Source of the DNA: a virus
Taxonomy: Duplodnaviria > Heunggongvirae > Uroviricota > Caudoviricetes
DNA length: 64,000 nt
Reading direction: 5' to 3' (one strand)
Virus record (IMG/VR): IMGVR_UViG_2744054962_000001
Each line of letters starts with the position of its first letter. Positions within the stretch are counted from its first letter, which is position 1. The position numbers and the translations under genes were made by a program. Of the stretch, positions 1 to 64,000 are shown one piece after another. The notes below the pieces were generated by a model, which was not told where the DNA came from, did no database searches, and saw nothing but the letters and a program-made list of their open reading frames with translations.

Positions 1-2
1 CG

Positions 3-461
3 AACGAAAATAACACTGACGCCTATATTAATGAGGTGTCCAAAGCAGTTGGTGTAACCGCAGACATGATTATCGATCTGCATGATTACGACATCCTTCG
101 ACCTTTAGTTGAGGCAATCATTCGCCACGAGAATGGCCGAGGCCCGCTAAAAACGCTGAACACCTGGTATGCGGCAGAAGTTATTGAGGAAGGTCTGCGT
201 CGAGCTGGCGTCGTTAAGCCGGTGAAAACGGTGAAGGCTGTTCCTGTAACGAAAGAAACCGCAGGCGCAACTGTTACAGCAGGTATTGGTCTGGCGCAGC
301 TTGCCGATGTTATGCCGCAGATTTCCGCTGCTATGGATAAAGCACAAGGTCATATCTCTAGCGGGGATACAGTACGCATCATCTTCGGTATTGCCACTAT
401 TGTTGTGGCAGGATTCATTGCCTGGTCGCAGGTAAGAAAACACCAGAAAGGGATGGTCTAA
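3..461 (+). CDS. C-terminal fragment of hypothetical protein with C-terminal transmembrane helix; 5-prime end lies outside window; possibly part of the lysis cassette preceding the spanins
   Basis: Frame open from window edge with no stop; hydrophobic stretch IIFGIATIVVAGFIAW near C-terminus; ends 2 bp before the Rz-like gene. Confidence 0.35.
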   Translation, partial: NENNTDAYINEVSKAVGVTADMIIDLHDYDILRPLVEAIIRHENGRGPLKTLNTWYAAEVIEEGLRRAGVVKPVKTVKAVPVTKETAGATVTAGIGLAQLADVMPQISAAMDKAQGHISSGDTVRIIFGIATIVVAGFIAWSQVRKHQKGMV

Positions 462-462
462 T

Positions 463-714
463 ATGCTAGGCAGCCTGATGACAAAGCTAAAAGTTGCTTT
501 GATTACGCTGGCTGCCGTTCTTTTCGTTCTTGTCGGCGCTTACACGATGGGCGGGAATGCGGCGCGACGAGCAATGGAAGAGAAGGCAAAACAGGAAGAC
601 AGAAAACGACTTCAAAACACAGTGAAAGTGGTGAATGAGACGAGCAGTAAAATACGTCAGAAAGATGCTTCTGCCGTTCATCGTGAGTTGTATGATAAGT
701 GGGTGCGTCATTAA
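463..714 (+). CDS. i-spanin (Rz-like)
   Basis: N-terminal TM helix (ALITLAAVLFVLVGAY) followed by charged periplasmic domain; overlaps a +1 frame lipoprotein ORF, the classic Rz/Rz1 arrangement. Confidence 0.55.
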   Translation: MLGSLMTKLKVALITLAAVLFVLVGAYTMGGNAARRAMEEKAKQEDRKRLQNTVKVVNETSSKIRQKDASAVHRELYDKWVRH

Positions 715-850
715 ACCACAAACAGCCAGCGTGTTGTTCTGCGATGGGGCTGAGCCTATCTATATCAGCAATAATGATGTAATGACTGAAGAAACCGAAC
801 GCCAAATCCTTTTTCACAATACGATGGGAGAGAGGGTTTGTGGTTGGTGA
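635..850 (+). CDS. o-spanin (Rz1-like outer membrane lipoprotein); true start probably the internal Met near 665
   Basis: Signal peptide with lipobox-like ISGC overlapping the 3-prime end of the Rz-like ORF in a different frame. Confidence 0.5.
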   Translation: MRRAVKYVRKMLLPFIVSCMISGCVIKPQTASVLFCDGAEPIYISNNDVMTEETERQILFHNTMGERVCGW

Positions 851-857
851 TGTCGAA

Positions 858-879
858 GTTCCCCTCAAATGAGGGGAAC
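858..879. terminator. Bidirectional hairpin between convergent genes
   Basis: Perfect inverted repeat GTTCCCCTC aaat GAGGGGAAC between + strand gene ending 850 and - strand gene ending 883. Confidence 0.55.
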
Positions 880-882
880 ACA

Positions 883-1404
883 TTATTCTTCGAACAATTT
901 TTCGATAGATTTTGTAGGATAGAACAAAGAACGCTCGTTGTTACCAACCAGCTGGATAAAGCCTAAACTTTTATAAAACGCCTTGGCTTTGTCATTTAAC
1001 GCCTCAACGAAAAGTCCATGAATGCCTACAGCAAGAGATGCATTGTACACAACGCGCATTGCATGTGTTACAAGCATTGAGCCAAATCCTTGACCTTGAA
1101 GGGACTTGTCCAAAGCCAGCCTACCCAAAGTAACACTTGGAACATTCCGATAAGGAACCTTCTTTTGTTTGCTTCTTGAAGGTAAGGACTCCTTTTCAAA
1201 ACAACTACCTGACAAAGTGTAATATCCTAACACTTTTGGCCTTTCTTCTTGAGTGCAAAGCACATAAGCACGAAGAATTTTTCCCTCATGCTGCCTTTTT
1301 AAGTGGTTGGCTAAAAAGGCGTTTAGTGACTCTTCGCCGCAATCAAAACCGTTTAGATCATAATCTTTCTCTCCAGAGAAAATCTCTATCGTTGTATTGC
1401 TCAC
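883..1404 (-). CDS. GNAT-family acetyltransferase, probable type II toxin (TacT/AtaT/KacT-like)
   Basis: 173 aa with GNAT-like motif QGQGFGSMLV; immediately downstream of a small RHH/DUF1778-like gene with 7-bp spacing. Confidence 0.6.
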   Translation of the reverse strand: MSNTTIEIFSGEKDYDLNGFDCGEESLNAFLANHLKRQHEGKILRAYVLCTQEERPKVLGYYTLSGSCFEKESLPSRSKQKKVPYRNVPSVTLGRLALDKSLQGQGFGSMLVTHAMRVVYNASLAVGIHGLFVEALNDKAKAFYKSLGFIQLVGNNERSLFYPTKSIEKLFEE

Positions 1405-1411
1405 GAGTAAA

Positions 1412-1720
1412 CTACTCCATGCTTTTCAGACGATCAGCAGCTCGTTTCAGCTTGTCGTTCGGTGCCGGAGGATTGCTTATAGCGTCCATAACCAGATTCC
1501 AGGATTCTTCATTCAGAACTAGTCTACGGTGTTGCTCTATAACTTTCACGGCACGTTCAGATGCACTGCTAACCATAAACTGAGTAATGCTCTGGTTAGA
1601 CATTGCGGCAGCTTCCTCGATGATGCTTTTATCGTCATCGGTTAATCTCAAATCGATGCGCTGCTTTTTTAGTGCTGACATGTATTCCTCCTGATGGCCG
1701 TGATGTAGGAAGGCCATCAA
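1412..1720 (-). CDS. Small antitoxin-like protein (TacA/DUF1778-like), partner of GNAT toxin; true start probably an internal Met
   Basis: About 90 aa, upstream of GNAT gene on the same strand; LKKQRIDLRLTDDDKSIIEEAA resembles ribbon-helix-helix antitoxins of GNAT toxins. Confidence 0.55.
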   Translation of the reverse strand: MMAFLHHGHQEEYMSALKKQRIDLRLTDDDKSIIEEAAAMSNQSITQFMVSSASERAVKVIEQHRRLVLNEESWNLVMDAISNPPAPNDKLKRAADRLKSME

Positions 1721-1999
1721 TCTCCTCTGTTCAAACTGAGTTTTCGACTCAAAAATTACTTTAAAAGGCTATAGCCCATTACGTGTGCATTATCAAATTG
1801 TGTACGGCATATCACCGTACTTGTAATATAGAGGTCATTGTTACTTTTTTCAACAGACAAATACAAGCTATGATTGCCAATTGTTAATCACAACCTACCA
1901 TTTAACCTTTACACCGCAGCCGTAGGCATTTAGGCTATATCACATATAAGAAAACAAGTTGTTTCAGACGATAATTATATACGCAAAGGGAACTCTCCA

Positions 2000-2668
2000 A
2001 TGACCAAGATCTTTGTGGTTGGCGGCACAAAGGGCGGGCCTGGCAAATCCACCGTTGCCCAGCAAATTGCCGTTTGCCTGAAAGTCAAAAAGAAGAAGAA
2101 GGTTTATATTACCGATATAGATATTCAGCGCACGACAACGAGCTGGTGTGAAGACCGTCGACAGAACGAAGACCTTGAGCTGATTCCTTTTGCATACGTT
2201 CAGGATGACATCATTAAGCACCTAAAATCGCTTCAGGGTAGAGCTGAGTTTGTAGTGGTAGATGCTGGTGGCTTCGACTCCGAAATTCAGCGACAAGCGA
2301 TGCTGATGGCTGACGTTATCATTATCCCGCTGCGTCCTAAGCGTCGTGATTTGAAATCTTTACGTGACATCGATCCTATTATCGACAATGTTCGCAATGT
2401 AAACGATAAAGTGAAGGTCCGCGCGGTCATGAACCAGTGCCCGGCTTTGCCATCACAAGTGTCTCGCATTCTGGCGGCTAAAGAGATTGTTGAGACGTTT
2501 GGAATCGAGTCTGCGCCAGTCAATCTATATAACCGCAACGTCTATGATGATGCGGAAGAGTCTGGTCGTTCTATCTTTGAAATGACCGGTAGCGAGCGCG
2601 ACAAAAAGGCGGAAGCCGAGTTTGAAGAATTTGTAGATTATCTGTTGAGTCTGGAGGAAGAAGAATAA
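2000..2668 (+). CDS. parA: ParA-family partition ATPase (type Ib, small ParA)
   Basis: Deviant Walker A GGTKGGPGKST near N-terminus, 222 aa, followed by overlapping small DNA-binding gene. Confidence 0.8.
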   Translation: MTKIFVVGGTKGGPGKSTVAQQIAVCLKVKKKKKVYITDIDIQRTTTSWCEDRRQNEDLELIPFAYVQDDIIKHLKSLQGRAEFVVVDAGGFDSEIQRQAMLMADVIIIPLRPKRRDLKSLRDIDPIIDNVRNVNDKVKVRAVMNQCPALPSQVSRILAAKEIVETFGIESAPVNLYNRNVYDDAEESGRSIFEMTGSERDKKAEAEFEEFVDYLLSLEEEE

Positions 2669-3027
2669 TGTCCATGAAAATGGGTGACCTAGCAAAGCGC
2701 AAAGAGCCTGATGCACCGGCTAAGAACACAACTCCTTTGCGCCAACCAGTCAGACCACAAGGACGCCCGACTCGTGGCAAAGAGAAAATTAAAAGCCGCA
2801 CTATGTCACTGGAAGACGAATACTTCGAGCTTCTGGAAATGATGAAGTTTATCCCTCGTTTCGAGAAGTTCACCCGCTCTGATGTGATTCGTGCTGCTAT
2901 TTTCCATCTGGCAGAGAAGTCACCGCAGGAAATCGAGGACATCGTAAAGCTGAACGAGGCGATCACAGCTGCCGATGTCACGATGCGTACCGATGAAATT
3001 AAACGCGAGTTGATGAAGAAAGGTTAA
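2668..3027 (+). CDS. Partition centromere-binding protein (ParG/ParB-like, probable RHH fold)
   Basis: 119 aa, start overlaps parA stop; basic N-terminus and short helical C-terminal domain. Confidence 0.5.
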   Translation: MSMKMGDLAKRKEPDAPAKNTTPLRQPVRPQGRPTRGKEKIKSRTMSLEDEYFELLEMMKFIPRFEKFTRSDVIRAAIFHLAEKSPQEIEDIVKLNEAITAADVTMRTDEIKRELMKKG

Positions 3028-3028
3028 T

Positions 3029-3052
3029 AATGTGGGCTGTCTAGCCCACATT
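3029..3052. terminator. Hairpin terminator after partition operon
   Basis: Inverted repeat AATGTGGGCT gtct AGCCCACATT followed by ATTTTAATT. Confidence 0.55.
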
Positions 3053-3078
3053 ATTTTAATTAAAGTGGAGTGATAATT

Positions 3079-3831
3079 ATGCATTCGTTAGTATTTGCAT
3101 TTAAAAACATACTCAAGAATGTTATAAACATACTAGGGATGTTAAATATTTTTTTGTCTGTGAGGGTGAGGAGAAAAGATATAAAAGATAAATTAAAGGA
3201 ACTTAACAAAGAAAAAGAACAATTAAAAAGCGAAGAAATTATTATTGATTTATACAAGAAAAAACTCGCATCTAGCAAGGGGAAAGCTAATGATAAAATC
3301 AAAGGAAAAATAATTCACTATATTATTGCTAGAGAGTTGGGGAATGATCCTGATAATGAAGATTTGCGACATAATCTTTTTACAAAGATAAAAGAATCAG
3401 AAGAACAGGTTGAAGTTCTGGTTCATCAAAGAGAAGTAAGTGAGCAGGCGAACAAAAAAGAAACGGTTGTCAATTTGTTTTTATTGTATGAAAAAAATAA
3501 ATTGTTTAAAGCTAAGGGGTTGGCTGTGTTTCTTATAGTTATAAACTTAATTATAGTTGCGACTCTCGATCTTCCAGCTTGGTCATTGATTATAAGTTTT
3601 TTTATTCTCTCTTTGATTATGTTGAAAGATCAGATACTTACTATTCGTGTCTCTAAAGGATATTTTGGCACAAGTGCGTATGAAGCGGTTCAATTGCTTA
3701 AATTCATCAGAGAAAATTCAGACAAATTTGACTCAGATGATAATGACGGTAGCCCACGACGGATATTGAATCCGAAGGGAACAACAAAAAAATCAGACAA
3801 CCTATTCGATAAAGGGTGGCAAAATGTTTGA
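3079..3831 (+). CDS. Predicted multi-pass membrane protein in AT-rich island, unknown function
   Basis: ATG at 3079 preceded by GGAG; hydrophobic segments at N-terminus and mid-protein separated by lysine/glutamate-rich segment; local GC far below surroundings. Confidence 0.5.
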   Translation: MHSLVFAFKNILKNVINILGMLNIFLSVRVRRKDIKDKLKELNKEKEQLKSEEIIIDLYKKKLASSKGKANDKIKGKIIHYIIARELGNDPDNEDLRHNLFTKIKESEEQVEVLVHQREVSEQANKKETVVNLFLLYEKNKLFKAKGLAVFLIVINLIIVATLDLPAWSLIISFFILSLIMLKDQILTIRVSKGYFGTSAYEAVQLLKFIRENSDKFDSDDNDGSPRRILNPKGTTKKSDNLFDKGWQNV

Positions 3832-4246
3832 CCTTGACGCCATCACTAAGTTCTTAAATCAGTGTTTTGATCTACTTTTGCTCAAGCAGCCTTTAAGAAC
3901 TGTTTTCGGAATACTGATTGGTTTCATTATTTTTGTTTTTGTTTACACGTTTAGGTTTGCGATAGCTCAAGATTTTTATGAAATAGATGGTGTGCATTAC
4001 GCTGCATGTTTCGTCATCGGTGTTTTAGTTGTTCACACAAGAACATTTTTTGACGTTATCAAGGGCACCGCAGTTGATGAAGAAATAGATAGTATGATCA
4101 GAGTTATTACGAAGCAGCCACACCTATCTAACCATCAAAAAAACATAATGATTGCTGAAATACTTCAAAAAGAAATTGCAGCCATAAGTCAAAAGAGATT
4201 GGATAAAGTTGCACAAGAAATAACGGAGAAAAAGACAACTGATTAA
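3824..4246 (+). CDS. Predicted membrane protein, unknown function, co-transcribed with preceding gene
   Basis: Start overlaps upstream stop; two hydrophobic helices (ILIGFIIFVFVYTF, ACFVIGVLVV); AT-rich. Confidence 0.5.
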   Translation: MFDLDAITKFLNQCFDLLLLKQPLRTVFGILIGFIIFVFVYTFRFAIAQDFYEIDGVHYAACFVIGVLVVHTRTFFDVIKGTAVDEEIDSMIRVITKQPHLSNHQKNIMIAEILQKEIAAISQKRLDKVAQEITEKKTTD

Positions 4247-4254
4247 TTTAATTA

Positions 4255-4316
4255 CCTGTTTCTGTATATAAATAATAAGTAACTTATTAAATATATATAC
4301 GGAAGCAGGTCTTTTA
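4255..4316. terminator. Long AT-rich hairpin, probable terminator; member of a two-copy repeat family (second copy 53417-53480)
   Basis: Arms CCTGTTTCTGTATATA and TATATACGGAAGCAGG pair with G-U wobbles, followed by TCTTTT. Confidence 0.5.
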
Positions 4317-4417
4317 AAAGACACCCACCAGAACAACTCCCTTCCGTTTCCACTTCCAAAAACTGCCACCAGTCGCTATCATCCGCTCATTGTGATAAGT
4401 AAGTAACTACCTACCAG

Positions 4418-5167
4418 GTGAGCCACATGAGCCAAATCTTTTTCGATACCATCGACAACAACCAGTACGACTTCATGACAGAGTGGAATACCGCTGTTAT
4501 GGACAAGTGGGTTGCTGAAAACATTGGTTTGTCGCGCTGTAAAGACGAGGCTGAACTCTTCGAGACGAAGTGGTTTGATTATCGCGACATGCATCCTCTC
4601 ATGGCCACCTGTCTTTTTACGGAGGCATACAAACGTCAGTACTCAAATATCATGCTGACGCACGGTCGCGAACACTTTGAAACAGCTCCGTTCACCACCG
4701 GGTTAAAACGTCTGCCTTATCAGGAGTTGTCGACTGCCAACAAAACGTCGCTATGGAAAGCACGCCAGTTTGCGGATCGCTATTGCTGCTCATACGACTA
4801 CTTTATCTCCACCGTTCTTTCCGCAGCTGCACGACGGCTGTGGGACAAGCTGCCGCGCCCACAGCATTTGTGGCAGCCAGAACTGATTGAGATATTTGAA
4901 GAGAAATTAGCCAGACGCGCAACAACCCGTCTGGATGACTCTCTGGTTAGCTTTAAGCATATGGGAGACATGCAGTTCAACCCGATTCAGGAAAGCTATT
5001 TTGAGTGGATTCTGGAGCGTTTGCGCACCATCCCTCGCAGTAAGCGCATACGCGCAATTTTCTCCGCTATCTGGCTAATGGAAATCGTTCCAGAGCGCCT
5101 TATTTCCGCCCACTTTCCAGAAGAACTGGAAGAAGCACGGCGGTTTATTGATCCCCTATCTAATTAA
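4418..5167 (+). CDS. Hypothetical protein
   Basis: 249-aa ORF upstream of helicase gene; no recognisable motif. Confidence 0.45.
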   Translation: MSHMSQIFFDTIDNNQYDFMTEWNTAVMDKWVAENIGLSRCKDEAELFETKWFDYRDMHPLMATCLFTEAYKRQYSNIMLTHGREHFETAPFTTGLKRLPYQELSTANKTSLWKARQFADRYCCSYDYFISTVLSAAARRLWDKLPRPQHLWQPELIEIFEEKLARRATTRLDDSLVSFKHMGDMQFNPIQESYFEWILERLRTIPRSKRIRAIFSAIWLMEIVPERLISAHFPEELEEARRFIDPLSN

Positions 5168-5177
5168 CTAATACTAG

Positions 5178-5191
5178 AAAACAATTTGTTT
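5178..5191 (+). promoter_or_regulatory. Conserved palindrome AAACAAnTTGTTT upstream of extended SD (family member)
   Basis: AAACAATTTGTTT 20 bp upstream of ATG 5211; same motif recurs at 17422, 32912, 45666, 55884, 56613. Confidence 0.4.
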
Positions 5192-5210
5192 AAAAAACAA
5201 AGGAAAGCAC

Positions 5211-6551
5211 ATGACCGAACTTTGCCATACAGGACGCGGGCTGTCCGAAGAGTTTGATGAAGATTTCCAGAACAGACTGACGGCATATTTTTGTCGTGAT
5301 CACGAGTTTCTTACTCGTGCGGGAGATCTGGTTGTGCCTAGCCAATTTGCCAATGCGGCCAATGCCATATTGGTTAATATGGTTTCGGGCTATTACCGTA
5401 TGTACAAGAGCGCGCCCTCTTCATCTGCAATTCTGGATATGCTTAAGCGTGCGAAACGCGATAAGACTATCCGTGAGGAACTATTCGCCGATGTTGTTGC
5501 TGCGTTTAAGCGCATCCTTGCAGAAAAATTGTCCGATACCTCGTACATGGTTGACCAGGTATCAACCTTCGCAAAAAGCGTAGCGTTTGATGATGCTCTG
5601 ATTAAGGCTGCTGAACTGAAAGAGAAAGGCGACTTTCAGGGGGCGATGGCAATCATGGCCAAGGTTCAGCAGATTGGATCGAACGAAGCGACCGGAATCT
5701 ATGACTACTACACCTCCGCAAGTGAGCGATTGAAAGCGCGTGAATATGAGGCTTCAGAGGAGTATGTACCAAACAGTATTACAACTGGACTCCCTCTTCT
5801 CGATAGGTTGCTGTACCAAAAAGGCTGGGCAAAGCGCGAAATGGTGCTCTTCATGGGGTTCGCTAAATCCGGTAAATCGACCGCAATGGGTGAGTTTTCC
5901 ATAAACGCAACGCTTGCTGGCTACAATGTTCTGTATCTCTCGCTGGAGGTTCACACCACCATTTTATCCGACCGTTTTGATGCAAGATTGTCGGAGACGG
6001 AAATGTCCAAGCTGGTGGAACGGCGCGATGAGGTTCATCGTAAGTTGGCAGAGTTGGGAGCCACGAAGGGGATTGGTAGTTTGTGGGTTGTTGAGCGTCC
6101 GTCAGGAAGTATGTCACCGGCAGACCTGGATCGTATGCTTAACAGCATGAAAGCCAATGGCATGGTGCCTGACATGGTTGTTGTCGACTACGCAGATTTG
6201 ATGCGTGCCAGTTATGACCTTCGTGATGATCGCGCCAACATTCGTAGTATCTACACCGATTTACGTGCTCTTTATGACAAGCATAACGTTGCTGGTATCA
6301 CGGCGTCGCAAACAAACCGTGAAGGTGGCGCGTCAGAAGTTGCCACAATGATGCACGCTGCCGACAACATCGAAAAAGTACGTATTGCTGACCTGGTAAT
6401 AACGATCAACAAAACCGAAGAAGAAGAAGCGAAAGGAGAGGCTCGTCTCTACTTTGCTGGTTCGCGTAACCAGCAGGGAGGGATCAGCATTCGCGTTAAA
6501 CAAAACCTCGAACAAATGCGCTTCATTGAGCGAATCTTAGACGTTACCTAA
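5211..6551 (+). CDS. Replicative DNA helicase (DnaB-like / RecA-fold)
   Basis: Walker A GFAKSGKST, Walker B-like VVVDYADLM, 446 aa, immediately upstream of primase. Confidence 0.7.
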   Translation: MTELCHTGRGLSEEFDEDFQNRLTAYFCRDHEFLTRAGDLVVPSQFANAANAILVNMVSGYYRMYKSAPSSSAILDMLKRAKRDKTIREELFADVVAAFKRILAEKLSDTSYMVDQVSTFAKSVAFDDALIKAAELKEKGDFQGAMAIMAKVQQIGSNEATGIYDYYTSASERLKAREYEASEEYVPNSITTGLPLLDRLLYQKGWAKREMVLFMGFAKSGKSTAMGEFSINATLAGYNVLYLSLEVHTTILSDRFDARLSETEMSKLVERRDEVHRKLAELGATKGIGSLWVVERPSGSMSPADLDRMLNSMKANGMVPDMVVVDYADLMRASYDLRDDRANIRSIYTDLRALYDKHNVAGITASQTNREGGASEVATMMHAADNIEKVRIADLVITINKTEEEEAKGEARLYFAGSRNQQGGISIRVKQNLEQMRFIERILDVT

Positions 6552-6557
6552 AAAATA

Positions 6558-6580
6558 AGCGTGGAGAACACCTCCACGCT
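6558..6580. terminator. Hairpin after helicase gene
   Basis: AGCGTGGAG aacac CTCCACGCT inverted repeat. Confidence 0.4.
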
Positions 6581-6632
6581 TGATTCATTGGTGAAACAAC
6601 TTTTCTTTTGCCAAACCACAAAAGAAAAACAC

Positions 6633-7814
6633 ATGAGCCTTTATGTTATATCAACATTTAGGTTGGTCACAATATTGCCTGTTAAAAGTGGAATTATCGT
6701 GAGCGAGCTGAAAGAGCTAATTACCGAATTAGATTTTGAACAATGGTTGGATACTGAAGGTATCGTTTATCGACGTGGAGGCGTGAGTACTCGCGGTCGT
6801 GAAGTGAATATCAAGGAGTGTCCGGTATGCGGCAGCTCCAACTGGAAGGTATATTTCAATCTGACCAGTGGCGTCGGTAAATGCTTCGCTGGTGATCATC
6901 CCGAAGAGATTCAGTTCAATAAGCTGGTCTTCCTCAAGCACTACAGCGGTAAATCACGACGACAGTTCGAGGAATATGTGCAGAACGCTCTTCTTTCCCA
7001 GGGGTGGGCACCAAAGAAAGAAGAGATAGTGCTTGCAAGCACAGTCGAGTTAGAGGGACCAGTTGCACTCCCTCGTCATTACGATCTTCCTATAGATGGC
7101 CATCTTCCAGACTATCTGGTTGAACGAAATATATCGCCTGAAATGGCAAAGTATTTTGACCTACGATACTGCGTCGAAGGCAAGCACGCTTATGTAGATC
7201 CGTATACAGATCAGGTTAAAGGACAGATTTTCGATATGCGAATACTGATACCGGTTTACGATCTGGATGGGGTAATGAAGACATTTCAAGGACGAGACAT
7301 TACCGGTACAGCAGAACGCCGCTACCTCTTCCCTATGCAGCTGCCGGCGTCGGGTAAGTTTCTCTACAACGGCCACAACGCAGTCGGGAAACAAACAGTC
7401 GTTGTGTGTGAAGGGGCATTTGACGTAATGGGCGTGAAGCGAGCCATCTTCGACGAAAAGACGCTGAGGGATTATGTAGAGCCAATTGGCACGTTCGGGA
7501 TGCACTTGTCCGGAAATATGAATGAGGACGCTGAAGATCAGTTGGGCGCGTTCCTGACGCTCAAGGCGCGTGGATTACGCAACGTCATCATGATGTGGGA
7601 TAGCGAGAAGCAAGCGATCCGCAACACCATGTCGGCGGCCAAACGCCTCACCAGCATCGGACTAAATGTCAAAGTGGCCTGTCTGGGCGAAGAAGGTCTC
7701 GACCCCGGCGACGCGACGCCAGAGCAGATCCTCAAAGCCTATTATCGTGCCAAGCCTTACTCCAAACAGCTGGAGTTAAAATGCAAAGTGCTCGGTATCA
7801 AGTCACTCGTGTAG
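6633..7814 (+). CDS. DNA primase (DnaG-like zinc-binding domain plus TOPRIM)
   Basis: CPVCGSS...CFAGDH zinc-ribbon-like motif and TOPRIM-like VVVCEGAFDVMG; ATG at 6633 preceded by AAAAGAAAAACAC motif; ORF track start 6561 overlaps the upstream hairpin. Confidence 0.65.
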   Translation: MSLYVISTFRLVTILPVKSGIIVSELKELITELDFEQWLDTEGIVYRRGGVSTRGREVNIKECPVCGSSNWKVYFNLTSGVGKCFAGDHPEEIQFNKLVFLKHYSGKSRRQFEEYVQNALLSQGWAPKKEEIVLASTVELEGPVALPRHYDLPIDGHLPDYLVERNISPEMAKYFDLRYCVEGKHAYVDPYTDQVKGQIFDMRILIPVYDLDGVMKTFQGRDITGTAERRYLFPMQLPASGKFLYNGHNAVGKQTVVVCEGAFDVMGVKRAIFDEKTLRDYVEPIGTFGMHLSGNMNEDAEDQLGAFLTLKARGLRNVIMMWDSEKQAIRNTMSAAKRLTSIGLNVKVACLGEEGLDPGDATPEQILKAYYRAKPYSKQLELKCKVLGIKSLV

Positions 7815-7815
7815 T

Positions 7816-8913
7816 TTAAGTTGTGGGAGACAGACGGTTCAGGACAAACGCTGCGATATTATTTAGTGCTATATTTAGCAAACTTGCATCATATGTTTGG
7901 TCGTTATCCTTAGGTTTAAAATTGCTGATACTGACTGTCTCACTGTGCTCATTTTCATAGAAACGTTTACTGCTTGAATCTAGGCGTTTGAGGACGTAAA
8001 TTTGCCCAAATTCAATCCACTCACCTTCACCATTGAGTCCGCTCCCTGTTTTGACTGAGATGAAGTACTTTGCCAGCTTGGTTGTAATGCAGTCTTCATT
8101 TTTTTCTATGCAAACCTTAATGCCGGCGGCTTTCAAACTACGATAAATGCTGTTTGGATATGCCCCACTATAGATTTCGCTGCTTTCAATGATAATGACG
8201 TCGTATTCTTCCTTTGGCTCAATAGATAAAGCTTCAGGCTCCAAATCATCCTTGTGAAAAATAAATCCTAAAAGACGCTCAAGTTCATCTGTTAATTTGA
8301 ACATGGGGTTCGCTTGGATCTCGCCAGCCCTGTCTTCGTAGACGAGCCCCGAGGTTATGAGCTTATTTAGCGATCTCAGAGCCATTCCACTTTTTTGTGA
8401 TGTGAGGCTAACTTGGGCTAATACAGTTGATTTATAGCCTTTTATTGGCGAGCTTGTTGTGATGTAAAGTTTGCGCGCATATTCAATATCAAAGCAGGTT
8501 AACCCACTCAGTATGTGGATAAAAAATAGTTTTTCATCGTCGTTAAGGCTGCTGCGGGCTAGGCTTACCGTCAAGCGAATGTAGTATTCTGTTTTCTTGT
8601 CTTCATCATCAAGCACGAGCTTTTTGACTAACGCCGAAAAGTGTTCTCTTGAGATATCGACCTCATCGTCGCAAATTTCACCAATGCCCATAATGTAACG
8701 GTTGAATCGATCACGACAAGTCGTCGCATTTATCTCTGAGAACAACGTGAACATTTTTTCCGCTGCCTCAATATGAGGTCCAACAAGCGGTATAGATTTG
8801 GCAAACGCCAAACCAGTTTCTTTCAATACCTTCCTGTGTTGCATCACGTTTTTGGACAACGTTGTCATAGACCTAAGCCTTGTGTGTTTAACGTATGAGT
8901 TAAGTGAAATCAT
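7816..8913 (-). CDS. Hypothetical protein, orphan minus-strand gene within replication cluster
   Basis: 365-aa ORF on opposite strand to both neighbours, lower GC than flanks; no recognisable catalytic motif. Confidence 0.5.
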   Translation of the reverse strand: MISLNSYVKHTRLRSMTTLSKNVMQHRKVLKETGLAFAKSIPLVGPHIEAAEKMFTLFSEINATTCRDRFNRYIMGIGEICDDEVDISREHFSALVKKLVLDDEDKKTEYYIRLTVSLARSSLNDDEKLFFIHILSGLTCFDIEYARKLYITTSSPIKGYKSTVLAQVSLTSQKSGMALRSLNKLITSGLVYEDRAGEIQANPMFKLTDELERLLGFIFHKDDLEPEALSIEPKEEYDVIIIESSEIYSGAYPNSIYRSLKAAGIKVCIEKNEDCITTKLAKYFISVKTGSGLNGEGEWIEFGQIYVLKRLDSSSKRFYENEHSETVSISNFKPKDNDQTYDASLLNIALNNIAAFVLNRLSPTT

Positions 8914-9051
8914 ATAGAAGTGACCTGACAGCTACAACTGGACAAGATTAAGAGCATTTTTTATAAACGAAAATAAACGCCTACATTGATAAGTAGATAC
9001 ATACTTATATTTCTGTAAGAATATGCTCGACGAAGGAATTGAGGAACCTTT

Positions 9052-17453: not shown

Positions 17454-19562
17454 ATGTCTAAAAAACGTTCCATCAAAGAGGTTCAGGACTTCCGTGACAG
17501 TGTAAAACGAGTAGTCGCTCTCCTTTCAGGTAAAAACATCCCTGTTGCAGAACGAGGGGACGACGCTTATGTACGCTATAACGATGATGGAGAGCCAATT
17601 CTCGTAAACATCCCATCAATCCCGGATAACGCAACACCGGCATTGATGAATGCTGTGCGCGGATTTCTCGATCATGAGGTTGCTCACATTTTGTTTACCG
17701 ATATTCGTGTGTCCAACAAAATGAGAGAAAAAGGACGCGTTCCTTCCTGGTCGCTATGGAATGCCTTAGAAGACGTGTTCATCGAGCGAAAAATGGGTCA
17801 GGTCTTTAACGGAACAAGACGTAATCTGATGGCAACTCAGCGCCTTATAATCGAAAAAGTCTTTAAACCAAAGGCTTCAGAGGCTATTGCTTATTGTGGC
17901 AAAGATCAGCGCGCGCTTTTTCTAAACTTCTTTCTCTGTCCGGTTGTAAGAGCCTGGGATGGCCAAGCACCGTTCGTAGATTTCATGGATGAATATTGGC
18001 CTGTCATTGAGAAACCAATTTCATTATTAAAAGAACATGGTATCGATGTGGCCGTGCGTAACATGTCTTGCACCGAGGATTGTGTAAAGGTGGCTGCGAC
18101 CATAGCTAAGATCCTCAAAGACACTGAAAGTGAAAGCAAAGGTAAGGAGTCAGCTCCGGGAAAAACTTCCGATCCTTCAGACGCTGACCAGACGGATGCC
18201 TCTGGAGAAAACAATGAAGATAACGAAGATCATGAGACACCCTCAGCGTTAGATAATCACAAATCTATCAAATCAGAATCACACAGTAAGCACAAACATG
18301 ATAATAATGACAGTGATGATTTAGATAATTCTGAATCATCAGAAACAATATTCGATGATACAGAAAATGATAAAGAGGTATCAGATTCTGATGCTTCTGA
18401 TAACGCGGCGTCAGAATCATTAACCGCTGACCACGAAAAAAGAAAAACGACAGAAGACGGCTCTTCAGATATTCCAACTCCGTCAAAAATGAGTCTGGAA
18501 GAGGCTTTAGAGGAGCTGGATAGCATAGAAGATGAAGTCGGAGGCATGACAGAAGATGCTCTATCCGAAACGATTAAAAGCGAGTTAACAGAAAGCTCGA
18601 AAAGCGAATACAGGCCATACAATCGCTCATACGACTTCATCGGCTCGATTGATCAGGCAGAAGCCCATATCAAACGGCTTATTAAAACATTCTCCGATAT
18701 TGATTTAGGAGGATGTCCAATCAGCCGCTATCGCATCGTTCCTGAAGGCAACCAGCTCTTCGACAAATATATTGAAAAGCATCTTTCGTCAGGTGTTTCG
18801 TCGACGCTGGCAAAAGACCTGGAGCGAGCAATAGCAAGCAGAAACAGAGTTCAGTTTATACCGGGCCAGCGTCGGGGGCGCATTCATGGTTCTAGTATCT
18901 ACAGATTAGCAATGAATGATGATCGCGTGTTTCGTAAAAAAGAAGAATCTAAAGCCGTTAACGCCTGTGTTCAACAAGTGATTGATTTATCAGGTTCAAT
19001 GAGGGGTATAACGATACAATTGGCTCTTGCAAGTGCATATACCATCGCCGATGCCCTTGATCGAATAAATGTTCCCAACATTATCACCGGCTTCACTACA
19101 TTTGGTAGTCATATGGCGGCAGGAGAACTTAAGGCTGTCAAGTATGAGTTCTCTCGCTTTGAATCTTTAATGCTACCTATCATCAAAAATTGGAATGAAA
19201 AGGTAAATTCTCGCGAAGTTCGCTCACGTATGGGGTGCGTAGGCTACACATTCCCACTTCTTAATAACGTGGATGGTGAAAGCATAGCCAGCCTTGCATC
19301 GTTATTTTCCGGTCGCATGGAGGACAGGAAGATCATGCTTGTTCTGAGCGATGGCGAGCCGTGGGCTGTTGGGAGAGGTTTTGACGCTCATTTGCGTTCG
19401 GTTGCGAAGCAAATTGAAACGCAGACTGACATTGATTTGATGGCAATTGGCATCATGACTGACGCACCGGAGAGATTTTACTCAAATCATGCCCTGGTAA
19501 CGAGCGTTGATAGTCTTGGTTCATCTGTAGTTACTGAACTATCTCGTATCATTTTAAAGTGA
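17454..19562 (+). CDS. CobT-like protein with acidic Ser/Asp-rich linker and C-terminal vWA domain
   Basis: MIDAS-like DLSGSM motif in C-terminal third; long acidic low-complexity middle; upstream of AAA+ CobS-like gene. Confidence 0.55.
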   Translation: MSKKRSIKEVQDFRDSVKRVVALLSGKNIPVAERGDDAYVRYNDDGEPILVNIPSIPDNATPALMNAVRGFLDHEVAHILFTDIRVSNKMREKGRVPSWSLWNALEDVFIERKMGQVFNGTRRNLMATQRLIIEKVFKPKASEAIAYCGKDQRALFLNFFLCPVVRAWDGQAPFVDFMDEYWPVIEKPISLLKEHGIDVAVRNMSCTEDCVKVAATIAKILKDTESESKGKESAPGKTSDPSDADQTDASGENNEDNEDHETPSALDNHKSIKSESHSKHKHDNNDSDDLDNSESSETIFDDTENDKEVSDSDASDNAASESLTADHEKRKTTEDGSSDIPTPSKMSLEEALEELDSIEDEVGGMTEDALSETIKSELTESSKSEYRPYNRSYDFIGSIDQAEAHIKRLIKTFSDIDLGGCPISRYRIVPEGNQLFDKYIEKHLSSGVSSTLAKDLERAIASRNRVQFIPGQRRGRIHGSSIYRLAMNDDRVFRKKEESKAVNACVQQVIDLSGSMRGITIQLALASAYTIADALDRINVPNIITGFTTFGSHMAAGELKAVKYEFSRFESLMLPIIKNWNEKVNSREVRSRMGCVGYTFPLLNNVDGESIASLASLFSGRMEDRKIMLVLSDGEPWAVGRGFDAHLRSVAKQIETQTDIDLMAIGIMTDAPERFYSNHALVTSVDSLGSSVVTELSRIILK

Positions 19563-19657
19563 ACAAAACAGCCTTAACGATAAGTAACCACTTACGATAG
19601 ATAATGATATATTTATATAAGAAGTTGAACGCTCATTAGAAAACAAAGGAAAAACGC

Positions 19658-20893
19658 ATGACTACTACTGCACTGCAAAATGAAAAAAATCCTTCTGATT
19701 ACCTTGTTTGCAAATGGTGCGGAAAATCATTTCACTATTTTAAGTCCCATGTAGCCAATGGTAATTGCGAGGGCATTCCTGAGTCAGTAAAAGATGCCGA
19801 TCCTGACACCGTACTGAAAATGTACACAACACAGTTTCCAGATGAGCCAACGCTATCGAAAAAGGCACTTGATGCAATTCAAGCTAAACGTGCCGAGCAA
19901 AAAAGCGAAATGACCAAATCATCTGGCGTGACCAGTAGCCCAGGCTACACAGGCACAGTTGAGTACAAGACAGATCTGGTCGCAGCTCACGAACTGCTAA
20001 ATGTAACGGTGAAAGAACTCGGAACAAAACGTGGGACGCCGCTCATGGTTAGCGTCAACGTCAATACGCCGTTTCCAGAGTTCGTTCCAGAAGTGAAGAA
20101 GGGCTACGTATATGGCGACTTCGAACTGATCAAAGACATTTTCATGATGCTTGAACTTGGCATACCTGGCTATTTGTGGGGTCATGCAGGAACAGGCAAA
20201 TCTTCATTGCCTACACAACTATGTGCTTTGCTCAATCGTCCGTTAATCCGTGCCCAACATACAGCATCAATGGAAGAGGCTCATGTTACGGGACAAATTC
20301 TGGCGCGTGATGGCTCTACGTATTTCGAGCCTGGCTTGCTTGCGCTCGCAATGAAGCATGGCTGGGTTTACCTCGCGGATGAATACGACTTTGCGTTTCC
20401 ACAAATTCTTGGCGTGTATCAGCCAGTGCTGGAAGGTGAAGCGTTAGTCATCAAAGAGGCAACTCCAGAATGGCGTCGCATTACTCCGCATGAACGGTTT
20501 GCTTTCATTGGCACTGGCAACACGAACGGATCTGGTGATGAAACCGGCTTGTACCAGGGTACAAACATCCAGAACGCCGCGAACTTTTCGCGTTTTGGCA
20601 TCGTTTCGAATGTGAAATACATGAGCAAAGAGGCAGAGATCAACATGTTGATAAATGCCGGTATCGTGGATGAATACGCAGAAAAGATGGTTAAGTTTGC
20701 CGGTATCGTTCGCGATGGATACGAAGAACACCTTATCAGTCAGCCAATTGGCCCTCGTGAACTTTTGTTGTCGGCCAAGATTGGAATGATGCGAGGCGAC
20801 TTTGTGACAGGTATTGAGCGTTCTTTCATTAACAAACTCCCTTCAGCTTCTGCACAAGCGGCTCGTGAAGTTGTTCAAAAAATATTTGGTTGA
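19658..20893 (+). CDS. CobS-like AAA+ ATPase (MoxR-type)
   Basis: Walker A GHAGTGKSS, Walker B-like VYLADEYD, 411 aa. Confidence 0.6.
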   Translation: MTTTALQNEKNPSDYLVCKWCGKSFHYFKSHVANGNCEGIPESVKDADPDTVLKMYTTQFPDEPTLSKKALDAIQAKRAEQKSEMTKSSGVTSSPGYTGTVEYKTDLVAAHELLNVTVKELGTKRGTPLMVSVNVNTPFPEFVPEVKKGYVYGDFELIKDIFMMLELGIPGYLWGHAGTGKSSLPTQLCALLNRPLIRAQHTASMEEAHVTGQILARDGSTYFEPGLLALAMKHGWVYLADEYDFAFPQILGVYQPVLEGEALVIKEATPEWRRITPHERFAFIGTGNTNGSGDETGLYQGTNIQNAANFSRFGIVSNVKYMSKEAEINMLINAGIVDEYAEKMVKFAGIVRDGYEEHLISQPIGPRELLLSAKIGMMRGDFVTGIERSFINKLPSASAQAAREVVQKIFG

Positions 20894-21099
20894 TCGTGCG
20901 TAAAGGATGTTTCGGCTCTCTTATCGCTGCTTCTGAAACTGGTAAGGCTTGTCTGGTATGTCCAGACAAGCCCGATTGTCACCAATCAGCAAAAGAAGTT
21001 GCGATTTCGATGTATGGGAAGTTCGTAGGCTTCCCCAATGACAAAATCAAAAAAACCATAAAGGTAAAAACACATGAAAGCACTGATGGTTCGAACTGA
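20890..21099 (+). CDS. Small Cys-rich hypothetical protein
   Basis: CLVCPDKPDC motif; overlaps both neighbours. Confidence 0.3.
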   Translation: MIVRKGCFGSLIAASETGKACLVCPDKPDCHQSAKEVAISMYGKFVGFPNDKIKKTIKVKTHESTDGSN

Positions 21100-24000
21100 C
21101 TTCTCACTTGGGGAGTCGGCTCTAAAAGCAGAAAACGCGGTGAAGATTGCCAGAGAAGCTGGCTACACCGCTGTAATTTCAGCAGATAGCATGAATATTG
21201 CGAGTGTTATTCCACTACAACGTGCCGCTGGTGACGACATGGCGGTTATTTGTGGTGTGAAACTAAATATCGTTGATGATCCTACATACGAGCACCGGGC
21301 TAAACTTGCTAAAGAATCTATGAGATGTATGGAATCATTAGAGCGGGGACGTAACTACTCGTTTACCGCTCTAATTAAAAATGAGCAAGGATATCGCGAC
21401 ATCTGCGAACTAATGACGGTGGCCAACACACGAGAACAGTTCTACTTTGTACCGCGTCTCTCGCTCGAACAGTTGGTTTCTACATATGCCAAAGGCAACA
21501 TCATCCTGCTCACTTCCGACATCGGTAGCGTGTTCCAACGCAACGATTTTGCAAAAATCATAAGCTCACTGATTACAGCGGGCGGGAAAGACAACTTCTA
21601 TAGCGTGGTTTATCCGCACCCTACCCCATTCTACGACCAGATTAACGTCCGAGCGATGAAAGTAGCCAGCGCACTGAAAATAGAGCCAGTAGCGTTCTAT
21701 CCCGCTTATTACGAATCGATCGACGATGCAGACATTAAAGACATTGCGCACATGGTTACGAACAACATAAAAATCGACCAGCCGCATCGTCTGCGTATCC
21801 CCCACCAGCGAGATAACGCCATCAATGGTCGTCGCCATCTCCTTGAGGCGCTTAAAGCCTTCTCCGTTCGCATGGATGTGCCGGTAACAGCTGCAATGGC
21901 CTCAACAACGCAGGACTCCATTATCGATGCCTGCACATGGCGCTGGCATGAATTGCCACCAGCACTGCCCAAGATGGCAGACGACGAACCTGCAACGCTG
22001 ATGAAACTGGCTGTTGCAGGGCTGCGTAAACGTCTTACCACAAAAGAGTTTGGATACACACCACCTGCTTCTGAGAACAGGGTTTATGTTGAGCGGCTAA
22101 AGTACGAAATGAACACGCTGACTCGCCTGGGATTTTGTGGTTACTTCCTGATGGTACGCGATCTGATGAATCACAGCCGTGAAACTGGCATTCCTGTCGG
22201 GCCTGGTCGTGGTTCCTCTGCCGGTTCTCTGGTGGCGTGGTGCATAGGCATAACCAACGTCGACCCAATCCGTCACGGTCTTCTGTTTGAGCGTTTCATC
22301 AACCCTGAGCGTCTCGACTTGCCGGATGCGGACTTGGACTTCAGCCAGGCACGTCGCCATGAGGTGATCGAGTATCTGAATGAACGCTACGGCGAAGATT
22401 ACGTTGCAGGCATTCCGAACTTCACCTACCTGGGCGCAGCCTCTGCACTACGTGACACCGCTCGTATTTATGGTGTGGAGTCCGCAGATATGGCGGTATC
22501 AAAAGAACTGAAGAACGTCGAGGATGATAGCCTTCCATTGGAAGAGCTGCGCGAACAACTGGCAAGTCTCGACAAATACGCAACAAAATATCCTGATGCA
22601 TTCAATGCAGCCTGCAAGTTACAAAGCCTTATGCGTGGCTTTGGTAGACATGCGGCAGGGATGATTGTAGCAGGTGTTCCTCTGACAGAACGTACACCGG
22701 TTGAGCGCCGTGGTGACGCGCGTTGTATCGCATTTGACAAGCGTTACTGCGAGGCTATGGGCCTAATTAAGCTGGACGTGCTTGGCCTGGCAACTCTCGA
22801 TTTGCTCGATAGTGCAAAACGCTACATAAAAGAGAACACAGGTGAAGATATCAATCTTGATGCCATTTCTCTTGAAGATCGCAAGGTGCTGGATGGTTTT
22901 GCTGCAGGGTATACACAGGGCGTATTCCAGCTGGAGTCCGGCCCCATGCGCAAGCTGCTTAAAGATCTAGGCGGTGGCATTGAGCCAATGAGCTTTAAAA
23001 CCGTTGTCGCCACGACCGCACTCTTCCGACCTGGCCCGATCCAATCCGGCATGTTGGACGACTATGTCTCCGTGGCCAAAGGCTTCATGGCTCCACATTC
23101 AATTCATCCGCGTCTTGAGGAAGTCACCCGGGAGACTAATGGTGTTTTGCTCTATCAGGAACAAATCATGCAAAGTTCCCGAGTACTTGCCGGGTTCTCT
23201 ATGGCCGAAGCAGACGCTCTGCGTTCCGCTATCGGTAAAAAGAACATGGATAAGATGAAAGCGATCGGCAGCGATTTTGTAGAACGAGCACAAGCAGGCT
23301 GGGTGACACTGTCACTCAAAAATGGAGGCACTGTAGAGGTTCACAAACACGCAAAACTGGATTGCTCAGACGGTAAGCGTAGAAGCTACAGCGAGGCTAT
23401 TAGTGACGGCATAGACTACGTGGAGATCGTCTCTGAACAAGAAGGTCTCAGTAAGGAAAAAGCCCAAGAAATATGGGACGCCTTTGAGAAGTTCGGTGGA
23501 TATGCCTTCAATAAATCACACTCCGTTGCTTATTCTTTAATCAGTTATCAGTCTATGTGGTTAAAGACACATTACCCTGCTGAGTTCTTCGCTGCTGCGC
23601 TCACCATTCTGGGCGAGGATAAGCACCAGGGGCTGGTTAAGGATGCGCTGACCTATGGCATTCGCGTATTGCCACCAGACGTTAACGTGTCATCTAACCG
23701 AATCGAGATCCGCACGCTTGAAGATGGCAGCCAGGTGCTGTATGCGCCATTCTCTGCTGTGAAAGGCTGTTCTGAAAATGGTTGTCAGGCAATTATGCGT
23801 GCGCGTGAGAAAGTTGGTGGCAAATTCGAGTCAGTGGCACAATTCGATGAAGCGGTCGAGAAGCGTGCATGTAACAGTCGTGTACGCGAGTCGCTTCATA
23901 AAGTAGGGGCTTTTGCGTCAATTGAGCCAGGCAGTCTGCCAGCAACTGATCCTGAACGACTGCGCGACCAGGCTGAGCTGATGGGCAATCTCATCATTGA

Positions 24001-24580
24001 CGCTGTTAAAGCATCACGTCCGTTCGAAATGAATCCTAAGCGTTCTGCCGAAATCAACGTACTCATGACACGTATGGCGGCTGAAATGGGCTTGGGTGAG
24101 GAGTTGATACGCCCGACTATTGGTATTAAACCCAAAATCATGATCATTCTGGACAATGCGAACGGCAATGACGCTCGTACCGGCTACTTCATGGAGAACG
24201 GATACGACGACTTTAAGGCAAAACTACTGACAGTTGGAGATCTGCGCATGGGCGATCTTTATGTCACGGGTGTTTGTAAGAAGGTTAAGGACAAAGAGAA
24301 AGACTATACCAAAGACGAGATAGGCCAGTTCACAGACTTTATGCGGGAAGAAATTAATCTTGTACGACCAACCTACATTTTGACGTGTGGTAGTCGTTCA
24401 ACCGCACTATTTAACAATAAGAGTAAACCATCAGATCTGATTGGTCGTAAGGAGTACTTCCCAGAGCTTGATGCAACCGTCTTCTACGGATTTAACCCGA
24501 ATATCCTGTACTTCCGACCGGAAGAAGGAGAGCGACTGGAGGCCATTCTGGCTGATATCGCGGAGACAATAAATAAGTAA
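21074..24580 (+). CDS. dnaE: DNA polymerase III alpha subunit (DnaE-type, PHP domain)
   Basis: 1168 aa; conserved blocks GYFLMVRDL, PVGPGRGSSAGSLVAW, LFERFINPER, GYAFNKSHSVAYSLISYQ match bacterial DnaE. Confidence 0.8.
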   Translation: MKALMVRTDFSLGESALKAENAVKIAREAGYTAVISADSMNIASVIPLQRAAGDDMAVICGVKLNIVDDPTYEHRAKLAKESMRCMESLERGRNYSFTALIKNEQGYRDICELMTVANTREQFYFVPRLSLEQLVSTYAKGNIILLTSDIGSVFQRNDFAKIISSLITAGGKDNFYSVVYPHPTPFYDQINVRAMKVASALKIEPVAFYPAYYESIDDADIKDIAHMVTNNIKIDQPHRLRIPHQRDNAINGRRHLLEALKAFSVRMDVPVTAAMASTTQDSIIDACTWRWHELPPALPKMADDEPATLMKLAVAGLRKRLTTKEFGYTPPASENRVYVERLKYEMNTLTRLGFCGYFLMVRDLMNHSRETGIPVGPGRGSSAGSLVAWCIGITNVDPIRHGLLFERFINPERLDLPDADLDFSQARRHEVIEYLNERYGEDYVAGIPNFTYLGAASALRDTARIYGVESADMAVSKELKNVEDDSLPLEELREQLASLDKYATKYPDAFNAACKLQSLMRGFGRHAAGMIVAGVPLTERTPVERRGDARCIAFDKRYCEAMGLIKLDVLGLATLDLLDSAKRYIKENTGEDINLDAISLEDRKVLDGFAAGYTQGVFQLESGPMRKLLKDLGGGIEPMSFKTVVATTALFRPGPIQSGMLDDYVSVAKGFMAPHSIHPRLEEVTRETNGVLLYQEQIMQSSRVLAGFSMAEADALRSAIGKKNMDKMKAIGSDFVERAQAGWVTLSLKNGGTVEVHKHAKLDCSDGKRRSYSEAISDGIDYVEIVSEQEGLSKEKAQEIWDAFEKFGGYAFNKSHSVAYSLISYQSMWLKTHYPAEFFAAALTILGEDKHQGLVKDALTYGIRVLPPDVNVSSNRIEIRTLEDGSQVLYAPFSAVKGCSENGCQAIMRAREKVGGKFESVAQFDEAVEKRACNSRVRESLHKVGAFASIEPGSLPATDPERLRDQAELMGNLIIDAVKASRPFEMNPKRSAEINVLMTRMAAEMGLGEELIRPTIGIKPKIMIILDNANGNDARTGYFMENGYDDFKAKLLTVGDLRMGDLYVTGVCKKVKDKEKDYTKDEIGQFTDFMREEINLVRPTYILTCGSRSTALFNNKSKPSDLIGRKEYFPELDATVFYGFNPNILYFRPEEGERLEAILADIAETINK

Positions 24581-24587
24581 TAAAGAA

Positions 24588-24610
24588 AACCCGCCTGTTG
24601 GCGGGTTTAT
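24588..24610 (+). terminator. Intrinsic terminator after dnaE
   Basis: AAACCCGCC tgtt GGCGGGTTT. Confidence 0.6.
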
Positions 24611-24883
24611 AAAGAATTATGGCGCTTGTTGAGGAAGTCACTCCTCTTACGCACTTTGTTTTGCCATGCCGGCAGTTAGCTTCTGCCTTTGACTATTCAT
24701 GCGGCAACCCCGCATTTCGCCACAATGGGCAATTCACTTTTATGGAATAAACTGGCCGTTGTGTCGATTTAATTAGCATGGCCTTACCATGCTAATTTAT
24801 TCAACTTGTACAATCCTACAAATCTATCCACTCAGGCTTACACCGTCTTCGTTATTGTAGAAATGAGGATCATCAGCGTTGAA

Positions 24884-25099
24884 TCAGCTTAGAGCAACGA
24901 CATTTGCTGCTGCTGGGCCTTTAGCACCATTCTCGATAGAGAATTCGACCTGCTGGCCTTCTTCCAAAGTGCGGAAATTATTACTCTGAATTGCCGAAAA
25001 ATGTACAAAAACATCTTTACTGCCATCAGCAGGAGAAATAAAGCCAAAGCCTTTATCAGAGTTAAACCATTTTACTAAACCAGTCATTTTATTAGACAT
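24884..25099 (-). CDS. Cold-shock protein (CspA family)
   Basis: [21 protein letters not shown]...[10 protein letters not shown] cold-shock domain with RNP motifs; ORF-track N-terminal extension is probably 5-prime UTR. Confidence 0.8.
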
Positions 25100-25403
25100 A
25101 GATATTACCTTCTTAATTTTGTGAGCCACATAGTGCGGCGAGAATTTGATCTGTATAGATTGGGACTTACTTAGGCACTTAAGGAGGAGGCTCACGAAGA
25201 AGGGAAATCAGAAGATAACACTGAACTGAGACTGCTTTACTAAAACTGCTTACATAAGGTCTGTCTTGCAAACCAACGATGCTATTAACGCATACCCCTT
25301 CTTTTCATGCAACCTTTATTTTTCAAAGATAACTAATTTTTGTCACCATTGGTTTAGTAAACGTTAACGAACCAGACGATGCCAGACACCTTTACAGAGA
25401 ACA

Positions 25404-25427
25404 GATGCCCGCCAATTGGCGGGCATC
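25404..25427. terminator. Bidirectional hairpin terminator
   Basis: GATGCCCGCC aatt GGCGGGCATC. Confidence 0.55.
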
Positions 25428-25428
25428 A

Positions 25429-25992
25429 TTATGCGCATTTCGCAATATCTTTGCGGCGTTTAATCAGTTTCTCCGCAATTTGCTCTATTTCGTTGAAATC
25501 TTTCGAGACGCTGTTTCGAAGCGCCAGATTCCATTTACTCAAAGTTCGGGCATTTTGGACAATTTGATCGCCCTCTTTAAGTCGTCCGTTATTCATGAGC
25601 CATTCAGCCACATCAGCCCAATCCCAGAGAGGAGACTGGCCTTTTATGCGTTGTACAGGGCTAGGGAAGTCGCCGCTTCCGCGCTTACCGTCTTTGAGCA
25701 ACGCCACTGCCTGGCGAGACAGGTCTGTCAGTTCCGCGATATCGCTTAAGCCCACAAGAGCCGAGTCGACGGATTCAACAATTGCACCGATACCGGCTGA
25801 TTCAATATTGTCGACCGCAGATGCGATAGCTGCATCAAGTGATTGTGCTTCGCGGTCAAATTCTACATAGACGGAGTTTCCATATGCGCAAATTAGCGCA
25901 TCGTCACAGCCGTTTTGGTACAGCGCGTCTTCCAGTCCTTCCGTCTCATACGATACGCCTGAGAGCGTCAGAGTGAAGTTATAAAGCGCCAT
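25429..25992 (-). CDS. Two-domain protein with C-terminal excisionase-like HTH; possible HicB-like antitoxin
   Basis: C-terminal IAELTDLSRQAVALL...GDFPSPV...LWDWADVAEWL resembles HTH_17/excisionase-type motif; sits downstream of a small gene on same strand. Confidence 0.4.
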   Translation of the reverse strand: MALYNFTLTLSGVSYETEGLEDALYQNGCDDALICAYGNSVYVEFDREAQSLDAAIASAVDNIESAGIGAIVESVDSALVGLSDIAELTDLSRQAVALLKDGKRGSGDFPSPVQRIKGQSPLWDWADVAEWLMNNGRLKEGDQIVQNARTLSKWNLALRNSVSKDFNEIEQIAEKLIKRRKDIAKCA

Positions 25993-26052
25993 AGTTTTCC
26001 TTTGAAGATAGTTGGACAGTTTCTGCAAAAGGCGGCTAATGCCGCCTTGAAA

Positions 26053-26277
26053 TCATTTACAACGATCAACCATTCGTTTGATCTGTTTGGCATGGTTTTC
26101 GGGATTACCCGGAGTCGACCATACGCTCATTTGGTGAGTTTTGTGTTCACCTTCTGGATTACCGCATCGCAGTCTGCAAAAACAATGTGCAGCACCACCA
26201 GCAGCTACCCAGATCCAGCCTTTACTTAATGCATAGTCAATGGCTGCTTGAATATGCTTATTCGGATGTTGCTTCAT
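26053..26277 (-). CDS. Small protein, possible HicA-like toxin
   Basis: 74 aa with GW...GGAAH motif loosely resembling HicA GW..GSHH; upstream of the HTH protein in toxin-first order. Confidence 0.3.
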   Translation of the reverse strand: MKQHPNKHIQAAIDYALSKGWIWVAAGGAAHCFCRLRCGNPEGEHKTHQMSVWSTPGNPENHAKQIKRMVDRCK

Positions 26278-26531
26278 TCGCCTCCGATAATAGTATTCTA
26301 TTCACAGTGTTGACATCTGTCAACGGCGACTGAATTTCATCCGTTCATGCCACACCCCCATCCATCTCATGTATGTGACCTAAAGATGGTCAGCACAGCT
26401 TACCAAAATAAGACAACTAATTATCTTCGGTGATCTCAATATCTTCCCCTGAACAAAGTTGACATGACGCCATAAACCCGTTCTCTGTTTGATATAATTG
26501 ATACAGATTTTATAAGTAGGAACCTATTAGA

Positions 26532-26963
26532 GTGAACACTGATATTTTTTCTAAAATCATGGCCGATCTGGAGTTCGACCGCGACAACCTTGAGGAAGTA
26601 TGGCGTAAACAGCCACGGCTTTTAATGGAGTATGGGTCAAAACTAGCGCAGGCAGATCGAGATGTCGCAGAGGCAAAACTTAACCTTGAAGCTGTTGAAG
26701 CAAAGCTATACGACACAGAGCGTAAGAACTTGAGTATGAACGGCATTAAGTTCAACGAGTCTGTACTGGACGCTAAGGTTAAAACAAACCCACAGTATCT
26801 GTCTAAACGGCAGAAGTTGGATGAAGCACGGCACATCGCAGACATATACAAACATGCTGTCGCCGCCTTTTCGCATCGCCGAGACATGATCGTTCAGGCG
26901 TCGAAGATGGCTATCGTTGAATTAGAGCGATTAGGCTCTGAACGCTTTATTACTCCCCGTTGA
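26532..26963 (+). CDS. Hypothetical protein (GTG start)
   Basis: 143-aa ORF upstream of SSB gene. Confidence 0.4.
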   Translation: MNTDIFSKIMADLEFDRDNLEEVWRKQPRLLMEYGSKLAQADRDVAEAKLNLEAVEAKLYDTERKNLSMNGIKFNESVLDAKVKTNPQYLSKRQKLDEARHIADIYKHAVAAFSHRRDMIVQASKMAIVELERLGSERFITPR

Positions 26964-27080
26964 TTTTTGATAGATAATAAGTAAGTACTGATCTATCATT
27001 TAACAGCTCGAAAGAGCCACGAATGAACGAAAGCCCAACGCGCATAGCGCCATCGGCCAAATCACAACAAGGAGAAACAC

Positions 27081-28109
27081 ATGTCTAAGACATTACTTGA
27101 TTTGCTTAACAAAACTCGTGAAGACATTGCCGCCAAACGTGGTAACAACGTTGATCTGACTCGCTTAAAAGACGGCGTCAACTATATCCGCATCTTCCCG
27201 AATAAAGACGACCCAAACGGTAAGTTCTTCCAGACTTTCGGTATGCACTACGTTAAGTATCAGAACGAGGAAGGTAAAGAAGCAACCAACGCTTATATTT
27301 GTGAGCAACATACTCACGGTCGCGCTTGTCAGCTATGCGAAATGGTGATGGAAGGTCGCGCTCGTCACAAGGGTAACAAAGCAATGGAAGAACGCATCGG
27401 TCAAATGCGTGCCACTCCTCGCTACCTGGTCAACGGCATTCTTTCTGCTCGTGAGGATTTCGCAGATGCTGAGAAATGCCAGTTAATCGAGCTGCCGTCT
27501 ACTGTATTCGATGATATCTGCAAAGCAATCACCGAAGACATCGCTGATGATATCGGCAATCCACTGAGCAAAGAGGAAGGCTACGCATTCCTGATTAAAC
27601 GTACTGGCTCTGGTCGCGATACCAAATATGACGTCTCGCCTAAGCGTAAAGTCTACAAAGGCGATATCGAAGATAAATTCTGGAACACCCAGCATGATCT
27701 GATCGCATACGCAAATCAGGCTGATGAAACTCGTCTTCTGTCGACAGTTCGCACTATGGGTCGTCTGATTGGCATCGCTGCACCAACTGCCGCAGCATCT
27801 GCACCAGCAATTTCCTCAACCGCGAAAACATCGGCTGCGGCACTACCTGGATTTGGCTCTGTCACTGGTCATACAGAAGGAGCGACGGCTGTAGCAACCG
27901 CGCACACACCGGCTTCTGAACCAACCAGTCTGGTTGATGAAGAAATCCTCCGTGCCGTTGAAACTGAATTTAAACCAGAGGCAAGTTCCGCTGCCGTTGC
28001 CGTATCAGTCAAAGAGTCTGAAGCAGTCGCAGCGACATCTGTAGCAACCGCATCTGCGACGGAAGATGAAGGTCTGGATGACCTACTGAGAGAGCTGGAC
28101 TCTCTGTAA
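27081..28109 (+). CDS. Single-stranded DNA-binding protein (T4 gp32-like)
   Basis: Zinc-binding His/Cys cluster CEQHTHGRACQLC and acidic Ala/Ser-rich C-terminal tail. Confidence 0.6.
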   Translation: MSKTLLDLLNKTREDIAAKRGNNVDLTRLKDGVNYIRIFPNKDDPNGKFFQTFGMHYVKYQNEEGKEATNAYICEQHTHGRACQLCEMVMEGRARHKGNKAMEERIGQMRATPRYLVNGILSAREDFADAEKCQLIELPSTVFDDICKAITEDIADDIGNPLSKEEGYAFLIKRTGSGRDTKYDVSPKRKVYKGDIEDKFWNTQHDLIAYANQADETRLLSTVRTMGRLIGIAAPTAAASAPAISSTAKTSAAALPGFGSVTGHTEGATAVATAHTPASEPTSLVDEEILRAVETEFKPEASSAAVAVSVKESEAVAATSVATASATEDEGLDDLLRELDSL

Positions 28110-28125
28110 TCCCATTACGTGACCA

Positions 28126-28155
28126 GTAAGGCGTCTACGGACGCCTTACTTTTTG
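28126..28155 (+). terminator. Intrinsic terminator (GGCGTC family)
   Basis: GTAAGGCGTC tacg GACGCCTTAC followed by TTTTT. Confidence 0.55.
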
Positions 28156-28169
28156 GAAGGAATGTACCG

Positions 28170-29114
28170 GTGAATTATCTCTTCGTAGATGGCAATAGCC
28201 TGGGTTATTACCACCAACAATCTGACAAATTGCACAACGGCGAAATGGAAGTACAGGCTGCTTTCGGCTTTGTTAAGAACGTCCGTCGTTATGCCTCCAT
28301 CCTCCATGCCCGACCTATGATTCTTTGGGATGGATTTAGTGACAAGCGTCGCGACTTTTACCCGGACTACAAAGCAAATCGCGACGACGATCCTGATATG
28401 AAAAAGATGAAGGAAGGCTTTGCTATCCAGAAGCCATACATCCTCAAAATGATGACCGCGCTTGGAGTTACCCAACTCATTGCAAAAGATGCAGAAGCGG
28501 ATGATCTGGCCGGGCTGCTGGTATCCCGCATGGCACCGCAGCCAACCGTTGAACACATCTATCTGTTAACAGGCGATAGCGACTGGCTTCAGTTAGTTCG
28601 TGAAAACGTAAGCTGGGTAAGCCTGCGTGAAGACGCCAAAAACAAGCAGGTTAATTTTGAGCAATTTGCGGAGCTGACAGGATTCGCCACGCCTCGCGCA
28701 TTTTTGGAAGCAAAAGCATTACAAGGCGATAACTCGGACAACATTAGCGGTGTTGGTGGCATTGGTGCTGGCGGTGCGAAAGAGCTGCTGCATGAATGGG
28801 GAAGTGTCGCAACGATGGTACGCGGCATCAACGACGGCTCAATCGTGGTTAATAAAGGGCGTCATAAGACCGCCTTCAACAAACTAGCGAAGAATGCCTT
28901 CAACGAGAAAACAGGCTGTCGAATGCTCGAAGCGTTCAAGAGAAACATCACGCTAATGAACCTGATTGAGACGAAGTTTCCGCCTACCGAAATCGAAACA
29001 ATCAAAGGCAATCGTGACGTGAAAGCATTCGAGCAACTGTGCTACGAGCTGAATTTCCGTTCGTTCCTTGAAGACCTTGAAGTGTTTGTTCTTCCATTCG
29101 AAAGGTATTGCTAA
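28170..29114 (+). CDS. 5-prime to 3-prime exonuclease / flap endonuclease
   Basis: N-terminal NYLFVDGNSLGYY, EADDLAG acidic cluster, H3TH motif GDNSDNISGVGGIGAGGAKELL; GTG start at 28170 downstream of the terminator. Confidence 0.7.
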   Translation: MNYLFVDGNSLGYYHQQSDKLHNGEMEVQAAFGFVKNVRRYASILHARPMILWDGFSDKRRDFYPDYKANRDDDPDMKKMKEGFAIQKPYILKMMTALGVTQLIAKDAEADDLAGLLVSRMAPQPTVEHIYLLTGDSDWLQLVRENVSWVSLREDAKNKQVNFEQFAELTGFATPRAFLEAKALQGDNSDNISGVGGIGAGGAKELLHEWGSVATMVRGINDGSIVVNKGRHKTAFNKLAKNAFNEKTGCRMLEAFKRNITLMNLIETKFPPTEIETIKGNRDVKAFEQLCYELNFRSFLEDLEVFVLPFERYC

Positions 29115-29380
29115 TGCTTAAATCGATTATTAATGGCGCTACAACCACCCCTACCCAACTGGCAAAAGAGATTGTCTTTTATCACGGTGAGTACGCTGTC
29201 ATCGCACTGCCGTCAATTCTGGGCGCTGCCGGAATGAAAGCGACAGATCGCGAGTTTGGATTAGTCAGCGAGCAGGTCGTAAAAATCCTCGCTCGTGTAT
29301 CCAGACTCCTTAACCACGATGCGATTGTATTCGACGAATCCGCCGCTTTAAAACGAATCAACGAAACAAAAGGAGCCTGA
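29108..29380 (+). CDS. Hypothetical protein
   Basis: 90-aa ORF between flap endonuclease and recombinase genes. Confidence 0.4.
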   Translation: MLMLKSIINGATTTPTQLAKEIVFYHGEYAVIALPSILGAAGMKATDREFGLVSEQVVKILARVSRLLNHDAIVFDESAALKRINETKGA

Positions 29381-29382
29381 TC

Positions 29383-31722
29383 ATGGCAAAAGGAAAATCC
29401 GCACTGGCACTTGCTCTGAAAAAGAAAATCGGTAGCAACGACGAAATTCAGAAAGTAACTCATTGGATTGATACAGGCTTTCCACCGTTAAACAAAGCTA
29501 TTTCTGGTCGTTACGATGGCGGCTTCCCATGTGGTCGTATCGTCGAAGTATTCGGTCCTCCAAGCGCGGGGAAATGTGTTACCGCAGACACCATGCTGCT
29601 GACGGAGCGTGGAATGGTAACAGTGAAAGAGTTGTTTGAGATTGAAGGGTACAAAGCGACATGCACTACTCGCGATGTAGAGCATAACGTTGGACTCATC
29701 AATGAAAATGGCGTGATAGAGAAGACCTCACACCTGACATGGAACAACCGTCGCAAATTCAAGCGTATTAAGCTGGCATCAGGCGGTTATATCGAGGCTA
29801 CGTTCCGTCACCCAATCCGTGTGGTTGACGACTTAGGTAATGTCGTCTGGCGACATGCTGAAAAAATCAGTGTAGGCGACACGATTCCTTCAATGGTTGG
29901 CACACATCAATTCGGCGATCAGCACCTGGATGCCAATATCGCAAAACTGATGGGCTATTTAATTGCTGACGGATACGTGGCCTCTGAAAATTCAGTGAAT
30001 TTTTCTAACACAGATCCTTTCATCAAGGATGAGTACTACCGCCTCATTTCGCTGGTATCAGACAAGATGCCAGTTACGAGAAAACATAACGGCTCGGAAG
30101 ACCATGTGCTGTTTAGCAAAGAGGTGCGTTCGCTGCTTTTTAAAGAATATGGTCTGGAGTATGAGAAAGCTGCTGGCAAGCAGGTTCCGTTGAGTGTGCG
30201 TCGCGCCAATAGCGAGGCTCAAATTGCATTCCTTCGCGGCTACTTTGAGCTGGAATGCCACGTCAATGATGGTCGCTGCATTGAGGTTGTGAGCGCGAGT
30301 GGGCTGCTGCTACAGCAAATTCGCCTCATGCTCCTGAATCTGGGGATTACGTCAACTATCTCTGAAAAACACGTCGCGGGTTATGAAAATACATATTACC
30401 GGCTGTCATTCAGTGGCTCTAATTACGACCTTTTTCTGTCAACGATTGGTTTCGAATCTCCGGCACGTTTATCAGTGGCAACCAAACGGGACATTGGTTT
30501 TGACCGCACTTACTCAGGCTATGTTCCGCACATCAGCGGCTTAGTGAAATCACTCTACGAGTCGCTCACCAAGACCACCCGTGAAGACTACGCTCTGGTA
30601 GACCACGTTATTGGCCGCGGCGATCGTGTCGGAATAGACAAACTGCGAGAAATCTATGTCTCCTTCATTGGCAGAAAGAATCGTTTTAACGAGCATCTGT
30701 TTGCACAACTGGCAGCGGTAATTGGCTCTAACTTGTTCTACGACGAAGTCGTGGCTATTGAGGAAGGTGAAGCACCAACGTTCGACGTAGCGATGCCGGA
30801 AACACACTCTTTCTGGTCTAACGGGATTATCAGCCACAACACATTCCTTGCAACAGCAGCGATGATCTCCGCTCAAAAACAAGATGGTCTGGCGGTATTC
30901 CTCGATCATGAAAACAGTTTTGACGTTGGCCTGGCTGTAGCCAATGGCCTGAACGCAGATGAGGATGACGGTCAGTGGGTATACAAGCAGCCTGATACCT
31001 TCGAAGACTCTGTAGAGTTGATCGGCACAATACTTAAATTGGTACGTGATGAAGAGCTTATCCCCGAATCAGCACCTATCTGTATCGTGGCTGACTCTCT
31101 TGCGTCTATGGTTCCGAACTCCAAAGCCGAGAAGTTCGAAAAGATGGCTGAAGGCACTGCCAAAGACAAAGATCAGCTAAACATGAACGACAATACGGCA
31201 CTGGCTCGTGCGACGAGTGCGAACTTCCCTACTCTGGCTTTGTGGGCACGCAAATACAACGCCTGCATCATCTTCTTGAATCAGGTTCGCACAAAAATCG
31301 GTGTAATGTTTGGCGACCCTACTACGTCGCCAGGTGGAGATTCACCGAAGTTCTACGCATCTGTACGTATCCGTCTTGGTGCATCGGTGATGAAGGATGG
31401 TAAAGAGAAGATCGGTCAGGACGTAGGCGCAGAATGCATCAAAAACAAAGTTGCACCACCGTATGGCAAATGCACCTGGAAATTCTACTTCGATCCTACT
31501 CGTGGCCTCGACGTTATCGAGTCGCTCGTCGAGTACATGCTGGAAGAAGGATACCTGCCAAAGAACGCCAGCGGTCGAGTAGAAATTGGTGACAAGAAAT
31601 ACACCAAATCACAGATCGTCGAGATGTATCGGGAGAAGCCACTGGCTGAAATCATTGCGGCTTTGCAGGCAATCGACGACCGAAGAGCAAAAGACAACCC
31701 CACCGAGTCAGTAGAAGAGTAA
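29383..31722 (+). CDS. RecA/UvsX-like recombinase interrupted by an intein
   Basis: P-loop GPPSAGK split from TFLATAAMISAQ by 422 aa; extein about 357 aa. Confidence 0.75.
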   Translation: MAKGKSALALALKKKIGSNDEIQKVTHWIDTGFPPLNKAISGRYDGGFPCGRIVEVFGPPSAGKCVTADTMLLTERGMVTVKELFEIEGYKATCTTRDVEHNVGLINENGVIEKTSHLTWNNRRKFKRIKLASGGYIEATFRHPIRVVDDLGNVVWRHAEKISVGDTIPSMVGTHQFGDQHLDANIAKLMGYLIADGYVASENSVNFSNTDPFIKDEYYRLISLVSDKMPVTRKHNGSEDHVLFSKEVRSLLFKEYGLEYEKAAGKQVPLSVRRANSEAQIAFLRGYFELECHVNDGRCIEVVSASGLLLQQIRLMLLNLGITSTISEKHVAGYENTYYRLSFSGSNYDLFLSTIGFESPARLSVATKRDIGFDRTYSGYVPHISGLVKSLYESLTKTTREDYALVDHVIGRGDRVGIDKLREIYVSFIGRKNRFNEHLFAQLAAVIGSNLFYDEVVAIEEGEAPTFDVAMPETHSFWSNGIISHNTFLATAAMISAQKQDGLAVFLDHENSFDVGLAVANGLNADEDDGQWVYKQPDTFEDSVELIGTILKLVRDEELIPESAPICIVADSLASMVPNSKAEKFEKMAEGTAKDKDQLNMNDNTALARATSANFPTLALWARKYNACIIFLNQVRTKIGVMFGDPTTSPGGDSPKFYASVRIRLGASVMKDGKEKIGQDVGAECIKNKVAPPYGKCTWKFYFDPTRGLDVIESLVEYMLEEGYLPKNASGRVEIGDKKYTKSQIVEMYREKPLAEIIAALQAIDDRRAKDNPTESVEE
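29575..30840 (+). mobile_element. Intein with LAGLIDADG homing endonuclease domain inserted in the RecA P-loop
   Basis: Begins with Cys after GPPSAGK, ends SHN followed by Thr; LAGLIDADG-like blocks LMGYLIADGYV and FLRGYFELECHV. Confidence 0.7.
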
Positions 31723-31726
31723 ACAC

Positions 31727-31752
31727 AAGGCGTCCACAGGACGCCTTTTTTA
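31727..31752 (+). terminator. Intrinsic terminator (GGCGTCC family)
   Basis: GGCGTCC aca GGACGCC followed by TTTTTT. Confidence 0.6.
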
Positions 31753-31814
31753 TCTCTTGAAAATATATAAGTGCTTACTTATTATTTTCACATAACAACC
31801 ACATAGGAAAACAC

Positions 31815-32015
31815 ATGATCAAAATCTATCTATTGGCAGTAGCCACAGGCCTTTCAGTGGCTCTCATCTACGGTTTACTGGTTCCGTCGCTGATTTCTAC
31901 CAAGAGTGATTTAGCCGTCATGTTTGGAGTTATCGTTGGTTTTGGTGCTCCTGTAATCGGTCTTATTGCTGGTCGTAAGTTTATCAACTCATTAATCAAA
32001 GCAAAGGGGAAATAA
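31815..32015 (+). CDS. Small two-helix membrane protein
   Basis: 66 aa, two hydrophobic helices; directly upstream of SPFH lipoprotein. Confidence 0.45.
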   Translation: MIKIYLLAVATGLSVALIYGLLVPSLISTKSDLAVMFGVIVGFGAPVIGLIAGRKFINSLIKAKGK

Positions 32016-32018
32016 GTA

Positions 32019-32849
32019 ATGAAGAAAGGTTTACTTGCAGTTGCTCTGGCGGCTATTTGCACAATGGGTCTTACTGGCTGCGATCGCGTGGAGCCTGGAT
32101 ACGTTGGCATCAAAGTAAACAAATTAGGTGAAGACAAAGGGATTGGTGAAGTGGTTGGCGTTGGTCGCCAATGGACAGGTCTTAACACCGAACTTTACGT
32201 ATTCCCGACCTTCAAACAAATGAAGACCTACGACGAGCCGTTCACATTCCAGATGAGTGACGGTACTGCTATTGGTCACAAAATTGGCGTTGCGTATCTG
32301 GTTAATCGTGACAAGGTAACGACGGTGTTCCAGACCTATCGCAAAGGCGTAGACGATATCACCGAATCAGATCTGCGTCAGAAAATTGCCGACTCTCTAA
32401 ACCGTTTGGCCAGCCGTATGACCACTGACTCATTTATCGACGGTGGTAAGGCACAATTGCTGGACAACGCACTGAAAGATATTCAGAAAGAGATGTCTCC
32501 GGTTGGTATTGAGGTACTGAGCCTGTCATGGGTTGGAAAGCCTGATTACCCAAAAACTGTCATTGAATCTATTAACGCCAAAGTAACGGCTAACCAGCGT
32601 ACTCTGCAACGTCAGCAGGAAGTTGAACAACGTAAAGCTGAGGCGAATATGCTACGTGAACAGGCTAATGGTGAAGCTGATGCTATCCGTGCTCGTGCGC
32701 AAGCAGAAGCAGACGCCATTCGTCTGCGCGGTGAAGCTCTGCGTCAAAACCCGAACGTTATGGAACTGGAAGCCATCAATAAATGGAATGGCCAGTTACC
32801 GCAGTACATGACTCAAGGGGCTAACACTCCTTTCATTACAGTGAAATAA
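32019..32849 (+). CDS. SPFH/band-7 domain lipoprotein
   Basis: Signal peptide with lipobox LTGC; coiled-coil Ala/Glu/Arg-rich C-terminal region typical of SPFH proteins. Confidence 0.6.
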   Translation: MKKGLLAVALAAICTMGLTGCDRVEPGYVGIKVNKLGEDKGIGEVVGVGRQWTGLNTELYVFPTFKQMKTYDEPFTFQMSDGTAIGHKIGVAYLVNRDKVTTVFQTYRKGVDDITESDLRQKIADSLNRLASRMTTDSFIDGGKAQLLDNALKDIQKEMSPVGIEVLSLSWVGKPDYPKTVIESINAKVTANQRTLQRQQEVEQRKAEANMLREQANGEADAIRARAQAEADAIRLRGEALRQNPNVMELEAINKWNGQLPQYMTQGANTPFITVK

Positions 32850-32865
32850 CTCCCCTAAAAAGTTC

Positions 32866-32890
32866 AGGCGTCCAGTTGGACGCCTTTTTT
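32866..32890 (+). terminator. Intrinsic terminator (GGCGTCC family)
   Basis: AGGCGTCC agtt GGACGCCT followed by TTTTTT. Confidence 0.6.
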
Positions 32891-32940
32891 ATCGCAATTA
32901 TCTTATTAAGAAAACAATTTGTTTAAAAGGATAAGAAAAC

Positions 32941-33366
32941 ATGACAGCTATTAAGAAACTCTACGATGCCGCAAACGTGGCTCTGGATGTTATTGATGAT
33001 GAAGTAGCAAAAGGCTTTCCTGAACCTGATTGGGCGCATCAGCTACGAAACGCTATCGCAGAAATGACCCCACCAGATCCAACCCCCGACGAGACAGACT
33101 GGCAGCGATTCATCCGTATGTACGCTCAGGAAATAGGTCCAACGCCAACGGCAGAGCAGGCAATGCTGCTGAAATACTTCAAAGAGGCGGGAGAGGATTT
33201 ACCAATTGATGACTCAGCATATTGGTTCCACTGCGCATGGCGTAAGTATGACGTGATATTCACACAAGGCATGGGAAGCAAAGATATGGTTGTGTGGCAT
33301 CTACTCCATATAGACACAGCCGTTGACAGAGTTATTGAACAGTTTTTCCCTAAACAAGAAGATTGA
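32941..33366 (+). CDS. Hypothetical protein
   Basis: 141-aa ORF preceded by AAACAATTTGTTT motif and AGGA-containing RBS. Confidence 0.45.
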   Translation: MTAIKKLYDAANVALDVIDDEVAKGFPEPDWAHQLRNAIAEMTPPDPTPDETDWQRFIRMYAQEIGPTPTAEQAMLLKYFKEAGEDLPIDDSAYWFHCAWRKYDVIFTQGMGSKDMVVWHLLHIDTAVDRVIEQFFPKQED

Positions 33367-33421
33367 TCGCCTATTCATAACTAACAAAATAAGTAAACAC
33401 TAACCACAAAAGGAAAAACAC

Positions 33422-33697
33422 ATGAGAGTTTTAGTTCGAATCGTTACCAGCACTGTCTATGACGTGTTTCCACTTTTTATGATCAAAGTCGATGGCCTTA
33501 ACGACGAAGAAACTGACGCGCTGATCCAGCGTACTCTTGTTGAATATACAGGTCATGACGCTGATTCAGTGATGGTTGATGATGATGGTGTTTGTTGGCA
33601 TAACGGCAACTGTTGGTACGTAGAAGAGACTCAACAAATCAGTGATGAAGATGCCGAACATCTTGAGCGTATTTTAAGCATCAGCACTTTTGAGTGA
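33422..33697 (+). CDS. Hypothetical acidic protein
   Basis: 91-aa ORF preceded by AAAGGAAAAACACATG motif. Confidence 0.45.
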   Translation: MRVLVRIVTSTVYDVFPLFMIKVDGLNDEETDALIQRTLVEYTGHDADSVMVDDDGVCWHNGNCWYVEETQQISDEDAEHLERILSISTFE

Positions 33698-33736
33698 GTT
33701 TACAGTAAAATTTATATAAGTTGGTATCTACCTATC

Positions 33737-33916
33737 ATGAAGATTTTTATTGAATACTTGTTACTCATCGTTTCAATAGCTTTTGTCATCGACTGCATTT
33801 TCACTGGTGTCATTCGTAAAGTCTTTTCCCCGGTGCACGACGTAGTCATAAACGCTTTGGCTATCGTGCTCGTATTTAATTCAGCATTTGATGTAATCAA
33901 AGAGGTGGCAGCATGA
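33737..33916 (+). CDS. Small membrane protein (59 aa)
   Basis: + strand ORF with two hydrophobic helices, stop overlapping next start (ATGA); preferred over the minus-strand ORF 33712-33900. Confidence 0.3.
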   Translation: MKIFIEYLLLIVSIAFVIDCIFTGVIRKVFSPVHDVVINALAIVLVFNSAFDVIKEVAA

Positions 33917-34248
33917 AGGCCATCCCATTCGCGCTGTTGTTCCTTTCTTCGATCGTTGTGGCCGACACCACTGTTTATCAGTGTGAAATGTCTGTAGCCG
34001 ACGTTAAGAATGGCGCTCTTACCGACGTCATAAAAGCACCATATGGAGCGATGGTCGTAGACAGCGGCGACCAGTTCTATGTTGTGCGTGACGATCGAGT
34101 GTTGTCATCCCCATATCTCACAAATCGTAATGGCAAATTAACCGGCGTCGGAGAAGACCACTTCGTATACAACAAATACAAGGGCTTCTATGGCGTTCAC
34201 GCTTCTCAGCAAAGCTACCTTTTCGATGACTGCAAGGAGGTTGGATAA
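33913..34248 (+). CDS. Secreted hypothetical protein
   Basis: N-terminal signal peptide MKAIPFALLFLSSIVVA. Confidence 0.45.
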   Translation: MKAIPFALLFLSSIVVADTTVYQCEMSVADVKNGALTDVIKAPYGAMVVDSGDQFYVVRDDRVLSSPYLTNRNGKLTGVGEDHFVYNKYKGFYGVHASQQSYLFDDCKEVG

Positions 34249-34460
34249 TGGCATTAACACTGGCAGGTCTGGAAATCGAGAAAACAAGCGGCTACTGGCG
34301 TGCTAAGGGTTTCAAGCAGCCTGGCATTCTTGAGCGTCTGGAACGTGAAGATGGGTATATCGTCCACCAGCGGCGTGAATGGCGTATGTACAATCCAGAA
34401 ACAGGAAAACTGACTACAAAAGCCGGAACACTTTGGGGCCTGTTGAAGAAAATACACTAA
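34248..34460 (+). CDS. Hypothetical protein
   Basis: 70-aa ORF translationally coupled to upstream gene. Confidence 0.4.
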   Translation: MALTLAGLEIEKTSGYWRAKGFKQPGILERLEREDGYIVHQRREWRMYNPETGKLTTKAGTLWGLLKKIH

Positions 34461-34465
34461 TAGCA

Positions 34466-34949
34466 CCAACCACTGCGGTGAGTAGCCAGCTCACCGCATT
34501 CGTATCAGCTCATTATCCACCGTGGTCTGCAGTCCTCTCTTCCTACATATCTGCTAACCACTGTAGCGAGTAGACAGCCTTTCATTCGCATCAAACAACC
34601 ACTATGGTGAGTATTGGAGTGAGATGTCCAGCTGGTATCCACTATGGTGAGTAAGCCTTTGCTGTTTTCAGTGGATATCCACTCGCCACAGTGGATACGC
34701 TCAAAGATGAGGGCGACAACAACCACTATAGACAGTGAATTTTCCAAGATACCCAGTGACCACTAACCTCGCAGCCCTTGTTTCATCAGTGTTAGTGATC
34801 ACTAACATTTAATTCAGTATTTGCATTCTACTGCCTACAGTGGTTATCAACAGATAACGATACTCACTATAGTGGATAGCGAATTACAGATATAAGTAAG
34901 GCTCACTACAGTGGATAGTGAGCCTTACTACTAACTACAGTGGTTGGGC
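34466..34949. repeat. Iteron array downstream of rep gene
   Basis: At least 10 copies of a motif around CCACTATGGTGAGT / CACTATAGTGGATAG in both orientations. Confidence 0.6.
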
Positions 34950-36004
34950 TATTTGCGAGTCTTTGCCTTGCGCAACTCTTCGAGAAGCGCCAGTTCTTCT
35001 TTACTCAACATGACCATTTTGCCTTCTTTTTCGTCAGGCACAACGTCGATAATGTCATCTTGATTCTCATCTGGGAGGCTATATTCCGTCTCATCATTAT
35101 CGATTTTTGTTGATATTTGTGCCTGGCGTAACTTTGGCCGCCTATAGTGGATGATGAAGTAGACCGAGTTTCCGCGCTTAACTTCCGTGTAATCGAGATA
35201 TCCTATCTCTCGCAGCTGTTCCATAGCCTTTCTTACCGTCGCATTCTGAGTAATAGTGCGACTTGTCAGATTAAGTCTGGCGCGTAAACGAGCTAGTGAT
35301 ATTGGTGCCGGATCAGGCGGCAAACTTTCAATAAAAGTATAAAGCGCCTGAGCGGATTCTTTTCTTGAGAGTTCGTTTATAGCCCGGAGTTGCAGAAGAA
35401 CCTTTTTGTCGAACTGGTAGAGTTCGAAAATCTTGGGATCTGCTTTCAGTTCGACCGTATCGTGCTTGACACTATATTTTGCCGTTTGCACAAGATGCGT
35501 TACGTAAAACTCATCAGAGCCTTTGCTACGGAACGAGATGGTATTTGTGGCAATACGGCTTAGCGAACTGTCCAGGCGTTTGCGTAACTTCGCTGATGAC
35601 CTGGCGGTCGGAATGCCACACAGCCTTACAAACTCAACGAACGGCAACGTGACAGTATCGCCAACGACCTTGTGTTTGGCAAACGCGTGGATTATTCCCA
35701 CCCACGTTTTAAAGTCGTTATCCATATCAAGCCGAAGGCCAGAGATCCTTATGTCTTCGTACCCTTCGGCTTTTGCCAGAGACAGCTGTTTGAGTTCAGC
35801 AGAGGCATCCATAGAGACCATTTGCCCCTTTCTTCCTCTGGATGTCGATTTCAGCGTCGGAACGAAGAGGCCCAGACGCATCAAAGCAACAGGCTGAACA
35901 GTGTTATTAGTGTTAGGAACCAACGTAACAACTTCGCCTGTCTTTTTATCTGTTTCTGAAAATGCTTCAACGATCGCTATGTTTTTATTGCCGTTTTCGC
36001 TCAT
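34949..36004 (-). CDS. repA: Plasmid replication initiator (RepA-like, iteron-binding)
   Basis: 351-aa minus-strand gene flanked on both sides by iteron arrays; protein motifs themselves not diagnostic without a search. Confidence 0.6.
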
Positions 36005-36047
36005 TCCAAATGTCTCTTGTTATTCGACGGCTTTGGTGGCCTTTGCT

Positions 36048-36172
36048 GATTACAGTGGATAGTAGCACTCATCACAGCGGTTATCCTACCGTCTATAGTG
36101 GTTTTTCTCCTCTCTATAGTGGTTGCTTTGCTCCCTATAGTGGATTATTCGCTCTCTATAGTGGATATCGAT
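36048..36172. repeat. Iteron array (origin-proximal, upstream of rep)
   Basis: Copies of CTCTATAGTGG(A/T)T at about 21-22 bp spacing (36091, 36112, 36133, 36155). Confidence 0.6.
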
Positions 36173-36278
36173 CATGTCTGAAGGCAGATGGCGCAACGGT
36201 TTGAGGTGGGCGGGGATCTTATTGGGTCTTTATGGGTCTCTTTGGTTCTCTTTGTGATCTGAATTACTGGATCGGGCC

Positions 36279-36287
36279 TGTGGATAA
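36279..36287. promoter_or_regulatory. DnaA box (TTATCCACA on minus strand)
   Basis: TGTGGATAA perfect match to reverse complement of DnaA-box consensus; second near-match at 36325-36333. Confidence 0.5.
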
Positions 36288-36439
36288 AATCAGAGGATTT
36301 CAAGAACAGGTAACTCTACTCTTCTGTGGATATTTAAGGACATAAGAATCATGACTAAGAGTAGAGTTTAAAATATATCTATGTATATCAGTATGTTAAT
36401 GAAGAATTAAGTCATTAAGTTATCCATAAAAGACAATGT

Positions 36440-36556
36440 GCTCTACTCTCTACAGTGGATATATACAGCTCTCCAGAGTGGTTGTTTTACTCTTCATAGC
36501 GGTTATTCAGCTCTCTACAGAGGTTTCTTTGCTCTCCATAGTGGATGGCAACACCC
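36440..36556. repeat. Second iteron array
   Basis: Five copies of CTCTACAGTGGATA-like motif at about 21 bp spacing after an AT-rich stretch (36340-36430). Confidence 0.55.
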
Positions 36557-36589
36557 TTTCAGACCAGTAACCGCAACGGCTAGAGGCGA

Positions 36590-36650
36590 TCGGGGATCTC
36601 TTTGGATCTTCTATTTGATCTTACTTGGGATCTCTTATTTGGATCTATCC
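36590..36650. promoter_or_regulatory. GATC (Dam site) cluster in origin region
   Basis: Five GATC in about 60 bp; similar cluster at 36205-36275. Confidence 0.45.
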
Positions 36651-36746
36651 AGTGGATAACTGGGATAAGTAAAACAGGCAAATGCAGATTAAGGTATGCC
36701 TAATGAGTTATCGTAGCATCGGCCAATAACTACTGAAAAAACGATT

Positions 36747-37391
36747 ATGGATCTAAAACGCACGCGCTGGGTTCGTCGTCTTGAGGACGGCTCCTACACT
36801 ATCGAATCAAATTCCAACCTGAATAAGCAGAAGTTGCTTTGTGACATCTGCGGTATAGCGGCGAAGTGCCCGATCTACGAAACCAGAATTAAACTTGATA
36901 AGGCTGGTGTGAATTTTCATTTAAACAGTTGCATCAGGTACGTTCCATTGCTCGCATTTCGTAAACCGATCATCGGATTGGATGCACCCTACTTCAACAC
37001 ACTCCGTTCAGGTGTGACGTGGCAAGATCGTTTATCACCAGACAAGCTGATTTGCCTTGTATCCGCAGACACAGGGAAAATCATCCGTTTTGGGAAAGTA
37101 GACAAGGTTTACTCAGGCCCAGTAGACGAAATGTTGCGGAAACACAGCCGGTTTAATCATCTCTGTATGGGTGGTGAGAAAATCGAGAAGGTAGAAGAAG
37201 TGATCCGCAAATCCTACGGACACTTCCTGACCAAAGATAGCCTGCTCACCGCAATCTACATCAGACATGTAAAACGTGAGTTCGACCTCGAATACCACAG
37301 TGAAGAAGAGCTTAACCTTGTTGACCCACGTCCAAAAGCTGGCGTCATAAGCATAAACGCAGCGCGTAAAAAGCCCACTGAGACGTTTTAA
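36747..37391 (+). CDS. Hypothetical protein
   Basis: 214-aa ORF adjacent to origin. Confidence 0.45.
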   Translation: MDLKRTRWVRRLEDGSYTIESNSNLNKQKLLCDICGIAAKCPIYETRIKLDKAGVNFHLNSCIRYVPLLAFRKPIIGLDAPYFNTLRSGVTWQDRLSPDKLICLVSADTGKIIRFGKVDKVYSGPVDEMLRKHSRFNHLCMGGEKIEKVEEVIRKSYGHFLTKDSLLTAIYIRHVKREFDLEYHSEEELNLVDPRPKAGVISINAARKKPTETF

Positions 37392-37465
37392 ACGTAATCT
37401 CAGGGTTTAACCGAGGCATAAAATATGGTGCATTAGAAAGACACTGAGGGCTTTTAGGATTAATA

Positions 37466-37907
37466 CATGAGTGAATTTTATTCAAGGGCAGCAACTGTGA
37501 CAGACATGCCTTTTATCATGGCTGAGTTCGAGGACGGCGCACGCAAAGGTCACTTCTACGAAGAGATCCTCACATCAAAGGGGGGGTAAAACCTTTGAGC
37601 AGCAGACCAGACTGGCAATCAAGACGAACGAGCGGGGCCAATACTCCGGGCATTTTATCTACATCCTGCTGCATCGTTCTGATGACAAAAAGTAGGACTA
37701 ATCTGGTTCTGTGCCGCACTCGATCCGACTGGCGCACCTTGACTTGAACTCCGTGCCGTCAGTATTGTCAAAGAGCTTCGCGGAAAAGGCTATGGGTCAA
37801 TGCTGGTGTCCGACATGATCGCATCAAACCCTAGTCAGCCGATGATGGCAAAGTGCTACGTCAAATCCTCGCAAATGGCCGACATGCTGTTTCGCGACCC
37901 AAAATAA
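37466..37907 (+). pseudogene. Disrupted GNAT-family acetyltransferase gene
   Basis: N-terminal frame stops after a G7 tract (37582-37588); C-terminal frame encodes GNAT-like ELRGKGYGSMLVSDMIA; at least two frame disruptions. Confidence 0.5.
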
Positions 37908-37938
37908 AAAGCACCCCATACGAGGTGCTCCTGAAGAA

Positions 37939-49072: not shown

Positions 49073-49486
49073 ATGGCAAGAGGTATGTATGTCTTATGCG
49101 AAATTGAAGGTGTGCTGGCAAATGCCAGCCATCGTAAATCAGTATCTGACGCGGATGCAGGCCAGCTCATTGCCGGTGATGAACTCATTTTCCCCACCAG
49201 CCGTATGTTGCGTGGTTTTGCTCGCTCAGGGGCTGAAGTGGTGCTTATCAGTAGCCGCTCTGAAACTCTTGAAGCGCCAACTAAACGATGGCTGAAAGAT
49301 TTTGGCGTTGATTATGACTGGCTTCATCTCGTACCGAATGGCACCAGTTATGAGAAGCATATTAAGCGCACATTAGCGGAGCATAAAGGCGATCTGCTTA
49401 TCGCTGCGCTGGTGCACGATCCTCGACTCCGTGCCGCTTTAGCCGACTCTCACCATCGACCGGTCATCTATGAGGTGAGCAAATGA
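49073..49486 (+). CDS. Hypothetical protein
   Basis: 138-aa ORF translationally coupled between thyA and DHFR. Confidence 0.4.
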   Translation: MARGMYVLCEIEGVLANASHRKSVSDADAGQLIAGDELIFPTSRMLRGFARSGAEVVLISSRSETLEAPTKRWLKDFGVDYDWLHLVPNGTSYEKHIKRTLAEHKGDLLIAALVHDPRLRAALADSHHRPVIYEVSK

Positions 49487-49959
49487 AGATGATCGCTGCT
49501 GTTGGCCGTAACTATGAGATCGGCATAGCGAATGAACTCCCCTGGCGTTGTTCTACCGATCTGAAGCTATTTAAGAGACTCACCAAAAACGCCACTGTCG
49601 TTATGGGGCGTAAAACGATGGAAAGTCTCAAACGCCCTCTTCCAGAGCGTCATAACCTCGTTTTGACGCGCTCTCATGGCTTTGTACCAAATGGATTCTA
49701 TCCTGCTGGTGTGGATGATGTGTTGCGATTACCAGAGCCTGTGTGGGTGATTGGCGGGGAACAAATTTACTCGCTATTCATGCCGCATGTTGAAGAGATT
49801 TGGCTCTCCCACATCGGCGTTGATGTACCAAACGCCGATGCATTCTTCCCGGCAAGCATGATGCGTAACTTAGGCTTTGTGCCTGTTGAAACAGCTTATA
49901 CCCAACGAGCCAGCGAGGAAGAGCCTGGCTTTTCGCAGATCGTATACAGAAGGTCGTAA
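49483..49959 (+). CDS. folA: Dihydrofolate reductase
   Basis: MIAAVGRNYEIG...ELPW...VVMGRKTMESL...VIGGEQIY DHFR signature, 158 aa. Confidence 0.8.
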   Translation: MKMIAAVGRNYEIGIANELPWRCSTDLKLFKRLTKNATVVMGRKTMESLKRPLPERHNLVLTRSHGFVPNGFYPAGVDDVLRLPEPVWVIGGEQIYSLFMPHVEEIWLSHIGVDVPNADAFFPASMMRNLGFVPVETAYTQRASEEEPGFSQIVYRRS

Positions 49960-50603
49960 TGGATTACCGGATTGGGATCACTGGTGCTCAGGGCAGTGGG
50001 AAAACAACCCTGGCTAAATATATCGACAAACATTACGGAATCCCTTACGTGGATGCTGGTGTCGGAAGTTTGATGAGCCGCCTCGGTGTTCGAGTAGGTG
50101 AGTCTATGCCTCTATATGAGCGGCTTCAGATTCAAATGGAAATAGCAAAGCATATAGAGCTACTTACGCGTGGTGTTGAAGGCTTTGTTATCGATCGCAC
50201 ACCTGCTGATGTTATGGCCTACACGTTGGATTTGGTCGGCCATACAAATGAAGATCGGTGTATTGAGTTAGCCCTCGATATCGAAAAGTTTTGCCACAAA
50301 ACTGCTATTTCAAACTTTAACGCCATTGCTGGCTTACGCCCGGGAGTCGCTCTCTCAGAGCGAGATTACTTGCGATCACAACGAGCATCATTAGACCGTC
50401 TGTATGTCGCTCGTATTGATGCGTTGATGTGCGGGGAACTGACAAAAATTCACCTGCATCCGCAAAGGGGAGATCTGCAAACCTTCGTCGTTTCCAACCG
50501 ATATCGCACGGTTGAAGCAAGAGCCAGATCAGTGATGAGAATGCTAGATAACGCTGTAGAAAAGATAGAAAACCGGTTCTGTGGCCGAGTGACCGTTCAT
50601 TAG
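49959..50603 (+). CDS. P-loop nucleotide kinase (dNMP kinase-like)
   Basis: Walker A GAQGSGKTT at N-terminus, 214 aa, within nucleotide-metabolism operon. Confidence 0.45.
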   Translation: MDYRIGITGAQGSGKTTLAKYIDKHYGIPYVDAGVGSLMSRLGVRVGESMPLYERLQIQMEIAKHIELLTRGVEGFVIDRTPADVMAYTLDLVGHTNEDRCIELALDIEKFCHKTAISNFNAIAGLRPGVALSERDYLRSQRASLDRLYVARIDALMCGELTKIHLHPQRGDLQTFVVSNRYRTVEARARSVMRMLDNAVEKIENRFCGRVTVH

Positions 50604-50664
50604 AAATTGTTCGCCTCTTCGACATTGCGACAATAAAACTCTCAAAATGGGTTAAGGATAAAAA

Positions 50665-51084
50665 ATGTTTAGTGAAATGTTGCTTGAAGATGAACTGGAT
50701 CGGAAAACAACAGAGGCTTTGATTCGTGTAGCGGACGAACATTCCCGGTCGCTTATGACCGATCGAGAGGCTCGTCTGGCTATTCGTGCCATATTCGAAA
50801 CTGCGCAGGGGCTTGTTGGCGCACAAGTAGGTGAAGCCATTAACATCGCCATGTCTCAGTTCAGTGAAGACAGTAAAAAGCCTCTGTTTCCTATGCATTT
50901 GATGCTGGCTGGTGGCACGGTGCTTTATATCTCTGTTTGTCTGGATAGCAACCAAATCAATATTCTCAACACTGCGTCAGGTAAGTGGAAAGATCCGATT
51001 GTCTGTGAAACCAGTGAAGAAACTTTGAAAAAAGCGGCTCAATTTGTACGTAGCGCACTACTTAAGGGCGCTAAGAAGTTGTAA
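50665..51084 (+). CDS. Hypothetical protein
   Basis: 139-aa ORF. Confidence 0.4.
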   Translation: MFSEMLLEDELDRKTTEALIRVADEHSRSLMTDREARLAIRAIFETAQGLVGAQVGEAINIAMSQFSEDSKKPLFPMHLMLAGGTVLYISVCLDSNQINILNTASGKWKDPIVCETSEETLKKAAQFVRSALLKGAKKL

Positions 51085-51093
51085 GGAGTTCTG

Positions 51094-51648
51094 ATGACAA
51101 CGATTGTTGCAGGCATCGATATCGAGTCTACGGGACTGGATTTCCTTGCTGGTCATAAAATTATTGAAATCGCAATTACCCGCTATGAACTGGAGACACA
51201 GACAATGGTTGATAGTTTTGTAATGCGGTTCAACCCGCGTCGCAGTATCGATCCGAAAGCGCAAGCGGTACACGGCATCAGTCTTGAAGATTTAGCCGCC
51301 GAGCCGTTACTAGCCGATCACGCTTCATCTGTCGCTTCGTATCTCTCTTCTTCCGATATTTGGATAGCCCACAACGGCGAAGCGTTCGATATTCCGTTTA
51401 TTAGGCATGAGCTGAAAAGTTACGGTTTTTCGCTTCCAGACATCCCATTGATTGACACTCTATTTTCCCTGTGGGCCACAGAAGACGGTAAACGTCCCCG
51501 CCTTGAAGAGTTGGCCTTCTCTCTTGGCTTTATGTACGATCATACTAAAGCACATAGTGCCTTATATGACACAAACTTAATGATGCAATGCTTCTTTAAG
51601 GCACGTAATAAGTACGGATTTTTTAAATTACCCTCTGAAATTGTGTAA
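51094..51648 (+). CDS. DnaQ-like 3-prime to 5-prime exonuclease (DEDDh)
   Basis: Exo I GIDIESTG, Exo II HNGEAFD, Exo III HSALYDT. Confidence 0.7.
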   Translation: MTTIVAGIDIESTGLDFLAGHKIIEIAITRYELETQTMVDSFVMRFNPRRSIDPKAQAVHGISLEDLAAEPLLADHASSVASYLSSSDIWIAHNGEAFDIPFIRHELKSYGFSLPDIPLIDTLFSLWATEDGKRPRLEELAFSLGFMYDHTKAHSALYDTNLMMQCFFKARNKYGFFKLPSEIV

Positions 51649-51652
51649 AACA

Positions 51653-51691
51653 AAAGCCTGCTTTAAAGAGAGTTTAAAGCAGGCTTTCTTT
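51653..51691 (+). terminator. Long hairpin terminator
   Basis: AAAGCCTGCTTTAAA gagag TTTAAAGCAGGCTTT followed by CTTTT. Confidence 0.6.
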
Positions 51692-51808
51692 TAAAGAACA
51701 GCCGCCTTTCAATCATTTCCTGCCTGTATTTAATACTTTTCCGCCTGATAGGTTTAGTCAAAATGTAGCTATCGAAACGCAAATGTAACCAAGCAGAAGG
51801 AGACTTAC

Positions 51809-52618
51809 ATGAGTTCGGTTGAAAATGTAATGGCAAATGATGATCTGGACGAGCTGACAGCCATGTTGCAATCACTTGATGAGCCAGTAAAAAAAGCCGC
51901 ACAGGTTGAAAATACTGATGATATTGACGATCTGCTGCTCGGCCTCGATGCTGGCGTAGCCATGAGTTCTGATGATGTTGCCGAAGAACTGTTCAATGAA
52001 GAAAAAGCAGGTGATTTCAGCTCTGCTTTAAATGAGTTGGAGTTAGCGCATGAGCCTATAAACGTAATTAACGCTGAAAGTGTTGAATCTGCCGAAAACG
52101 AGCCAGAACAATTGGGATTGATTGAGGTTGAAGAGTGTGTTGATGTTAATGATGAATTAAAAGTTCAACAGTCAAATGATAGCAACACAAATAAAAAAGC
52201 GCGTACTGCAAGAGGTCCTCGTTTTACTTTAAGTGATAAAGATGATTCGTTTTTCAATAAAGCAGGCTTAGAAACAGATATTTTCTTAGACGCTTACGAA
52301 AACGCGCCTGTCAAAGCAAAGGATAAGATATTAAACCTTCTTAATTGGTTTAGCGGAGGTCCAGATATTAGTGTTTACACGGTAATTTCCATGAGACACC
52401 TTCTCACAGAAAAGAAGGCTACAAGTAATAGTATTAAGATTGCTTTAATGAGCAATCCAGAAAAACCGTATCCGCTTAACACTGCGTCAACTCAGGCTGG
52501 GCAAATGATGGCTGTATTTCCAGCGACAGGAATTGCCGTTAGAGACGGTGGAAATCTAACATTGAACGAAGAATCACCGATCGTTAAGAAGTTTGTAGCG
52601 GAGTACACTATTGGATGA
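51809..52618 (+). CDS. Hypothetical protein with strongly acidic N-terminal half
   Basis: First 110 aa dominated by Asp/Glu (DDLDELT, DDIDDLLLGLD, DDVAEELFNEE); 269 aa. Confidence 0.45.
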   Translation: MSSVENVMANDDLDELTAMLQSLDEPVKKAAQVENTDDIDDLLLGLDAGVAMSSDDVAEELFNEEKAGDFSSALNELELAHEPINVINAESVESAENEPEQLGLIEVEECVDVNDELKVQQSNDSNTNKKARTARGPRFTLSDKDDSFFNKAGLETDIFLDAYENAPVKAKDKILNLLNWFSGGPDISVYTVISMRHLLTEKKATSNSIKIALMSNPEKPYPLNTASTQAGQMMAVFPATGIAVRDGGNLTLNEESPIVKKFVAEYTIG

Positions 52619-52693
52619 CGTCCCCCTACTGAAAATAAAGCCCATAGAGAGCTTTATAGTGCTGGGTAAGCCAATCACATATCCAGCACCACA

Positions 52694-52740
52694 AAAACGC
52701 GCCAGAGAGCTTCTCGTTTGCATTTCTGGCGCGTTTTATT
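52694..52740 (+). terminator. Hairpin terminator
   Basis: AAAACGCGCCAGA ... TCTGGCGCGTTTT. Confidence 0.5.
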
Positions 52741-52801
52741 TGATTGTCAGACATAAAATCAAATGCAAAAATAGGTAATCACTTACCTATCGAGAAAGAA
52801 G

Positions 52802-53395
52802 ATGATTGCAGCCGAAAAAATCAAACAGCGAAAGCGCGACAACTCTCTTCGTGACCTCTGGAGAACACCTGACTGGCTGTTTTCTGCCATTCAACGTTAT
52901 CTTGGAGTGACATTTGATGTTGACGTTGCCTGCAACAAGGACAATGCGAAGCTGCCTAATTTCATAGGCGTTGAGCGTGATGCTTTGAAATCTGAATGGG
53001 GAAAGCCAGGTACAATTGCCTTCCTCAATCCACCCTACTCCAAAATCTCCCCCTGGATTGATGCGGCTATACGTGAGCAGGCTCGCGGAGTTACAACAGT
53101 GATGCTAATTCCTCAATCCCTCGATACAAAGTGGTATGAGCGTGCAACAGAGTGTGCGAATGAGACGATTATTCTGTCTGGTGGCCGCGTAGCGTTTGTC
53201 GAGCCTGACGTCAATTTGGGTCAGGTAGAAGTAAACATCAACCCCGGTGGCAGTATGCTCGTTGTTTTTCGAGGATTCTGTCAGGACGCTGGGCACTCTA
53301 TAAGCAAGATCCCTTTGGACGTCATGAAAAGTCTGGGAGGGTATGATCCTGCGAATGTGATCAGGAAAAAAAGACCATCAAAGAAGGCTGCTTAG
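52802..53395 (+). CDS. Orphan DNA N6-adenine methyltransferase (phage Dam-like)
   Basis: Catalytic NPPY motif (FLNPPYSK); 197 aa with no adjacent restriction gene. Confidence 0.65.
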   Translation: MIAAEKIKQRKRDNSLRDLWRTPDWLFSAIQRYLGVTFDVDVACNKDNAKLPNFIGVERDALKSEWGKPGTIAFLNPPYSKISPWIDAAIREQARGVTTVMLIPQSLDTKWYERATECANETIILSGGRVAFVEPDVNLGQVEVNINPGGSMLVVFRGFCQDAGHSISKIPLDVMKSLGGYDPANVIRKKRPSKKAA

Positions 53396-53416
53396 TTTGT
53401 TCTGGCGTCTGTAATT

Positions 53417-53480
53417 AGCCTGCTTCTGTATATATAAATAACTACATATTAATTATTAATATACGGAAGCAGGCTGTTTT
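53417..53480. terminator. Long AT-rich hairpin, second copy of the 4255-4316 family
   Basis: AGCCTGCTTCTGTATAT ... ATATACGGAAGCAGGCT with one G-U wobble, followed by GTTTT. Confidence 0.5.
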
Positions 53481-53581
53481 ATATCAGAGACTCCCAGACC
53501 TGAACACCACTACAGAATCCACTAGAACCCCTTCCCAGACGCTTTAAAATCGATTTTATGAACCACTTTAAGGAAACCAAC

Positions 53582-53812
53582 ATGTCATATCCGACTAATG
53601 TCGTTGCGCTCGTAGAGAGCGATTTTCTGGCCCAGGCTCGTGAAATGATGAAAGATCGTGAGCAGGCTTTCAACTTGTACGAATGGGCAATTAAGTGCTT
53701 GCATCTTGGGGAGCATCGCGAACTTGTTGAACAGCTTTTAGGTGAGTTGATCAACGAGGTGTTTGCCTTGAATGTTCAACTACATGGTCGAAAAAATAAT
53801 CAATCGAAATGA
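53582..53812 (+). CDS. Hypothetical protein
   Basis: ATG at 53582 preceded by AAGGAAACCAAC; 76 aa. Confidence 0.4.
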   Translation: MSYPTNVVALVESDFLAQAREMMKDREQAFNLYEWAIKCLHLGEHRELVEQLLGELINEVFALNVQLHGRKNNQSK

Positions 53813-54395
53813 TAGATAAGTACAAACTATTCATAAAGTGAATTGTAAGTGCTAAGATCTGATAGTTTCCAGTCGTAGACTGGAGACTCGACCTGATGGG
53901 TGGGGGTAAGCGTCACTGGCGTCAGGTTTAAAAAAGCTCACTACCAGCGTAGAACCGGTGCCGTTTAGGTGTCGGGGAAGGGGGAACCAAAGTGAGCAGA
54001 GACAAGGGTCACTTTATGATTGTCGAGTCTGGGGTGTTTCGAGAGGTTGAATCCAGTACTCCCCTTCATAAAGTGTGGGAAGATCTCGGTTCTGGGGTGC
54101 TGTCATCCATAACTTCCCAAGTCTAAGCTGGCAGTAGACTTAGACCATAGCTTTTCAGGTTATGAAACGACCAGGTTGGTGAGGAATTTTATACTCACCT
54201 CCCTGGGAGAGTATTACCTGAAAAGACAACCTCTCACTTCGTTCGAGGTGAACTTCACTCACTTCGTTCGTTCAGTTCAGGTTTATAAAAAACCTGTTCT
54301 GGGAAGTAATTTGTTTATTTTAATAATTATTAACACGCACGCGTGTGCGCACGCGCGAGGAAAAAATCGGCGCGGCGCTTGATTCAGGAGTTTAT
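53813..54395. other. ORF-poor structured region (candidate ncRNA or regulatory region) ending in a 25-bp alternating purine-pyrimidine tract
   Basis: No ORF of 60 aa or more on + strand across about 360 bp; multiple local hairpins; direct repeat TCACTTCGTTCG x2; Z-DNA-prone ACACGCACGCGTGTGCGCACGCGCG at 54333-54357. Confidence 0.3.
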
Positions 54396-54989
54396 ATGAC
54401 GACGAAGACACCAGCCCGATCGCAAGCAAAAACTCGCAAAAAAGCCAAAAACAAAAATTCTCCCCGCACCAATCCAACAACGCCTGTCGTAGAGTTCAAT
54501 CCCCAGCTCAAAACCGTGAAAATCTTTAGTGATGGCTCTTGCCTTAAAAATCCGGGTGGCCCGGGCGGTTACGGTATCGTTCTCCAGTATCGTGGTGAGG
54601 AACGCGAGTTCTCAGATGGTTTTCATAGCACCACCAATAACCGCATGGAGATGATGGGCGCACTTATCGGGCTGGAGCGTTTGAAATATCCATGCAACGT
54701 TATTTTGTACTCTGATAGCCAGTATCTGAAAAACGGCATGACACAGTGGATGAAATGGTGGAAACGTAATGGATGGATGACTTCTGATAAAAAACCGGTA
54801 AAGAATGTTGATCTGTGGAAACGTCTGGATGAGGCCGCAAGTCGACATAATGTTCGCTGGAAGTGGGTTAAAGGTCACGCCGGGCATCGTGAAAATGAAA
54901 TATGTGATCGACTCGCGAAGATCGCAGCTTTTTCAGCAGCAGATATGCCTCACAAGAAAGATATTGGTTTTGTTTATAACAAGTGGTAA
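54396..54989 (+). CDS. rnhA: Ribonuclease HI with basic N-terminal extension
   Basis: [49 protein letters not shown] match RNase HI; SD CAGGAG upstream of ATG 54396. Confidence 0.85.
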
Positions 54990-55134
54990 GTAAGTGTTTA
55001 CCTATCATTTTAAATCATGTATCTTATCAGCGTCAGGATGACAATGTGTCGGTAAGACACAGTTCCAGGATGGAACGAGAAAGGCGGCTGGCAATCGCCA
55101 GCCGCAACTCTTTCTGACACTGGATGGAGTCCAC

Positions 55135-55629
55135 ATGGCACGTCAAACCTATTTCACTTCTGCAACTAAACGTCCTCGTTCTTTACGTCAAATTTTGGCC
55201 GAATTGTTTAGCGGTCGTGTTATGTCACGTCTTGATGAACTAGAGACTACCGTTCGGTTGCTGAATGAACGTTTAGATAATCAAGCGTCAGTTGTTGCGA
55301 ACGTGGGGGCGATTGTTGCCTCTGGTTCTTCACGCGAAGCGAAAAGTACACGGCCTTTAGTGAAGGAGAAAAACAACAAGGACAGTTCGAATGGAAAATT
55401 TTCAAAGAAAGAGGCTGAAACCAATGGCCTACGTTCTCATTATAGTTTCACTGGCGACGGTAGCCGTTCCAGCCGGCCAGAGCCTTTTGATGCCGGGTTC
55501 ATCCATCACCACACCTCCGTCGACGACAATTACCACCACTCCAGTAGAGCGTCCTGTCACTCTGGATGGGATGACGGTGGATGCGATACCTCAAGTTCAT
55601 CCGGTTACTCAGGATCATGCTGTGACTAA
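55135..55629 (+). CDS. Hypothetical protein; 3-prime half overlaps an alternative-frame ORF and may not be translated as called
   Basis: Coiled-coil-like N-terminus then low-complexity Ser/His/Cys-rich tail; overlapping ORF 55391-55642 has a hydrophobic N-terminus. Confidence 0.3.
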   Translation: MARQTYFTSATKRPRSLRQILAELFSGRVMSRLDELETTVRLLNERLDNQASVVANVGAIVASGSSREAKSTRPLVKEKNNKDSSNGKFSKKEAETNGLRSHYSFTGDGSRSSRPEPFDAGFIHHHTSVDDNYHHSSRASCHSGWDDGGCDTSSSSGYSGSCCD

Positions 55630-55638
55630 GGCGGTTGT

Positions 55639-55827
55639 ATGAACTGGTTTTCAAATCACTTTGGAAAAATTTGGCTGGCAATTCTTGCCCTCATGGCCGC
55701 CGGTTGGGTATCGAACATTATAAAACTTGTTTGCTCTGGCGATCTCCAGTTTCAGGCTGGCATGACCTTGGCTCGTGTAGTTGGGATTTTTGTTTTTCCA
55801 GTCGGTTCGGTACTTGGTTATTTCTGA
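55639..55827 (+). CDS. Small membrane protein
   Basis: 62 aa with two hydrophobic helices. Confidence 0.35.
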   Translation: MNWFSNHFGKIWLAILALMAAGWVSNIIKLVCSGDLQFQAGMTLARVVGIFVFPVGSVLGYF

Positions 55828-55920
55828 CGGCTGTTAGTGCATATGCATTGACCATCTTTGCGTAAGCAATTTATGAAACTATAAAACAACTTGTTTTGAC
55901 AAATAACAAAAGGAAAACAC

Positions 55921-56346
55921 ATGTTAGGTTTCTTCAAAAAGAAAACTCGTAAAGCAGTTATCGAAGTCAAAAAAATGGAGAACCGTGATGCGGTTGAGGC
56001 CACCGTGTGGGGCGCGTACATGATCTCCTATGCCGACGGCACATGTGACGCAAAAGAAATTGCCATTCTTGAGAAGACAATTGCAGCTCTGCCTGCGTTT
56101 TCTCCGTTTGCTGGTGAAATTGCCCAAATGAGCGCCAATATCCGTGCTCGTTACGAAGCGTCCCCTCGTTCTGCTAATGCACAGGCTATTCGTGAGCTGT
56201 CTGATATTGCGGGTACTCCAGAGGCGGTCGATGTTCTGTGTCTGTGCCTTGATATTGCCGATCAGGATGGCATTGGTGAACAAGAAGAGCAGGCACTGAA
56301 AAAGATCGCCCAGGCGCTTCAGTTGTCACTGGATGCTTATCTCTAA
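55921..56346 (+). CDS. Hypothetical protein, possibly TerB-like
   Basis: 141 aa, all-helical acidic protein; TerB resemblance is by overall pattern only. Confidence 0.35.
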   Translation: MLGFFKKKTRKAVIEVKKMENRDAVEATVWGAYMISYADGTCDAKEIAILEKTIAALPAFSPFAGEIAQMSANIRARYEASPRSANAQAIRELSDIAGTPEAVDVLCLCLDIADQDGIGEQEEQALKKIAQALQLSLDAYL

Positions 56347-56504
56347 TGCTTGAGAGATTCCGGCTTGTGATCGTCATTGCTCTTCTGGTGATGGCGGTGT
56401 TGGTGGATTTTACGGGAAAGATGATGTCTGTCATTTCTGATGGCGTCCTCATTGGTCTGGCGATCTACTTCGCTTATCCGCTAGTCCGTAAAGCAACGTG
56501 TTAA
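56346..56504 (+). CDS. Small membrane protein (52 aa)
   Basis: ATG overlaps upstream stop (TAATG); two hydrophobic helices; followed by hairpin terminator. Confidence 0.3.
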   Translation: MLERFRLVIVIALLVMAVLVDFTGKMMSVISDGVLIGLAIYFAYPLVRKATC

Positions 56505-56506
56505 TA

Positions 56507-56533
56507 ACAAGGGCCAAATGGCCCTTGTGTTTC
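56507..56533 (+). terminator. Hairpin terminator
   Basis: ACAAGGGCC aaat GGCCCTTGT followed by GTTT. Confidence 0.55.
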
Positions 56534-56643
56534 GTTGACCGAAATAGAGAGTTTGCACCTTTACGTTTAGCTTGCTCCCCTTTTATGCCACATCACAATA
56601 AAGCCAATAAGAAAACAACTTGTTTAAGAATTAGGAAAAACAC

Positions 56644-57213
56644 ATGTGCAAGAAATGCAAAGCGATAGCTGATGAACAAAACGCCTTATTCGAAGAAATG
56701 GATGCTAATGAACTGGTCAAAATGTTAGCCATTCTTCGAGGAATAGAAGACGTTTCCATATTTGAGAGAGTGGTTACAGCACTTAATTTTGAGTCCACCT
56801 TTGAAGAGCCAACTCAGGTTGTAGCTTTAGCACATCATTTCGGTGTTCATTATCTTGCTGAAAAAGAGCGCGCTGATAAGTTGCAGGCGACTTTGGATAT
56901 GGTGAGCGAGACTCAACGAACTGATGACACTAACAAGAGTGAGACGATTATTGCCAGCAAAGATCGTGAAATTGCTGGGCTTAAATCCTCTCTAACGATG
57001 TTGATGTCTGCGTTCAATCTTATGTCTTCTCAGGCGGGTTATAAAATGCCATCACTAAACAGCGATGATCCGATGGCCGTTCGTCAGCTTTTGGGAGCAA
57101 TGGCCGACCAACTCGACGACACAAAGAGTCGCCTTGAAGACATGATGCGTGAGTTAAGCCATCGACATAACCTCGCAACACAACCACACAAAGTCTTTCA
57201 AAGCTCTAATTGA
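56644..57213 (+). CDS. Hypothetical protein
   Basis: 189-aa ORF preceded by AAAACAACTTGTTT motif and GGAAAAACACATG. Confidence 0.45.
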   Translation: MCKKCKAIADEQNALFEEMDANELVKMLAILRGIEDVSIFERVVTALNFESTFEEPTQVVALAHHFGVHYLAEKERADKLQATLDMVSETQRTDDTNKSETIIASKDREIAGLKSSLTMLMSAFNLMSSQAGYKMPSLNSDDPMAVRQLLGAMADQLDDTKSRLEDMMRELSHRHNLATQPHKVFQSSN

Positions 57214-57217
57214 TCTG

Positions 57218-57241
57218 ATATGGCCGCATGATCGGCCATAT
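57218..57241 (+). terminator. Hairpin terminator
   Basis: ATATGGCCG catgat CGGCCATAT. Confidence 0.5.
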
Positions 57242-57267
57242 TGTGTTGATAAAAACAAGGGTGAAAA

Positions 57268-57549
57268 ATGGCATACGGTACAGGGATTTACAACAATAAA
57301 GGAATTAACGTTACTGGCTTCCTTACACCTATTTTTTTTCTTGATCGATTTACGGCGTCATCAGGCTCTAAGACGTACTCTAATCCGCCACCGGGTAAAT
57401 CACTACATGCCGTGTGGTCATTAATGCCTCTTAACAACGACAACTACATCAATTTACCTGTTCCAAATGTTACTATTAATGGAAATACGGTTAGTTGGTC
57501 AAATTTATATACGGGGCTTGGTTCTTACATATACACATACTGGGGATAA
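57268..57549 (+). CDS. Hypothetical protein (AT-rich module, gene 1)
   Basis: 93 aa, Asn/Tyr/Gly-rich; lower GC than neighbours. Confidence 0.4.
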   Translation: MAYGTGIYNNKGINVTGFLTPIFFLDRFTASSGSKTYSNPPPGKSLHAVWSLMPLNNDNYINLPVPNVTINGNTVSWSNLYTGLGSYIYTYWG

Positions 57550-57551
57550 TT

Positions 57552-58166
57552 ATGTTCGGGATGTCAATTACTCAATCAGATGGAAGTTTGTGGATGAGTC
57601 CTGAATTTACTCCGCAAAATCTGATTAATAAAGGGACAATGTCTACATCTAAAGGTTCTGTTTTTCAAACATCAATCCCATCAAACAAATCATGTTTTTT
57701 TTTCATAAAAAGCAGTAATAAGGCGAACATGATGTTTATTCATGAACATAGTAACGGATACAATGCTCTCAGATTGCATCAGGTAAATGGTAGCCCCGGA
57801 ACAATAACAGTTTATGCTTTTTCTGATATGGTGTTACCACATTCTGGCTATGGCATTGCCATGTATAACAGCGCAGGCGCAATGGTGTATCACGGTGAGA
57901 TGATGCCCCTTGATGCGAAACTTATCACTATTTCTGACCCTCAATTTACAATAGATATGGGGTATCCATGTGCGGTAATGCCTGCTATGGTTGGAGTATA
58001 TAACTATAGACGAACCGATTACGACAGACCTGTCTATGTAACAATGACAGGTGCAACTGGAAACCAAGTATATAACGGTCAATGGTATTCCGGTAATGTC
58101 ACATGGGATATTAAGAAGATTTATACAAACAAAATTCTGGTGATAAATACCTCCAAGTATGATTAG
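57552..58166 (+). CDS. Hypothetical protein (AT-rich module, gene 2)
   Basis: 204 aa from ATG 57552 two bases after upstream stop; Asn/Tyr/Ser/Met-rich; no known motif. Confidence 0.4.
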   Translation: MFGMSITQSDGSLWMSPEFTPQNLINKGTMSTSKGSVFQTSIPSNKSCFFFIKSSNKANMMFIHEHSNGYNALRLHQVNGSPGTITVYAFSDMVLPHSGYGIAMYNSAGAMVYHGEMMPLDAKLITISDPQFTIDMGYPCAVMPAMVGVYNYRRTDYDRPVYVTMTGATGNQVYNGQWYSGNVTWDIKKIYTNKILVINTSKYD

Positions 58167-58315
58167 CCAATGCCTTTATTTGAAGGATTGCCTGTTTATT
58201 TCTATTTAGTACCTTTTCATTTTTGAAATAATAGCACCATTAAACAAATCACTTCTTAATGGTGCTATTATGAATACAGCCCTTTCCATCATCGACGATC
58301 CCAACTCAAACGCTG

Positions 58316-58343
58316 CTATCGACTATCGACTATCGACTATCGG
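58316..58343. repeat. Heptanucleotide tandem repeat (CTATCGA) x 3 plus a variant copy
   Basis: CTATCGACTATCGACTATCGACTATCGG immediately upstream of start codon at 58350. Confidence 0.6.
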
Positions 58344-58349
58344 CAGGAA

Positions 58350-58691
58350 ATGAATGTCATCCACGAAATCGTGGCCGAGTGCGAGAAAGAGATCGCCTTC
58401 ATGTATCAGGTACACGACTTCGTTTATGGCGACGAACGCCACAACATGATTAATCGCCTGCTGAGACTAAACCATCGACCAGATGAAGATCGCTCACGTT
58501 TAAATCGAGGTTGTTTGGATAAAGTCGATCTGGAATGGGTGAAACAGAATATTTGGGCCGAGTACTGGAGGAAGGTCACGGACATGACTAACGTTTTGCT
58601 GATCATGCCAGCTTCCCGTCGAGATGAGTGGCGCGAGCAGTTTATAGAGGGCAAACAGGAAGTCATCAAAACTGACAGAACCGGCTACTAG
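58350..58691 (+). CDS. Hypothetical protein
   Basis: 113-aa ORF downstream of heptamer repeat. Confidence 0.45.
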   Translation: MNVIHEIVAECEKEIAFMYQVHDFVYGDERHNMINRLLRLNHRPDEDRSRLNRGCLDKVDLEWVKQNIWAEYWRKVTDMTNVLLIMPASRRDEWREQFIEGKQEVIKTDRTGY

Positions 58692-58818
58692 ATGAAGGTT
58701 AAAGAGTTCGTTGGTGTACCTGAGTTCAAAGTGGATACAGACATCCCTACGATGGTTTGATCTGACAGCTATCTGCAATTTGCACAGATATCTGCCAGAT
58801 CTGGTTCAGATTAATACA

Positions 58819-61800
58819 CTATATCTGCCCACCTACTCCTTTGAACTTTTCAATAAACGTGACGATTTTCTGGAAAACGGTCTGTTTTTTCGTTTTATAT
58901 TGCGGGTTTAACGGACTAAGTTTTGGTAATGTCTCGTTTAATTCTGTGCCATTTTCGGTGGCGTATTCGCGTTTTAAAGACGTGCGAATATAGCGTTTCG
59001 CCGCCTCTTCATTGAGATTTTCTTCTTTTATCAATGCTTCTGCTTCACGTTGCTGTTCGCGTTGAGCAAACGTAAAGAATGCCTCAATGATACTGGCTTT
59101 GTCTGGTAAATCATCCAGGTTCGTTTGCTGAATAAAATCGACCACCAGGCCCTCTTTCGCCCGGTTCCCCAGGCTTGAACGAATTAAGCGTTTGACCTCT
59201 TCGATCATTTCGCCCTTGCCTTTATTTTGTCTGTTGTGTTCGAAAATCAGTCCAAGGATATAATCCAGGTTTATTTCCTGAGACTTCAGCAAATCGACCT
59301 CAAAAACTACGTCATCCCAGTCAGTGGTTGATTTCTCTTTTTTCTCAGCTTCTTTCTCACGGCGTTGCCAGTCGCGAATATCGTTATAGGCAGAACGATA
59401 ATCCTGAATCTTGCGTTCAGCAGGGAGACGAATCGTTTGCAATTCAGCGAACTTTTCATCATCCACATAATGTTCTTCTTTGAATTTTTCTACCGCAACA
59501 GGATCGCTAAGATCGATTTGTTGCAGGGCTTTCAGCGTGGCAAATTCATCATAGTTTTGCAGGATGTTCTCGGCACGCAGGTATTCACCAAACAGTTTAA
59601 CGAAGTCTTTCTTCTCTTTTTCACTTTCAATACTGGTAGGGTCAGGGAACCGTTGTTCCAATTCTGAAACTACTGCCATAAAGCCGCGCTTAGCTTCACC
59701 AGTGGCAGCATCAGTAAAGCCTTCCATATACTCTGCATAACTCTTTTCTAAAACCACATTTTTGGTGTTTTTGCCACCAAACAGCGTTATGGCATCAATA
59801 GTTGAGCGTTCCAGATCCCGGAAAGTGACGATATTACCGAAGGTTTTAGTTGCATCATAAATACGGTTGGTGCGGGAAAATGCCTGCATCAAGCCGTGAA
59901 AACGCAGGTTTTTATCGACGAATAGCGTGTTCAATGTTGGAGCATCGAAGCCAGTTAAAAACATCCCCACGACAATTAACAGATCGATATCCTGATTTTT
60001 AACCCGCTGGGCTAAATCACGATAGTAGTTCTGAAAACCGTTACTGTCGGTGCTGAAGTTAGTTTTAAAATAGCTGTTATACTCACGAATTGCAGCATCA
60101 AGAAACTCTTTAGCACTGCTGTCCATTGCGCTGGTATCAAAAGTTTCATCGGATATTTCACCAATGGCATTTTGTTCTTCATTAGCGGCAAAGGAGAAGA
60201 TTGTCGCAACACGCAGTGGGTTATAGGTGGCAGATTTATTAGCGGCTTCCTCTTGTAACCGTTTAAACGTCGCGTAATAGGCTTTCGCGGCATCCACGCT
60301 GCTTACTGCCAGCATGGCATTAAAACCTTTGGAACCAGGGAAAGTACGGTGGGTCTTCTGACGGAAATTATTCAGAATATATTGCGTGATTTCCTGAATA
60401 CGCATGGGATGAAGAAACGCCTGCTGATTTTCAGCCGCACTCAGTTTTTTCTCGTCAGTTTCTGTCTCTAAAGACTTAAACTGTGGCCGCACATCGTTGT
60501 AGTCCACCTTGAATTTGAGCACTTTTTCGTCACGAATCGCATCGGTAATTACATACGAATGCAATTCACGACCAAATACGCTGGCGGTTATTTCTGAGCC
60601 TAAGGCATTTTCCGGGAAAATAGGTGTGCCGGTAAAACCAAACTGATAATAGCGTTTGAATTTCTTCTTCAGGTTTTTCTGCGCTTCTCCAAACTGGCTG
60701 CGGTGACATTCATCAAATATAAACACCACTTGCTGATTGTATACAGGCAGGTCGCTTTCTGCTTTCATCAGGTTATTAAGTTTCTGAATAGTGGTGACGA
60801 TAATTTTGTTATCGTCCTTATCCAGATTTCGTTTAAGACCTGCTGTATTTTCCGAGCCGTTAACACTATCTGGCGAAAAACGCTGATATTCCTTCATGGT
60901 CTGGTAATCGAGGTCTTTCCTGTCGACCACGAAGAAGACTTTATCAATAAAGTCCAGTTCTGTTGCCAGACGCGCGGCTTTAAAGCTGGTCAGTGTTTTA
61001 CCAGAACCGGTGGTGTGCCAGATAAAGCCACCGCTTTCGGGGTTAGACCAGTTTTTCGCTTTATAGGAGCTGTTGATTTTCCATAAGATTCGTTCGGTGG
61101 CGGCAATCTGGTACGGTCGCATCACCAGTAGTGTCTGACTACTGTCAAACACGCTGTAGTTCACCAGAACATTCAGCAGAGTATGTTTCTGGAAAAAGGT
61201 AGCGGTAAAATCTTTGAGGTCTTTAATCAGCGTGTTGTCTGATTTCGCCCAGTTCATGGTGAAGTCAAAACTATTTTTATCGCGCTTTGTGGTGTTGGCA
61301 AAGTAACGGGTATCGGTGCCGTTAGAAATGACAAACAGTTGCAGATACTTAAACAGGGAATTTTCGCTGTTAAAACTCTCTTTACTGTAACGATGTATCT
61401 GGTTGAAAGCCTCACGAATCGCCACGCCGCGCTTTTTCAGTTCGATTTGCACCAGAGGCAAGCCATTAACCAGGATAGTTACGTCATAACGGTTAGCGTG
61501 AGAACCTGCCTGTTCAAACTGCTGGATAATCTGCACTTTGTTGCGCATGAGATTCTTTTTATCGATCAAATAGATGTTCTCAAGACGCCCGTCATCAAAA
61601 ATAAAGTCGCAAATATAGTCGATATGGATTTTACGGGTCTTATCCAGAATGCCATCACTCGGGTTGTCCAGATACTGCTCCGTGAAACGCCGCCACTCGC
61701 TGTCATTAAATACCACACCATTGAGGCTCTGAAGCTGTTCCCGAACATTGGACAGCATCGCCAACTGTGATTTTACCGAAATAAATTCATAGCCCTGATT

Positions 61801-61935
61801 CCGCAGGTCCTGAATCAGTTCCCGTTCCAGGTCCGATTCGCTCTGGTAGCTGTCGCCTGTTTGCTCAGCTTTGATGTACTTATCAAGGACGATAAAGTTA
61901 TTGGATTCAGCAATGGTGTGTGTTTGATGAGTCAT
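58819..61935 (-). CDS. hsdR: Type I restriction enzyme R subunit (Type IC, EcoR124I-like)
   Basis: 1038 aa; N-terminus [24 protein letters not shown] matches my recollection of EcoR124I HsdR; helicase motifs TGSGKT and DECHRS. Confidence 0.8.
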
Positions 61936-62056
61936 AGCGCATCCTTTGTGCCGCCTGGCAAGGGCCGGAAGGGCGTTAAGAGTGACTTCCGGCGCGTAAA
62001 AAATAGTCTATATACAGACCGGGTGTTAAGGAGGCCCGGTCGGTAGCAATGGTCAA

Positions 62057-63394
62057 TTATTTACTGACAGTTTCAGGTTTTGGGAAACTGAACAGTAAAT
62101 CACGATAGTACTCGTATTGTTTCTGGCGCAACTCGATTTCACGCGGAAGGCCTTCGGTGATGGAGTTAGTCAGGGTGTCGAATTTATCCAGAATCCGAAC
62201 GATTTCAGACTGGATGGCAAGGGATTTTTCCGGATTGCCCGGGCAGGGGATGGGGATGAGTAGTTTTGACATCAATGCATTTGAGCTTAGATTCGGCTGT
62301 GCTCCGCCCCCTGCAAGGATATAAATAGTCTCTGTATTTAACAATAAAAAATGGTATAAATAATTATTGTTTAGAATATTTTCTTTGGGTATAAATTTTC
62401 CAACCCGTTGATTAAGATAACATTTTATTTCTTTTTTATAAATCCCCACTTTTCCTGTAGTGGCACCTGACATTGCAATCAATATATTTCCCATAGATAC
62501 CTCAAAGGAGGATAAATCTTCCTTGTAATCATTTAGTGAAAAGTATTTCACCTCATCTAAGTTAACATTAAACCCATCTATATTTGTGATTCTAACTATC
62601 GGTAACCCAGTTTCTTTAAATAAGCTGCTTTTAAATGCAAATCCATTTTTAAAATCACAAACATCCTTCAGGGTTTTCCACTCAACCTCAACCCCATCCA
62701 GCAATTTTTCCAGATAAATAGGTTTTTCCTGCTCCTCATCAAAACTCAACAACTGGTCGCGATAGTAGTTGTATTGTTTTTTACGCATGCTAAGCTCTGC
62801 TGTAAGCTCTGCTGTAAGGGCGCTGAATTTGTCCAGAATTCGCACGATTTCAGACTGGATAGTAAGGGATTTTTCTGGATCATTAGGACAAATGATAGGA
62901 ACCAGTATTTTTTTAAATCTTGATTTTGAAATATTAAAGCGTGTTACACCACTAGCTGTTTTTGCTATTTCAGAGCGCATGAAATGGGTTCGAAAAAGGT
63001 ATTTTGCGAACTCCGGTTTGATTTTTATGCTGTTACTGAATCTGATACCAAAAGAAAAGCTGTTTAAATACACTGATTCTTCGAAGTGTACTGTAACGGC
63101 GGAGGACATGCCTGCTTCATCAGCAATTTCAGATGAGCCAGTAAATAAAACATCCCCATATCTTACTTTATTTTGTCTTTCTCCCTCACTAATATATACA
63201 TAATCAGTAGGGTAATCATTCACATCTAAATAACCAAATATTTTTTTGTATGAAACATATCTGGCATTACCGTTCTCAAAATCAGATTTACTCTTTCCTG
63301 TTAGGCCACCATAAATTTCAGCGACGTTCCCCAATGGCAACCACTTAACTTCAACCCCATCCAGCAATTTTTCCAGATAACTTAACTCGCTCAT
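62057..63394 (-). CDS. hsdS: Type I restriction-modification specificity subunit (Type IC) with two TAEL repeats
   Basis: Conserved N-terminal, central and C-terminal blocks ([20 protein letters not shown]...[23 protein letters not shown]) with two AT-rich variable target-recognition domains. Confidence 0.8.
62793..62816 (-). repeat. 12-bp tandem repeat encoding TAEL-TAEL in the hsdS central conserved region
   Basis: AGCTCTGCTGTA x2 on + strand, equivalent to ACAGCAGAGCTT x2 on coding strand. Confidence 0.7.
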
Positions 63395-64000
63395 TTCTGT
63401 ACCTCGCAGCCTTCAATTTCAGCCACAATCGCATCAATATCTTTACGCAACTGGTCGATTTTGCTGACCGTGGTTTTCAGCTCTGCATTCAGTTCAGCAA
63501 TATTGATTATTTCGCGGTTATCTTTCGCTTCCACATAGCTGCTTACCGACAGGTTATAGTCATTCGCGACAACGGTCTCAAACGTGACAGATTTCGCCAG
63601 ATGAGCAACATCTTCCTTGCTGGCAAATACCTGCATAATCTGTTCGATATGGGCATCGGTCAGGATATTGTTGTTAGTCTCTTTTTTGAACAGTTCGCTG
63701 GCGTCAATAAACTGAACTTTGGTATCCGTTTTATGTTTAGACAGCACCAGAATGTTTACGGCAATGGTGGTGCCAAAGAACAGGTTCGGTGCCAGTGAAA
63801 TCACGGTTTCGACATAGTTATTATCGACCAGATACTGACGGATTTTCTGCTCCGCGCCGCCACGGTAAAAAATACCCGGGAAGCAGACAATCGCAGCACG
63901 ACCTTTGGCAGAAAGATAGTTCAGTGCATGTAATACAAACGCAAAGTCAGCTTTGGATTTGGGGGCCAGAACGCCAGCCGGGGCAAAACGCTCATCGTTA
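63391..64000 (-). CDS. hsdM: Type I restriction-modification methyltransferase subunit, C-terminal part (5-prime end beyond window)
   Basis: Frame open to window edge on minus strand; overlaps hsdS start by 4 bp. Confidence 0.7.

Follow-up and report, generated by a model that had tools for sequence, protein, structure and literature searches.

A 64-kb virus sequence is very probably the larger part of an SSU5-supergroup phage-plasmid of Escherichia coli, with a few exchangeable cargo slots

Results

Identity and closest relatives

Judging from its sequence, the window, by which we mean the whole stretch of 64,000 nucleotides analysed here, is very probably about 60% of a ~105-114 kb phage-plasmid of Escherichia coli that belongs to the SSU5 supergroup and is of the pLF82/Cyrano type. 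It spans the end of a lysis cassette, then genes for maintenance, replication, recombination and nucleotide metabolism, and finally a cargo region (Table 1). The family is already known and the element is ordinary except for a few swappable cargo slots; its modest novelty is limited to a hotspot downstream of parA and the pair of uncharacterised genes found there.

The initial annotation, made from the letters alone, had likened this DNA to the SSU5/pHCM2-type phage-plasmids, and comparison with known elements bears out the likeness. The best phage match was Escherichia phage Cyrano, that is, plasmid pLF82 of E. coli LF82 (OV696614.1 / NC_011917.1), which covered 85%, 95% and 63% of three query blocks at 97-99% identity. 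It is collinear with positions 1-58757; the alignment takes in 85% of the window length, with a nucleotide identity of 96-98%, and 57 of the 64 window proteins are in common, most of them 99-100% identical. Replicon, tRNAs, toxin-antitoxin pair, csp gene, RecA intein and recombinase-repressor module are all as in the window, and the point of Cyrano that is homologous to the window start is immediately preceded by a tail fiber gene. Next came Salmonella phage SSU5 (NC_018843.1), type member of the supergroup, with 63%, 85% and 34% of the three blocks at 78-82% nucleotide identity. SSU5 has homologues, typically 75-95% identical, for 51 of the 64 window gene products, and the order is collinear throughout, from lysis cassette to cargo region. 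The synteny comparison also marked the variable parts, with four segments (S1-S4) replaced relative to Cyrano. SSU5 has the S2 and S3 genes, as the window does; it is without the GNAT/TacA pair, two of the three tRNAs, the glutaredoxin-recombinase-repressor module, the csp gene, the RecA intein, the R-M cassette and TciA, in place of which it carries an Ant gene. pLF82/Cyrano, SSU5, pHCM2 and pMT1 have been placed in one phage-plasmid supergroup (PMC7969092; PMC9928086), and Cyrano/pLF82 is a phage-plasmid present at about 5.5 copies per cell (PMC9928086).

More than 1,300 enterobacterial plasmid records matched the window, nearly all of them non-mobilizable. The best were non-mobilizable E. 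coli plasmids of roughly 105-114 kb, and one close relative was typed IncFIB by MOB-suite. In 5,426 complete E. coli genomes, the chromosome matches among those listed were a csp-like piece of 121 bp and, at 76% identity, 738 bp of the SPFH gene; at least 80% of positions 25001-50000 was held by 51 of these genomes, and the two such records shown are ~106-110 kb long. The top matches were thus Cyrano, SSU5 and E. coli plasmids, not a chromosome or an unrelated phage family. The plasmid size of the high-coverage matches shown and the shortness of the listed chromosomal ones are indirectly consistent with extrachromosomal maintenance. Together with RepA, iterons and ParA, they also make it exceedingly improbable that the window is a chromosomally integrated prophage or a genomic island with plasmid-like genes, the reading to which a tyrosine recombinase annotated as 'integrase' could point.

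Table 1. Features of the 64,000-nucleotide window
Feature	Position	Strand	Evidence or remark
Endolysin, C-terminal 152 codons; gene start upstream of window	1-461 (matched frame 3-461)	+	phrog_873, E=3.9e-43
Rz spanin	463-714	+	phrog_1026/phrog_1275 Rz-like spanins; Cyrano annotation agrees
Rz1 spanin	731-850	+	as for Rz
GNAT toxin / TacA antitoxin (plasmid addiction module)	883-1404 / 1412-1720	-	profile matches
parA	2000-2668	+	MipZ/AAA_31/CbiA/ParA families
119-aa gene	2668-3027	+	overlaps and adjoins parA
Slot S1, two membrane-protein genes	3031-4250	+	32.7% GC
S1 gene 1 (253 aa); gene 2 (140 aa)	3070-3831; 3824-4246	+
Conserved uncharacterised gene	4418-5167	+
DnaB-like helicase	5211-6551	+	PF03796 DnaB_C
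DnaG/Toprim primase	about 6696-7814	+	weak DNAG_N, Toprim_2 matches
Slot S2, one gene (365 aa)	7803-9051; gene 7816-8913	-	phrog_22938
Two conserved uncharacterised genes	9052-9846; 9850-10392	+
ATP-dependent DNA ligase	10427-11749	+	PF01068
tRNA-Asn(GTT), tRNA-Thr(TGT), tRNA-Ser(TGA)	13339-13586	+	ARAGORN, Rfam
Module absent from SSU5	13808-16891	mixed	no SSU5 matches
gp49/66-family gene	13808-14158		PF13876
Glutaredoxin	14155-14400		PF00462
Uncharacterised gene of the module	14585-15139	-
Tyrosine recombinase	15407-16510	+	PF00589; annotated 'integrase'
HTH repressor-like gene	16505-16891	-	weak HTH_19 match; phrog_8 transcriptional regulator
CobT-like VWA protein	17454-19562	+	PF11775, PF06213
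CobS/MoxR-like AAA ATPase	19658-20893	+	PF07728
DNA polymerase III alpha subunit	21074-24580	+	PF07733, PF17657, PF14579, PF02811
CspA-family cold-shock gene with cspA-type 5'UTR thermoregulator	24859-25277; CDS 24884-25096	-	Rfam, Pfam
Two conserved genes (HicB / HicA in Cyrano record)	25429-26028; 26053-26277	-	PHROG matches
UvsY-like gene	26532-26963	+	label from Cyrano record
gp32-type SSB	27081-28109	+	PF08804
5'-3' exonuclease	28119-29114	+	PF02739/PF01367
Small ORF between 5'-3' exonuclease and RecA	29108-29380	+
RecA with 422-aa LAGLIDADG intein	29383-31722; intein about 29575-30840	+	PF00154, PF14528, PF14890
SPFH/Band-7 membrane protein	32019-32849	+	PF01145
Iteron field downstream of repA	34465-34946	both	about 10 copies
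repA, Rep_3-type initiator	34949-36004	-	Rep3_N and Rep3_C (PF01051, PF21205)
Two tandem origin-like modules	36050-36660	+	iterons, GATC, DnaA box
Origin-like module 1	36050-36290		6 iterons, 4 GATC, perfect DnaA box at 36279-36287
Origin-like module 2	36446-36660		5 iterons; 6 GATC within 58 bp
Conserved 214-aa gene (ASCH-domain in Cyrano record)	36747-37391	+	phrog_2105; no Pfam match
Slot S3, GNAT pseudogene and lipoprotein gene	37382-38629	-
S3 frameshifted GNAT pseudogene	about 37467-37895	+	remnant split over two frames
S3 lipoprotein gene	37939-38442	-	lipobox LIGC
SbcD	38573-39754	+	PF00149
SbcC	39984-41900	+	SbcCD block: PF00149, PF13476, PF02463
Uncharacterised gene 3' of SbcC	41890-42633	+
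RuvC-like resolvase	42643-43212	+	phrog_159
dNTP supply and proofreading block	43286-51648	+	Pfam families
DnaQ-type 3'-5' exonuclease	51094-51648	+
Dam-type N6-adenine methyltransferase	52802-53395	+	PF05869
RNase H	54345-54989	+	PF00075
TerB-domain protein, P1 TciA-like	55921-56346	+	PF05099
Truncated 5' part of DUF4942 gene	58274-58757	+	labelled 'DNA methyltransferase' in SSU5
Slot S4, type IC R-M cassette, EcoR124 family	58758-64000	-	HsdR domains, Methylase_S, N6_Mtase
hsdR	58819-61935	-	PF12008 EcoR124_C and other HsdR domains
hsdS	62057-63394	-	Methylase_S
hsdM	63391 to beyond 64000	-	N6_Mtase; runs off window

Plasmid replication and maintenance

The predicted RepA-iteron replicon was recovered. 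RepA is 99.7% identical in amino acids to Cyrano RepA and 91% to SSU5_069. At no more than one mismatch, the iteron motif CTMYAGTGGWT occurs 23 times in the window, against 4.8 expected, and 19 of these matches are clustered within 2.1 kb (34556-36657), where they are spaced by 21 bp upstream of repA and form a further field downstream, by analogy a putative copy-control field of the incA-like kind. Both origin-like modules are kept in SSU5 (89% identity overall), the spacer between them being more diverged. The WH1/WH2-type initiator, direct-repeat iterons, DnaA box and GATC cluster point to an iteron-controlled Rep_3 replicon (RepFIB/P1-like). P1 and RepFIB have the same working logic, in which an initiator gene is flanked by origin iterons and a copy-control iteron field, with DnaA box(es), a GATC cluster and an element-encoded Dam; the window differs in its two tandem origin-like modules and in its short, 222-aa type ParA. 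P1 is likewise a plasmid prophage with addiction and partition functions and shares TciA-like and Cra-like genes with the window, whereas its virion type and genome backbone are unrelated. The actual DNA in common with P1-like phages is the tRNA cluster (~92% identical to that of P1, P7 and D6) and the R-M cassette (~95%), with no nucleotide similarity to P1 beyond these two.

For partition, the window encodes the anticipated ParA ATPase, followed by an overlapping gene whose 119-aa product may be a ParA partner. This product had no Pfam or PDB match, and the label 'RelE/ParE' given to the gene in Cyrano was not reproduced. A perfect 13-nt hairpin lies at 3026-3055, 3' of the two genes. Neither centromere repeats nor a recognisable DNA-binding partner of ParA was found within the window, and the ParB-like genes of relatives sit outside this region. 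In the addiction module, the antitoxin matched PF08681 TacA1 (E=8.6e-26) and the toxin phrog_1758 acetyltransferase; the pair is named KacT and antitoxin in the Cyrano record and has no match in SSU5. The pair named HicB and HicA in that record matched phrog_2620 'excisionase and transcriptional regulator' and phrog_5923 (no assigned function) and no Pfam family, so that the HicAB label is unverified.

These maintenance functions bear on whether the window could belong to a strictly virulent SSU5-like phage with no plasmid state. The SSU5 papers, as cited in PMC7969092, describe the isolation of SSU5 as a phage infecting rough Salmonella strains and suggest its use in phage cocktails, and the window holds a large T4-like set of replication and recombination genes. 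However, an iteron replicon with a putative copy-control field, ParA, a toxin-antitoxin pair, a repressor-like gene and an R-M system, as well as nearest relatives that are plasmid records from sequenced isolates, leave this reading next to no credibility and argue for a phage-plasmid.

Replication, recombination and nucleotide-synthesis genes

A 'nearly complete' toolkit for DNA precursors and replication had been proposed. We found a DnaB-like helicase, primase, ATP-dependent ligase, Pol III alpha, epsilon-type exonuclease, gp32 SSB, 5'-3' exonuclease and RNase H, along with RecA, SbcCD, a RuvC-like resolvase, NrdAB, glutaredoxin, ThyA, DHFR, a MazG-like protein and Dam, every named enzyme being backed by a Pfam or PHROG match. 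The wording is fair, because neither a sliding clamp nor a clamp loader was recognised in the window. Products of 4418-7814 are 87-100% identical in amino acids to those of SSU5 and Cyrano, and Pol III alpha is 88% identical to that of SSU5. The 264-aa product of the 9052-11749 block, on the other hand, is 96% identical to SSU5_042 and only 43% to its Cyrano counterpart, which marks its gene as a mosaic allele. The CobT/CobS-like pair is conserved in SSU5, where it is labelled 'porphyrin biosynthesis'. The block at 43286-51648 encodes NrdA, NrdB, MazG-like, ThyA, PNKP-phosphatase-like, DHFR and P-loop kinase-like ATPase products, an uncharacterised protein and the DnaQ-type exonuclease; ThyA was confirmed against solved structures (E=8.6e-64), and the Cyrano label 'ThyX' is therefore wrong.

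Alignment to the intein-less RecA of SSU5 placed the intein boundaries at GPPSAGK|CVTAD...IISHN|TFLAT, inside the RecA P-loop. With Cys1, a C-terminal His-Asn, a +1 nucleophile, a LAGLIDADG domain and a conserved host motif, it has the features predicted of a class 1 intein with homing endonuclease. The cold-shock product matched PF00313 CSD (E=1.3e-33), and its leader matched the thermoregulator family RF01766 of Rfam at 187 bits (gathering score 78) over model positions 1-428 of 428. The csp gene is 87% identical in nucleotides to chromosomal cspG over 121 bp; it is absent from SSU5 and present but unannotated in the Cyrano record.

Lysis genes and the question of a defective element

The lysis genes that had been noted lie partly inside the window, which holds an endolysin cut by the window start, Rz and Rz1; the holin of relatives maps outside. 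The endolysin is 99% identical in amino acids to Cyrano CYRAN_23 and 93% to the SSU5 endolysin. The tRNAs announced with them were found as a cluster of three.

Since packaging, head and tail genes fall outside the window, this copy could be defective, namely a plain plasmid of SSU5-like phage-plasmid descent whose functional virion genes are gone and whose inheritance is purely vertical. Two pseudogenes, the GNAT remnant and the truncated DUF4942 gene, would agree with such decay, as would matching plasmids that depart from the usual 105-114 kb (e.g. 76, 95, 152 and 198 kb). We nevertheless regard it as improbable, keeping in mind that the closest full-length relatives are 105-114 kb long, that the lysis genes, as far as the window shows them, are intact, and that the replication and recombination genes are all intact and 99-100% identical to those of Cyrano, whose DNA was detected in LF82 viromes and to which virions of SSU5-like dimensions have been attributed (PMC9928086).

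Proposed life cycle

By analogy with RepFIB and P1, RepA of a phage-plasmid of this kind would, in the plasmid state, bind the 21-bp-spaced iterons upstream of repA and open the origin with host DnaA, while the dense GATC cluster and the element's own Dam could make the timing of initiation methylation-dependent and the downstream iteron field could cap copy number by handcuffing. ParA, probably with the adjoining small protein, would segregate the copies, and the GNAT-toxin/TacA pair, possibly with a second pair, would penalise loss of the element. The tyrosine recombinase, again by analogy, most likely resolves multimers, and the adjoining HTH protein, whose Cyrano homologue CYRAN_45 was named a putative repressor (PMC9928086), is a candidate lysogeny repressor. 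On induction, the element would be replicated by its own helicase, primase, Pol III alpha, epsilon-type exonuclease, gp32 SSB, ligase, RNase H and flap exonuclease, a replisome that presumably borrows the clamp and clamp loader of the host. RecA/UvsY/SbcCD/RuvC-like functions may process the replication products, NrdAB, glutaredoxin, ThyA, DHFR and MazG may raise dNTP supply, and endolysin with the Rz/Rz1 spanins would release the particles.

Variable slots and accessory genes

Accessory genes were expected on the minus strand or in AT-rich pockets, and both tendencies held. Genes without a homologue in SSU5 or in Cyrano make up 10 of 13 on the minus strand versus 7 of 51 on the plus strand (nominal Fisher p 2.5e-5, the genes not being independent), and the variable segments have 42.6% GC versus 46.5% in the backbone. 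The most AT-rich pocket of the window is S1 and the second is hsdS; RepA and the HicAB-labelled pair are on the minus strand yet conserved. The exchangeable slots probably carry cargo useful to host or element, mostly minus-strand and of lower GC, such as the type IC R-M system, the cold-shock gene with its thermosensor leader, the lipoprotein gene and the putative defence hotspot downstream of parA.

The S2 gene is absent from Cyrano, where the slot is empty and the next gene is of another allele, and its product is 57% identical in amino acids to SSU5_041, with no match in Pfam, PADLOC or PDB. Across 72 elements (71 IMG/VR loci and the window), S2 was empty in 34 and held 11 alternative cargo types, that of the window included. 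The S3 lipoprotein is 98.8% identical in amino acids to SSU5_072; its gene is missing from Cyrano, and the S3 segment is present in 252 plasmid records, among them Yersinia and Salmonella. None of the cargo of S1, S2 and S3 had a significant match to the defence models of PADLOC-DB 2.0 (only E>=0.001).

At S4, the place of the R-M cassette is taken in Cyrano by an intact DUF4942 gene and Ea-like genes; in the window, a (CTATCGA) repeat (3.9 copies at 58316-58342) throws the DUF4942 remnant out of frame. The assignment to type IC follows from the EcoR124-type C-terminal domain of HsdR, the TAEL repeat of HsdS and the order hsdM-hsdS-hsdR. The window HsdR matches EcoR124 HsdR (2w00) over its full length (2255 bits), and EcoR124 HsdS has the same conserved regions and the same TAELTAEL (two TAEL repeats), whereas both target-recognition domains differ from those of EcoR124I/II, which suggests a different DNA specificity. 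The cassette further differs from EcoR124I/II in having no prrC between hsdS and hsdR and in being carried by a phage-plasmid. A 12-bp repeat of 2.3 copies lies in hsdS (62791-62818). The window shows the C-terminal 203 codons of hsdM, in a frame that stays open as far as the last position; plasmid NZ_CP133922.1, 99.9% identical to 50001-64000 with 100% coverage, has the gene at its full length of 1557 bp.

The S1 pair (phrog_22270 and phrog_17322, both function-unassigned PHROGs) is not alignable to Cyrano, which has a PD-T4-3-type GIY-YIG gene there, and the SSU5 pair is only 32-39% identical to it. It was found in just 7 of 72,556 plasmid records, and its homologues form only 14 clusters, all enterobacterial. 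In relatives the position is either vacant or occupied by one of 17 or more other cargos, some of which match models of the validated defence genes PD-T4-3 (6.5e-23) and PD-T7-5 (4e-139) or of the candidate systems PDC-S31 and PDC-S49. At least five versions of the S1 pair exist, only 33-51% identical, and the flanks on either side reach ~90% identity or more, a pattern that fits diversifying or frequently exchanged conflict genes. Considering these observations, we tentatively suggest, as a possibility short of an even chance, that the pair, which encodes two small membrane proteins, is a so far uncharacterised module for anti-phage defence or superinfection exclusion, lodged in a defence hotspot, not described before, that lies immediately downstream of parA in phage-plasmids of the SSU5 type. 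E. coli elements of the SSU5 group are reported to carry R-M, PD-T4-3 and PD-T7-5 (bioRxiv 10.1101/2025.09.12.675607).

Relatedness of the window to known phage-plasmids

We searched the window against collections of phages, plasmids and complete E. coli genomes. Escherichia phage Cyrano (OV696614.1), which is also plasmid pLF82 (NC_011917.1), covered 85% of positions 1-25000 at 98.0% identity and 95% of positions 25001-50000 at 98.8%, and its similarity in the last part (50001-64000) ended at 58754; the corresponding values for Salmonella phage SSU5 in the first two parts were 63% at 82.5% and 85% at 79.1%. Positions 1-25000 also matched 1,391 plasmid records from Escherichia, Klebsiella, Salmonella, Enterobacter and Yersinia, 1,327 of them predicted to be non-mobilizable, and a 105-kb IncFIB-typed plasmid, NZ_CP133922.1, covered the whole of 50001-64000 at 99.9% identity. 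At least 80% of the central part (25001-50000) was present in 51 of 5,426 complete E. coli genomes (~1%), where the best match was a 109,907-bp plasmid (100% coverage, 99.3% identity). Since the chromosomal matches listed for these genomes were only a 121-bp cspG-like stretch and, from a single record, a 738-bp match to the SPFH gene at 76%, the best matches are Cyrano, SSU5 and plasmids rather than a chromosome or an unrelated phage family. The initial annotation, which had read the window as an SSU5/pHCM2-type phage-plasmid from its RepA-iteron replicon, ParA, lysis genes, tRNAs and DNA toolkit, was thereby borne out, and every one of these components was found.

These data support the assignment of the window to the SSU5 supergroup, nearest to pLF82/Cyrano. 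This supergroup was defined previously, with the S. Typhi element pHCM2 and Y. pestis pMT1 among its members (PMC7969092); Cyrano, 98% identical to the window, has been reported to produce virions and to be present at ~5.5 copies per cell (PMC9928086). Each segment of the window, including all four variable ones, occurs at ≥99% identity in some sequenced plasmid, and hence its identity as such was already known; what the analysis adds is modest, namely the map of cargo slots, a defence hotspot after parA and several unannotated or mislabelled features. The family is one of widespread enterobacterial phage-plasmids, and elements of the supergroup carry resistance, defence and restriction-modification (R-M) cargo between hosts by infection. 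The practical value of the map lies in where the backbone takes up cargo.

Variable slots in a mosaic backbone

A blastn map against Cyrano resolved the synteny into four collinear blocks (1-3030, 4251-7802, 9616-37381 and 38630-58757) and four replaced segments, S1-S4 (see table), located after parA-orf119, the primase gene, the ASCH-like gene and the orf223 region. Comparison of the individual proteins with those of SSU5 and Cyrano added segments that the window has in common with Cyrano and that SSU5 lacks: a RecA intein, a csp gene, a TerB/TciA gene, a GNAT/TacA pair, a glutaredoxin-recombinase-repressor module and two more tRNAs.

Principal features of the window
Feature	Position	Strand	Description
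parA	2000-2668		partition ATPase gene
orf119	2668-3027	+	119-aa product; overlaps parA
S1	3031-4250		two membrane-protein genes; 32.7% GC
S2	7803-9615 (cargo interval 7803-9051)		365-aa minus-strand gene and start of mosaic gene
Mosaic gene	9052-9846	+	264-aa product
tRNA cluster	13339-13586		tRNA-Asn, tRNA-Thr, tRNA-Ser
Recombinase-repressor module	13808-16891		glutaredoxin, tyrosine recombinase, HTH repressor-like genes
csp gene with 5'UTR	24859-25277	-	CspA family
Genes labelled HicA/HicB	25429-26277
recA	29383-31722	+	intein at ~29575-30840
Iteron field	34465-34946	both orientations	downstream of repA; ~10 iterons
repA	34949-36004	-	Rep3_N and Rep3_C domains
Origin module 1	36050-36290		upstream of repA; 6 iterons at 21-bp spacing, 4 GATC, perfect DnaA box (36279-36287)
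Origin module 2	36446-36660		upstream of repA; 5 iterons, 6 GATC in 58 bp (densest GATC cluster of the window)
S3	37382-38629		frameshifted GNAT remnant and lipoprotein gene
GNAT remnant	37467-37895	+	frameshifted
Lipoprotein gene	37939-38442	-	lipobox LIGC
thyA	47968-49071	+	thymidylate synthase
CTATCGA repeat	58316-58342		5' end of DUF4942 gene
S4	58758-64000		type IC R-M cassette
hsdS	62057-63394	-	part of the type IC R-M cassette

The backbone itself is mosaic, because the 264-aa product of the gene entering S2 shares 96% identity with SSU5_042 and only 43% with its positional counterpart in Cyrano, an allele swap in an otherwise Cyrano-like background. In S3, the GNAT acetyltransferase gene survives as a remnant; SSU5 (SSU5_071) and relatives from Salmonella and Enterobacter have an intact copy. 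The neighbouring lipoprotein gene, which Cyrano lacks, encodes a product 98.8% identical to SSU5_072, compared with only ~86% for the flanking genes, and this excess suggests recent exchange or strong constraint. PADLOC gave no significant match for the S3 proteins.

The data support the earlier impression that accessory genes lie on the minus strand or in AT-rich pockets, except that the minus strand also carries repA and one conserved gene pair. Genes without a homologue in SSU5 or in Cyrano made up 10 of 13 on the minus strand vs. 7 of 51 on the plus strand (nominal Fisher p = 2.5e-5, the genes being clustered and hence not independent). The GC content was 42.6% in the variable segments vs. 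46.5% in the backbone, and the lowest-GC 500-bp windows all fell in S1 and hsdS.

Defence genes in the slot after parA

To define the content of the S1 slot, we collected IMG/VR loci around ParA homologues and took the interval from the 119-aa gene to the next conserved gene, yielding 73 loci in addition to the window. This interval occurred in 18 sequence types and was empty (~196 bp) in five loci. In 24 loci, those of the Cyrano type among them, it held a GIY-YIG gene of the known defence type PD-T4-3 (PADLOC E = 6.5e-23), and the other cargos comprised PD-T7-5 (E = 4e-139), DUF2971 genes of the candidate system PDC-S31, a KAP NTPase (candidate system PDC-S49) and several unknowns. PD-T4-3 has been validated experimentally (PMC12409345), and E. 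coli elements of the SSU5 group are reported to carry PD-T4-3, PD-T7-5 and R-M systems (bioRxiv 10.1101/2025.09.12.675607); no description of the post-parA slot was found in the literature on this group.

The cargo type of the window was rare, being found in 2 of 74 elements, with four further versions only 33-51% identical, and among 72,556 plasmid records only 7 contained the S1 segment. Homologues of its 253-aa protein formed just 14 clusters among 5.8 billion proteins, and the named sources were all Enterobacteriaceae, mostly contigs of ~100-110 kb. AlphaFold2 with a 12-sequence alignment returned an all-helical model (mean pLDDT 55, pTM 0.32) too poor for a fold search, and PADLOC found no significant match for the S1 proteins. 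By association with its alternatives in the slot, the gene pair may serve in defence or exclusion, and the hotspot could be a source for finding new defence genes.

In the slot after the primase gene, examined from that gene to the next conserved one in 72 elements (71 IMG/VR loci and the window), 34 were empty and the others carried one of 11 alternative cargo types, that of the window included. These are small lipoprotein genes and, on the minus strand, genes encoding secreted Sel1-repeat proteins, membrane proteins and other unknowns. The 365-aa protein of the window, present in SSU5 at 57% identity, gave nothing significant in PADLOC and no usable match among solved structures. We also considered S2 as a defence hotspot; its cargos gave a single PADLOC match, PtuA (E = 1.2e-5) in a Sel1-repeat protein, but no stretch of it passed, and we regard it as spurious. 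As the cargos have no real match to defence models, we call S2 a cargo slot only.

A type IC R-M cassette shared with P1-like elements

The HsdR encoded in S4 shows a full-length match to EcoR124 HsdR. HsdS has the EcoR124-type conserved regions and two TAEL repeats, and since both of its target-recognition domains differ from those of EcoR124I/II, the cassette should recognise a different DNA sequence. The interval between hsdS and hsdR holds no prrC gene. The frame of hsdM runs off the window, open to position 64000, and the apparent 137-aa truncation in the ORF list arose from the window edge. Only ~158 codons of the resident DUF4942 gene remain ahead of the cassette, which truncates it; in NZ_CP133922.1 the cassette replaces ~6 kb that in Cyrano hold the DUF4942 gene and Ea-like genes.

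Phage-plasmids of the P1/P7/D6 type share the tRNA cluster (~92% identity) and the R-M cassette (58819-64000, ~95%), but are otherwise without nucleotide similarity to the window. That the same cargo sits in dissimilar backbones points to exchange between the SSU5-type and the unrelated P1-like families.

Separately, a heptanucleotide repeat, CTATCGA, near the start of the DUF4942 gene varied in copy number: 1.9 copies in Cyrano (in frame, gene intact), 3.9 in the window (out of frame) and 4.9 in NZ_CP133922.1 (in frame), which looks like slipped-strand variation.

Replication, partition and lysis functions

The RepA-iteron replicon was confirmed. The iteron motif CTMYAGTGGWT, with ≤1 mismatch, occurred 23 times in the window vs. 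4.8 expected, and 19 of the 23 lay within 34556-36657. SSU5 keeps both origin modules at 89% identity, the intervening spacer being more diverged. We take the layout to follow the logic of the RepFIB and P1 replicons; the IncFIB typing of the near-identical NZ_CP133922.1 is consistent with a RepFIB-like arrangement. RepA gave no usable match to solved structures. The origin region (36050-36660) is itself a tandem duplication of iterons, GATC cluster and DnaA-box-like sequence, with a ~380-bp period and ~79% identity between copies.

ParA was likewise present, and the obvious candidate to encode its DNA-binding partner is the overlapping 119-aa gene. The 119-aa protein belongs to no recognisable family and gave no usable match to solved structures, and the database label 'RelE/ParE toxin' was unsupported by either search. 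When the surroundings of parA were scanned for centromere-like repeats, nothing but a terminator-like hairpin came up. The lysis genes proposed initially stood in part: the window edge cuts the set, leaving Rz, Rz1 and, of the endolysin, the C-terminal 152 codons. The tRNAs were confirmed, and a permissive Rfam search (E ≤ 0.05) found no RNA besides these three and a cspA leader.

The DNA toolkit held up family by family. It comprises a replication set (DnaB-like helicase, primase, ATP-dependent ligase, Pol III alpha, DnaQ-type exonuclease, gp32 SSB, 5'-3' exonuclease and RNase H), a recombination set (RecA, SbcCD and RuvC-like resolvase), enzymes for dNTP supply (NrdAB, glutaredoxin, ThyA, DHFR and a MazG-like protein) and the methylase Dam; neither a clamp nor a clamp loader could be recognised in the window.

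The account best supported by the observed gene content, repeat architecture and conservation is a two-mode phage-plasmid, the dynamic steps of which we infer. By analogy, in the plasmid mode RepA and the iterons would initiate replication with host DnaA, GATC sites and Dam would time initiation, and the downstream iteron field would exert copy control; ParA would drive segregation, a toxin-antitoxin pair would provide addiction, the tyrosine recombinase would resolve multimers and the adjoining HTH protein may be the repressor. In the lytic mode, the element would probably use its own replisome with a borrowed host clamp, together with the recombination set and dNTP-supply enzymes, and the endolysin and spanins would then act.

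Additional gene features

Thymidylate synthase is ThyA-type, with insertions of ~100 residues in total relative to E. coli ThyA and three matched stretches, and the label 'ThyX' in the Cyrano record is wrong. Pfam gives no support to the 'HicA/HicB' label, and PADLOC found nothing significant for several conserved unknown proteins. In the region of the glutaredoxin-recombinase-repressor module, SSU5 has a single tRNA followed directly by a CobT-like gene. The csp gene is preceded by a complete cspA-type 5'UTR thermoregulator (RF01766, 187 bits); Cyrano has the same sequence (100% aa identity), with no CDS annotated in its record. Compared with the intein-less RecA of SSU5 (358 aa), that of the window contains a 422-aa intein with a LAGLIDADG homing endonuclease, which sits inside the P-loop (GPPSAGK/C...SHN/T, slashes marking the junctions) and has all splice-junction residues intact.

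What the first reader, a model, noticed from the sequence alone, without database searches (positions are those of the whole stretch)
3055..4320. AT-rich two-gene island encoding membrane proteins, bracketed by hairpins, between partition and replication modules
Two overlapping genes (3079-3831, 3824-4246) encode proteins with multiple hydrophobic helices and no enzymatic motif I can recognise. Their base composition is far more AT-rich than the flanking parAB and helicase genes, and the island sits between a terminator hairpin (3029-3052) and a long AT hairpin (4255-4316). This is the compositional signature of a horizontally acquired cargo module; membrane-protein pairs in this context are often superinfection-exclusion or abortive-infection effectors, but the function here is unknown.
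Basis: partly seen in the sequence, partly recalled or inferred. Interest (0 to 1): 0.6.

Follow-up and report, generated by a model that had tools for sequence, protein, structure and literature searches.

The report
Mobile membrane-protein pair in defence slot
Two overlapping genes for small inner-membrane proteins form a self-contained, AT-rich cassette in a swap-in/swap-out slot of an SSU5-like phage-plasmid, a slot that in sister elements holds known anti-phage genes, so this uncharacterised but widespread pair is a good untested candidate for a new phage-exclusion system.

Summary
Genes A (3079-3831, 250 aa) and B (3824-4246, 140 aa) overlap by 8 nt. Each has a two-helix membrane hairpin. 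At 31.8% GC this is the lowest-GC segment in the window, and hairpins bracket it.

The window is an E. coli SSU5/pHCM2-like phage-plasmid. The variable segment is 3030-4253, between the parB stop and a backbone palindrome conserved in 17 compared siblings. Two relatives have this slot empty. Others carry PD-T4-3-like, KAP-NTPase (PDC-S49) or DUF2971 (PDC-S31) genes.

The pair is not a one-off insertion. Diverged alleles (25-76% aa identity) fill the same slot in 73 plasmids and in phage SSU5 itself, always paired and always low GC. A/B pairs also occur in P2/186-like prophages and in integrase-primase islands, next to PD-T7-5 or SIR2 genes. A's conserved core defines an unannotated family of at least 588 clusters. 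B-like partners were found in all 16 A-like loci outside the PLSDB set where the downstream gene was readable.

There are no Pfam, NCBIfam, PADLOC, PDB, Rex, Sie or holin matches. Both genes are under purifying selection.

Best reading (about 0.5): a membrane-acting anti-phage exclusion or abortive-infection module expressed in the plasmid state. Function is inferred from context only.

The parts
2000..2668 (+). parA (context): small ParA/MipZ-type partition ATPase. It is the first gene of the transcription unit that the cargo slot is appended to.
   Evidence: Pfam MipZ, AAA_31, CbiA and ParA hits. It is 82-98% aa identical across 13 sibling elements.
2668..3027 (+). parB-like small protein (context). 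Its stop codon (3025-3027) is the left boundary of the variable slot.
   Evidence: phrog_5111. It is 91-100% aa identical across siblings. Homology with siblings carrying other cargo ends at 3029-3031. The ParB role is inferred from position only.
3026..3055 (.). Perfect 13-bp GC-cored hairpin directly after the parB stop. It looks like a terminator or attenuator and belongs to the variable segment.
   Evidence: dG -18.5 kcal/mol, z -6.3. Every cargo type has a different hairpin at this position; the SSU5 clade has none.
3030..4253 (+). The cargo cassette proper, i.e. the segment that is replaced or absent in sibling elements.
   Evidence: blastn breakpoints against 15 sibling loci. Empty-slot relatives L038 and L039 have the parB stop, about 28 nt, then the palindrome.
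3079..3831 (+). Gene A, 250 aa. Layout: amphipathic N-terminal helix (aa 1-28), charged helical region that looks like a coiled coil (aa 29-125), conserved juxtamembrane motif ETVVNLFLLxEK (aa 127-139), TM hairpin (aa 147-186), and a conserved cytoplasmic tail LKDxxLxxRVxKGYFGxxxxEAxQLLKFIxxNxDxFD...RRILN (aa 182-231).
   Evidence: phrog_22270 E 2.9e-115. dN/dS 0.10-0.29. The core defines a family of at least 588 clusters.
3824..4246 (+). Gene B, 140 aa, with an 8-nt overlap with A that suggests translational coupling. Layout: N-terminal helix, invariant P23-x-R25-T26, TM1 with G29xxxG33, short acidic loop with invariant D55, TM2 with C62xxxG66, and a cytoplasmic helical hairpin (aa 80-139) with invariant G81, A83, E86, L101 and Q105.
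   Evidence: phrog_17322 E 7.8e-69. dN/dS 0.11-0.28. A B-like partner follows A in every locus where the downstream gene was readable.
4254..4310 (.). Backbone palindrome CCTGYTTCTGTATA...TATACRGAAGCAGG followed by TCTTT. It is the right boundary of the slot and a terminator-like end of the parAB(+cargo) unit.
   Evidence: dG -26.1 kcal/mol, z -7.1. It is conserved and foldable in all 17 sibling loci whatever the cargo, and it directly follows parB in empty-slot elements.
4418..5167 (+). Conserved 241-249-aa backbone gene (context), the first gene after the slot. Function unknown; it precedes the DnaB-like helicase (5211-6551) and the primase (6561-7814).
   Evidence: phrog_2500. It is 85-100% aa identical across siblings. 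Helicase and primase Pfam hits.

Best explanation
A and B form a two-protein inner-membrane module. The phage-plasmid expresses it while it is maintained as a plasmid, and it protects the carrier cell, and so the element, from other phages.

Proposed mechanism. The cassette sits between the last gene of the parAB unit and that unit's terminator-like palindrome, so it is transcribed with parAB. In this clade its own hairpin may attenuate that transcription. Both proteins insert as helical hairpins with both termini in the cytoplasm and assemble into a hetero-oligomer. The hypervariable N-terminal half of A, a coiled coil in this allele and extra TM helices in others, determines specificity or sensing. 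The conserved TM hairpin and about 60-aa tail of A, together with B, form the effector. The effector either blocks genome entry at the inner membrane (superinfection exclusion) or depolarises the membrane once infection is sensed (abortive infection).

Shown: gene structure, membrane character, the strict A-B pairing, purifying selection, slot variability with an empty state, cassette mobility among four kinds of mobile element, and adjacency to known defence genes. Inferred: co-transcription with parAB, complex formation, topology, the anti-phage role and the mode of action.
For: (1) The slot behaves as a defence hotspot. Its states include:
- empty;
- a GIY-YIG gene matching PD-T4-3, E 1.6e-23;
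- a KAP NTPase matching PDC-S49, E 2.3e-22;
- DUF2971 genes matching PDC-S31, E 3e-41;
- an unknown 352-aa gene;
- A/B alone;
- A/B plus DUF2971.
An independent survey reports PD-T4-3, PD-T7-5, PrrC and R-M systems in E. coli/Shigella SSU5-group phage-plasmids (10.1101/2025.09.12.675607).

(2) The same A+B pair occurs in accessory positions of unrelated mobile elements:
- integrase-AlpA-D5 primase islands, directly upstream of a PD-T7-5 homologue (E 7e-131);
- the end of a P2/HP1-like prophage;
- the gpS-gpV tail-gene slot of a P2-like prophage;
- downstream of the CI repressor of a 186/P2-like prophage, followed by bPH and SIR2 genes.
P2 tail-gene and integrase-side positions are described defence hotspots (PMC13586616).

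(3) Strict pairing. A B-like gene overlaps or abuts the A-like stop in every locus where the downstream gene was readable. This holds even where A matches the profile only at E 1e-12 to 1e-15.

(4) Evolutionary pattern. The flanking proteins are 82-100% identical while A is 25-73% and B 31-76% identical. dN/dS is 0.10-0.29 against 0.01-0.09 for the flanks. Cassette dS is far below flank dS for L011-L012 and win-L002, and the reverse holds for win-L012, which means alleles are exchanged between backbones. A's N-terminal half is replaced wholesale between alleles while the TM hairpin and tail are conserved.

(5) Expression in the carried state is plausible. In the SSU5 clade A starts 1-2 nt after the parB stop. 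In L034 the pair lies downstream of the CI repressor on the same strand.

(6) Low GC relative to its neighbours in the phage-plasmid, integrative-island and P2-like Enterobacteriaceae hosts, as is usual for accessory and defence cargo in enterobacteria (general knowledge). In L034 the contrast is marginal (0.39 against 0.41-0.42).
Against: There is no experimental evidence, and no homology to any characterised defence, exclusion or abortive-infection protein. Specifically:
- PADLOC-DB v2 gave no significant hit for A, B or 92 relatives.
- There is no relationship to lambda RexA/RexB/SieB or P22 SieA/SieB.
- Pfam, NCBIfam and PDB give nothing.
- The structure models are of low confidence (pLDDT 55 and 59.5), so no fold argument is possible.

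Guilt by association in hotspots also fits toxin-antitoxin, anti-defence or other lysogenic-conversion genes. No sigma-70-like promoter was found in the 3030-3078 leader, and the upstream hairpin might terminate most transcription. The PADLOC library dates from 2023, so a system named later could have been missed, although literature and accession searches found nothing.
Confidence: 0.5

Rival explanations
1. Addiction or stability module. A is a membrane-damaging toxin and B its cognate neutraliser (or the reverse). The pair is kept next to parAB to kill or arrest cells that lose the phage-plasmid. Any anti-phage effect would be secondary.
For: It has an overlapping two-gene architecture and sits immediately after the partition genes, in the plasmid-maintenance region. 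A separate TacT/TacA-type TA lies just upstream of parA in the same element, so this region does collect stability genes. Membrane hairpin proteins are plausible toxins. The cassette moves as an indivisible pair.
Against: About 90% of sibling phage-plasmids lack the pair and some have an empty slot. The pair also occurs inside integrated P2-like prophages, including within the tail-gene cluster, where post-segregational killing has little to act on. Both partners are integral membrane proteins of 130-300 aa, unlike known small membrane toxins with RNA or small-protein antitoxins (general knowledge). The hypervariable N-terminus of A is not explained by this model.
Confidence: 0.15
2. A lysogenic-conversion membrane function unrelated to phages, for example immunity to a bacteriocin or contact-dependent toxin, envelope-stress tolerance, or modulation of a host transporter. 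It would benefit the host in some niches.
For: The proteins are small, low-GC membrane proteins carried as 'morons' on prophages and plasmids and expressed from lysogenic units. There is no catalytic motif. Allelic diversity could track diverse toxins.
Against: No toxin, bacteriocin or secretion gene is linked to the pair in any of the contexts examined. The recurrent neighbours and slot alternatives are anti-phage genes. Pfam has no immunity-protein match.
Confidence: 0.12
3. A phage-serving membrane function for the element's own life cycle, such as a holin/antiholin-like lysis-timing pair, or a factor that helps the element's own genome entry or release.
For: The proteins are two-TM hairpins with charged C-terminal tails, which superficially resembles class II holins. 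The pair is encoded on phages.
Against: The pair is absent from most siblings with otherwise near-identical backbones. It lies in the par/rep region and not in a lysis cassette. It is also found in satellite-like islands. There is no similarity to the P22 gp13 holin (hhalign probability below 1%). P2-like hosts of the pair already have their own lysis genes nearby (L029: lysozyme, LysA, LysC).
Confidence: 0.06
4. Allele-specific exclusion or incompatibility between related phage-plasmids. This is analogous to entry exclusion in conjugative elements: the membrane pair recognises and blocks incoming elements that carry the same or a different allele.
For: Many deeply diverged alleles sit at one locus of otherwise near-identical backbones. 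The proteins are membrane-located. They are probably expressed with the maintenance genes.
Against: Most SSU5-like elements have no A/B allele at all, so it cannot be a general self-recognition system. The pair is also found in P2-like prophages and primase islands with unrelated entry routes.
Confidence: 0.07

Closest known systems
Lambda RexA/RexB (prophage abortive-infection pair)
   Same: A two-gene module carried by a temperate element and apparently expressed in the lysogenic or carried state. In L034 the A/B pair lies downstream of the CI repressor on the same strand, as rexAB does in lambda. It has a membrane component that could collapse membrane potential.
   Different: There is no sequence relationship (hhalign probability 0.5% or less). 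RexA is soluble and RexB has four TM helices, whereas here both partners are two-TM hairpin proteins. No trigger or phenotype is known for A/B.
Superinfection-exclusion membrane proteins (P22 SieA/SieB, lambda SieB, T4 Imm/Sp)
   Same: Small inner-membrane proteins encoded by phages, low GC, dispensable, and located in accessory ('moron') positions.
   Different: There is no similarity to SieA or SieB and no Pfam hit of any kind, which would include a SieB-family model if Pfam holds one. Those proteins act as single genes, while A/B is an obligate pair with sizeable cytoplasmic domains. T4 Imm/Sp were not compared.
Two-TM membrane effectors of CBASS, Pycsar and retron systems
   Same: A hairpin of two TM helices is used as a cell-killing effector. 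One of 92 distant A-family members matched the PADLOC '2TM effector' model (E 6.7e-6), and one carries an EAD1 effector-associated domain.
   Different: The window's proteins do not match these models. No cyclase, reverse transcriptase or STAND NTPase is linked to the pair. The single hits are anecdotal and were not traced to specific proteins.
[quoted passage not shown] 2022, from my own knowledge; PMC13586616)
   Same: A fixed position between conserved core genes where unrelated defence cassettes are swapped rapidly, so that near-identical backbones carry different cargo. Some A/B copies lie in P2 accessory positions.
   Different: This slot belongs to a phage-plasmid partition/replication region: it runs from the parB stop to a conserved palindrome. 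I did not find it described in the literature I could search.
PHROG families phrog_22270 and phrog_17322
   Same: A and B are full-length members of these families (E 2.9e-115 and 7.8e-69).
   Different: Both families are labelled 'unknown function', so membership gives no functional information.

Membership tests
phrog_22270 / phrog_17322 (PHROG v4, unknown function) | Full-length profile match | tested here: met
   A matches phrog_22270 at E 2.9e-115 (aa 12-250 on profile positions 16-255 of 255). B matches phrog_17322 at E 7.8e-69 (aa 1-136 on 1-136 of 136).
Known or candidate defence systems in PADLOC-DB v2.0.0 | Significant match of A or B to any of the 5027 models | tested here: not met
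   The best hits are E 0.0012 (PDC-M02B) and 0.0088 (LeoBC) for A and 0.01 (JetC) for B. All fall in coiled-coil or low-complexity regions. Diverged A/B copies give no hits. Of 92 distant A relatives, 2 give isolated hits.
Lambda RexAB | Sequence or profile similarity to RexA or RexB | tested here: not met
   hmmsearch scores are at or below 0 bits. hhalign probabilities are 0.1-0.5% for both the A and B profiles.
Lambda RexAB | Soluble sensor plus four-TM channel partner | tested here: not met
   Both A and B are membrane proteins, each with a two-helix hairpin.
SieA / SieB superinfection exclusion | Sequence or profile similarity to P22 SieA, P22 SieB or lambda SieB, or to a Pfam SieB model | tested here: not met
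   hhalign probabilities are 0.4% or less. hmmsearch gives at most 3.3 bits. There is no Pfam hit of any kind at E < 0.1 apart from two sub-threshold unrelated ones for B.
Holin (class II, two TM) | Similarity to a holin and location in a lysis cassette next to an endolysin | tested here: not met
   hhalign against P22 gp13 gives probabilities of 0.5-0.7%. The pair lies between the partition and replication genes. In L029 the phage's own lysis genes are separate from the pair.
Defence-hotspot cargo (operational definition: variable content between conserved core genes, with recognised defence systems among the alternative occupants) | Conserved flanks, an empty state, and several unrelated occupants including known defence genes | tested here: met
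   The flanks are 82-100% aa identical. The slot is empty in L038 and L039. Alternative occupants match PD-T4-3, PDC-S49 and PDC-S31. A spread sample of 687 plasmids shows at least 7 slot lengths.
Anti-phage defence system (functional definition) | Reduces phage plating or protects cultures when expressed | not testable with these tools
   This needs plaque and infection assays. No report of such a test was found for these proteins.
Type II-like toxin-antitoxin pair | One partner toxic alone and neutralised by the other | not testable with these tools
   Only the overlapping two-gene architecture is seen. There is no homology to any TA family in Pfam or NCBIfam.
T4 Imm / Sp | Sequence similarity | not tested
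   The T4 sequences were not fetched. No Pfam model of any kind matched A or B.

The most novel reading that the evidence does not exclude
A/B is the founding example of a widespread, previously unrecognised two-component inner-membrane anti-phage system, with at least 588 clusters at 50% identity and no annotated domain. A hypervariable N-terminal module on A would sense infection. The conserved TM hairpin and about 60-aa tail of A, together with B, would form a membrane-disrupting or entry-blocking complex. The cassette would shuttle as a unit between phage-plasmids, P2-like phages and primase-bearing islands. It would also mark a defence hotspot, not described in the literature I could search, that is built into the parAB transcription unit of SSU5-like phage-plasmids.
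Probability: 0.4. Interest if true: 0.65.

Novelty: new variant of a known kind. Interest (0 to 1): 0.55.

Why it matters
SSU5/pHCM2-like phage-plasmids are common in clinical E. coli, Shigella, Salmonella, Klebsiella and Enterobacter. What they carry in their accessory slots affects phage susceptibility, which matters for phage therapy and for the spread of these elements.

This analysis yields three things:
- a precisely bounded cargo slot (parB stop to a conserved palindrome) with an empty state, which makes cargo easy to catalogue in hundreds of genomes;
- a compact 1.2-kb cassette that is strictly paired, under selection and very mobile, with no annotated domain, and that repeatedly sits beside validated defence genes, making it a cheap, high-prior candidate for a defence screen;
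- a large unannotated protein family, defined by the R-[IV]-x-x-G-[FY]-[FY]-G...EA..L..FI tail after a TM hairpin, that current defence-finding tools do not flag.

If the pair is validated, it would add a new membrane-based mechanism and a new hotspot type to the known set.

Tried and rejected
Searches that found nothing useful:
- Pfam, NCBIfam and PADLOC scans of A and B gave nothing significant. The same scans on 92 distant A relatives gave only four isolated Pfam hits and two isolated PADLOC hits. A guess at which long relatives carry the EAD1 domain failed.
- Profile searches against PDB sequences found nothing.
- Profile comparison with lambda RexA/RexB/SieB and P22 SieA/SieB/gp13 was negative, and A and B are not detectably related to each other.
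- The search for related loci with the broad alignment failed because it was too diverse. With the tighter alignment it found only one further SSU5-like element among GTDB species representatives, in Buttiauxella.
- Literature searches by accession, PHROG id and topic found no description of the pair. DS-37, reported in Salmonella SSU5-like elements, is a single-gene system and so is not this pair. What DS-33 and HEC-06 are could not be established.

Ideas I rejected:
- 'Low GC means recent acquisition': all alleles share it.
- 'Both hairpins bracket the island as part of it': the right one is backbone.
- 'A shared leader between the A/B and KAP cassettes': the blastn extension to 3094 proved on alignment to be only loose similarity with a different hairpin sequence.
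- 'Pseudogenes or spurious ORFs': dN/dS is 0.1-0.3, and both reading frames are conserved across 25-75% divergence.
Full report

The window has two same-strand ORFs that overlap by 8 nt (ATGTTTGA). Gene A is at 3079-3831 (250 aa) and has a GGAG 8 nt upstream of its ATG. Gene B is at 3824-4246 (140 aa). RefSeq annotates the same CDSs in identical plasmids.

Kyte-Doolittle scans give A a strong hydrophobic hairpin at about aa 147-186 and a weakly hydrophobic N-terminal helix. B has two hydrophobic helices at about aa 27-48 and 58-76.

The island is 31.8% GC, against 47-49% for its neighbours and 45.4% for the window. It is the lowest of all 1266-bp windows in the 64 kb, about 4.5 sd below the mean.

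Both hairpins are real. 3026-3055 has a 13-bp perfect stem (-18.5 kcal/mol, z -6.3). 4254-4310 folds at -26.1 kcal/mol (z -7.1).

A ParA-type ATPase and a small ParB-like gene lie upstream. A conserved 241-249-aa gene, a DnaB-like helicase and a primase lie downstream.

2. WHAT THE ELEMENT IS, AND WHERE THE CARGO BEGINS AND ENDS

The region matches Salmonella phage SSU5, Escherichia phages Cyrano and CMS-2020a, and 687 PLSDB plasmids. Most of these plasmids are about 105-120 kb and non-mobilizable. They come from Escherichia, Klebsiella, Enterobacter, Salmonella, Citrobacter and Cronobacter. The window is therefore an SSU5/pHCM2-like phage-plasmid.

Only 7 of the 687 plasmids carry this cassette at DNA level. 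So do 7 of 5,426 complete E. coli genomes, always on plasmids.

Pairwise blastn against 15 sibling loci puts the homology breaks at 3029-3031 (just after the parB stop) and at 4254-4255.

The right-hand AT hairpin is backbone. The palindrome CCTGYTTCTGTATA...TATACRGAAGCAGG followed by TCTTT is present and foldable in all 17 siblings examined, whatever they carry.

The left hairpin lies inside the variable part. Each cargo type has its own, different GC-cored hairpin right after the parB stop. In the SSU5 clade there is none, and gene A starts 1-2 nt after the stop.

Two relatives have an empty slot: E. albertii pEA11_2 and S. Anatum pSAN1-1735. In both, the parB stop is followed by about 28 nt and then the palindrome.

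Cargo is thus inserted between the last gene of the parAB unit and that unit's terminator-like palindrome.

3. THE SLOT IS A DEFENCE HOTSPOT

An evenly spaced sample of the 687 plasmids shows these approximate slot lengths:
- 25 nt (empty)
- 820 nt
- 930 nt
- 1224 nt (A/B)
- 1233 nt
- 1400 nt
- 1750 nt
- 1930-2035 nt

The alternative occupants are as follows:
- a reverse-strand GIY-YIG protein matching PD-T4-3 (E 1.6e-23);
- a KAP-family P-loop NTPase matching PDC-S49 (E 2.3e-22);
- DUF2971 proteins matching PDC-S31 (E 2e-33 to 3e-41);
- an unannotated 352-aa protein.

A 2025 survey of clinical isolates independently lists PD-T4-3, PD-T7-5, PrrC and R-M systems in E. coli/Shigella SSU5-group elements. 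It does not map them to this slot (10.1101/2025.09.12.675607).

4. THE PAIR IS A RECURRENT, ANCIENT, MOBILE CASSETTE, NOT A ONE-OFF INSERTION

Single-sequence searches of 5.8 billion proteins found only 8 clusters for A and 4 for B. However, SSU5_035 and SSU5_036 are diverged homologues (32% and 39% identity) at the same position.

tblastn with B finds 73 plasmids plus SSU5 and pJN2-26, at 31-100% identity. In all 11 plasmid loci fetched, and in a Logan contig, an A-like gene (214-259 aa) overlaps a B-like gene (136-140 aa) directly after parB.

Across 14 loci the four flanking proteins are 82-100% identical, while A is 25-73% and B 31-76% identical. Every allele is low GC (A 0.31-0.39, B 0.29-0.39) next to flanks of 0.47-0.55. 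Low GC is therefore a stable trait of the family and not a mark of recency.

Both genes are under purifying selection (dN/dS 0.10-0.29), more relaxed than the flanks (0.01-0.09).

Cassette history and backbone history are decoupled:
- L011 (E. ludwigii) and L012 (E. coli) have cassette dS of 0.08-0.18 but flank dS of 0.9-1.7.
- The window and L012 have 96-100% identical flanks but only 27% (A) and 41% (B) identical cassette proteins.

5. THE PAIR ALSO OCCURS OUTSIDE PHAGE-PLASMIDS

A profile of 13 A sequences recovers 40 clusters, some on Mb-scale contigs. Their contexts are:
- Integrase-AlpA-(Bro-N)-D5/Pox_D5 primase islands in Enterobacter and K. aerogenes. Here A (214 aa) and B (136 aa) are followed by a 374-aa PD-T7-5 homologue (PADLOC E 7e-131).
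- The distal end of a P2/HP1-like prophage of K. oxytoca (A 293 aa, B 136 aa).

A full HMMER scan of 1.84 billion representatives with a 26-sequence profile gives 588 proteins at E <= 1e-3 and 138 at E <= 1e-10. Most of these align over the C-terminal core. Contexts of the distant members that I looked up:
- a pair of 243 and 139 aa between gpS and gpV of a P2-like prophage;
- a very diverged allele (303 and 133 aa) in the SSU5-like slot;
- a 186/P2-like prophage with the order CI repressor, a 184-aa gene, A (245 aa), B (134 aa), a bPH gene and a SIR2 gene, and with a putative AbiC gene at the far edge of the locus.

An HMM built from B finds the partner in all 16 loci outside the PLSDB set where the downstream gene is readable, with E from 3e-67 down to 3e-8. 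That count includes a 43-aa fragment at a contig end (E 8.5e-8).

The cassette GC is 0.33-0.36 in L019, L022, L025, L029 and L033, against neighbours of 0.41-0.59. In L034 the contrast is marginal: 0.39 against 0.41-0.42.

P2 tail-gene and integrase-side positions are documented defence hotspots, and near-identical defence systems are known to move between different kinds of mobile element (PMC13586616).

6. WHAT THE PROTEINS LOOK LIKE

Protein A, in order from the N-terminus:
- A variable N-terminal region. In this allele it is an amphipathic helix followed by about 100 charged helical residues. In the SSU5 clade it is two extra TM helices.
- A conserved juxtamembrane motif (E/K)T(V/I)VxL(F/Y)LLxEK.
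- A TM hairpin with a very short uncharged loop and K/R-rich flanks.
- A tail of constant length (57-65 residues from the motif to the C-terminus): YR(I/V)xKG(F/Y)FGxxxxEAxxLxxFIxxNxDxxDF..G..R/K.

R190 and E202 are invariant, and G194 and G197 nearly so, across 92 diverse relatives.

Protein B has invariant P23, R25 and T26 before TM1, G29xxxG33 within TM1, and D55 in the short acidic loop. It has C62xxxG66 in TM2, and G81, A83, E86, L101 and Q105 in a C-terminal helical hairpin.

By the positive-inside rule both hairpins are N-in/C-in, so all the soluble parts face the cytoplasm (inference).

The 8-nt overlap suggests translational coupling, and the small-xxx-small motifs suggest helix packing in an oligomer. 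Both points are inference.

The AlphaFold2 models are all-helical but of low confidence, with pLDDT 55.4 for A and 59.5 for B. Only the TM hairpin of A reaches about 75.

7. COMPARISON WITH KNOWN FAMILIES

A and B are full-length members of phrog_22270 and phrog_17322, both of unknown function. Everything else was negative:
- no significant hit in Pfam, NCBIfam or PADLOC-DB v2 for A or B, and none in PADLOC for diverged copies;
- none for 92 distant relatives apart from isolated single hits, namely EAD1 (E 3.5e-8) and the CBASS-type '2TM effector' (E 6.7e-6), which I treat as anecdotal;
- no PDB relatives;
- no meaningful BFVD fold matches;
- hhalign probability below 1% against lambda RexA, RexB and SieB and P22 SieA, SieB and holin gp13, and no detectable A-B relationship.

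Literature and accession searches found no description of the pair.

8. INTERPRETATION

The best-supported reading is a two-protein inner-membrane module, expressed while the element is carried, that excludes or aborts infection by other phages (confidence about 0.5).

Shown:
- the architecture of the two genes;
- the strict pairing;
- purifying selection;
- the slot's variability and its empty state;
- mobility among four kinds of mobile element;
- adjacency to PD-T7-5, DUF2971/PDC-S31 and SIR2 genes.

Inferred:
- transcription from the parAB promoter through a cassette-specific attenuator hairpin;
- formation of an A-B complex;
- topology;
- the anti-phage role;
- whether it acts by blocking genome entry or by depolarising the membrane.

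No sigma-70-like promoter was found in the 49-nt leader.

The main rival is a stability/addiction (toxin-antitoxin-like) module (0.15). It would not be exclusive with abortive infection. Less likely are a non-phage lysogenic-conversion function (0.12), allele-specific exclusion between phage-plasmids (0.07) and a lysis or entry function for the element itself (0.06).

9. VERDICT

'Low GC signals recent acquisition' and 'both hairpins belong to the island' do not.

The pair is a new, uncharacterised variant of a familiar kind of thing, namely defence-hotspot cargo on temperate elements. It belongs to a large unannotated family. It is a cheap and well-motivated candidate for experimental testing, but nothing here demonstrates function.

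Noticed in passing
window 883-1720 (- strand): There is a GNAT acetyltransferase toxin (173 aa) with a TacA1/DUF1778 antitoxin (102 aa) immediately upstream of parA. This position also varies among siblings. Some have a roughly 400-aa HEPN-domain protein (L009, L011). Some have two + strand hypothetical genes (L001, L012, L018). Klebsiella elements have a 173-185-aa reverse-strand gene. It looks like a second cargo slot on the other side of parAB.
   Followed up: partly
window 7816-8913 (- strand): A 365-aa gene of unknown function (phrog_22938; no Pfam or PADLOC hit; GC about 0.41) lies just after the primase. Siblings carry different genes at this position: two + strand hypotheticals in L001, a TPR protein in L002 and a 388-aa gene in L008. 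This may be a third variable slot.
   Followed up: partly
window 58819-63804 (- strand): There is a Type I restriction-modification system: hsdR (1038 aa), hsdS (445 aa, two Methylase_S domains) and the C-terminal part of hsdM, which runs on beyond 63804. The hsdS gene is the only other region of the window below 38% GC.
   Followed up: partly
window 4254-4310; L038 1350-1415; L039 1345-1410: The backbone palindrome at the right edge of the slot keeps an invariant GC-containing stem base, while its AT-rich interior varies yet stays self-complementary across 17 elements. In empty-slot elements it sits about 28 nt after parB. It may act as a terminator that insulates the replication genes, or as a recombination boundary. 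Neither role was tested.
   Followed up: partly
L019-L021 and L025-L027, 10001-12227: In chromosomal integrase-AlpA-D5 primase islands of Enterobacter and K. aerogenes, the A/B pair is always followed 58 nt later by a 374-aa PD-T7-5 homologue. In SSU5-type elements it is followed instead by a DUF2971 (PDC-S31) gene. Whether these third genes work together with A/B or are independent neighbours is unknown.
   Followed up: no
alignment A5 (distant A-family members): One of 92 distant relatives carries an EAD1 (effector-associated) domain (E 3.5e-8). Another matches the PADLOC CBASS '2TM effector' model (E 6.7e-6). If confirmed, these would point to the A core being used as a membrane effector in other conflict systems. 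I could not identify which proteins they are.
   Followed up: partly
L015 5034-7408 (C. freundii pRHBSTW-00444_2): In this 217-kb plasmid a mer (mercury-resistance) operon directly follows the A/B + DUF2971 cargo, where the conserved 241-aa gene and the helicase normally lie. The region around the slot therefore also takes up transposon-borne resistance genes.
   Followed up: no
L007 1269-1628 (phage Cyrano CYRAN_29): The small ParB-like protein is annotated in phage Cyrano as a 'RelE/ParE putative toxin'. No Pfam, NCBIfam or PADLOC result here supports that. The window's copy gives only a weak ribbon-helix-helix-like NCBIfam hit. The annotation is probably wrong.
   Followed up: partly

Follow-up and report, generated by a model that had tools for sequence, protein, structure and literature searches.

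Are the hairpins that recur in a phage-plasmid genome portable terminators travelling with cargo genes, or fixed components of the backbone? We examined this in the window, the whole 64,000-nucleotide stretch of DNA that was analysed (GC 0.454), which is 100% identical to the E. coli plasmid CP090273.1 and whose source replicon is an SSU5/pHCM2/pMT1-type phage-plasmid with its own repertoire of gp32-, UvsX/RecA-, UvsY- and UvsW-like proteins. The first-pass annotation of this DNA had described three GC-rich hairpins and two long AT-rich ones; all five are present at the coordinates given there (Table 1), with folds much more stable than those of dinucleotide shuffles. They represent two separate entities: ordinary terminators (T1-T3) and a long AT-rich boundary element.

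Table 1. Hairpins and neighbouring features of the window
Feature	Position	Strand	Sequence and remarks
Short hairpin	3026..3055	+	AATAATGTGGGC-tgtcta-GCCCACATTATT, then TTAATT; directly 3' of the parA operon's 119-aa gene
Two-gene low-GC cargo	3070..4246	+	PHROGs 22270 and 17322; fills the slot in the window replicon
Copy A, inner palindrome	4255..4309	+	CCTGTTTCTGTATATA, AT-rich apex with AATAAGTAACTTATT, TATATACGGAAGCAGG
Copy A, U-tail	4310..4316	+	TCTTTTA; tail score 2.57, 97th percentile
C-rich, G-poor untranslated tract 3' of copy A	4317..4385	+	C 0.42, G 0.10
Inferred promoter	4354..4382	+	TTCCAA-17 nt-TATCAT; 8/12 consensus matches, below scan threshold
TAAGTA-type operator-like palindrome	4396..4413	+	before conserved gene 4424-5167
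T1, intrinsic terminator	28126..28154	+	GTAAGGCGTC-tacg-GACGCCTTAC, then TTTTT; fold, U-tail, orthologues
T2, intrinsic terminator	31727..31752	+	AAGGCGTCC-aca-GGACGCCTT, then TTTTT; fold, U-tail, orthologues
Sigma-70-like promoter	31757..31785	+	TTGAAA-17-TATTAT; 10/12 consensus matches
T3, intrinsic terminator	32866..32890	+	AGGCGTCC-agtt-GGACGCCT, then TTTTT; fold, U-tail, orthologues
Copy B, left outer arm	53400..53409	+	TTCTGGCGTC; 5 nt past the methyltransferase stop codon (53393-53395)
Copy B, inner palindrome	53418..53474	+	GCCTGCTTCTGTATATA, AT-rich apex, TATACGGAAGCAGGC
Copy B, U-tail	53475..53480	+	TGTTTT; tail score 2.87, 98th percentile
C-rich, G-poor tract 3' of copy B	53481..53545	+	C 0.38, G 0.10

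The three short GC-rich hairpins

The short hairpins had been credited with a common GGCGTCC core and a T tract. T tails follow all three and the exact core GGCGTCC-loop-GGACGCC is found in T2 and T3 (two occurrences in the window against 0.00 expected), but T1 has only the shorter core GGCGTC-TACG-GACGCC, set within the longer stem GTAAGGCGTC/GACGCCTTAC. T1 lies between a gp32-like SSB gene (27081-28109, gp32 Pfam) and an exonuclease gene (GTG at 28170) and folds at -19.8 kcal/mol (z = -4.3 against dinucleotide shuffles), T2 comes after the intein-containing RecA gene (29383-31722; z = -5.4) and T3 after an SPFH/Band-7 gene (32019-32849; z = -4.6). Their tail scores of 3.69, 3.84 and 4.05 all reach at least the 99.6th percentile of the window, which is where T1 stands. 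The window, Cyrano and SSU5 each have exactly three hairpins of the GGCGTC type, whose sites are orthologous, whose stems are fixed and whose loops vary, and the type is kept in Klebsiella relatives: T1 has the same sequence in Cyrano, in SSU5 and in two Klebsiella relatives, the stem of T2 is unchanged in Cyrano (loop AAAC) and SSU5 (loop ATT), and the loop of T3 is ACTT in SSU5.

These hairpins agree in every respect with the intrinsic terminators of enterobacteria and their phages, having a G+C-rich stem of 8-10 bp, a loop of 3-4 nt and 5-6 U residues; each lies directly past a stop codon, and only the coding strand carries it. Their assignment as canonical Rho-independent terminators is well supported, and they end three transcription units of the recombination/replication module. 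They form a small conserved family, which probably arose by duplication. Directly 3' of T2 is a sigma-70-like promoter with the palindrome ATAAGTGCTTACTTAT in its spacer.

Architecture and placement of the long element

The long AT-rich hairpins are two copies of a repeat of ~100 bp that is apparently new to description, comprising an inner palindrome of ~57 bp and an outer inverted repeat, GTCTGGGAG/CTCCCAGAC. There are three copies per genome, at sites A, B and C, the first two within the window and the third outside it; the larger dyad around each long hairpin and the third copy had been missed in the first-pass annotation. The inner hairpin, of 17-19 bp with a small internal loop and an apical stem of 7 bp, amounts to ~2.5 helical turns, and with the outer arms the whole fold of ~100 nt reaches -43 to -65 kcal/mol. 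Copy A of the window replicon is without the left outer arm. Copies A and B are 79% identical, in line with the earlier estimate of about 80 percent, and both fold well beyond dinucleotide shuffles (z = -7.1 and -7.2, respectively). It had also been proposed that G-U wobbles maintain the pairing. This holds in the window, where copy A folds at -25.5 kcal/mol on the + strand and -17.5 on the - strand, but not across the family, where folding energy has no strand bias and the Y/R states of the two arms are independent (Fisher p = 0.29); the G-U argument for pairing at the RNA level therefore fails to generalise.

The U-tail of copy A lies within a small palindrome, GTCTTTTAAAAGAC (4309-4322). 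Averaged over copies, the 8 nt after the stem contain 5.6 T at site A and 4.6 at site B, with 3.5 and 3.15 A residues before the stem, and the tail score at site A is 2.9 on the + strand against 1.9 on the - strand. The C-G excess after copy A (0.35) is the highest 60-nt peak on the + strand of the window, and that after copy B (0.283) ranks fifth; within the latter tract are the right outer arm, ACTCCCAGAC, at 53490-53499 and, from 53534, a further CCCAGAC. Composition of this kind holds downstream of the element across lineages (C 0.38-0.39, G 0.11-0.14), and the tract following copy A is, judged by its base composition, a candidate Rho-loading (rut-like) region.

We compared 215 copies of the element from viral and metagenome contigs. 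The hairpins are conserved, and 213 copies occupy the same three syntenic intergenic sites in the backbone, and all three sites lie in the gap after a codirectional gene; the element was found in 12 of 50,697 phage records, all from the SSU5-type phage-plasmid family. At site A, the parA operon with its own terminator is followed by cargo, hairpin A, the inferred promoter and operator-like palindrome, and replication genes. The stretch 4354..4413 is conserved across site A lineages, and the palindrome belongs to a family with 21 matches against 2.0 expected. The cargo lies in a variable slot bounded on the left by the short hairpin, near which the homology of relatives breaks (two-piece matches, ~20% of the query), and on the right by hairpin A, from the first base of which homology to every relative begins and runs on downstream. 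Since the upstream DNA falls into 18 unrelated classes in 48 copies, compared with 3-4 classes at sites B and C, and the downstream homology is constant, hairpin A stays while the cargo changes. Copy A is thus the fixed right border of a hypervariable cargo slot.

The genes upstream of both hairpins had been taken as foreign or orphan. This is correct for the cargo before A, which has a GC content of 0.31-0.35 (at or below the 1st percentile of the window) and is present in 7 of 363 related plasmids, but not for the Dam-like methyltransferase before B, which is neither, because its GC content (0.48) is backbone-like and it is kept in 12 of 12 related phage records. Because A is a fixed slot edge and B follows a conserved, non-foreign gene, the element belongs to the backbone, and in general it is not carried along with cargo, leaving the proposed portability mostly unsupported. 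A weaker form is favoured by two observations: the pair PHROGs 22270/17322 followed by the hairpin also occurs in diverged backbones, with proteins only 28-38% identical, and a rare fourth copy (L202) sits at the 5' edge of an inserted 3.1-kb toxin-antitoxin cassette containing RelBE.

Possible transcriptional insulation and competing explanations

The reading that we favour, though tentatively, is that the long elements are + strand transcriptional insulators or terminators that separate lytic modules from maintenance or cargo genes. RNA polymerase from the upstream unit would transcribe the dyad, and the RNA would form a long hairpin, with the G+C-rich base (CCUGCUUC/GAAGCAGG) adjoining the U-rich tail at sites A and B; escaping transcripts would enter the untranslated C-rich, G-poor tract of ~60 nt, where Rho could load. 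Readthrough from the parA operon and cargo before A, and from the parB-like operon before C, would thereby be kept out of the replication and packaging/morphogenesis modules, which would have their own regulated promoters. What we observe is position, structure, conservation, synteny, U-tails and C-rich tracts, and from these we infer termination, the involvement of Rho and this biological purpose; the terminator reading, well supported for the GC-rich three, is plausible but unproven for long copies A and B. In its favour, the U-tails of A and B are moderate and run into tracts that are strongly C-rich and poor in G. It is also favoured by placement after codirectional genes at module borders, by compensated double changes in both arms (Enterobacter site A, a Klebsiella phage site B and L140), by retention of the basal stem where the interior has drifted (L133 and L181) and by the diverged groups L173 and L175, sampled by synteny at site C. 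The arms of these two differ in sequence yet still pair, with G-U pairs only on the + strand (-46.5 and -42.8 against -34.3 and -28.9 on the - strand) and 8+6 T after the stem, so that diverged lineages carry textbook U-tracts. Against it, U-tails are poor (1.45-1.98) at site C in the window's clade and at the fourth copy, which lies ~90 nt past a good canonical terminator, and a simple terminator scan of the window called neither A nor B.

The way in which the arms are conserved also counts against an insulator and speaks for a serious, if rather unlikely, rival, in which a protein complex encoded by the phage-plasmid would recognise the dyad at the DNA level, the inner CTGCTTCYGTATATA and outer GTCTGGGAG motifs of the dyad being symmetric around a bendable AT-rich centre. 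The inner arms have 19 invariant columns and a covariation term of -0.28, indicating conservation at the sequence level; for the outer arms, pairing with their own partners has no advantage over pairing with those of other lineages (-14.55 versus -14.36); and of the 33 arm variants at one position, 32 lack a compensating change and are maintained in lineages. Together with the independent arm states, the missing strand bias and the lack of U-tails at site C and the fourth copy, this is as expected of a protein site. So is the right arm consensus GG(A/G)AGCA.GG, kept in Xenorhabdus, Morganella, Moellerella and Photobacterium even with a differing or decayed left arm. In the K. pneumoniae group L177 the left arm has decayed and the right is kept, and in L183 the unit is apparently inverted at site A, with inverted duplicate copies; both tell against an insulator. 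The dyad might serve ParB-like proteins as a dispersed centromere or operator, bind the small protein whose gene comes just before site C, have a role related to packaging, or act as a T4-style unwinding element or origin. Site C, where ParB-like genes are followed by hairpin C and terS, has two ParB_N-domain genes and a conserved 88-aa gene just upstream, and the SSU5 and Cyrano records were both opened within the apex of copy C. However, the binding partner is putative, and Pfam gave no DNA-binding domain for the 88-aa protein; known ParB/KorB sites are short contiguous palindromes, whereas 21-25 bp separate the arms here; and with three cos- or pac-like sites in each genome, packaged DNA would be cut into fragments. 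A symmetric site would also leave unexplained the polar U-tails and downstream-only C-rich tracts of A and B and the + biased, U-tract-bearing versions of L173 and L175.

Copies A and C of one lineage carry common lineage-specific apex changes, which fits a protein site and, with the strong arm conservation, suggests that the copies undergo gene conversion or that a further sequence-specific partner exists. Such signs of concerted evolution within a genome, including the left arm of L140 corrected at two positions at once, would also be expected if the elements were mainly recombination junctions, module-border repeats giving homologous or palindrome-driven exchange a foothold for swapping cargo cassettes, with any terminator activity secondary. 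The many upstream contexts at site A, the divergence of the window from all relatives, which begins with the inner palindrome's first base, the L202 copy at the edge of its replacement, a breakpoint ~47 nt or less from the hairpin in L192 and the inverted duplicates of L183 fit this reading. We nevertheless regard it as improbable, given that sites B and C are invariable on either side (3-5 flank classes), that the element is limited to three copies per genome and has practically no new insertion sites (2/215 exceptions), that exchange between 53 bp direct repeats would delete 30-47 kb of essential genes and that conservation at such depth implies selection for another function. An RNase III processing or stability element, in which stem cleavage would uncouple upstream from downstream RNA, seems to us distinctly improbable: the length and stability of the hairpin would suit it, and it would work at site C despite the absent U-tail, but RNase III has little sequence specificity, leaving the sequence-level conservation unexplained, the L177 and L183 versions cannot form the stem, and there is no strand bias.

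Comparison with known systems

Like intrinsic terminators, long copies A and B have a G+C-rich stem base beside a U-rich tail and follow a codirectional gene. They differ in their 55-57 nt hairpin with an AT-rich upper stem, in the extra outer inverted repeat, in U-tails that are moderate at A and B and poor at C and the fourth copy, and in a sequence conserved across paralogous sites and genera, as that of ordinary terminators is not. The promoter-early stem-loop (PeSL) cassettes of T4-type phages reportedly consist of a repeated intergenic stem-loop motif bordering variable, often orphan genes, and a role in modular shuffling has been proposed for them. Variable cargo is likewise found next to site A and the L202 copy, but no promoter was found within the long element (the scan gave only weak - strand matches), a genome has three fixed copies and not a large number, and at two of the three sites the neighbouring genes are conserved.

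The intercistronic RNase III sites of T7 and the sib retroregulator of lambda are similarly long, near-perfect RNA hairpins with an internal loop, placed between genes in a long codirectional transcript. They are conserved in structure and not in sequence, whereas the long element is conserved in sequence and has lost pairing in some lineages, and its cleavage is hypothetical. The KorB OB sites of RK2 and the scattered centromere sites of N15 are 13-16 bp contiguous palindromes bound by ParB-family proteins; the resemblance lies in a few conserved palindromes scattered between the genes of a plasmid or phage-plasmid with ParB-like proteins of its own, the difference in arms of at least 16 bp, their separation and the second, outer motif, any binding being hypothetical here. 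ERIC/IRU and REP/BIME sequences are also imperfect palindromes, of ~100 bp, in transcribed intergenic regions and can affect mRNA fate; they belong to chromosomes, where they number tens to hundreds and lack fixed synteny, whereas the long element was found only in SSU5-type phage-plasmids and is fixed in position.

Gene order and GC-rich hairpins of the phage-plasmid

Phage-plasmids of the SSU5/pHCM2/pMT1 type occur commonly in E. coli, Salmonella, Klebsiella and Yersinia pestis, with a variable cargo that includes resistance and toxin-antitoxin genes. The window, which derives from such an element, shares 98% identity with Escherichia phage Cyrano (the pLF82 phage-plasmid), has Salmonella phage SSU5 and Klebsiella phage-plasmids as further relatives, and over the stretch tested shows 100% identity to the E. 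coli plasmids CP090273.1 and AP023200.1 (each ~112 kb). Nearly all of its genes lie on the + strand and, as annotated in Cyrano and SSU5, their order runs from terS and morphogenesis through lysis, parA, replication, recombination, nucleotide metabolism and accessory functions to ParB-like genes and back to terS.

Several features of this backbone deserve mention in their own right. An intein with a LAGLIDADG homing-endonuclease domain interrupts the RecA-like gene, which encodes 779 aa in the window and Cyrano, as against 358 aa in SSU5 and the Klebsiella relatives. A full-length match to the cspA 5′-UTR thermoregulator (Rfam RF01766, 187 bits against a threshold of 78 bits) places both a cold-shock-type gene and its RNA thermosensor on the phage-plasmid. 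Three tRNA genes are followed directly by a long inverted repeat with 25-nt arms that are 88% complementary and 28 nt apart. Two iteron clusters (4 and 3 copies, 21-bp spacing, consensus CTATAGTGG...) adjoin the position of the RepA gene in Cyrano and presumably form the plasmid origin, and direct repeats of 76-95% identity, spaced 645-663 bp apart near the right end, suggest tandem paralogous genes.

Table. Positions of hairpins, dyad copies and accompanying features
Feature	Record	Position	Strand	Setting
T1	window	28126-28154	+	after gp32-like SSB gene (window, Cyrano, SSU5); 17 nt from stop codon
T2	window	31727-31752	+	after RecA gene (window, Cyrano, SSU5); 5 nt from stop codon
T3	window	32866-32890	+	after SPFH/Band-7 gene (window, Cyrano, SSU5); 17 nt from stop codon
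Hairpin A	window	4255-4309		site A, before conserved gene preceding helicase
Hairpin B	window	53418-53474		site B, after methyltransferase
Copy C	own replicon, L139	~3424-3540	-	site C, before terS
Copy C	Cyrano OV696614 (L003/L001)	108343..16		site C, before terS
Copy C	SSU5 NC_018843 (L006/L004)	103264..17		site C, before terS
Segment with fourth copy	OLHG01000923.1 (L202)	4140-7273		copy at 5′ edge
Copy with decayed left arm	L177	1058-1201		site C
Two opposed copies	Logan contig ERR14928287_2083 (L183)	1-300		site A
Cargo gene pair	window	3070-4246		between parA operon and hairpin A
RecA-like gene	window	29383-31722	+
cspA thermoregulator match	window	24859-25277	-
tRNA genes	window	13339-13583	+
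Long inverted repeat	window	13589-13666		directly 3′ of tRNA genes
Iteron clusters	window	36072-36164; 36473-36544
Direct repeats	window	62169-62267 and 62814-62912; 62678-62717 and 63341-63380
AAACAAnTTGTTT	window	1952, 3495, 5179, 17422, 32912, 45664, 55884, 56613	+
TAAGTAnnTACTTA/TAGGTAnnCACTTACCTA	window	4396-4413, 8990, 12572, 19581, 26978, 31768, 33390, 38537, 43222, 47938, 52772, 54987

All five hairpins marked by the first-pass annotation, the GC-rich T1-T3 and the long hairpins A and B, were recovered in place, and their folds were more stable than those of shuffled controls (z -4.3 to -7.2). T1-T3 have stems of 8-10 bp with at least six G-C pairs and loops of 3-4 nt, follow codirectional genes, and end in 5-6 T; their tail scores of 3.69-4.05 (at or above the 99.6th percentile of the window) agree with the T tract noted earlier, and the - strand of these hairpins has no T run. 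The GGCGTCC core ascribed to all three proved exact in part, since GGCGTCC-loop-GGACGCC occurs twice in the window (0.00 expected) and T1 has a shorter core, GGCGTC/GACGCC, within a longer stem. Exactly three GGCGTC...GACGCC hairpins occur in each of the window, Cyrano and SSU5, at the same positions and with identical stems and varying loops (ACA, AAAC or ATT in T2; AGTT or ACTT in T3). Two Klebsiella relatives have an identical T1, with T2 either kept or swapped for the related stem AAGGCGC...GCGCCTT. A sigma-70-like promoter (10/12 matches) lies directly 3′ of T2. Judged by sequence, fold and tail, T1-T3 are routine predicted intrinsic (Rho-independent) terminators, and their common stem is best explained by duplication within a 5-kb module.

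Two families of operator-like palindromes are also dispersed over the window. AAACAAnTTGTTT, with 8 matches against 0.42 expected, lies in most cases 14-35 nt upstream of start codons (parA, the helicase, the gene after T3 and others), also occurs in relatives between site C and terS, ~70 nt past the former, and probably serves some regulator either as an operator or as a translational operator at the RNA level. The TAAGTAnnTACTTA/TAGGTAnnCACTTACCTA family, with 21 matches against 2.0 expected, has members immediately 5′ of many genes, and the promoter that follows T2 carries one in its spacer; the pattern suggests that the element's master regulator has this palindrome as its dispersed operator. 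TAAGTnACTTA, a motif related to this second family, is present in the apices of hairpins A and C.

A dyad at three module borders

The long hairpins A and B, measured at 79% identity where ~80% had been estimated, are the inner palindromes (inner arms around an AT-rich apex) of a dyad of ~100-110 bp, which folds at -43 to -65 kcal/mol and includes an outer inverted repeat, (G)TCTGGGAG ... CTCCCAGAC, situated 10-14 nt outside the inner palindrome. In copy A of the window the cargo directly adjoins the inner palindrome, so that the left outer arm is missing, as is also the case in an Enterobacter plasmid with the same cargo (81% identity). Searching with the arm sequences revealed a third copy, C, in Cyrano and SSU5, between the last gene and terS and straddling the ends of the deposited linear records; it is also present in the window's own replicon. 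PhiR41_1, suspected of a fourth copy, has only A, B and C.

The expectation that the hairpins would recur in related elements was borne out. A scan of viral contigs gave at least 120 dyad matches, and all matches listed are at the three syntenic sites; a second scan with arm variants added 33 copies, all at B or C, and a metagenome scan 62, of which 60 are at A, B or C. Altogether 213 of the 215 copies gathered occupy these sites, a sample in which well-conserved copies are over-represented as all three scans demanded intact arms, the few synteny-based samples being the unbiased ones. In the phage collection the dyad occurs in 12 SSU5-type records only, and a terS-based sample yielded a canonical site C copy in a Yersinia pestis contig. 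The right arm, GG(A/G)AGCA.GG, is recognisable out to Xenorhabdus, Morganella, Moellerella and Photobacterium. The dyad marks the module borders of the SSU5-type family, with three copies per genome. Rfam 15 gave no match at gathering score to any of the five hairpins, a permissive search returned nothing more relevant than far-sub-threshold eukaryotic miRNA precursors, and the dyad has no description in Rfam or in the literature that could be searched.

The deposited Cyrano and SSU5 records open inside the apex of copy C, one base apart, which could reflect an assembly break at the palindrome or a real genome end; the Photobacterium contig L137 and the Logan contig L183 likewise end within the AT-rich core. 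The literature searched states nothing on the genome ends of SSU5 or Cyrano. A cos or pac site seems less likely, given that each genome would have three of them. In one lineage, copies A and C have lineage-specific apex changes in common, which points to gene conversion or a co-evolving partner. A K. pneumoniae-associated group has lost the left arm and kept the right at site C (L177), and carries two copies in opposite orientation ~200 bp apart at site A (L183), an arrangement that has no neat fit to any reading considered here.

Cargo and the edge at site A

Both long hairpins had been noted to follow foreign or orphan genes, with a hint that they travel with them. Before A this holds, in that the two-gene cargo (PHROGs 22270 and 17322) has a GC content of 0.31-0.35, at or below the first percentile, and is found in 7 of 363 related plasmids. 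Before B it does not, since the methyltransferase (Pfam Dam family) has the GC content of the backbone (0.48) and is conserved in 12 of 12 related phage records, and is therefore no orphan. Portability with cargo likewise fails as a general rule: for every relative, homology to the window sets in with the first base of hairpin A and extends downstream, and 48 copies of site A have upstream DNA of 18 unrelated classes (3-4 classes at B and C). Hairpin A is thus the fixed right-hand edge of a hypervariable slot, the left bracket of which is a short terminator-like hairpin ending the parA operon.

Two exceptions bear on this. In the metagenome contig L202, 0.5 kb of Cyrano sequence (between positions 97742 and 98259) is replaced by a 3.1-kb segment with a complete fourth copy at its 5′ edge; this cassette holds a RelBE-type toxin-antitoxin pair and three unknown ORFs and is bracketed by two canonical terminators. 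In L192 the hairpin directly follows a gene pair of the window cargo's two PHROG families (28% and 38% protein identity), and an unrelated HigBA module begins beyond ~47 nt past the hairpin. Movement of the cargo between unrelated elements was ruled out for L192, the cargo-plus-hairpin half being slot A of a diverged Cronobacter SSU5-like plasmid. Fixed sites together with these exceptions make the dyad a recurrent recombination junction rather than a free traveller; the earlier notion of portability is not a general rule, yet it catches a real association with cargo junctions. That recombination is what the dyads are for seems quite unlikely; variable DNA borders only site A and the rare L202 copy.

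Readings of the dyad and known systems

The most likely function, which we put forward tentatively, is that of a + strand transcriptional insulator, combining a hairpin and U-tail with a Rho-loading tract at A and B. The dyad occupies, at A, B and C alike, the intergenic space 3′ of a codirectional gene, with its outer arm starting a few bases past the stop codon at B and C. The base of the long hairpin is G+C-rich (CCUGCUUC/GAAGCAGG; -25.5 and -29.4 kcal/mol) and abuts the U tract; the 8 nt after the stem contain on average 5.6 T at A and 4.6 at B, with fewer A residues on the stem's other side. U-tail scores in the window are 2.57 for A (97th percentile) and 2.87 for B (98th), and across the family site A scores 2.9 read on the + strand versus 1.9 on the - strand. 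The 60-nt untranslated tracts after A and B (C 0.38-0.42, G 0.10) include the highest and the fifth C-minus-G peaks of the window, a pattern conserved across lineages and absent at ordinary terminators; their composition, which agrees with a Rho-dependent zone of 60-80 nt of untranslated, C-rich and G-poor sequence, is that expected of a Rho-loading site. The tract downstream of site C is weak (C 0.23, G 0.16). Maintenance genes and cargo precede A, ParB-like genes precede C, and the replication and packaging modules follow, a context that fits an insulator. At site C, identified by synteny in two diverged groups (~60% TerS identity), the arms differ in sequence and still pair; in these hairpins (L173/L175) G-U pairs make the + strand 12-14 kcal/mol stabler than the - strand, 8+6 T follow, and the predicted structure resembles a textbook terminator. 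The diverged site C versions L173 and L177 have tail scores of 3.65 and 3.33. Interior drift has spared the G+C-rich basal stem in L133 and L181, and compensated double changes occur in both arms of an Enterobacter site A (T-A to G-C), a Klebsiella phage site B (C-G to T-A) and L140.

Against an insulator stand the poor tail scores of site C in the own replicon (1.98/1.45), the L202 copy, which lacks a U-tail and lies ~90 nt downstream of a canonical terminator, the failure of a simple terminator scan to call A and B, and the arm loss and inversion in the K. pneumoniae group. Pairing maintained through G-U wobbles, as first proposed, holds in the window and in L173/L175; family-wide, folding energies have no strand bias, and the pairs at the variable Y/R position of the arms (T-G 26, C-G 20, T-A 7, C-A 2) match the counts expected if the arms were independent (27.6, 18.4, 5.4 and 3.6; Fisher p = 0.29), so that the wobble argument fails beyond the window. 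Within the E. coli/Salmonella/Klebsiella clade the inner arms are conserved as sequence (19 invariant columns, covariation term -0.28). A MAFFT/RNAalifold alignment of 80 extended elements yields no more than 9 pairs, which are nearly invariant; an outer arm's pairing with its own partner is no stronger than with partners from other lineages; and at one arm position 32 of 33 variants lack a compensating change and are maintained in lineages. These properties favour the main rival, a DNA-level protein-binding site, which we consider possible; so do the reach of the right arm to Photobacterium, the poor U-tails and the records cut in the apex of copy C, the cos/pac idea being left within this rival. 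Neither the covariation nor the cognate-flank test separates an RNA stem from a symmetric DNA site, and Pfam and PHROGs annotation of genes neighbouring the dyads provided no candidate binding protein. A doubtful extension would make the dyads primarily DNA-level domain boundaries rather than terminators, where an element-encoded complex would assemble and which would also serve as cargo-exchange junctions; the complex would comprise ParB-like proteins, a conserved 88-aa protein or the T4-like replication/recombination machinery, and the domains would be morphogenesis, replication/nucleotide metabolism and accessory/maintenance. Processing of the RNA hairpin by RNase III is very unlikely; the predicted fold (17-19 bp, an internal loop and a 7-bp stem) does offer the ~20 bp or more of near-continuous dsRNA required, and the extended stem reaches ~100 nt. 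Recombination junction and RNase III substrate are lesser alternatives to the insulator and the DNA-level site.

Two further candidates were set aside. The apical TAAGTnACTTA, ~10 bp upstream of TATATA, recalls the Lpa-dependent late promoters of P1, which have a 9-bp inverted repeat. The final T is missing from this -10. Further downstream, L202 and site A each have a distinct promoter-like site, that of A being a conserved but weak sequence with a TAAGTA-type operator-like palindrome; the resemblance remains a lead. CTGTATAT...ATATACAG resembles two LexA half-sites, but these are separated by ~30 bp, and in ~40% of left arms CTG has C in place of its T.

Present at exactly three module borders, the dyad is a concrete candidate for insulating maintenance and cargo expression from lytic genes. 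One of its sites is the fixed edge of the main cargo slot, and it offers a practical landmark for annotating SSU5-type elements and locating their cargo. Were it a protein-binding boundary or an origin, it would represent an unrecognised layer of genome organisation in this phage-plasmid family.

Among known systems, ordinary Rho-independent terminators have far shorter and less AT-rich hairpins than A and B. PeSL-type mobile regulatory cassettes contain an internal promoter and flank variable genes in many copies, whereas the dyad has three copies per genome and inside it only a 9/12 promoter match, on the - strand in the AT-rich apex and no more frequent than in shuffles. ERIC/REP-type repeats and MITEs are dispersed in many copies, without fixed synteny and also in host chromosomes, unlike the dyad with its three sites and SSU5-type phage matches. 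A protelomerase target (telRL) is a single ~50-bp palindrome in a linear plasmid prophage with its own protelomerase gene; a hairpin telomere was rejected for the dyad, given its three copies per genome, circular related plasmid records and no protelomerase annotated in Cyrano or SSU5. ParB/KorB-type sites are contiguous palindromes of 13-16 bp, whereas the dyad sets arms of at least 16 bp 21-25 bp apart and adds an outer motif.

Follow-up and report, generated by a model that had tools for sequence, protein, structure and literature searches.

A dispersed intergenic palindrome in an SSU5-like phage-plasmid as a candidate operator for a prophage repressor

SSU5-type phage-plasmids are common among clinical and animal Enterobacteriaceae, with relatives in Salmonella, Klebsiella, Enterobacter, Citrobacter, Cronobacter and Yersinia. 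No account of how these plasmids stay silent or switch to lytic growth was found in the papers searched. The window studied here, 64,000 nt of IMGVR_UViG_2744054962_000001, is an SSU5-like phage-plasmid with 98% identity to E. coli phage Cyrano/pLF82, and a short palindrome recurs between its genes. A preliminary description listed 12 copies, wrote them as ATA(A/G)GTA-N-TAC(T/C)TAT, placed them always in intergenic DNA upstream of operons, and proposed a second operator or promoter class distinct from an AAACAA palindrome. We found no published description of the element in the literature. What kind of site is it, and which protein would recognize it?

All 12 copies are present within a few bases of the positions first given. 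The proposed consensus fared less well: with its 1-bp gap it has no literal match, and the perfect copy near 47933 does exist but carries a 2-bp gap, the 7-mer arms so spaced matching perfectly only once (47937-47952). Allowing at most one mismatch, TARGTR-NN-YACYTA gave 19 matches in the window, representing 16 distinct sites, versus 0.93 expected from dinucleotide shuffles, and no single shuffle gave more than 3; gaps between the hexamers were of 2 and 6 only. In full, the element extends beyond the palindrome originally described: it reads aaaTGA-TAGGTAAGT facing ACTTACCTA-TCAttt and comprises a core of 18 bp flanked by weaker positions that reach 26-32 bp. With a symmetric, palindromic weight matrix of 26 nt (21 bits), 18 sites in the window scored at least 9 bits, where the null gave 1.1, and 13 scored at least 15 bits, where the null gave 0.08. 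Copies missing from the first list lie at 16921-16938, 33390-33407, 33717-33734 and 47797-47814, with a doubtful one at 53435-53452, and no sites were found in positions 1-4390 or 55005-64000. In the 8.8 kb of intergenic DNA (40% GC) there are 15 sites versus 0.33 expected from dinucleotide shuffles of the same DNA, so that an AT-rich composition is insufficient to account for them, while the 54.7 kb of coding DNA contains no site for TARGTR-NN-YACYTA. Almost all sites are intergenic as claimed; one core (54987..55004) overlaps a stop codon. For the AAACAA family, one crude count gave 4 matches versus 1.6 expected.

The palindromes, to which no strand is assigned, accompany replication, recombination, nucleotide metabolism and methylase genes in the window. 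The core TAAGTAAGTAACTACCTA (4396..4413, 23.3 bits) lies in the leader of a weak promoter-like TTCCAA-17-TATCAT, 14 nt before the ATG (4427) of the first gene of a helicase/primase operon. At 8990..9007, TAAGTAGATACATACTTA (22.3 bits) is followed 8 nt further on by a -10-like TGTAAGAAT, upstream of a gene at 9052-9846 and a DNA ligase operon. The core TAAGTATTTACTTACTTA (12572..12589, 22.2 bits) overlaps the -35 of TTTACT-17-TAAGAT, with a tRNA-Asn/Thr/Ser cluster (13339-13586) downstream, and TAAGTAACCACTTACGAT (19581..19598, 13.9 bits) precedes a -10-like box, TATAAGAAG, between a cobT-like gene (17454-19562) and genes for an AAA ATPase and DNA polymerase III alpha. Four cores lie within the spacers of promoter-like sequences that a consensus scan placed on the + strand. 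The first (26978..26995, 27.7 bits) is inside TAGATA-17-TATCAT (26971-26999), upstream of gp32-like SSB, exonuclease and RecA-like genes. The second (31764..31781, 26.1 bits) fills the spacer of TTGAAA-17-TATTAT (31757-31785), a 10/12 match to the consensus, with a terminator (31727-31747) before it and a gene at 31815 after it. The third (33717..33734, 18.3 bits) is inside TTTATA-16-TATCAT (33711-33738), and an ATG begins 2 nt past its end. The fourth, TAGGTAAGTGCTTATCTA (43222..43239, 27.6 bits), occupies the spacer of TTGATA-17-TAACAT (43218-43246) upstream of nrdA/nrdB, and a terminator-like hairpin (43247-43268) stands directly 3' of that -10.

Among the other copies, weak TAAGTAAACACTAACCAC (33390..33407, 10.9 bits) lies 15 nt before a gene starting at 33422, and TAGGTATTCACTTACCTA (38537..38554, 24.9 bits) is followed by a -10-like CATAAT and then an SbcD/SbcC-like nuclease operon. 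Two copies share the thyX spacer, a weaker one at its upstream end (47797..47814, 12.6 bits) and the core containing the perfect ATAAGTAATTACTTAT (47934..47951, 22.2 bits), which ends about 17 nt before the thyX GTG start (47968). The core TAGGTAATCACTTACCTA (52772..52789, 26.5 bits), upstream of an adenine methyltransferase gene (52802), begins at the -10 end of TTGTCA-17-AAAAAT (52744-52772, + strand, TG present) and would therefore cover the start site. A degenerate copy, TAGATAAGTACAAACTAT (53813..53830, 18.7 bits), has orthologues in SSU5 and Klebsiella that match the motif better. The core overlapping a stop codon, that of an RNase H-like gene, is TAAGTAAGTGTTTACCTA (54987..55004, 26.3 bits), and its SSU5 and Klebsiella counterpart lies within a 32-bp palindrome, AAAATGATAAGTAAGTATTTACCTATCATTTT.

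These placements follow a pattern. About one third of the sites satisfy a strict rule for overlap with a forward promoter-like sequence, versus about 2% of random positions, and overlap with promoter-like sequences occurs at 15-20 times the random frequency. Weighing against the operator reading, the share is no more than about a third, the extended palindrome (tTGAtA...TAtCAt) itself adds to promoter-like matches, and the window has roughly as many reverse-strand overlaps as forward overlaps. Core centers cluster at -19 to -22, within promoter spacers of 16-18 bp, and at +2, the start site; overall, cores are spread between -36 and +2, and some lie deeper in leaders (about +15). Position, conservation as islands in the spacers and sigma-70-like promoters directed toward downstream genes together support the proposed second class of elements upstream of operons. 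Between operator and promoter, the spacer, start-site and leader positions, along with a copy on a repressor promoter, favor an operator.

The same element recurs beyond the window. Cyrano and Salmonella phage SSU5 each contain 26 sites in their whole genomes, Klebsiella plasmid pJN2-26 has about as many, and these roughly 26 copies also reach structural, head, tail and lysis genes that lie outside the window. Positions are orthologous among Cyrano, SSU5, the Klebsiella relative and a distant lineage with protein identities of just 30-55%, and orthologous spacers hold sites although the genomes are only 76-82% identical. Across three genomes, 78% of core columns are identical versus 30-34% in the flanks, so that the palindromes form conserved islands within otherwise diverged spacers. 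A 32-nt consensus search of 5,426 complete E. coli genomes returned 840 near-consensus matches in 218 genomes, every one on a plasmid; none of the 840 was chromosomal. This plasmid-only distribution speaks against a regulon of a host (E. coli) transcription factor, although a chromosomal site that is short or degenerate would be missed by such a search. Within the element, Watson-Crick counts at all nine arm pairs equal the expectation for independent columns, and the R/Y position has 33 Watson-Crick pairs versus 29.7 expected, with 14 A.C mismatches. Since the arms vary independently, the palindrome appears to act as duplex DNA bound by a dimeric protein and not as an RNA hairpin.

The likeliest binder is encoded in the window. 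An XRE-family helix-turn-helix protein of 128 aa (16505..16891, - strand) matches CYRAN_45, annotated as a 'putative repressor'; it matches Pfam HTH_19 weakly, matches PHROG 8, and is named an XRE-family regulator in the sources. Its AlphaFold model (pLDDT 76) superposes through the N-terminal domain on 434 Cro, C.AhdI and C.BclI over about 65 residues with rmsd of 1.5-3 A and target-normalized TM scores of 0.7-0.8, at weak Foldseek E-values (5e-3 to 6e-2); the predicted structure is thus of the XRE/Cro fold. In lysogens, CYRAN_45 transcription reaches 10 times the local background (PMC9928086). The gene has its own promoter-like TTTACA-16-TAATAT (16938..16965, - strand), and a weak palindrome, GGTAAGTGCTTACC (16921..16938, 13.5 bits), adjoins it, at about -5 to +9 of this promoter. 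All Enterobacteriaceae repressor clades (56-100% identity) keep this palindrome, and TTTACA-16-TAATAT-c-GGTAAGnACTTACC is the most conserved block of the switch spacer among them. Against the repressor link, a lineage with a 50%-identity repressor has its copy off the start site, about 115 nt before the ATG; in favor of the link, that lineage uses the half-site TARGTAG instead of TARGTAA at three orthologous sites. Upstream of the integrase gene (15407-16510), which converges on the repressor gene, a LexA-box-form sequence, TACTGTTTACTTATACAGTA (15361..15380, no strand assigned), lies across the start site and the -10 of the promoter-like TTGATC-17-TAATAT (15333-15361) and is possibly an induction input.

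The motif itself, its enrichment and conservation, arms that vary independently, placement at promoter-like sequences and restriction to SSU5-type plasmids were all observed, and together they point to an operator role, which is well supported. We consider it probable that the palindromes are operators for a dimeric phage-plasmid regulator, situated within the promoters that drive nearly every lytic transcription unit, and that the 128-aa XRE protein is the binder; binding would presumably repress. Protein bound at the spacer (about -20), the start site (about +2) or the leader (about +15) would exclude or block RNA polymerase, so that one protein could silence about 26 promoters during plasmid carriage. 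On the copy at its own promoter, the XRE protein would exert negative autoregulation. The best reading is thus one of dispersed operators of a prophage repressor, comparable to the phage P1 C1 network. It would also explain the lytic behavior of SSU5, a lytic isolate that lacks exactly the integrase/repressor block carried by plasmids with 99% identical flanks. SSU5 retains all palindrome copies; a recent deletion would explain this, but another binder equally predicts it. With a defined operator, a candidate repressor that can be named and about 26 regulated promoters on the map, the switch becomes directly testable, and these would also permit annotation of lytic transcription units throughout the family.

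A more ambitious version of the repressor model is speculative, and as a whole we think it unlikely to hold. One small XRE repressor would impose a genome-wide silencing grid that insulates nearly every gene cassette of the 100-kb phage-plasmid, including late-operon junctions that lack promoters, where it would act as a roadblock or through looping; SOS-driven antisense transcription would release it, and half-sites would set immunity groups. Release might then proceed without repressor cleavage, the LexA-boxed integrase promoter (15333-15380) reading antisense through the repressor gene. If true, TARGTAA versus TARGTAG half-sites would define immunity groups of clinical SSU5-type plasmids.

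Could the palindrome instead bind a lytic-phase activator that marks phage-specific promoters, as at P1 Lpa late promoters? We regard this as unlikely. Such a protein would also shut the repressor off when bound at the repressor promoter. Copies stand ahead of early-type and structural/lysis genes alike, many centers lie near -20 as in P1 late-promoter geometry, a -10-like box (for example TGTAAGAAT or TATAAGAT) comes after several copies while the -35 is poor, and SSU5 is lytic with all copies intact and no XRE repressor. However, the best promoter-like partners have a good -35 at 16-18 bp (TTGAAA-17-TATTAT, TTGATA-17-TAACAT), and a protein within such a spacer usually blocks polymerase. The spread from -36 to +2 and into leaders offers no single activating distance, some copies lie 2-22 nt from a start codon, too close for a downstream -10 and leader, and no candidate activator was identified.

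Several late copies fit promoters poorly. One lies in a 26-nt spacer between TerL and portal, with no room for a promoter, another between MCP and Ig just upstream of a terminator, and the Cyrano copies at 2021, 5448, 22449 and 26662 have no promoter-like partner. Late-region copies of this kind, which count against the operator reading, would have to be roadblocks or serve another role. An alternative, to which we give little credence, takes the palindromes as loading or silencing sites for the element's two ParB-N-domain proteins (CYRAN_119/120), in the manner of KorB on RK2 or SopB on N15, or mainly as elongation roadblocks like the L5 'stoperators'. Two ParB_N proteins are conserved within the family, a copy lies 7-20 nt upstream of the parB-like operon (outside the window) in Cyrano, SSU5 and Klebsiella, and tiny late-operon spacers too small for a promoter contain copies. 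Yet the parB-like operon has one of 26 copies, a position that proves little, and the strong promoter-like association at -20 and +2 is unexpected for clamp-loading sites. The symmetry of the palindrome also argues against the L5 analogy, stoperators being asymmetric and orientation-dependent.

An RNA hairpin in the messenger or a DNA cruciform, acting as a processing site, translational operator or intergenic terminator, is very improbable. Copies do occur in short spacers near ribosome-binding sites and some beside terminator hairpins, and TAAGTAAGTAA carries stops in two or three reading frames of each strand. Compensatory changes, as expected of a structured RNA or intrinsic terminator, were looked for at the nine arm pairs and not found: the arms pair as independent arms would, A.C mismatches are frequent, and both arms are conserved toward one half-site sequence, not toward complementarity. 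Additionally, one copy lies upstream of or at the start site of the minus-strand repressor promoter. Finally, the AT-rich half-site and 40% GC intergenic DNA might suggest a chance product of composition, a reading with practically no credit left, refuted by the shuffles of the intergenic DNA itself and by conservation of orthologous positions across genera.

How does the proposed repressor-operator system compare with known ones? Phage P1 C1 operators are asymmetric 17-mers, ATTGCTCTAATAAATTT. As here, P1 is an enterobacterial plasmid prophage with a genome of about 100 kb, scattered operators that overlap promoters and a self-controlled repressor gene. In contrast, the site here, unrelated in sequence, is a palindrome of 18-26 bp, the 128-aa XRE-type candidate is no relative of C1, and copies also occur within the late structural region. 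At P1 late promoters, Lpa acts through an inverted repeat near -22 beside a -10 box, with no -35. The palindrome here is likewise an inverted repeat about 20 bp upstream of the start, beside a -10, in many operons of a plasmid prophage, but many good -35 boxes, positions varying from -36 to +15 and the repressor-promoter copy set it apart.

In mycobacteriophage L5, whose repressor is gp71, stoperators are 13 bp, asymmetric and orientation-dependent. L5 is also temperate, with about 25-30 copies of a short motif in short spacers of early and late regions, some lacking an evident promoter and suggesting an elongation block, whereas the sites here are symmetric and many fall exactly at promoter spacers or start sites. 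KorB uses 12 OB palindromes on plasmid RK2, and N15 uses dispersed SopB sites. The resemblance to RK2 lies in a short palindrome (about 12 copies there) spread across a plasmid under one global repressor, and ParB-N-domain proteins occur here too; the sequence differs, and the sites here are more closely tied to promoter spacers and start sites than KorB class II/III sites are. The predicted fold of the candidate matches Cro/CI proteins (434, P22) and restriction-modification controller C proteins, which have palindromic operators of 14-18 bp and an autoregulated repressor promoter, as proposed here. The symmetric matrix and independent arms likewise point to a palindromic operator with independently recognized half-sites. 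Lambdoid operators, however, form a cluster of three plus three in the immunity region while those here are dispersed genome-wide, and the candidate differs from Cro/CI in adding a helical domain at its C-terminus and lacking an S24 peptidase domain.

Judged by its gene content, which fits the megablast identification, the 64-kb window derives from an SSU5-type phage-plasmid. Megablast aligned 86% of positions 4000-24000 to Escherichia phage Cyrano (pLF82, OV696614) at 97.8% identity. In the same search, identity was 82% to Salmonella phage SSU5 and ~76% to Klebsiella phage-plasmids, and over 1,300 enterobacterial plasmids were matched as well. The window encodes ParA, a DnaB-like helicase, a primase, an ATP-dependent ligase, an integrase, a CobT-like protein and tRNA-Asn/Thr/Ser. 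Additionally, transfer of the Cyrano annotation identified DNA polymerase III alpha, gp32-like SSB, RecA-like, SbcCD-like, NrdAB, ThyX and Dam-like genes. Nearly all genes lie on the + strand.

The preliminary description proposed a palindrome, ATA(A/G)GTA-N-TAC(T/C)TAT, as a second operator or promoter class. Each position that it listed holds a copy of a palindrome; the form itself required revision, as the literal 7-N-7 arrangement with a single central base has zero matches in the window and a two-base gap version of the same 7-mers has one perfect match only (47937-47952). With at most one mismatch, TARGTR-NN-YACYTA gave 19 matches in the window, representing 16 distinct sites, versus 0.93 expected. 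The 4-bp phasing of the sequence (TAAG TAAG TA) limits the gaps between hexamers to 2 and 6, and two 14-mers offset by 4 bp constitute a single 18-mer. In pJN2-26, a Klebsiella plasmid, many copies match the 18-mer TAGGTAAGTACTTACCTA perfectly, and some copies reach 32 bp, such as AAAATGATAAGTAAGTATTTACCTATCATTTT. When a palindromic matrix was refined on 77 sites of three genomes, all sites fell into one register; the matrix has an information content of 21 bits and a consensus of a-t/a-a/g-A-TA-R-GTAAGT in the left arm and ACTTAC-Y-TA-T in the right. Scanning the window with this matrix yielded 18 sites of at least 9 bits (null 1.1), 16 of at least 12 bits (0.32) and 13 of at least 15 bits (0.08), counts that are descriptive since the training sites came from the pattern; the unbiased figures are the pattern count and an intergenic shuffle.

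For that shuffle, genes were called greedily from ORFs and intergenic DNA alone was shuffled with its dinucleotide content kept. The window contained 15 intergenic sites versus 0.33 expected and 0 in 54.7 kb of coding DNA, and the same procedure gave 24 versus 0.51 for Cyrano and 22 versus 0.37 for SSU5. These shuffles of the intergenic DNA itself rule out AT-rich intergenic composition alone, the explanation that the preliminary description had set against its motif. The sequence TAAGTAAGTAA (4396-4413 and other copies) contains stop codons in all three frames, as does the palindrome on both strands, which by itself would suffice to exclude the motif from genes. At several junctions the motif includes the stop codon of the upstream gene (Cyrano 2021-2023, TerL; window 54987-54989). 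A long inverted repeat, cctgcttctgta ... tacggaagcagg (53420-53475), which is kept in SSU5 and Klebsiella, encloses an AT-rich segment scoring 15.5 bits with the motif matrix. This repeat is probably a different element, and the site inside it (53435-53452) may fall outside the palindrome family.

Eleven window sites have orthologues in both SSU5 and pJN2-26. When these were aligned without gaps and anchored on the palindrome centre, 78% of the 18 core columns were identical in all three genomes, versus 34% of columns in the left 32 nt and 30% in the right 32 nt. Substitutions inside sites retain the consensus, as in AACTATCTA, GCTTACCTA and ACTTACCTA at the TerL/portal junction. At the nine symmetric position pairs, Watson-Crick counts equalled the expectation for independently varying arms; at the R/Y position 33 were observed versus 29.7 expected, together with 14 A.C and 11 G.T combinations. 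An RNA hairpin was rejected on this lack of covariation. Each arm is held near the same half-site, rather than complementary to its partner, as is characteristic of duplex DNA recognised by a symmetric dimer.

Using a promoter consensus scanner blind to the motif, we found that the core at 31764-31781 lies in the spacer of TTGAAA-17-TATTAT (31757-31785, + strand). Further + strand matches were TAGATA-17-TATCAT (26971-26999) with core 26978-26995, TTTATA-16-TATCAT (33711-33738) with core 33717-33734, TTGATA-17-TAACAT (43218-43246) with core 43222-43239, and TTGTCA-17-AAAAAT with TG (52744-52772), the end of which is the start of core 52772-52789. On the minus strand TTTACA-16-TAATAT (16965-16938) adjoins core 16921-16938. 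Between 26 and 45 kb the palindrome is embedded in four of the eight + strand promoter-like sites. By the same rule, forward promoter-like overlaps were scored for 5/16 copies in the window, 9/26 in Cyrano, 10/27 in SSU5 and 8/26 in Klebsiella versus 1.5-2.5% of random positions, an association in which motif and promoter are not independent, since the palindrome's outer arms, tTGAtA and TAtCAt, are themselves similar to -35 and -10 boxes. Reverse overlaps numbered 6, 5, 3 and 2, respectively. Half of the palindrome centres in forward overlaps (16/32) lie at -19 to -22 and 7/32 at 0 to +2. A weight-matrix promoter scan of Cyrano placed 12/26 forward scores, and 3/26 reverse, above the 95th percentile for random stretches of 140 nt. 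A strict promoter partner is absent at two thirds of sites. One leader copy, core 4396-4413, lies at about +7 to +24 relative to the weak site TTCCAA-17-TATCAT, and further copies lie 2-22 nt from a start codon.

At nrdA, a terminator-like hairpin (43247-43268) begins directly after the -10 of the promoter-like site. A start ~7 nt after the -10 would lie in the 5' arm of this hairpin, which would be expected to stop upstream read-through and to spare transcripts from the nrdA promoter itself. A similar palindrome-then-hairpin order occurs at Cyrano 5448, 15530 and 22449. The other palindrome family of the preliminary description, TTGTT-N-AACAA, occurs at 5186, 17429, 54970 and 55891 (4 matches versus 1.6 expected by a crude pattern). 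The copies at 5186, 17429 and 55891 are 11-25 nt upstream of the next start codon, and the copy at 54970 adjoins palindrome 54987-55004, ~150 nt from the next start.

Cyrano carries 26 sites across its whole 108 kb. Beyond the replication and metabolism operons, these lie at the TerL/portal, MCP/Ig-like, tail completion/tail, M/L, J/tail fibre and fibre/holin junctions, inside the 3' end of the portal gene and in front of a parB-like operon. The first 100 kb of SSU5 contain 26 sites, at junctions as in Cyrano, and pJN2-26 is similar. Furthermore, the 103-kb viral contig IMGVR_UViG_2713896750_000003, with proteins only 30-55% identical to those of Cyrano, carries the identical 18-mer at TerL/portal and neighbouring junctions. 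Two copies (47797 and 47934) share the thyX spacer, and late-region copies at TerL/portal and at MCP/Ig, just before a terminator, have no room for a promoter. The matrix scan found no sites in window 1-4390, the toxin-antitoxin and parA region, or in 55005-64000, the last 5 kb of which are a minus-strand type I restriction-modification system. That system (58819-63804) comprises HsdR (1038 aa), HsdS (445 aa) and the end of HsdM. It stands where Cyrano has a DUF4942/Ea22-like region and is accessory defence cargo with no palindrome copy inside.

Several candidates for the palindrome-binding protein were considered. A FljA-like 'transcriptional repressor' (CYRAN_114, Cyrano 100780-101301, minus strand; counterparts SSU5_121 and pJN226_0046) was rejected, as its Pfam family, Flag1_repress (E=1e-80, 'repressor of phase-1 flagellin'), consists of post-transcriptional flagellin repressors and no site was seen by its gene. 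The protein is conserved in the phage-plasmid family and could modulate host flagellin. Podovirus-like metagenome contigs (L011, L079, L082 and others; 41% GC) carry (AGTA)3(TACT)3 palindromes before terS/terL. Long (AGTA)n(TACT)n palindromes, such as AGTAAGTAAGTACTTACTTACTT, occur at L011 2373-2390 and 4460-4493 and also in L082, L079, L071 and L056. No protein is meaningfully shared between these contigs and Cyrano at E <10; a binder common to both was rejected on this ground, and their palindromes were treated as coincidence or convergence. A host factor was also considered. The half-site resembles NarL, RcsB and EvgA boxes, in which the arrangement or inner bases differ. In a search of 5,426 complete E. 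coli genomes (E <=10), a 32-nt consensus matched 840 places in 218 genomes, all on plasmids of ~105-190 kb, most ~110 kb. None of the 840 matches is chromosomal, in a search blind to degenerate sites at such sensitivity, and a host factor was rejected as binder for want of chromosomal copies of this consensus. The confinement of matches to plasmids points to a binder that the element itself encodes.

Within the element, we tentatively propose as the specific binder a 128-aa XRE-type helix-turn-helix protein. Its gene (16505-16891, minus strand) lies between the integrase gene (15407-16510, + strand) and a cobT-like gene and matches CYRAN_45, annotated 'putative repressor'. Family hits are weak (Pfam HTH_19, weak; PHROG 8 'transcriptional regulator'), with no match in PDB sequences or NCBIfam. 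The AlphaFold model is all-helical (pLDDT 76), and in Foldseek its N-terminal domain resembles XRE/Cro-type Stl, C.BclI, C.AhdI, HigA and 434 Cro, with target-normalised TM-scores of 0.7-0.8 for the small ones and weak E-values of 5e-3 to 6e-2. Homologues from a word-based search are all at least 55% identical and come from E. coli, E. fergusonii, Salmonella, Cronobacter, Citrobacter, Enterobacter, Klebsiella and Raoultella, on contigs that, where long enough to judge, are ~100-116 kb. A profile search retrieved a wider family of ~130-aa proteins (1,645 cluster representatives at E <=1e-3), of which genomic context was viewed for the nearest clade only. Across repressor clades 56-100% identical, conservation within the 250-nt switch spacer is highest in the block CTTTACA-N16-TAATAT-C-GGTAAG(C/T)ACTTACC, in which the palindrome, at roughly -5 to +9, comes directly after the repressor promoter.

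A sequence with the full LexA-box form, TACTGTTTACTTATACAGTA (15361-15380), is located 27 nt upstream of the integrase gene, on the -10 and start site of TTGATC-17-TAATAT (from 15333). CTGT-N8-ACAG occurs once in the window versus 0.98 expected, and the LexA-box case rests on position and the 20-bp match. The integrase gene converges on the repressor gene with a 6-nt overlap. Ciprofloxacin induces Cyrano (PMC9928086), and SOS-induced read-through antisense to the repressor could be an induction route.

SSU5 lacks the repressor and integrase genes and keeps all palindromes, which had suggested that the repressor cannot be the binder. Enterobacter plasmids share 98-99% identity with SSU5 as far as the tRNA gene, where the match breaks off, and the SSU5 junction is spanned in one piece by 0/822 plasmids. 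In NZ_CP134668 (22396-28099) 5.8 kb separate the tRNA gene and cobT, versus NC_018843 42596-42761 in SSU5, and this block carries phoH, gp49, grxA, yafO, an integrase, a 128-aa 'transcriptional regulator' and a small ORF. Since plasmids 99% identical in the flanks carry the integrase/repressor block, SSU5 is on this comparison a recent deletion derivative, and the objection was dropped. A recent deletion also fits the isolation of SSU5 as a lytic phage.

The nearest remote repressor homologue, P0057, is 50% identical, has the recognition helix NANNLSNIKTGR in place of NANNLSLIKSGK and belongs to another SSU5-like lineage with ~110-kb contigs. Three sites in 20 kb of that lineage read TAAGTAG-TTGC-CTACTTA, TTGGTAG-GTCA-CTACCTA and TAGGTAG-GTAA-ATACCTA, with G at half-site position 7 versus A in E. 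coli/Salmonella/Klebsiella (78% in the matrix). At three orthologous sites this change fits the direction expected if operator and repressor had changed jointly, and any other diverged protein would fit equally. The copy near the repressor gene in this lineage is weak and, rather than lying at the start site, is found ~115 nt before the ATG.

The palindromes could be sites of a lytic-phase activator or dispersed operators of the prophage repressor. Genes transcribed in lysogens of Cyrano include toxin-antitoxin pairs, genes downstream of parA, CYRAN_43, CYRAN_45 and others (PMC9928086). A strong upstream copy is absent from most of these genes; those with a nearby copy are CYRAN_45, CYRAN_81 (a copy ~180 nt upstream) and CYRAN_109 (the 96691 site upstream). 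From our results, we consider it probable that the palindromes are operators, and we infer repression rather than activation. In the operator model, a dimer of the XRE repressor would bind the 18-bp core, and two dimers would be possible given the 26-32-bp extent. Bound in or next to the promoters of lytic units, the repressor would block initiation, whereas at leader and intra-operon copies it would block elongation, and at its own promoter it would limit its own synthesis.

The literature searched held no description of the motif or of an SSU5-type lysis-lysogeny circuit, and both are 'undescribed' only to that extent. The arrangement of the phage-plasmid palindromes has the same architecture as the P1 C1 network and the L5 repressor with its stoperators. 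It belongs to neither the P1 nor the L5 family, because the palindrome sequence, the symmetry and the protein differ. The candidate repressor and the palindrome are instead of the same protein and site type as the Cro/CI-XRE repressors.

Follow-up and report, generated by a model that had tools for sequence, protein, structure and literature searches.

The stretch of DNA analysed here raises the question of why one short palindrome stands in front of gene after gene, and what kind of molecule might read it. The window, by which we mean the whole stretch of 64,000 nucleotides, belongs to the SSU5-like phage-plasmids and shares about 99% identity with Escherichia phage Cyrano (pLF82). The family takes in SSU5, pHCM2 and pMT1 relatives, including the S. 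Typhi pHCM2-type plasmids and Y. pestis pMT, and among the genes of the element are T4-like ones for replication and recombination (gp32, UvsY and UvsW). About 930 PLSDB plasmids carry the helicase encoded in the window, and few extrachromosomal elements are as common in clinical Enterobacteriaceae as the SSU5-like phage-plasmids. The silencing and release of their roughly 100-kb lytic programme has apparently not yet been described, and our literature search returned nothing on the 13-base motif and nothing on SSU5 operators.

The palindrome, motif A (AAACAAnTTGTTT), is 13 bases long and has a 6-1-6 format. A preliminary description of this DNA had named a lack of enrichment over shuffled sequence among the grounds for giving up the signal, but the window holds five exact copies (AAACAANTTGTTT; at 1952, 5179, 32912, 55884 and 56613), against 0.01 expected from 100 dinucleotide shuffles. 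Allowing up to one mismatch adds copies at 3495, 17422 and 45664 and brings the number to eight, against 0.42 expected, a count that none of the shuffles attained; at two mismatches (11 against 6.75 expected) the signal is lost in chance. Seven of the eight sites lie 23-42 nt 5' of a plus-strand start codon, and the genes behind them encode the parA-like, DnaB-like helicase, CobT-like, DUF7238, RNR beta and TerB-like products and orf189. All six starts for which the preliminary description had claimed a preceding palindrome do have one, with distances from centre to ATG of 26 (5211), 26 (17454), 23 (32941), 38 (45708), 31 (55921) and 25 nt (56644); the copies before 17454 and 45708 carry one mismatch each. 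Two sites had been overlooked, one centred at 1958 in front of the parA-like gene, beyond the range then described, and the copy at 3495. The features are as follows, the palindrome copies being given without strand.

1945-1950 and 1970-1975: -10-like elements TATAAG and GATAAT, flanking the 1952 site
1952..1964: exact motif A (AAACAAGTTGTTT), centre 42 nt before the ATG at which the parA-like gene (2000-2668) begins
3495..3507: candidate motif A site with one mismatch (AAATAAATTGTTT), within or adjoining ORF 3070-3831, without a clear downstream gene start
5148..5174, plus strand: predicted sigma-70 promoter of the helicase gene, TTGATC (5148-5153), 15-nt spacer, TAATAC (5169-5174)
5179..5191: exact motif A, 5' of the DnaB-like helicase gene (5211-6551), centre at about +5 from the predicted start
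6594..6606: degenerate copy with two mismatches, the left arm alone intact
17401..17409, plus strand: predicted extended -10 (TGcTACATT) of the CobT-like gene, read from alignment and coordinates
17422..17434: motif A with one mismatch (AAATAATTTGTTT), 5' of the CobT-like gene (17454-19562), centre at about +13 from the predicted start
32867..32890, plus strand: intrinsic-terminator-like hairpin, GGCGTCC-AGTT-GGACGCC and then a T-run, directly 5' of the 32912 site
32912..32924: exact motif A, 5' of the DUF7238 gene (32941-33366)
33409..33424, plus strand: exact translation-initiation string AAAGGAAAAACACATG, with further exact copies at 38656-38671 and 45695-45710
6620, 19645, 21061, 27068, 55908, 56631 and about 31800-31817: close variants of AAAGGAAAAACACATG
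45664..45676: motif A with one mismatch (TAACAACTTGTTT), 5' of the RNR small-subunit gene (45708-46850)
55884..55896: exact motif A, 5' of the TerB/TciA-like gene (55921-56346)
56613..56625: exact motif A, 5' of orf189 (56644-57213)

The predicted helicase promoter, likewise read from alignment and coordinates, has counterparts at the same place in SSU5 (TTGATC-N16-TAGTAT) and pJN2-26 (TTGATT-N16-TACGAT). The extended -10 of the CobT-like gene, directly preceded by a hairpin (17368-17400), corresponds to TGaTAAATT in SSU5 and TGtTATTTT in pJN2-26. Upstream of the 45664 site a hairpin beginning at 45610 is followed by TTGTAA-N16-TAAGAT (45637-45664), and the 55884 site is preceded by TTGCGT-N16-TATAAA (55858-55885). 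At orf189 a -10-like CACAAT (56594-56599) puts the palindrome centre at about +14. The terminator-like hairpin at 32867..32890 suggests that a new transcript must begin within the remaining 50 nt. The degenerate copy at 6594..6606 lies 3' of a terminator-like hairpin and 5' of the primase start region, and all 110 nt upstream of the parA-like gene are near-invariant in SSU5 and pJN2-26.

The preliminary description had joined the palindrome and an extended Shine-Dalgarno into a single composite signature. The two come apart: the Shine-Dalgarno is found both with and without the palindrome, at distances of 2-23 nt from it, and the string stands without a palindrome at 19658, 21074, 27081, 31815, 33422 and 38669. 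The string itself is as had been claimed, since it or a near variant precedes each of the starts 6633, 19658, 27081, 31815, 33422 and 38669, the copy at 6633 having a Shine-Dalgarno without GG. Three copies of AAAGGAAAAACACATG are exact (33409, 38656 and 45695), and nine have up to two mismatches against 0.08 expected. The string consists of AAAGGA, AAAACAC and ATG with a spacing of 7, within the 5-9 nt expected between an AGGA-type Shine-Dalgarno core and the start codon; in Cyrano, CAC immediately precedes the ATG in 12 of 108 plus-strand genes, against about 1.6% expected. AAAGGAAAAACAC-ATG is a feature in its own right, a stereotyped context for ribosome binding in which a strong Shine-Dalgarno is followed by an unstructured spacer rich in A and C, and which the family uses at the first genes of operons.

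Whole genomes contain 23 sites in Cyrano, 26 in SSU5, 17 in Klebsiella pJN2-26 and 20 in K. oxytoca pCAV1015-111. Sites are also present in Nissabacter, in Y. pestis pMT and in 48 of 50 sampled IMG/VR loci, the remaining two, which are short, being without them. About 20 copies per relative genome are unchanged in sequence across E. coli, Salmonella, Klebsiella, Nissabacter and Y. pestis pMT while their flanks diverge, and the motif is identical across relatives whose other proteins share just 39-70% identity. The phylogenetic footprint of the helicase, CobT, TerB and orf189 loci shows the palindrome as a conserved island amid diverged flanks. The motif is confined to elements of Enterobacteriaceae and Yersiniaceae and was not found in relatives from Morganellaceae and Pectobacterium. 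Its tolerance of mismatches is mirror-symmetric, positions +/-5 and +/-2 being essentially invariant and +/-1 and the centre free. Motif A is an inverted repeat with mirror-symmetric conservation, as is characteristic of a dyad operator.

The promoter positions given here are all consensus readings. Among 130 distinct sites classed as downstream, 89 have a -10 hexamer (at least 5/6 match) that ends 20-21 nt before the centre, and the extended -10 TG is present in 55 of the 66 that end at -20; among the upstream sites, 28 of 89 have a -10 ending 31 nt past the centre, which places the centre near -38. In the best-defined cases the palindrome lies either at -38, upstream, or 3' of an extended -10 of the ordinary kind (TGnGATAAT), and the overlap with sigma-70 core promoters holds for promoters predicted from sequence, with centres near +14 or -38. 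The window's predicted promoters place the centre at about -2 to +14; the promoter scan tool called none of these promoters, which are weak. About 40% of distinct sites are upstream of a -10 (near -38) or 3' of terminator hairpins, including between convergent genes. The distance between neighbouring sites is always 24-25 bp (11 cases) or 51 bp (14 cases), a spacing that may reflect common descent or gene conversion, not function, because homologous promoter cassettes account for much of it. Outside the window, the region of small genes repeats a unit of hairpin, palindrome, TGnGATAAT, palindrome and Shine-Dalgarno; isolated sites without any cassette are also present, and two copies lie just upstream of terS.

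On balance, the sequence evidence leads us to think that AAACAAnTTGTTT is probably a double-stranded DNA operator for a putative dimeric, element-encoded regulator. The site for a dimeric regulator that the preliminary description had envisaged is still the best reading, given the dyad symmetry, the mirror-symmetric tolerance, the position on promoters, the quantised spacing and the conservation; the transcription starts, the binding of a protein, the sign of regulation and the identity of the binder are what we infer. About 20 operators per genome would then sit on the core promoters of plus-strand lytic-cycle transcription units, and a single regulator would most likely switch the majority of the lytic-cycle genes in concert. 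The regulon would include parA, helicase, CobT/CobS/Pol III alpha, DUF7238, RNR beta, TerB-like and orf189 in the window, and beyond it a block of small early genes plus the terminase/late operon leader. Protein bound near +14, +5 or +1 might block open-complex formation or promoter escape, protein bound near -38 would occlude the -35 region, and promoters with both sites, 51 bp apart, could be clamped cooperatively. The likeliest role would be to repress lytic promoters while the element is a plasmid prophage, or to shut them off in a coordinated way.

Genes that follow a site are at background (median 9.8) in the published transcriptome of the LF82 lysogen (PMC9928086 S1 table). The helicase is at 21, CobT at 7.8, DUF7238 at 5.7, RNR beta at 12.9 and the TciA-like gene at 7.0, and early genes with near-consensus TGnGATAAT promoters are at 6.7-25 (PMC9928086). 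That near-consensus promoters are silent in the lysogen argues for active repression; the silence as such fits an absent activator equally well. The parA operon, which has a site and is yet expressed in the lysogen (about 50-89), counts against a repressor.

The HTH protein encoded at 16505-16891, to which the preliminary description had pointed, is unlikely to be the regulator. It has no homologue in SSU5 despite the 26 sites there, is 37-56% identical in other relatives, and has a homologue also in relatives without the motif. Its divergent control region (16892-17142) lacks motif A and holds GGTAAGTGCTTACC with extra half-sites; the palindrome there, GGTAAGnnCTTACC, is distinct from motif A, and the corresponding region of pJN2-26 likewise has another palindrome and half-sites without motif A. 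The family thus uses two or more distinct palindromic signals, an indication that its genes fall into temporal classes. The HTH protein, an RHH-like protein and an Hfq-fold protein are expressed in the lysogen. None of the element's regulator genes has motif A in its own promoter, and no candidate binder among these regulators fits cleanly; all of them diverge while the motif is invariant, and the predicted DNA-facing residues of the RHH-like protein differ among genomes that share an identical motif.

The Hfq-fold protein leads to an alternative explanation, which we regard as somewhat unlikely, namely that the site is an RNA operator in the 5' leader, where a FljA-family protein binds AAACAAnUUGUUU beside the Shine-Dalgarno and blocks translation, triggers decay, or both, after the model of Salmonella FljA on fliC mRNA. 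Such a protein (CYRAN_114 in Cyrano, outside the window; Flag1_repress, PF03614, 1e-80) is encoded in every clade member and in about 830 plasmids of the family. Lysogens express it, at 18 in overnight LB and at log2 7-8 under other conditions, and its AlphaFold model (pLDDT 86) has two tandem Hfq/Sm-like domains with TM 0.7-0.84 against Hfq chains. Yamamoto and Kutsukake reportedly found in 2006 that FljA binds RNA and represses translation. PMC2652032 echoes this. Sites of the downstream class fall in the interval from predicted start to Shine-Dalgarno, at 2-23 nt from the latter, and the fliC leader of Salmonella and Citrobacter has the motif's inner core, CAAGUUGU, 8 nt 5' of its Shine-Dalgarno, although this match at 8 of 12 positions is not significant alone. 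The motif also tracks the divergence of the FljA-like protein, being kept in K. oxytoca (102 bits) and absent in Pectobacterium Drgb1 (33 bits), a correlation that amounts to one clade split. However, about 40% of distinct sites are outside any leader, the predicted start falls inside or past the left arm at helicase, RNR beta and TerB, and a single-stranded RNA site has no need of reverse-complement symmetry or mirror-symmetric tolerance. Neither a stable hairpin nor covariation was found: the seven leaders in the window fold at -0.6 to -5.2 kcal/mol (z -1.4 to +0.6 against shuffled sequence, no excess stability) and do not share a palindrome hairpin as a consistent structure. Single substitutions outside the central three positions keep a standard pair in just 7 of 73 cases, compensatory changes occur in none of 32 two-mismatch sites, and no Rfam family matches at motif sites. 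We reject a structured RNA element or leader hairpin, since the fold is not above shuffled controls and compensatory changes are absent. It seems similarly doubtful that the FljA-family protein reads the palindrome, in leader RNA and/or DNA, as a lytic master switch, with Salmonella FljA, the flagellar phase-variation repressor, a domesticated copy of this phage regulator that still recognises CAAGUUGU in fliC mRNA.

The palindrome may instead lack a dedicated binder and be part of a mobile promoter/terminator cassette, kept uniform by recombination or gene conversion, with an A/U-rich leader that favours translation. The repeated small-gene units, the 51-bp spacing and the precedent of PeSLs, strong sigma-70 promoters and stem-loops that flank variable ORFs and mediate their shuffling (PMC2839356), speak for this. 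We nevertheless find it unlikely: the 13 bases persist at the window's conserved replication genes despite freely diverged flanks, the motif is identical where other proteins are 39-70% identical, and isolated sites exist. Moreover, recombination does not require strict dyad symmetry, and near-consensus promoters are silent in the lysogen. A site for an activator, or a specialised promoter element, that turns on weak middle promoters would suit the window promoters, which are without a good -35 and in several cases without A at -10 position 2, and whose genes are off in the lysogen. It is improbable, however, because the position relative to the predicted promoter is not fixed (-38, -24, about 0, +5 or +14, depending on the gene), most sites lie 3' of the -10, and the motif also occurs on extended -10 promoters close to consensus, for which an activator should be unnecessary; the specialised promoter element of the preliminary description thus loses its footing. 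It is very unlikely indeed that motif A is bound by a host protein, whether IHF or a different DNA-binding protein of enterobacteria, possibly in connection with the packaging site. The invariance of the motif against diverging element-encoded regulators, its limitation to Enterobacteriaceae and Yersiniaceae elements, the two copies upstream of terS, and CAA-N4-TT on both strands, like the IHF core WATCAANNNNTTR, would be explained. The IHF consensus WATCAANNNNTTR calls for T in position 3 and for a purine in position 13, and essentially all sites mismatch both, so IHF was rejected: A at -4, where IHF prefers T, is altered in 1 of 268 distinct sites, and the purine position is T. IHF sites are also asymmetric, and the motif is absent in Morganellaceae and Pectobacterium relatives although IHF is present there. 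We know of no host factor with a motif A site.

If motif A is the operator that we propose, an invariant 13-mer on about 20 promoters could serve as a probe to fish out the regulator, as a marker defining the regulon in any relative, and as a target for inducing or locking SSU5-like elements.

Several known systems resemble parts of this arrangement. T4-type PeSLs place a repeated strong sigma-70 promoter and stem-loop around small variable genes, as in the element, but have not been described with a palindromic operator, and the element's palindrome also stands alone at conserved core genes. The FljA/fliC system of Salmonella has in common with the element a FljA-family protein, leader sites beside the Shine-Dalgarno and the fliC core CAAGUUGU, whereas motif A is dyad-symmetric, has many sites outside leaders and is without RNA structure; we know of no nucleotide-level definition of FljA's own site. 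Operators of phages 434 and lambda are likewise short dyad sites over a core promoter that are read by a dimer. The 434 operator is ACAA-N6-TTGT, whereas motif A has ACAA-N1-TTGT and about 20 dispersed sites in place of two clusters of three, with no linked cI-like gene. A further parallel is C1 of P1, also a phage-plasmid, in which a short DNA signal is repeated before many lytic units, including the replicative helicase gene, that are silent in the plasmid prophage. P1 C1 operators are asymmetric 17-mers, different from the 6-1-6 palindrome of motif A, and no C1 homologue was seen on the element. At least 45 transcription units have been counted in P1, with early expression under C1 (PMC10695390). 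The format of motif A is shared by KorB OB of RK2 (IncP), a 13-bp 6-1-6 palindrome (TTTAGCGGCTAAA) scattered over the replicon. Some copies of OB are found about 39-40 bp 5' of starts, others at different positions. The OB sequence is unrelated to motif A and KorB is a ParB-type CTPase clamp; ParB_N proteins are encoded on the element, but nothing links them to motif A, and the two that this family has are at lysogen background (5 and 9.5). OB serves the global, coordinated repression of RK2 backbone genes, and the role proposed for motif A would resemble that of C1 in P1 and of KorB/KorA in RK2.

The preliminary description had expected the palindrome AAACAANTTGTTT (motif A, 13 bases arranged 6-1-6) to be enriched over shuffled sequence, and so it is: the window holds five exact copies against 0.01 expected from shuffled controls, and eight copies at no more than one mismatch against 0.42 expected, a number reached by none of the shuffles. 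At two mismatches the window scan leaves no excess over expectation. A copy lies 23-38 nt ahead of every one of the six gene starts to which the motif had been assigned, two of these six copies carrying one mismatch. The seventh site is found ahead of a parA-like gene at 2000, and the eighth, at 3495, is without a clear gene. The ~110 nt 5' of the parA-like gene (1890-2000) are almost invariant among elements from E. coli, Salmonella and Klebsiella, other intergenic regions being far less conserved; the stretch, which surrounds the motif A site, may serve as a centromere or have some other regulatory role.

The initiation string AAAGGAAAAACACATG is also real (three exact and nine close copies versus 0.08 expected). 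The proposal that palindrome and extended Shine-Dalgarno form one signature does not hold: the signals are independent of each other, with several genes carrying the string alone and, where both occur, 2 to 23 nt separating them. The string is ordinary biology, a strong Shine-Dalgarno (AAGGA) followed by an A/C-rich spacer of 7 nt, and is often lengthened upstream as AACCACAAAGGAAAAACAC. It is carried by operon first genes, whose leaders are essentially unstructured, and CAC stands immediately 5' of ATG in 12 of the 108 plus-strand Cyrano genes. The sequence ctagAAAACAATTTGTTTAA...AGGA at 5171-5205 resembles the phage T7 gene 10 leader (TCTAGAAATAATTTTGTTTAACTTTAAGAAGGAG).

Over positions 17000-25000 the window matches Escherichia phage Cyrano (pLF82, OV696614.1) at 99% identity in megablast, Salmonella phage SSU5 at ~80% and Klebsiella phage-plasmids at ~76-80%. 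Its genes make up the replication and nucleotide-metabolism module of SSU5-type elements, whose members include a DnaB-like helicase, a primase, CobT/CobS-like proteins, Pol III alpha, a gp32-like SSB, RNR and a TerB-like protein. Differences from Cyrano fall in the first ~10 kb and the last ~6 kb, and Cyrano lacks the restriction-modification system at the corresponding position. Additional genes are:

58819-63804, minus strand: type I restriction-modification system (hsdR of 1038 aa, hsdS, end of hsdM), cargo at the 3' end of the window
13339-13583, plus strand: three clustered tRNA genes (Asn, Thr and Ser in the Cyrano annotation)

The RecA/UvsX-like gene (29383-31722, plus strand) encodes 779 aa in the window and in Cyrano versus 358 aa in SSU5 and pJN2-26, which suggests an intein or inserted domain. 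Between Pol III alpha and a HicAB module, a full-length Rfam match to the cspA thermoregulator (187 bits; 24859-25277, minus strand) points to a cold-shock protein gene that is missing from the annotation and has a long leader. An odd alternating GC stretch (CACGCACGCGTGTGCGCACGCGCG) is found near 54330-54360.

Motif A is a trait of the SSU5-like family. Scans of whole genomes at no more than one mismatch gave 23 sites in Cyrano, 26 in SSU5, 17 in Klebsiella pJN2-26 and 20 in K. oxytoca pCAV1015-111, the last with a helicase that is only 68% identical. Of 50 IMG/VR loci retrieved with a marker gene as anchor, 48 contain it and the other two are short; it also occurs in Nissabacter, E. kobei and Y. 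pestis pMT. At orthologous positions ahead of the helicase, CobT, TerB-like and orf189 genes, the 13 bases and the AG just 5' of them form a conserved island amid diverged intergenic DNA. The equivalent regions of Moellerella, Xenorhabdus, Morganella and Photobacterium (helicase 52-63% identical) and of Pectobacterium Drgb1 are without it. Because the motif is either identical or absent in increasingly distant relatives, and never altered, no co-variation between motif and regulator could be scored. When IMG/VR was scanned for the pattern, every contig with more than one match was ~57-111 kb long, which places these contigs in the SSU5-like range by size as the sole criterion; single matches elsewhere were at chance level.

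An alignment anchored on the palindrome separates two contexts. At 'downstream' sites, where the motif follows the -10 of a predicted promoter, the pattern reads TGnGATAAT, 13 nt (aACaCCAAcAAGa), AAACAAnTTGTTT, A, Shine-Dalgarno. A -10 matching at least five of six positions ends 20-21 nt before the palindrome centre in 89 of 130 distinct sites, which would put the centre near +14, and the extended TG is found in 55 of the 66 sites whose -10 ends at -20. 'Upstream' sites are preceded by a GC hairpin and followed by TctRcctttt...TGnGATAAT, with a predicted centre near -38. Some promoters have both kinds, and neighbouring sites in eleven genomes and loci show just two spacings, 24-25 bp and 51 bp. 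The window promoters are weaker, and a promoter scan calls none of them; conserved hexamers are still visible in alignments, from which the following are predicted:

Helicase promoter: TTGATC-N15/16-TA(A/G/C)(T/G)A(C/T), palindrome centre at ~+5
CobT promoter: TGnTAnATT, palindrome centre at ~+13
orf189 promoter: CACAAT, palindrome centre at ~+14
RNR beta and TerB-like promoters: -35/-10 pairs, palindrome centre near the start

Several sites have a terminator-like hairpin directly 5' (e.g., 32867-32890), so new transcripts must start there. The terS leader, outside the window (Cyrano 57-94, SSU5 56-93), combines promoter-like sequence with a pair of motif A sites at 25-bp spacing, and a terminator-like GC hairpin and T-run stand between this pair and terS. 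The layout of this terminase/late-operon leader looks like control by antitermination.

The LF82 transcriptome table covers every Cyrano gene, with a background median of 9.8 (PMC9928086 S1 table). In the lysogen, genes behind motif A are at background (helicase 21, CobT 7.8, DUF7238 5.7, RNR beta 12.9, TciA-like 7.0), early genes whose extended -10 promoters come close to consensus are at 6.7-25, and parA is at 50 (PMC9928086). The silence of near-consensus promoters argues for repression. Ciprofloxacin induces Cyrano 39-fold. Two other transcripts stand out: CYRAN_43 (14585-15139, minus strand) is by far the most abundant in the lysogen (~7000), and CYRAN_81, a 44-codon ORF (53992-54120), reaches 117 versus the background of 9.8 and is 91-98% conserved across genera, so that it may be a small RNA.

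The tolerance of motif A to mismatches is mirror-symmetric: positions +/-5 and +/-2 from the centre are essentially unchanged, and +/-1 and the centre are free. An RNA hairpin is rejected: the predicted folds of the seven leaders in the window have no stability beyond that of shuffled controls (z -1.4 to +0.6), and a hairpin formed by the palindrome does not recur consistently among them. Leaving out the central three positions, a standard pair is kept in only 7 of 73 single substitutions, and none of the 32 double-mismatch sites shows a compensatory change. About 40% of distinct sites fall outside any leader, and no Rfam family matches at motif A sites. The symmetry, the folding results, the lack of compensation and the sites away from leaders favour a double-stranded DNA site that would be read by a symmetric dimer.

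The preliminary description had proposed the HTH protein encoded at 16505-16891 (CYRAN_45) as this reader. We reject it on phyletic and autoregulatory grounds: it is a poor candidate because SSU5 has no homologue, homologues elsewhere (37-56% identical) occur in part in relatives without the motif, and its own divergent region, as in pJN2-26, carries GGTAAGTGCTTACC and extra half-sites instead of motif A. No minus-strand regulator gene is preceded by motif A, and no regulator gene has it in its own promoter. Pfam and PHROGs assign no function to the small early proteins or small candidate regulators. The wHTH-like CYRAN_113 and CYRAN_123 (88 aa) are both silent in the lysogen, and the putative recognition helices of their families are invariant even in Pectobacterium, where motif A is absent. 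Two candidates are both lysogen-expressed and conserved. One is the RHH-like CYRAN_117 (92 aa; 114 in the lysogen), in whose family the predicted DNA-facing strand residues vary among genomes with identical motif A. The other lies outside the window:

Cyrano 100780-101301, minus strand: FljA-family protein, 'repressor of phase-1 flagellin'

The CYRAN_45 control region contains a second conserved palindrome, GGTAAGnnCTTACC, usually ATAGGTA-N6-TACCTAT with a -10-like TATnAn directly after it; extra half-sites lie at 17043 and 17109. Six matches occur at no more than two mismatches versus 1.33 expected, and copies in the window are:

16923-16936
38539-38552
43224-43237
52774-52787
54989-55002

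It precedes sbcD-like, nrdA and dam-like genes, in SSU5 and pJN2-26 also portal and holin genes, and in pJN2-26 an Ig-like gene; GGTA-N6-TACC variants persist in Morganella and Pectobacterium relatives without motif A. The layout recalls the Lpa-dependent late promoters of P1, and an 88-aa wHTH-like gene lies just 5' of terS, like P1 lpa ahead of pacA.

FljA is a repressor of fliC mRNA translation, and the FljA-family protein might read motif A at the RNA level or in a hybrid fashion. Its gene is a hallmark of the plasmid family (831 PLSDB records, 62 of them Yersinia); the protein matches PF03614 at 1e-80, has an invariant N-terminal DITYGxPAEVWPRDY peptide and is modelled as two tandem Hfq/Sm-like domains (pLDDT 86; TM 0.7-0.84 to Hfq). 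The fliC leader holds CAAGUUGU 8 nt before its Shine-Dalgarno, and divergence of the protein tracks the motif (102 bits in K. oxytoca, which keeps it, versus 33 bits in Pectobacterium, which lacks it). However, this reading leaves the symmetry and the 'upstream' sites unexplained, and we consider it doubtful. Host IHF is an unlikely binder and is rejected, as two positions off its consensus are essentially invariant in 268 distinct sites.

A purely mobile, PeSL-like cassette would suit the small-gene block but not the core genes, where sites stand alone and are deeply conserved; we hold it very improbable. We give equally little credence to an activator binding site: weak window promoters would suit one, whereas the variable position of the sites and their presence on near-consensus promoters would not.

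We found no published description of motif A in the literature searched. As a probable DNA site for a dimeric repressor, it is functionally closest to the C1 operators scattered over phage-plasmid P1 and to the 13-bp operators that KorB uses in RK2. The motif A set is probably a global operator regulon of a mobile element, differing from the known systems in sequence and probably in its reader.
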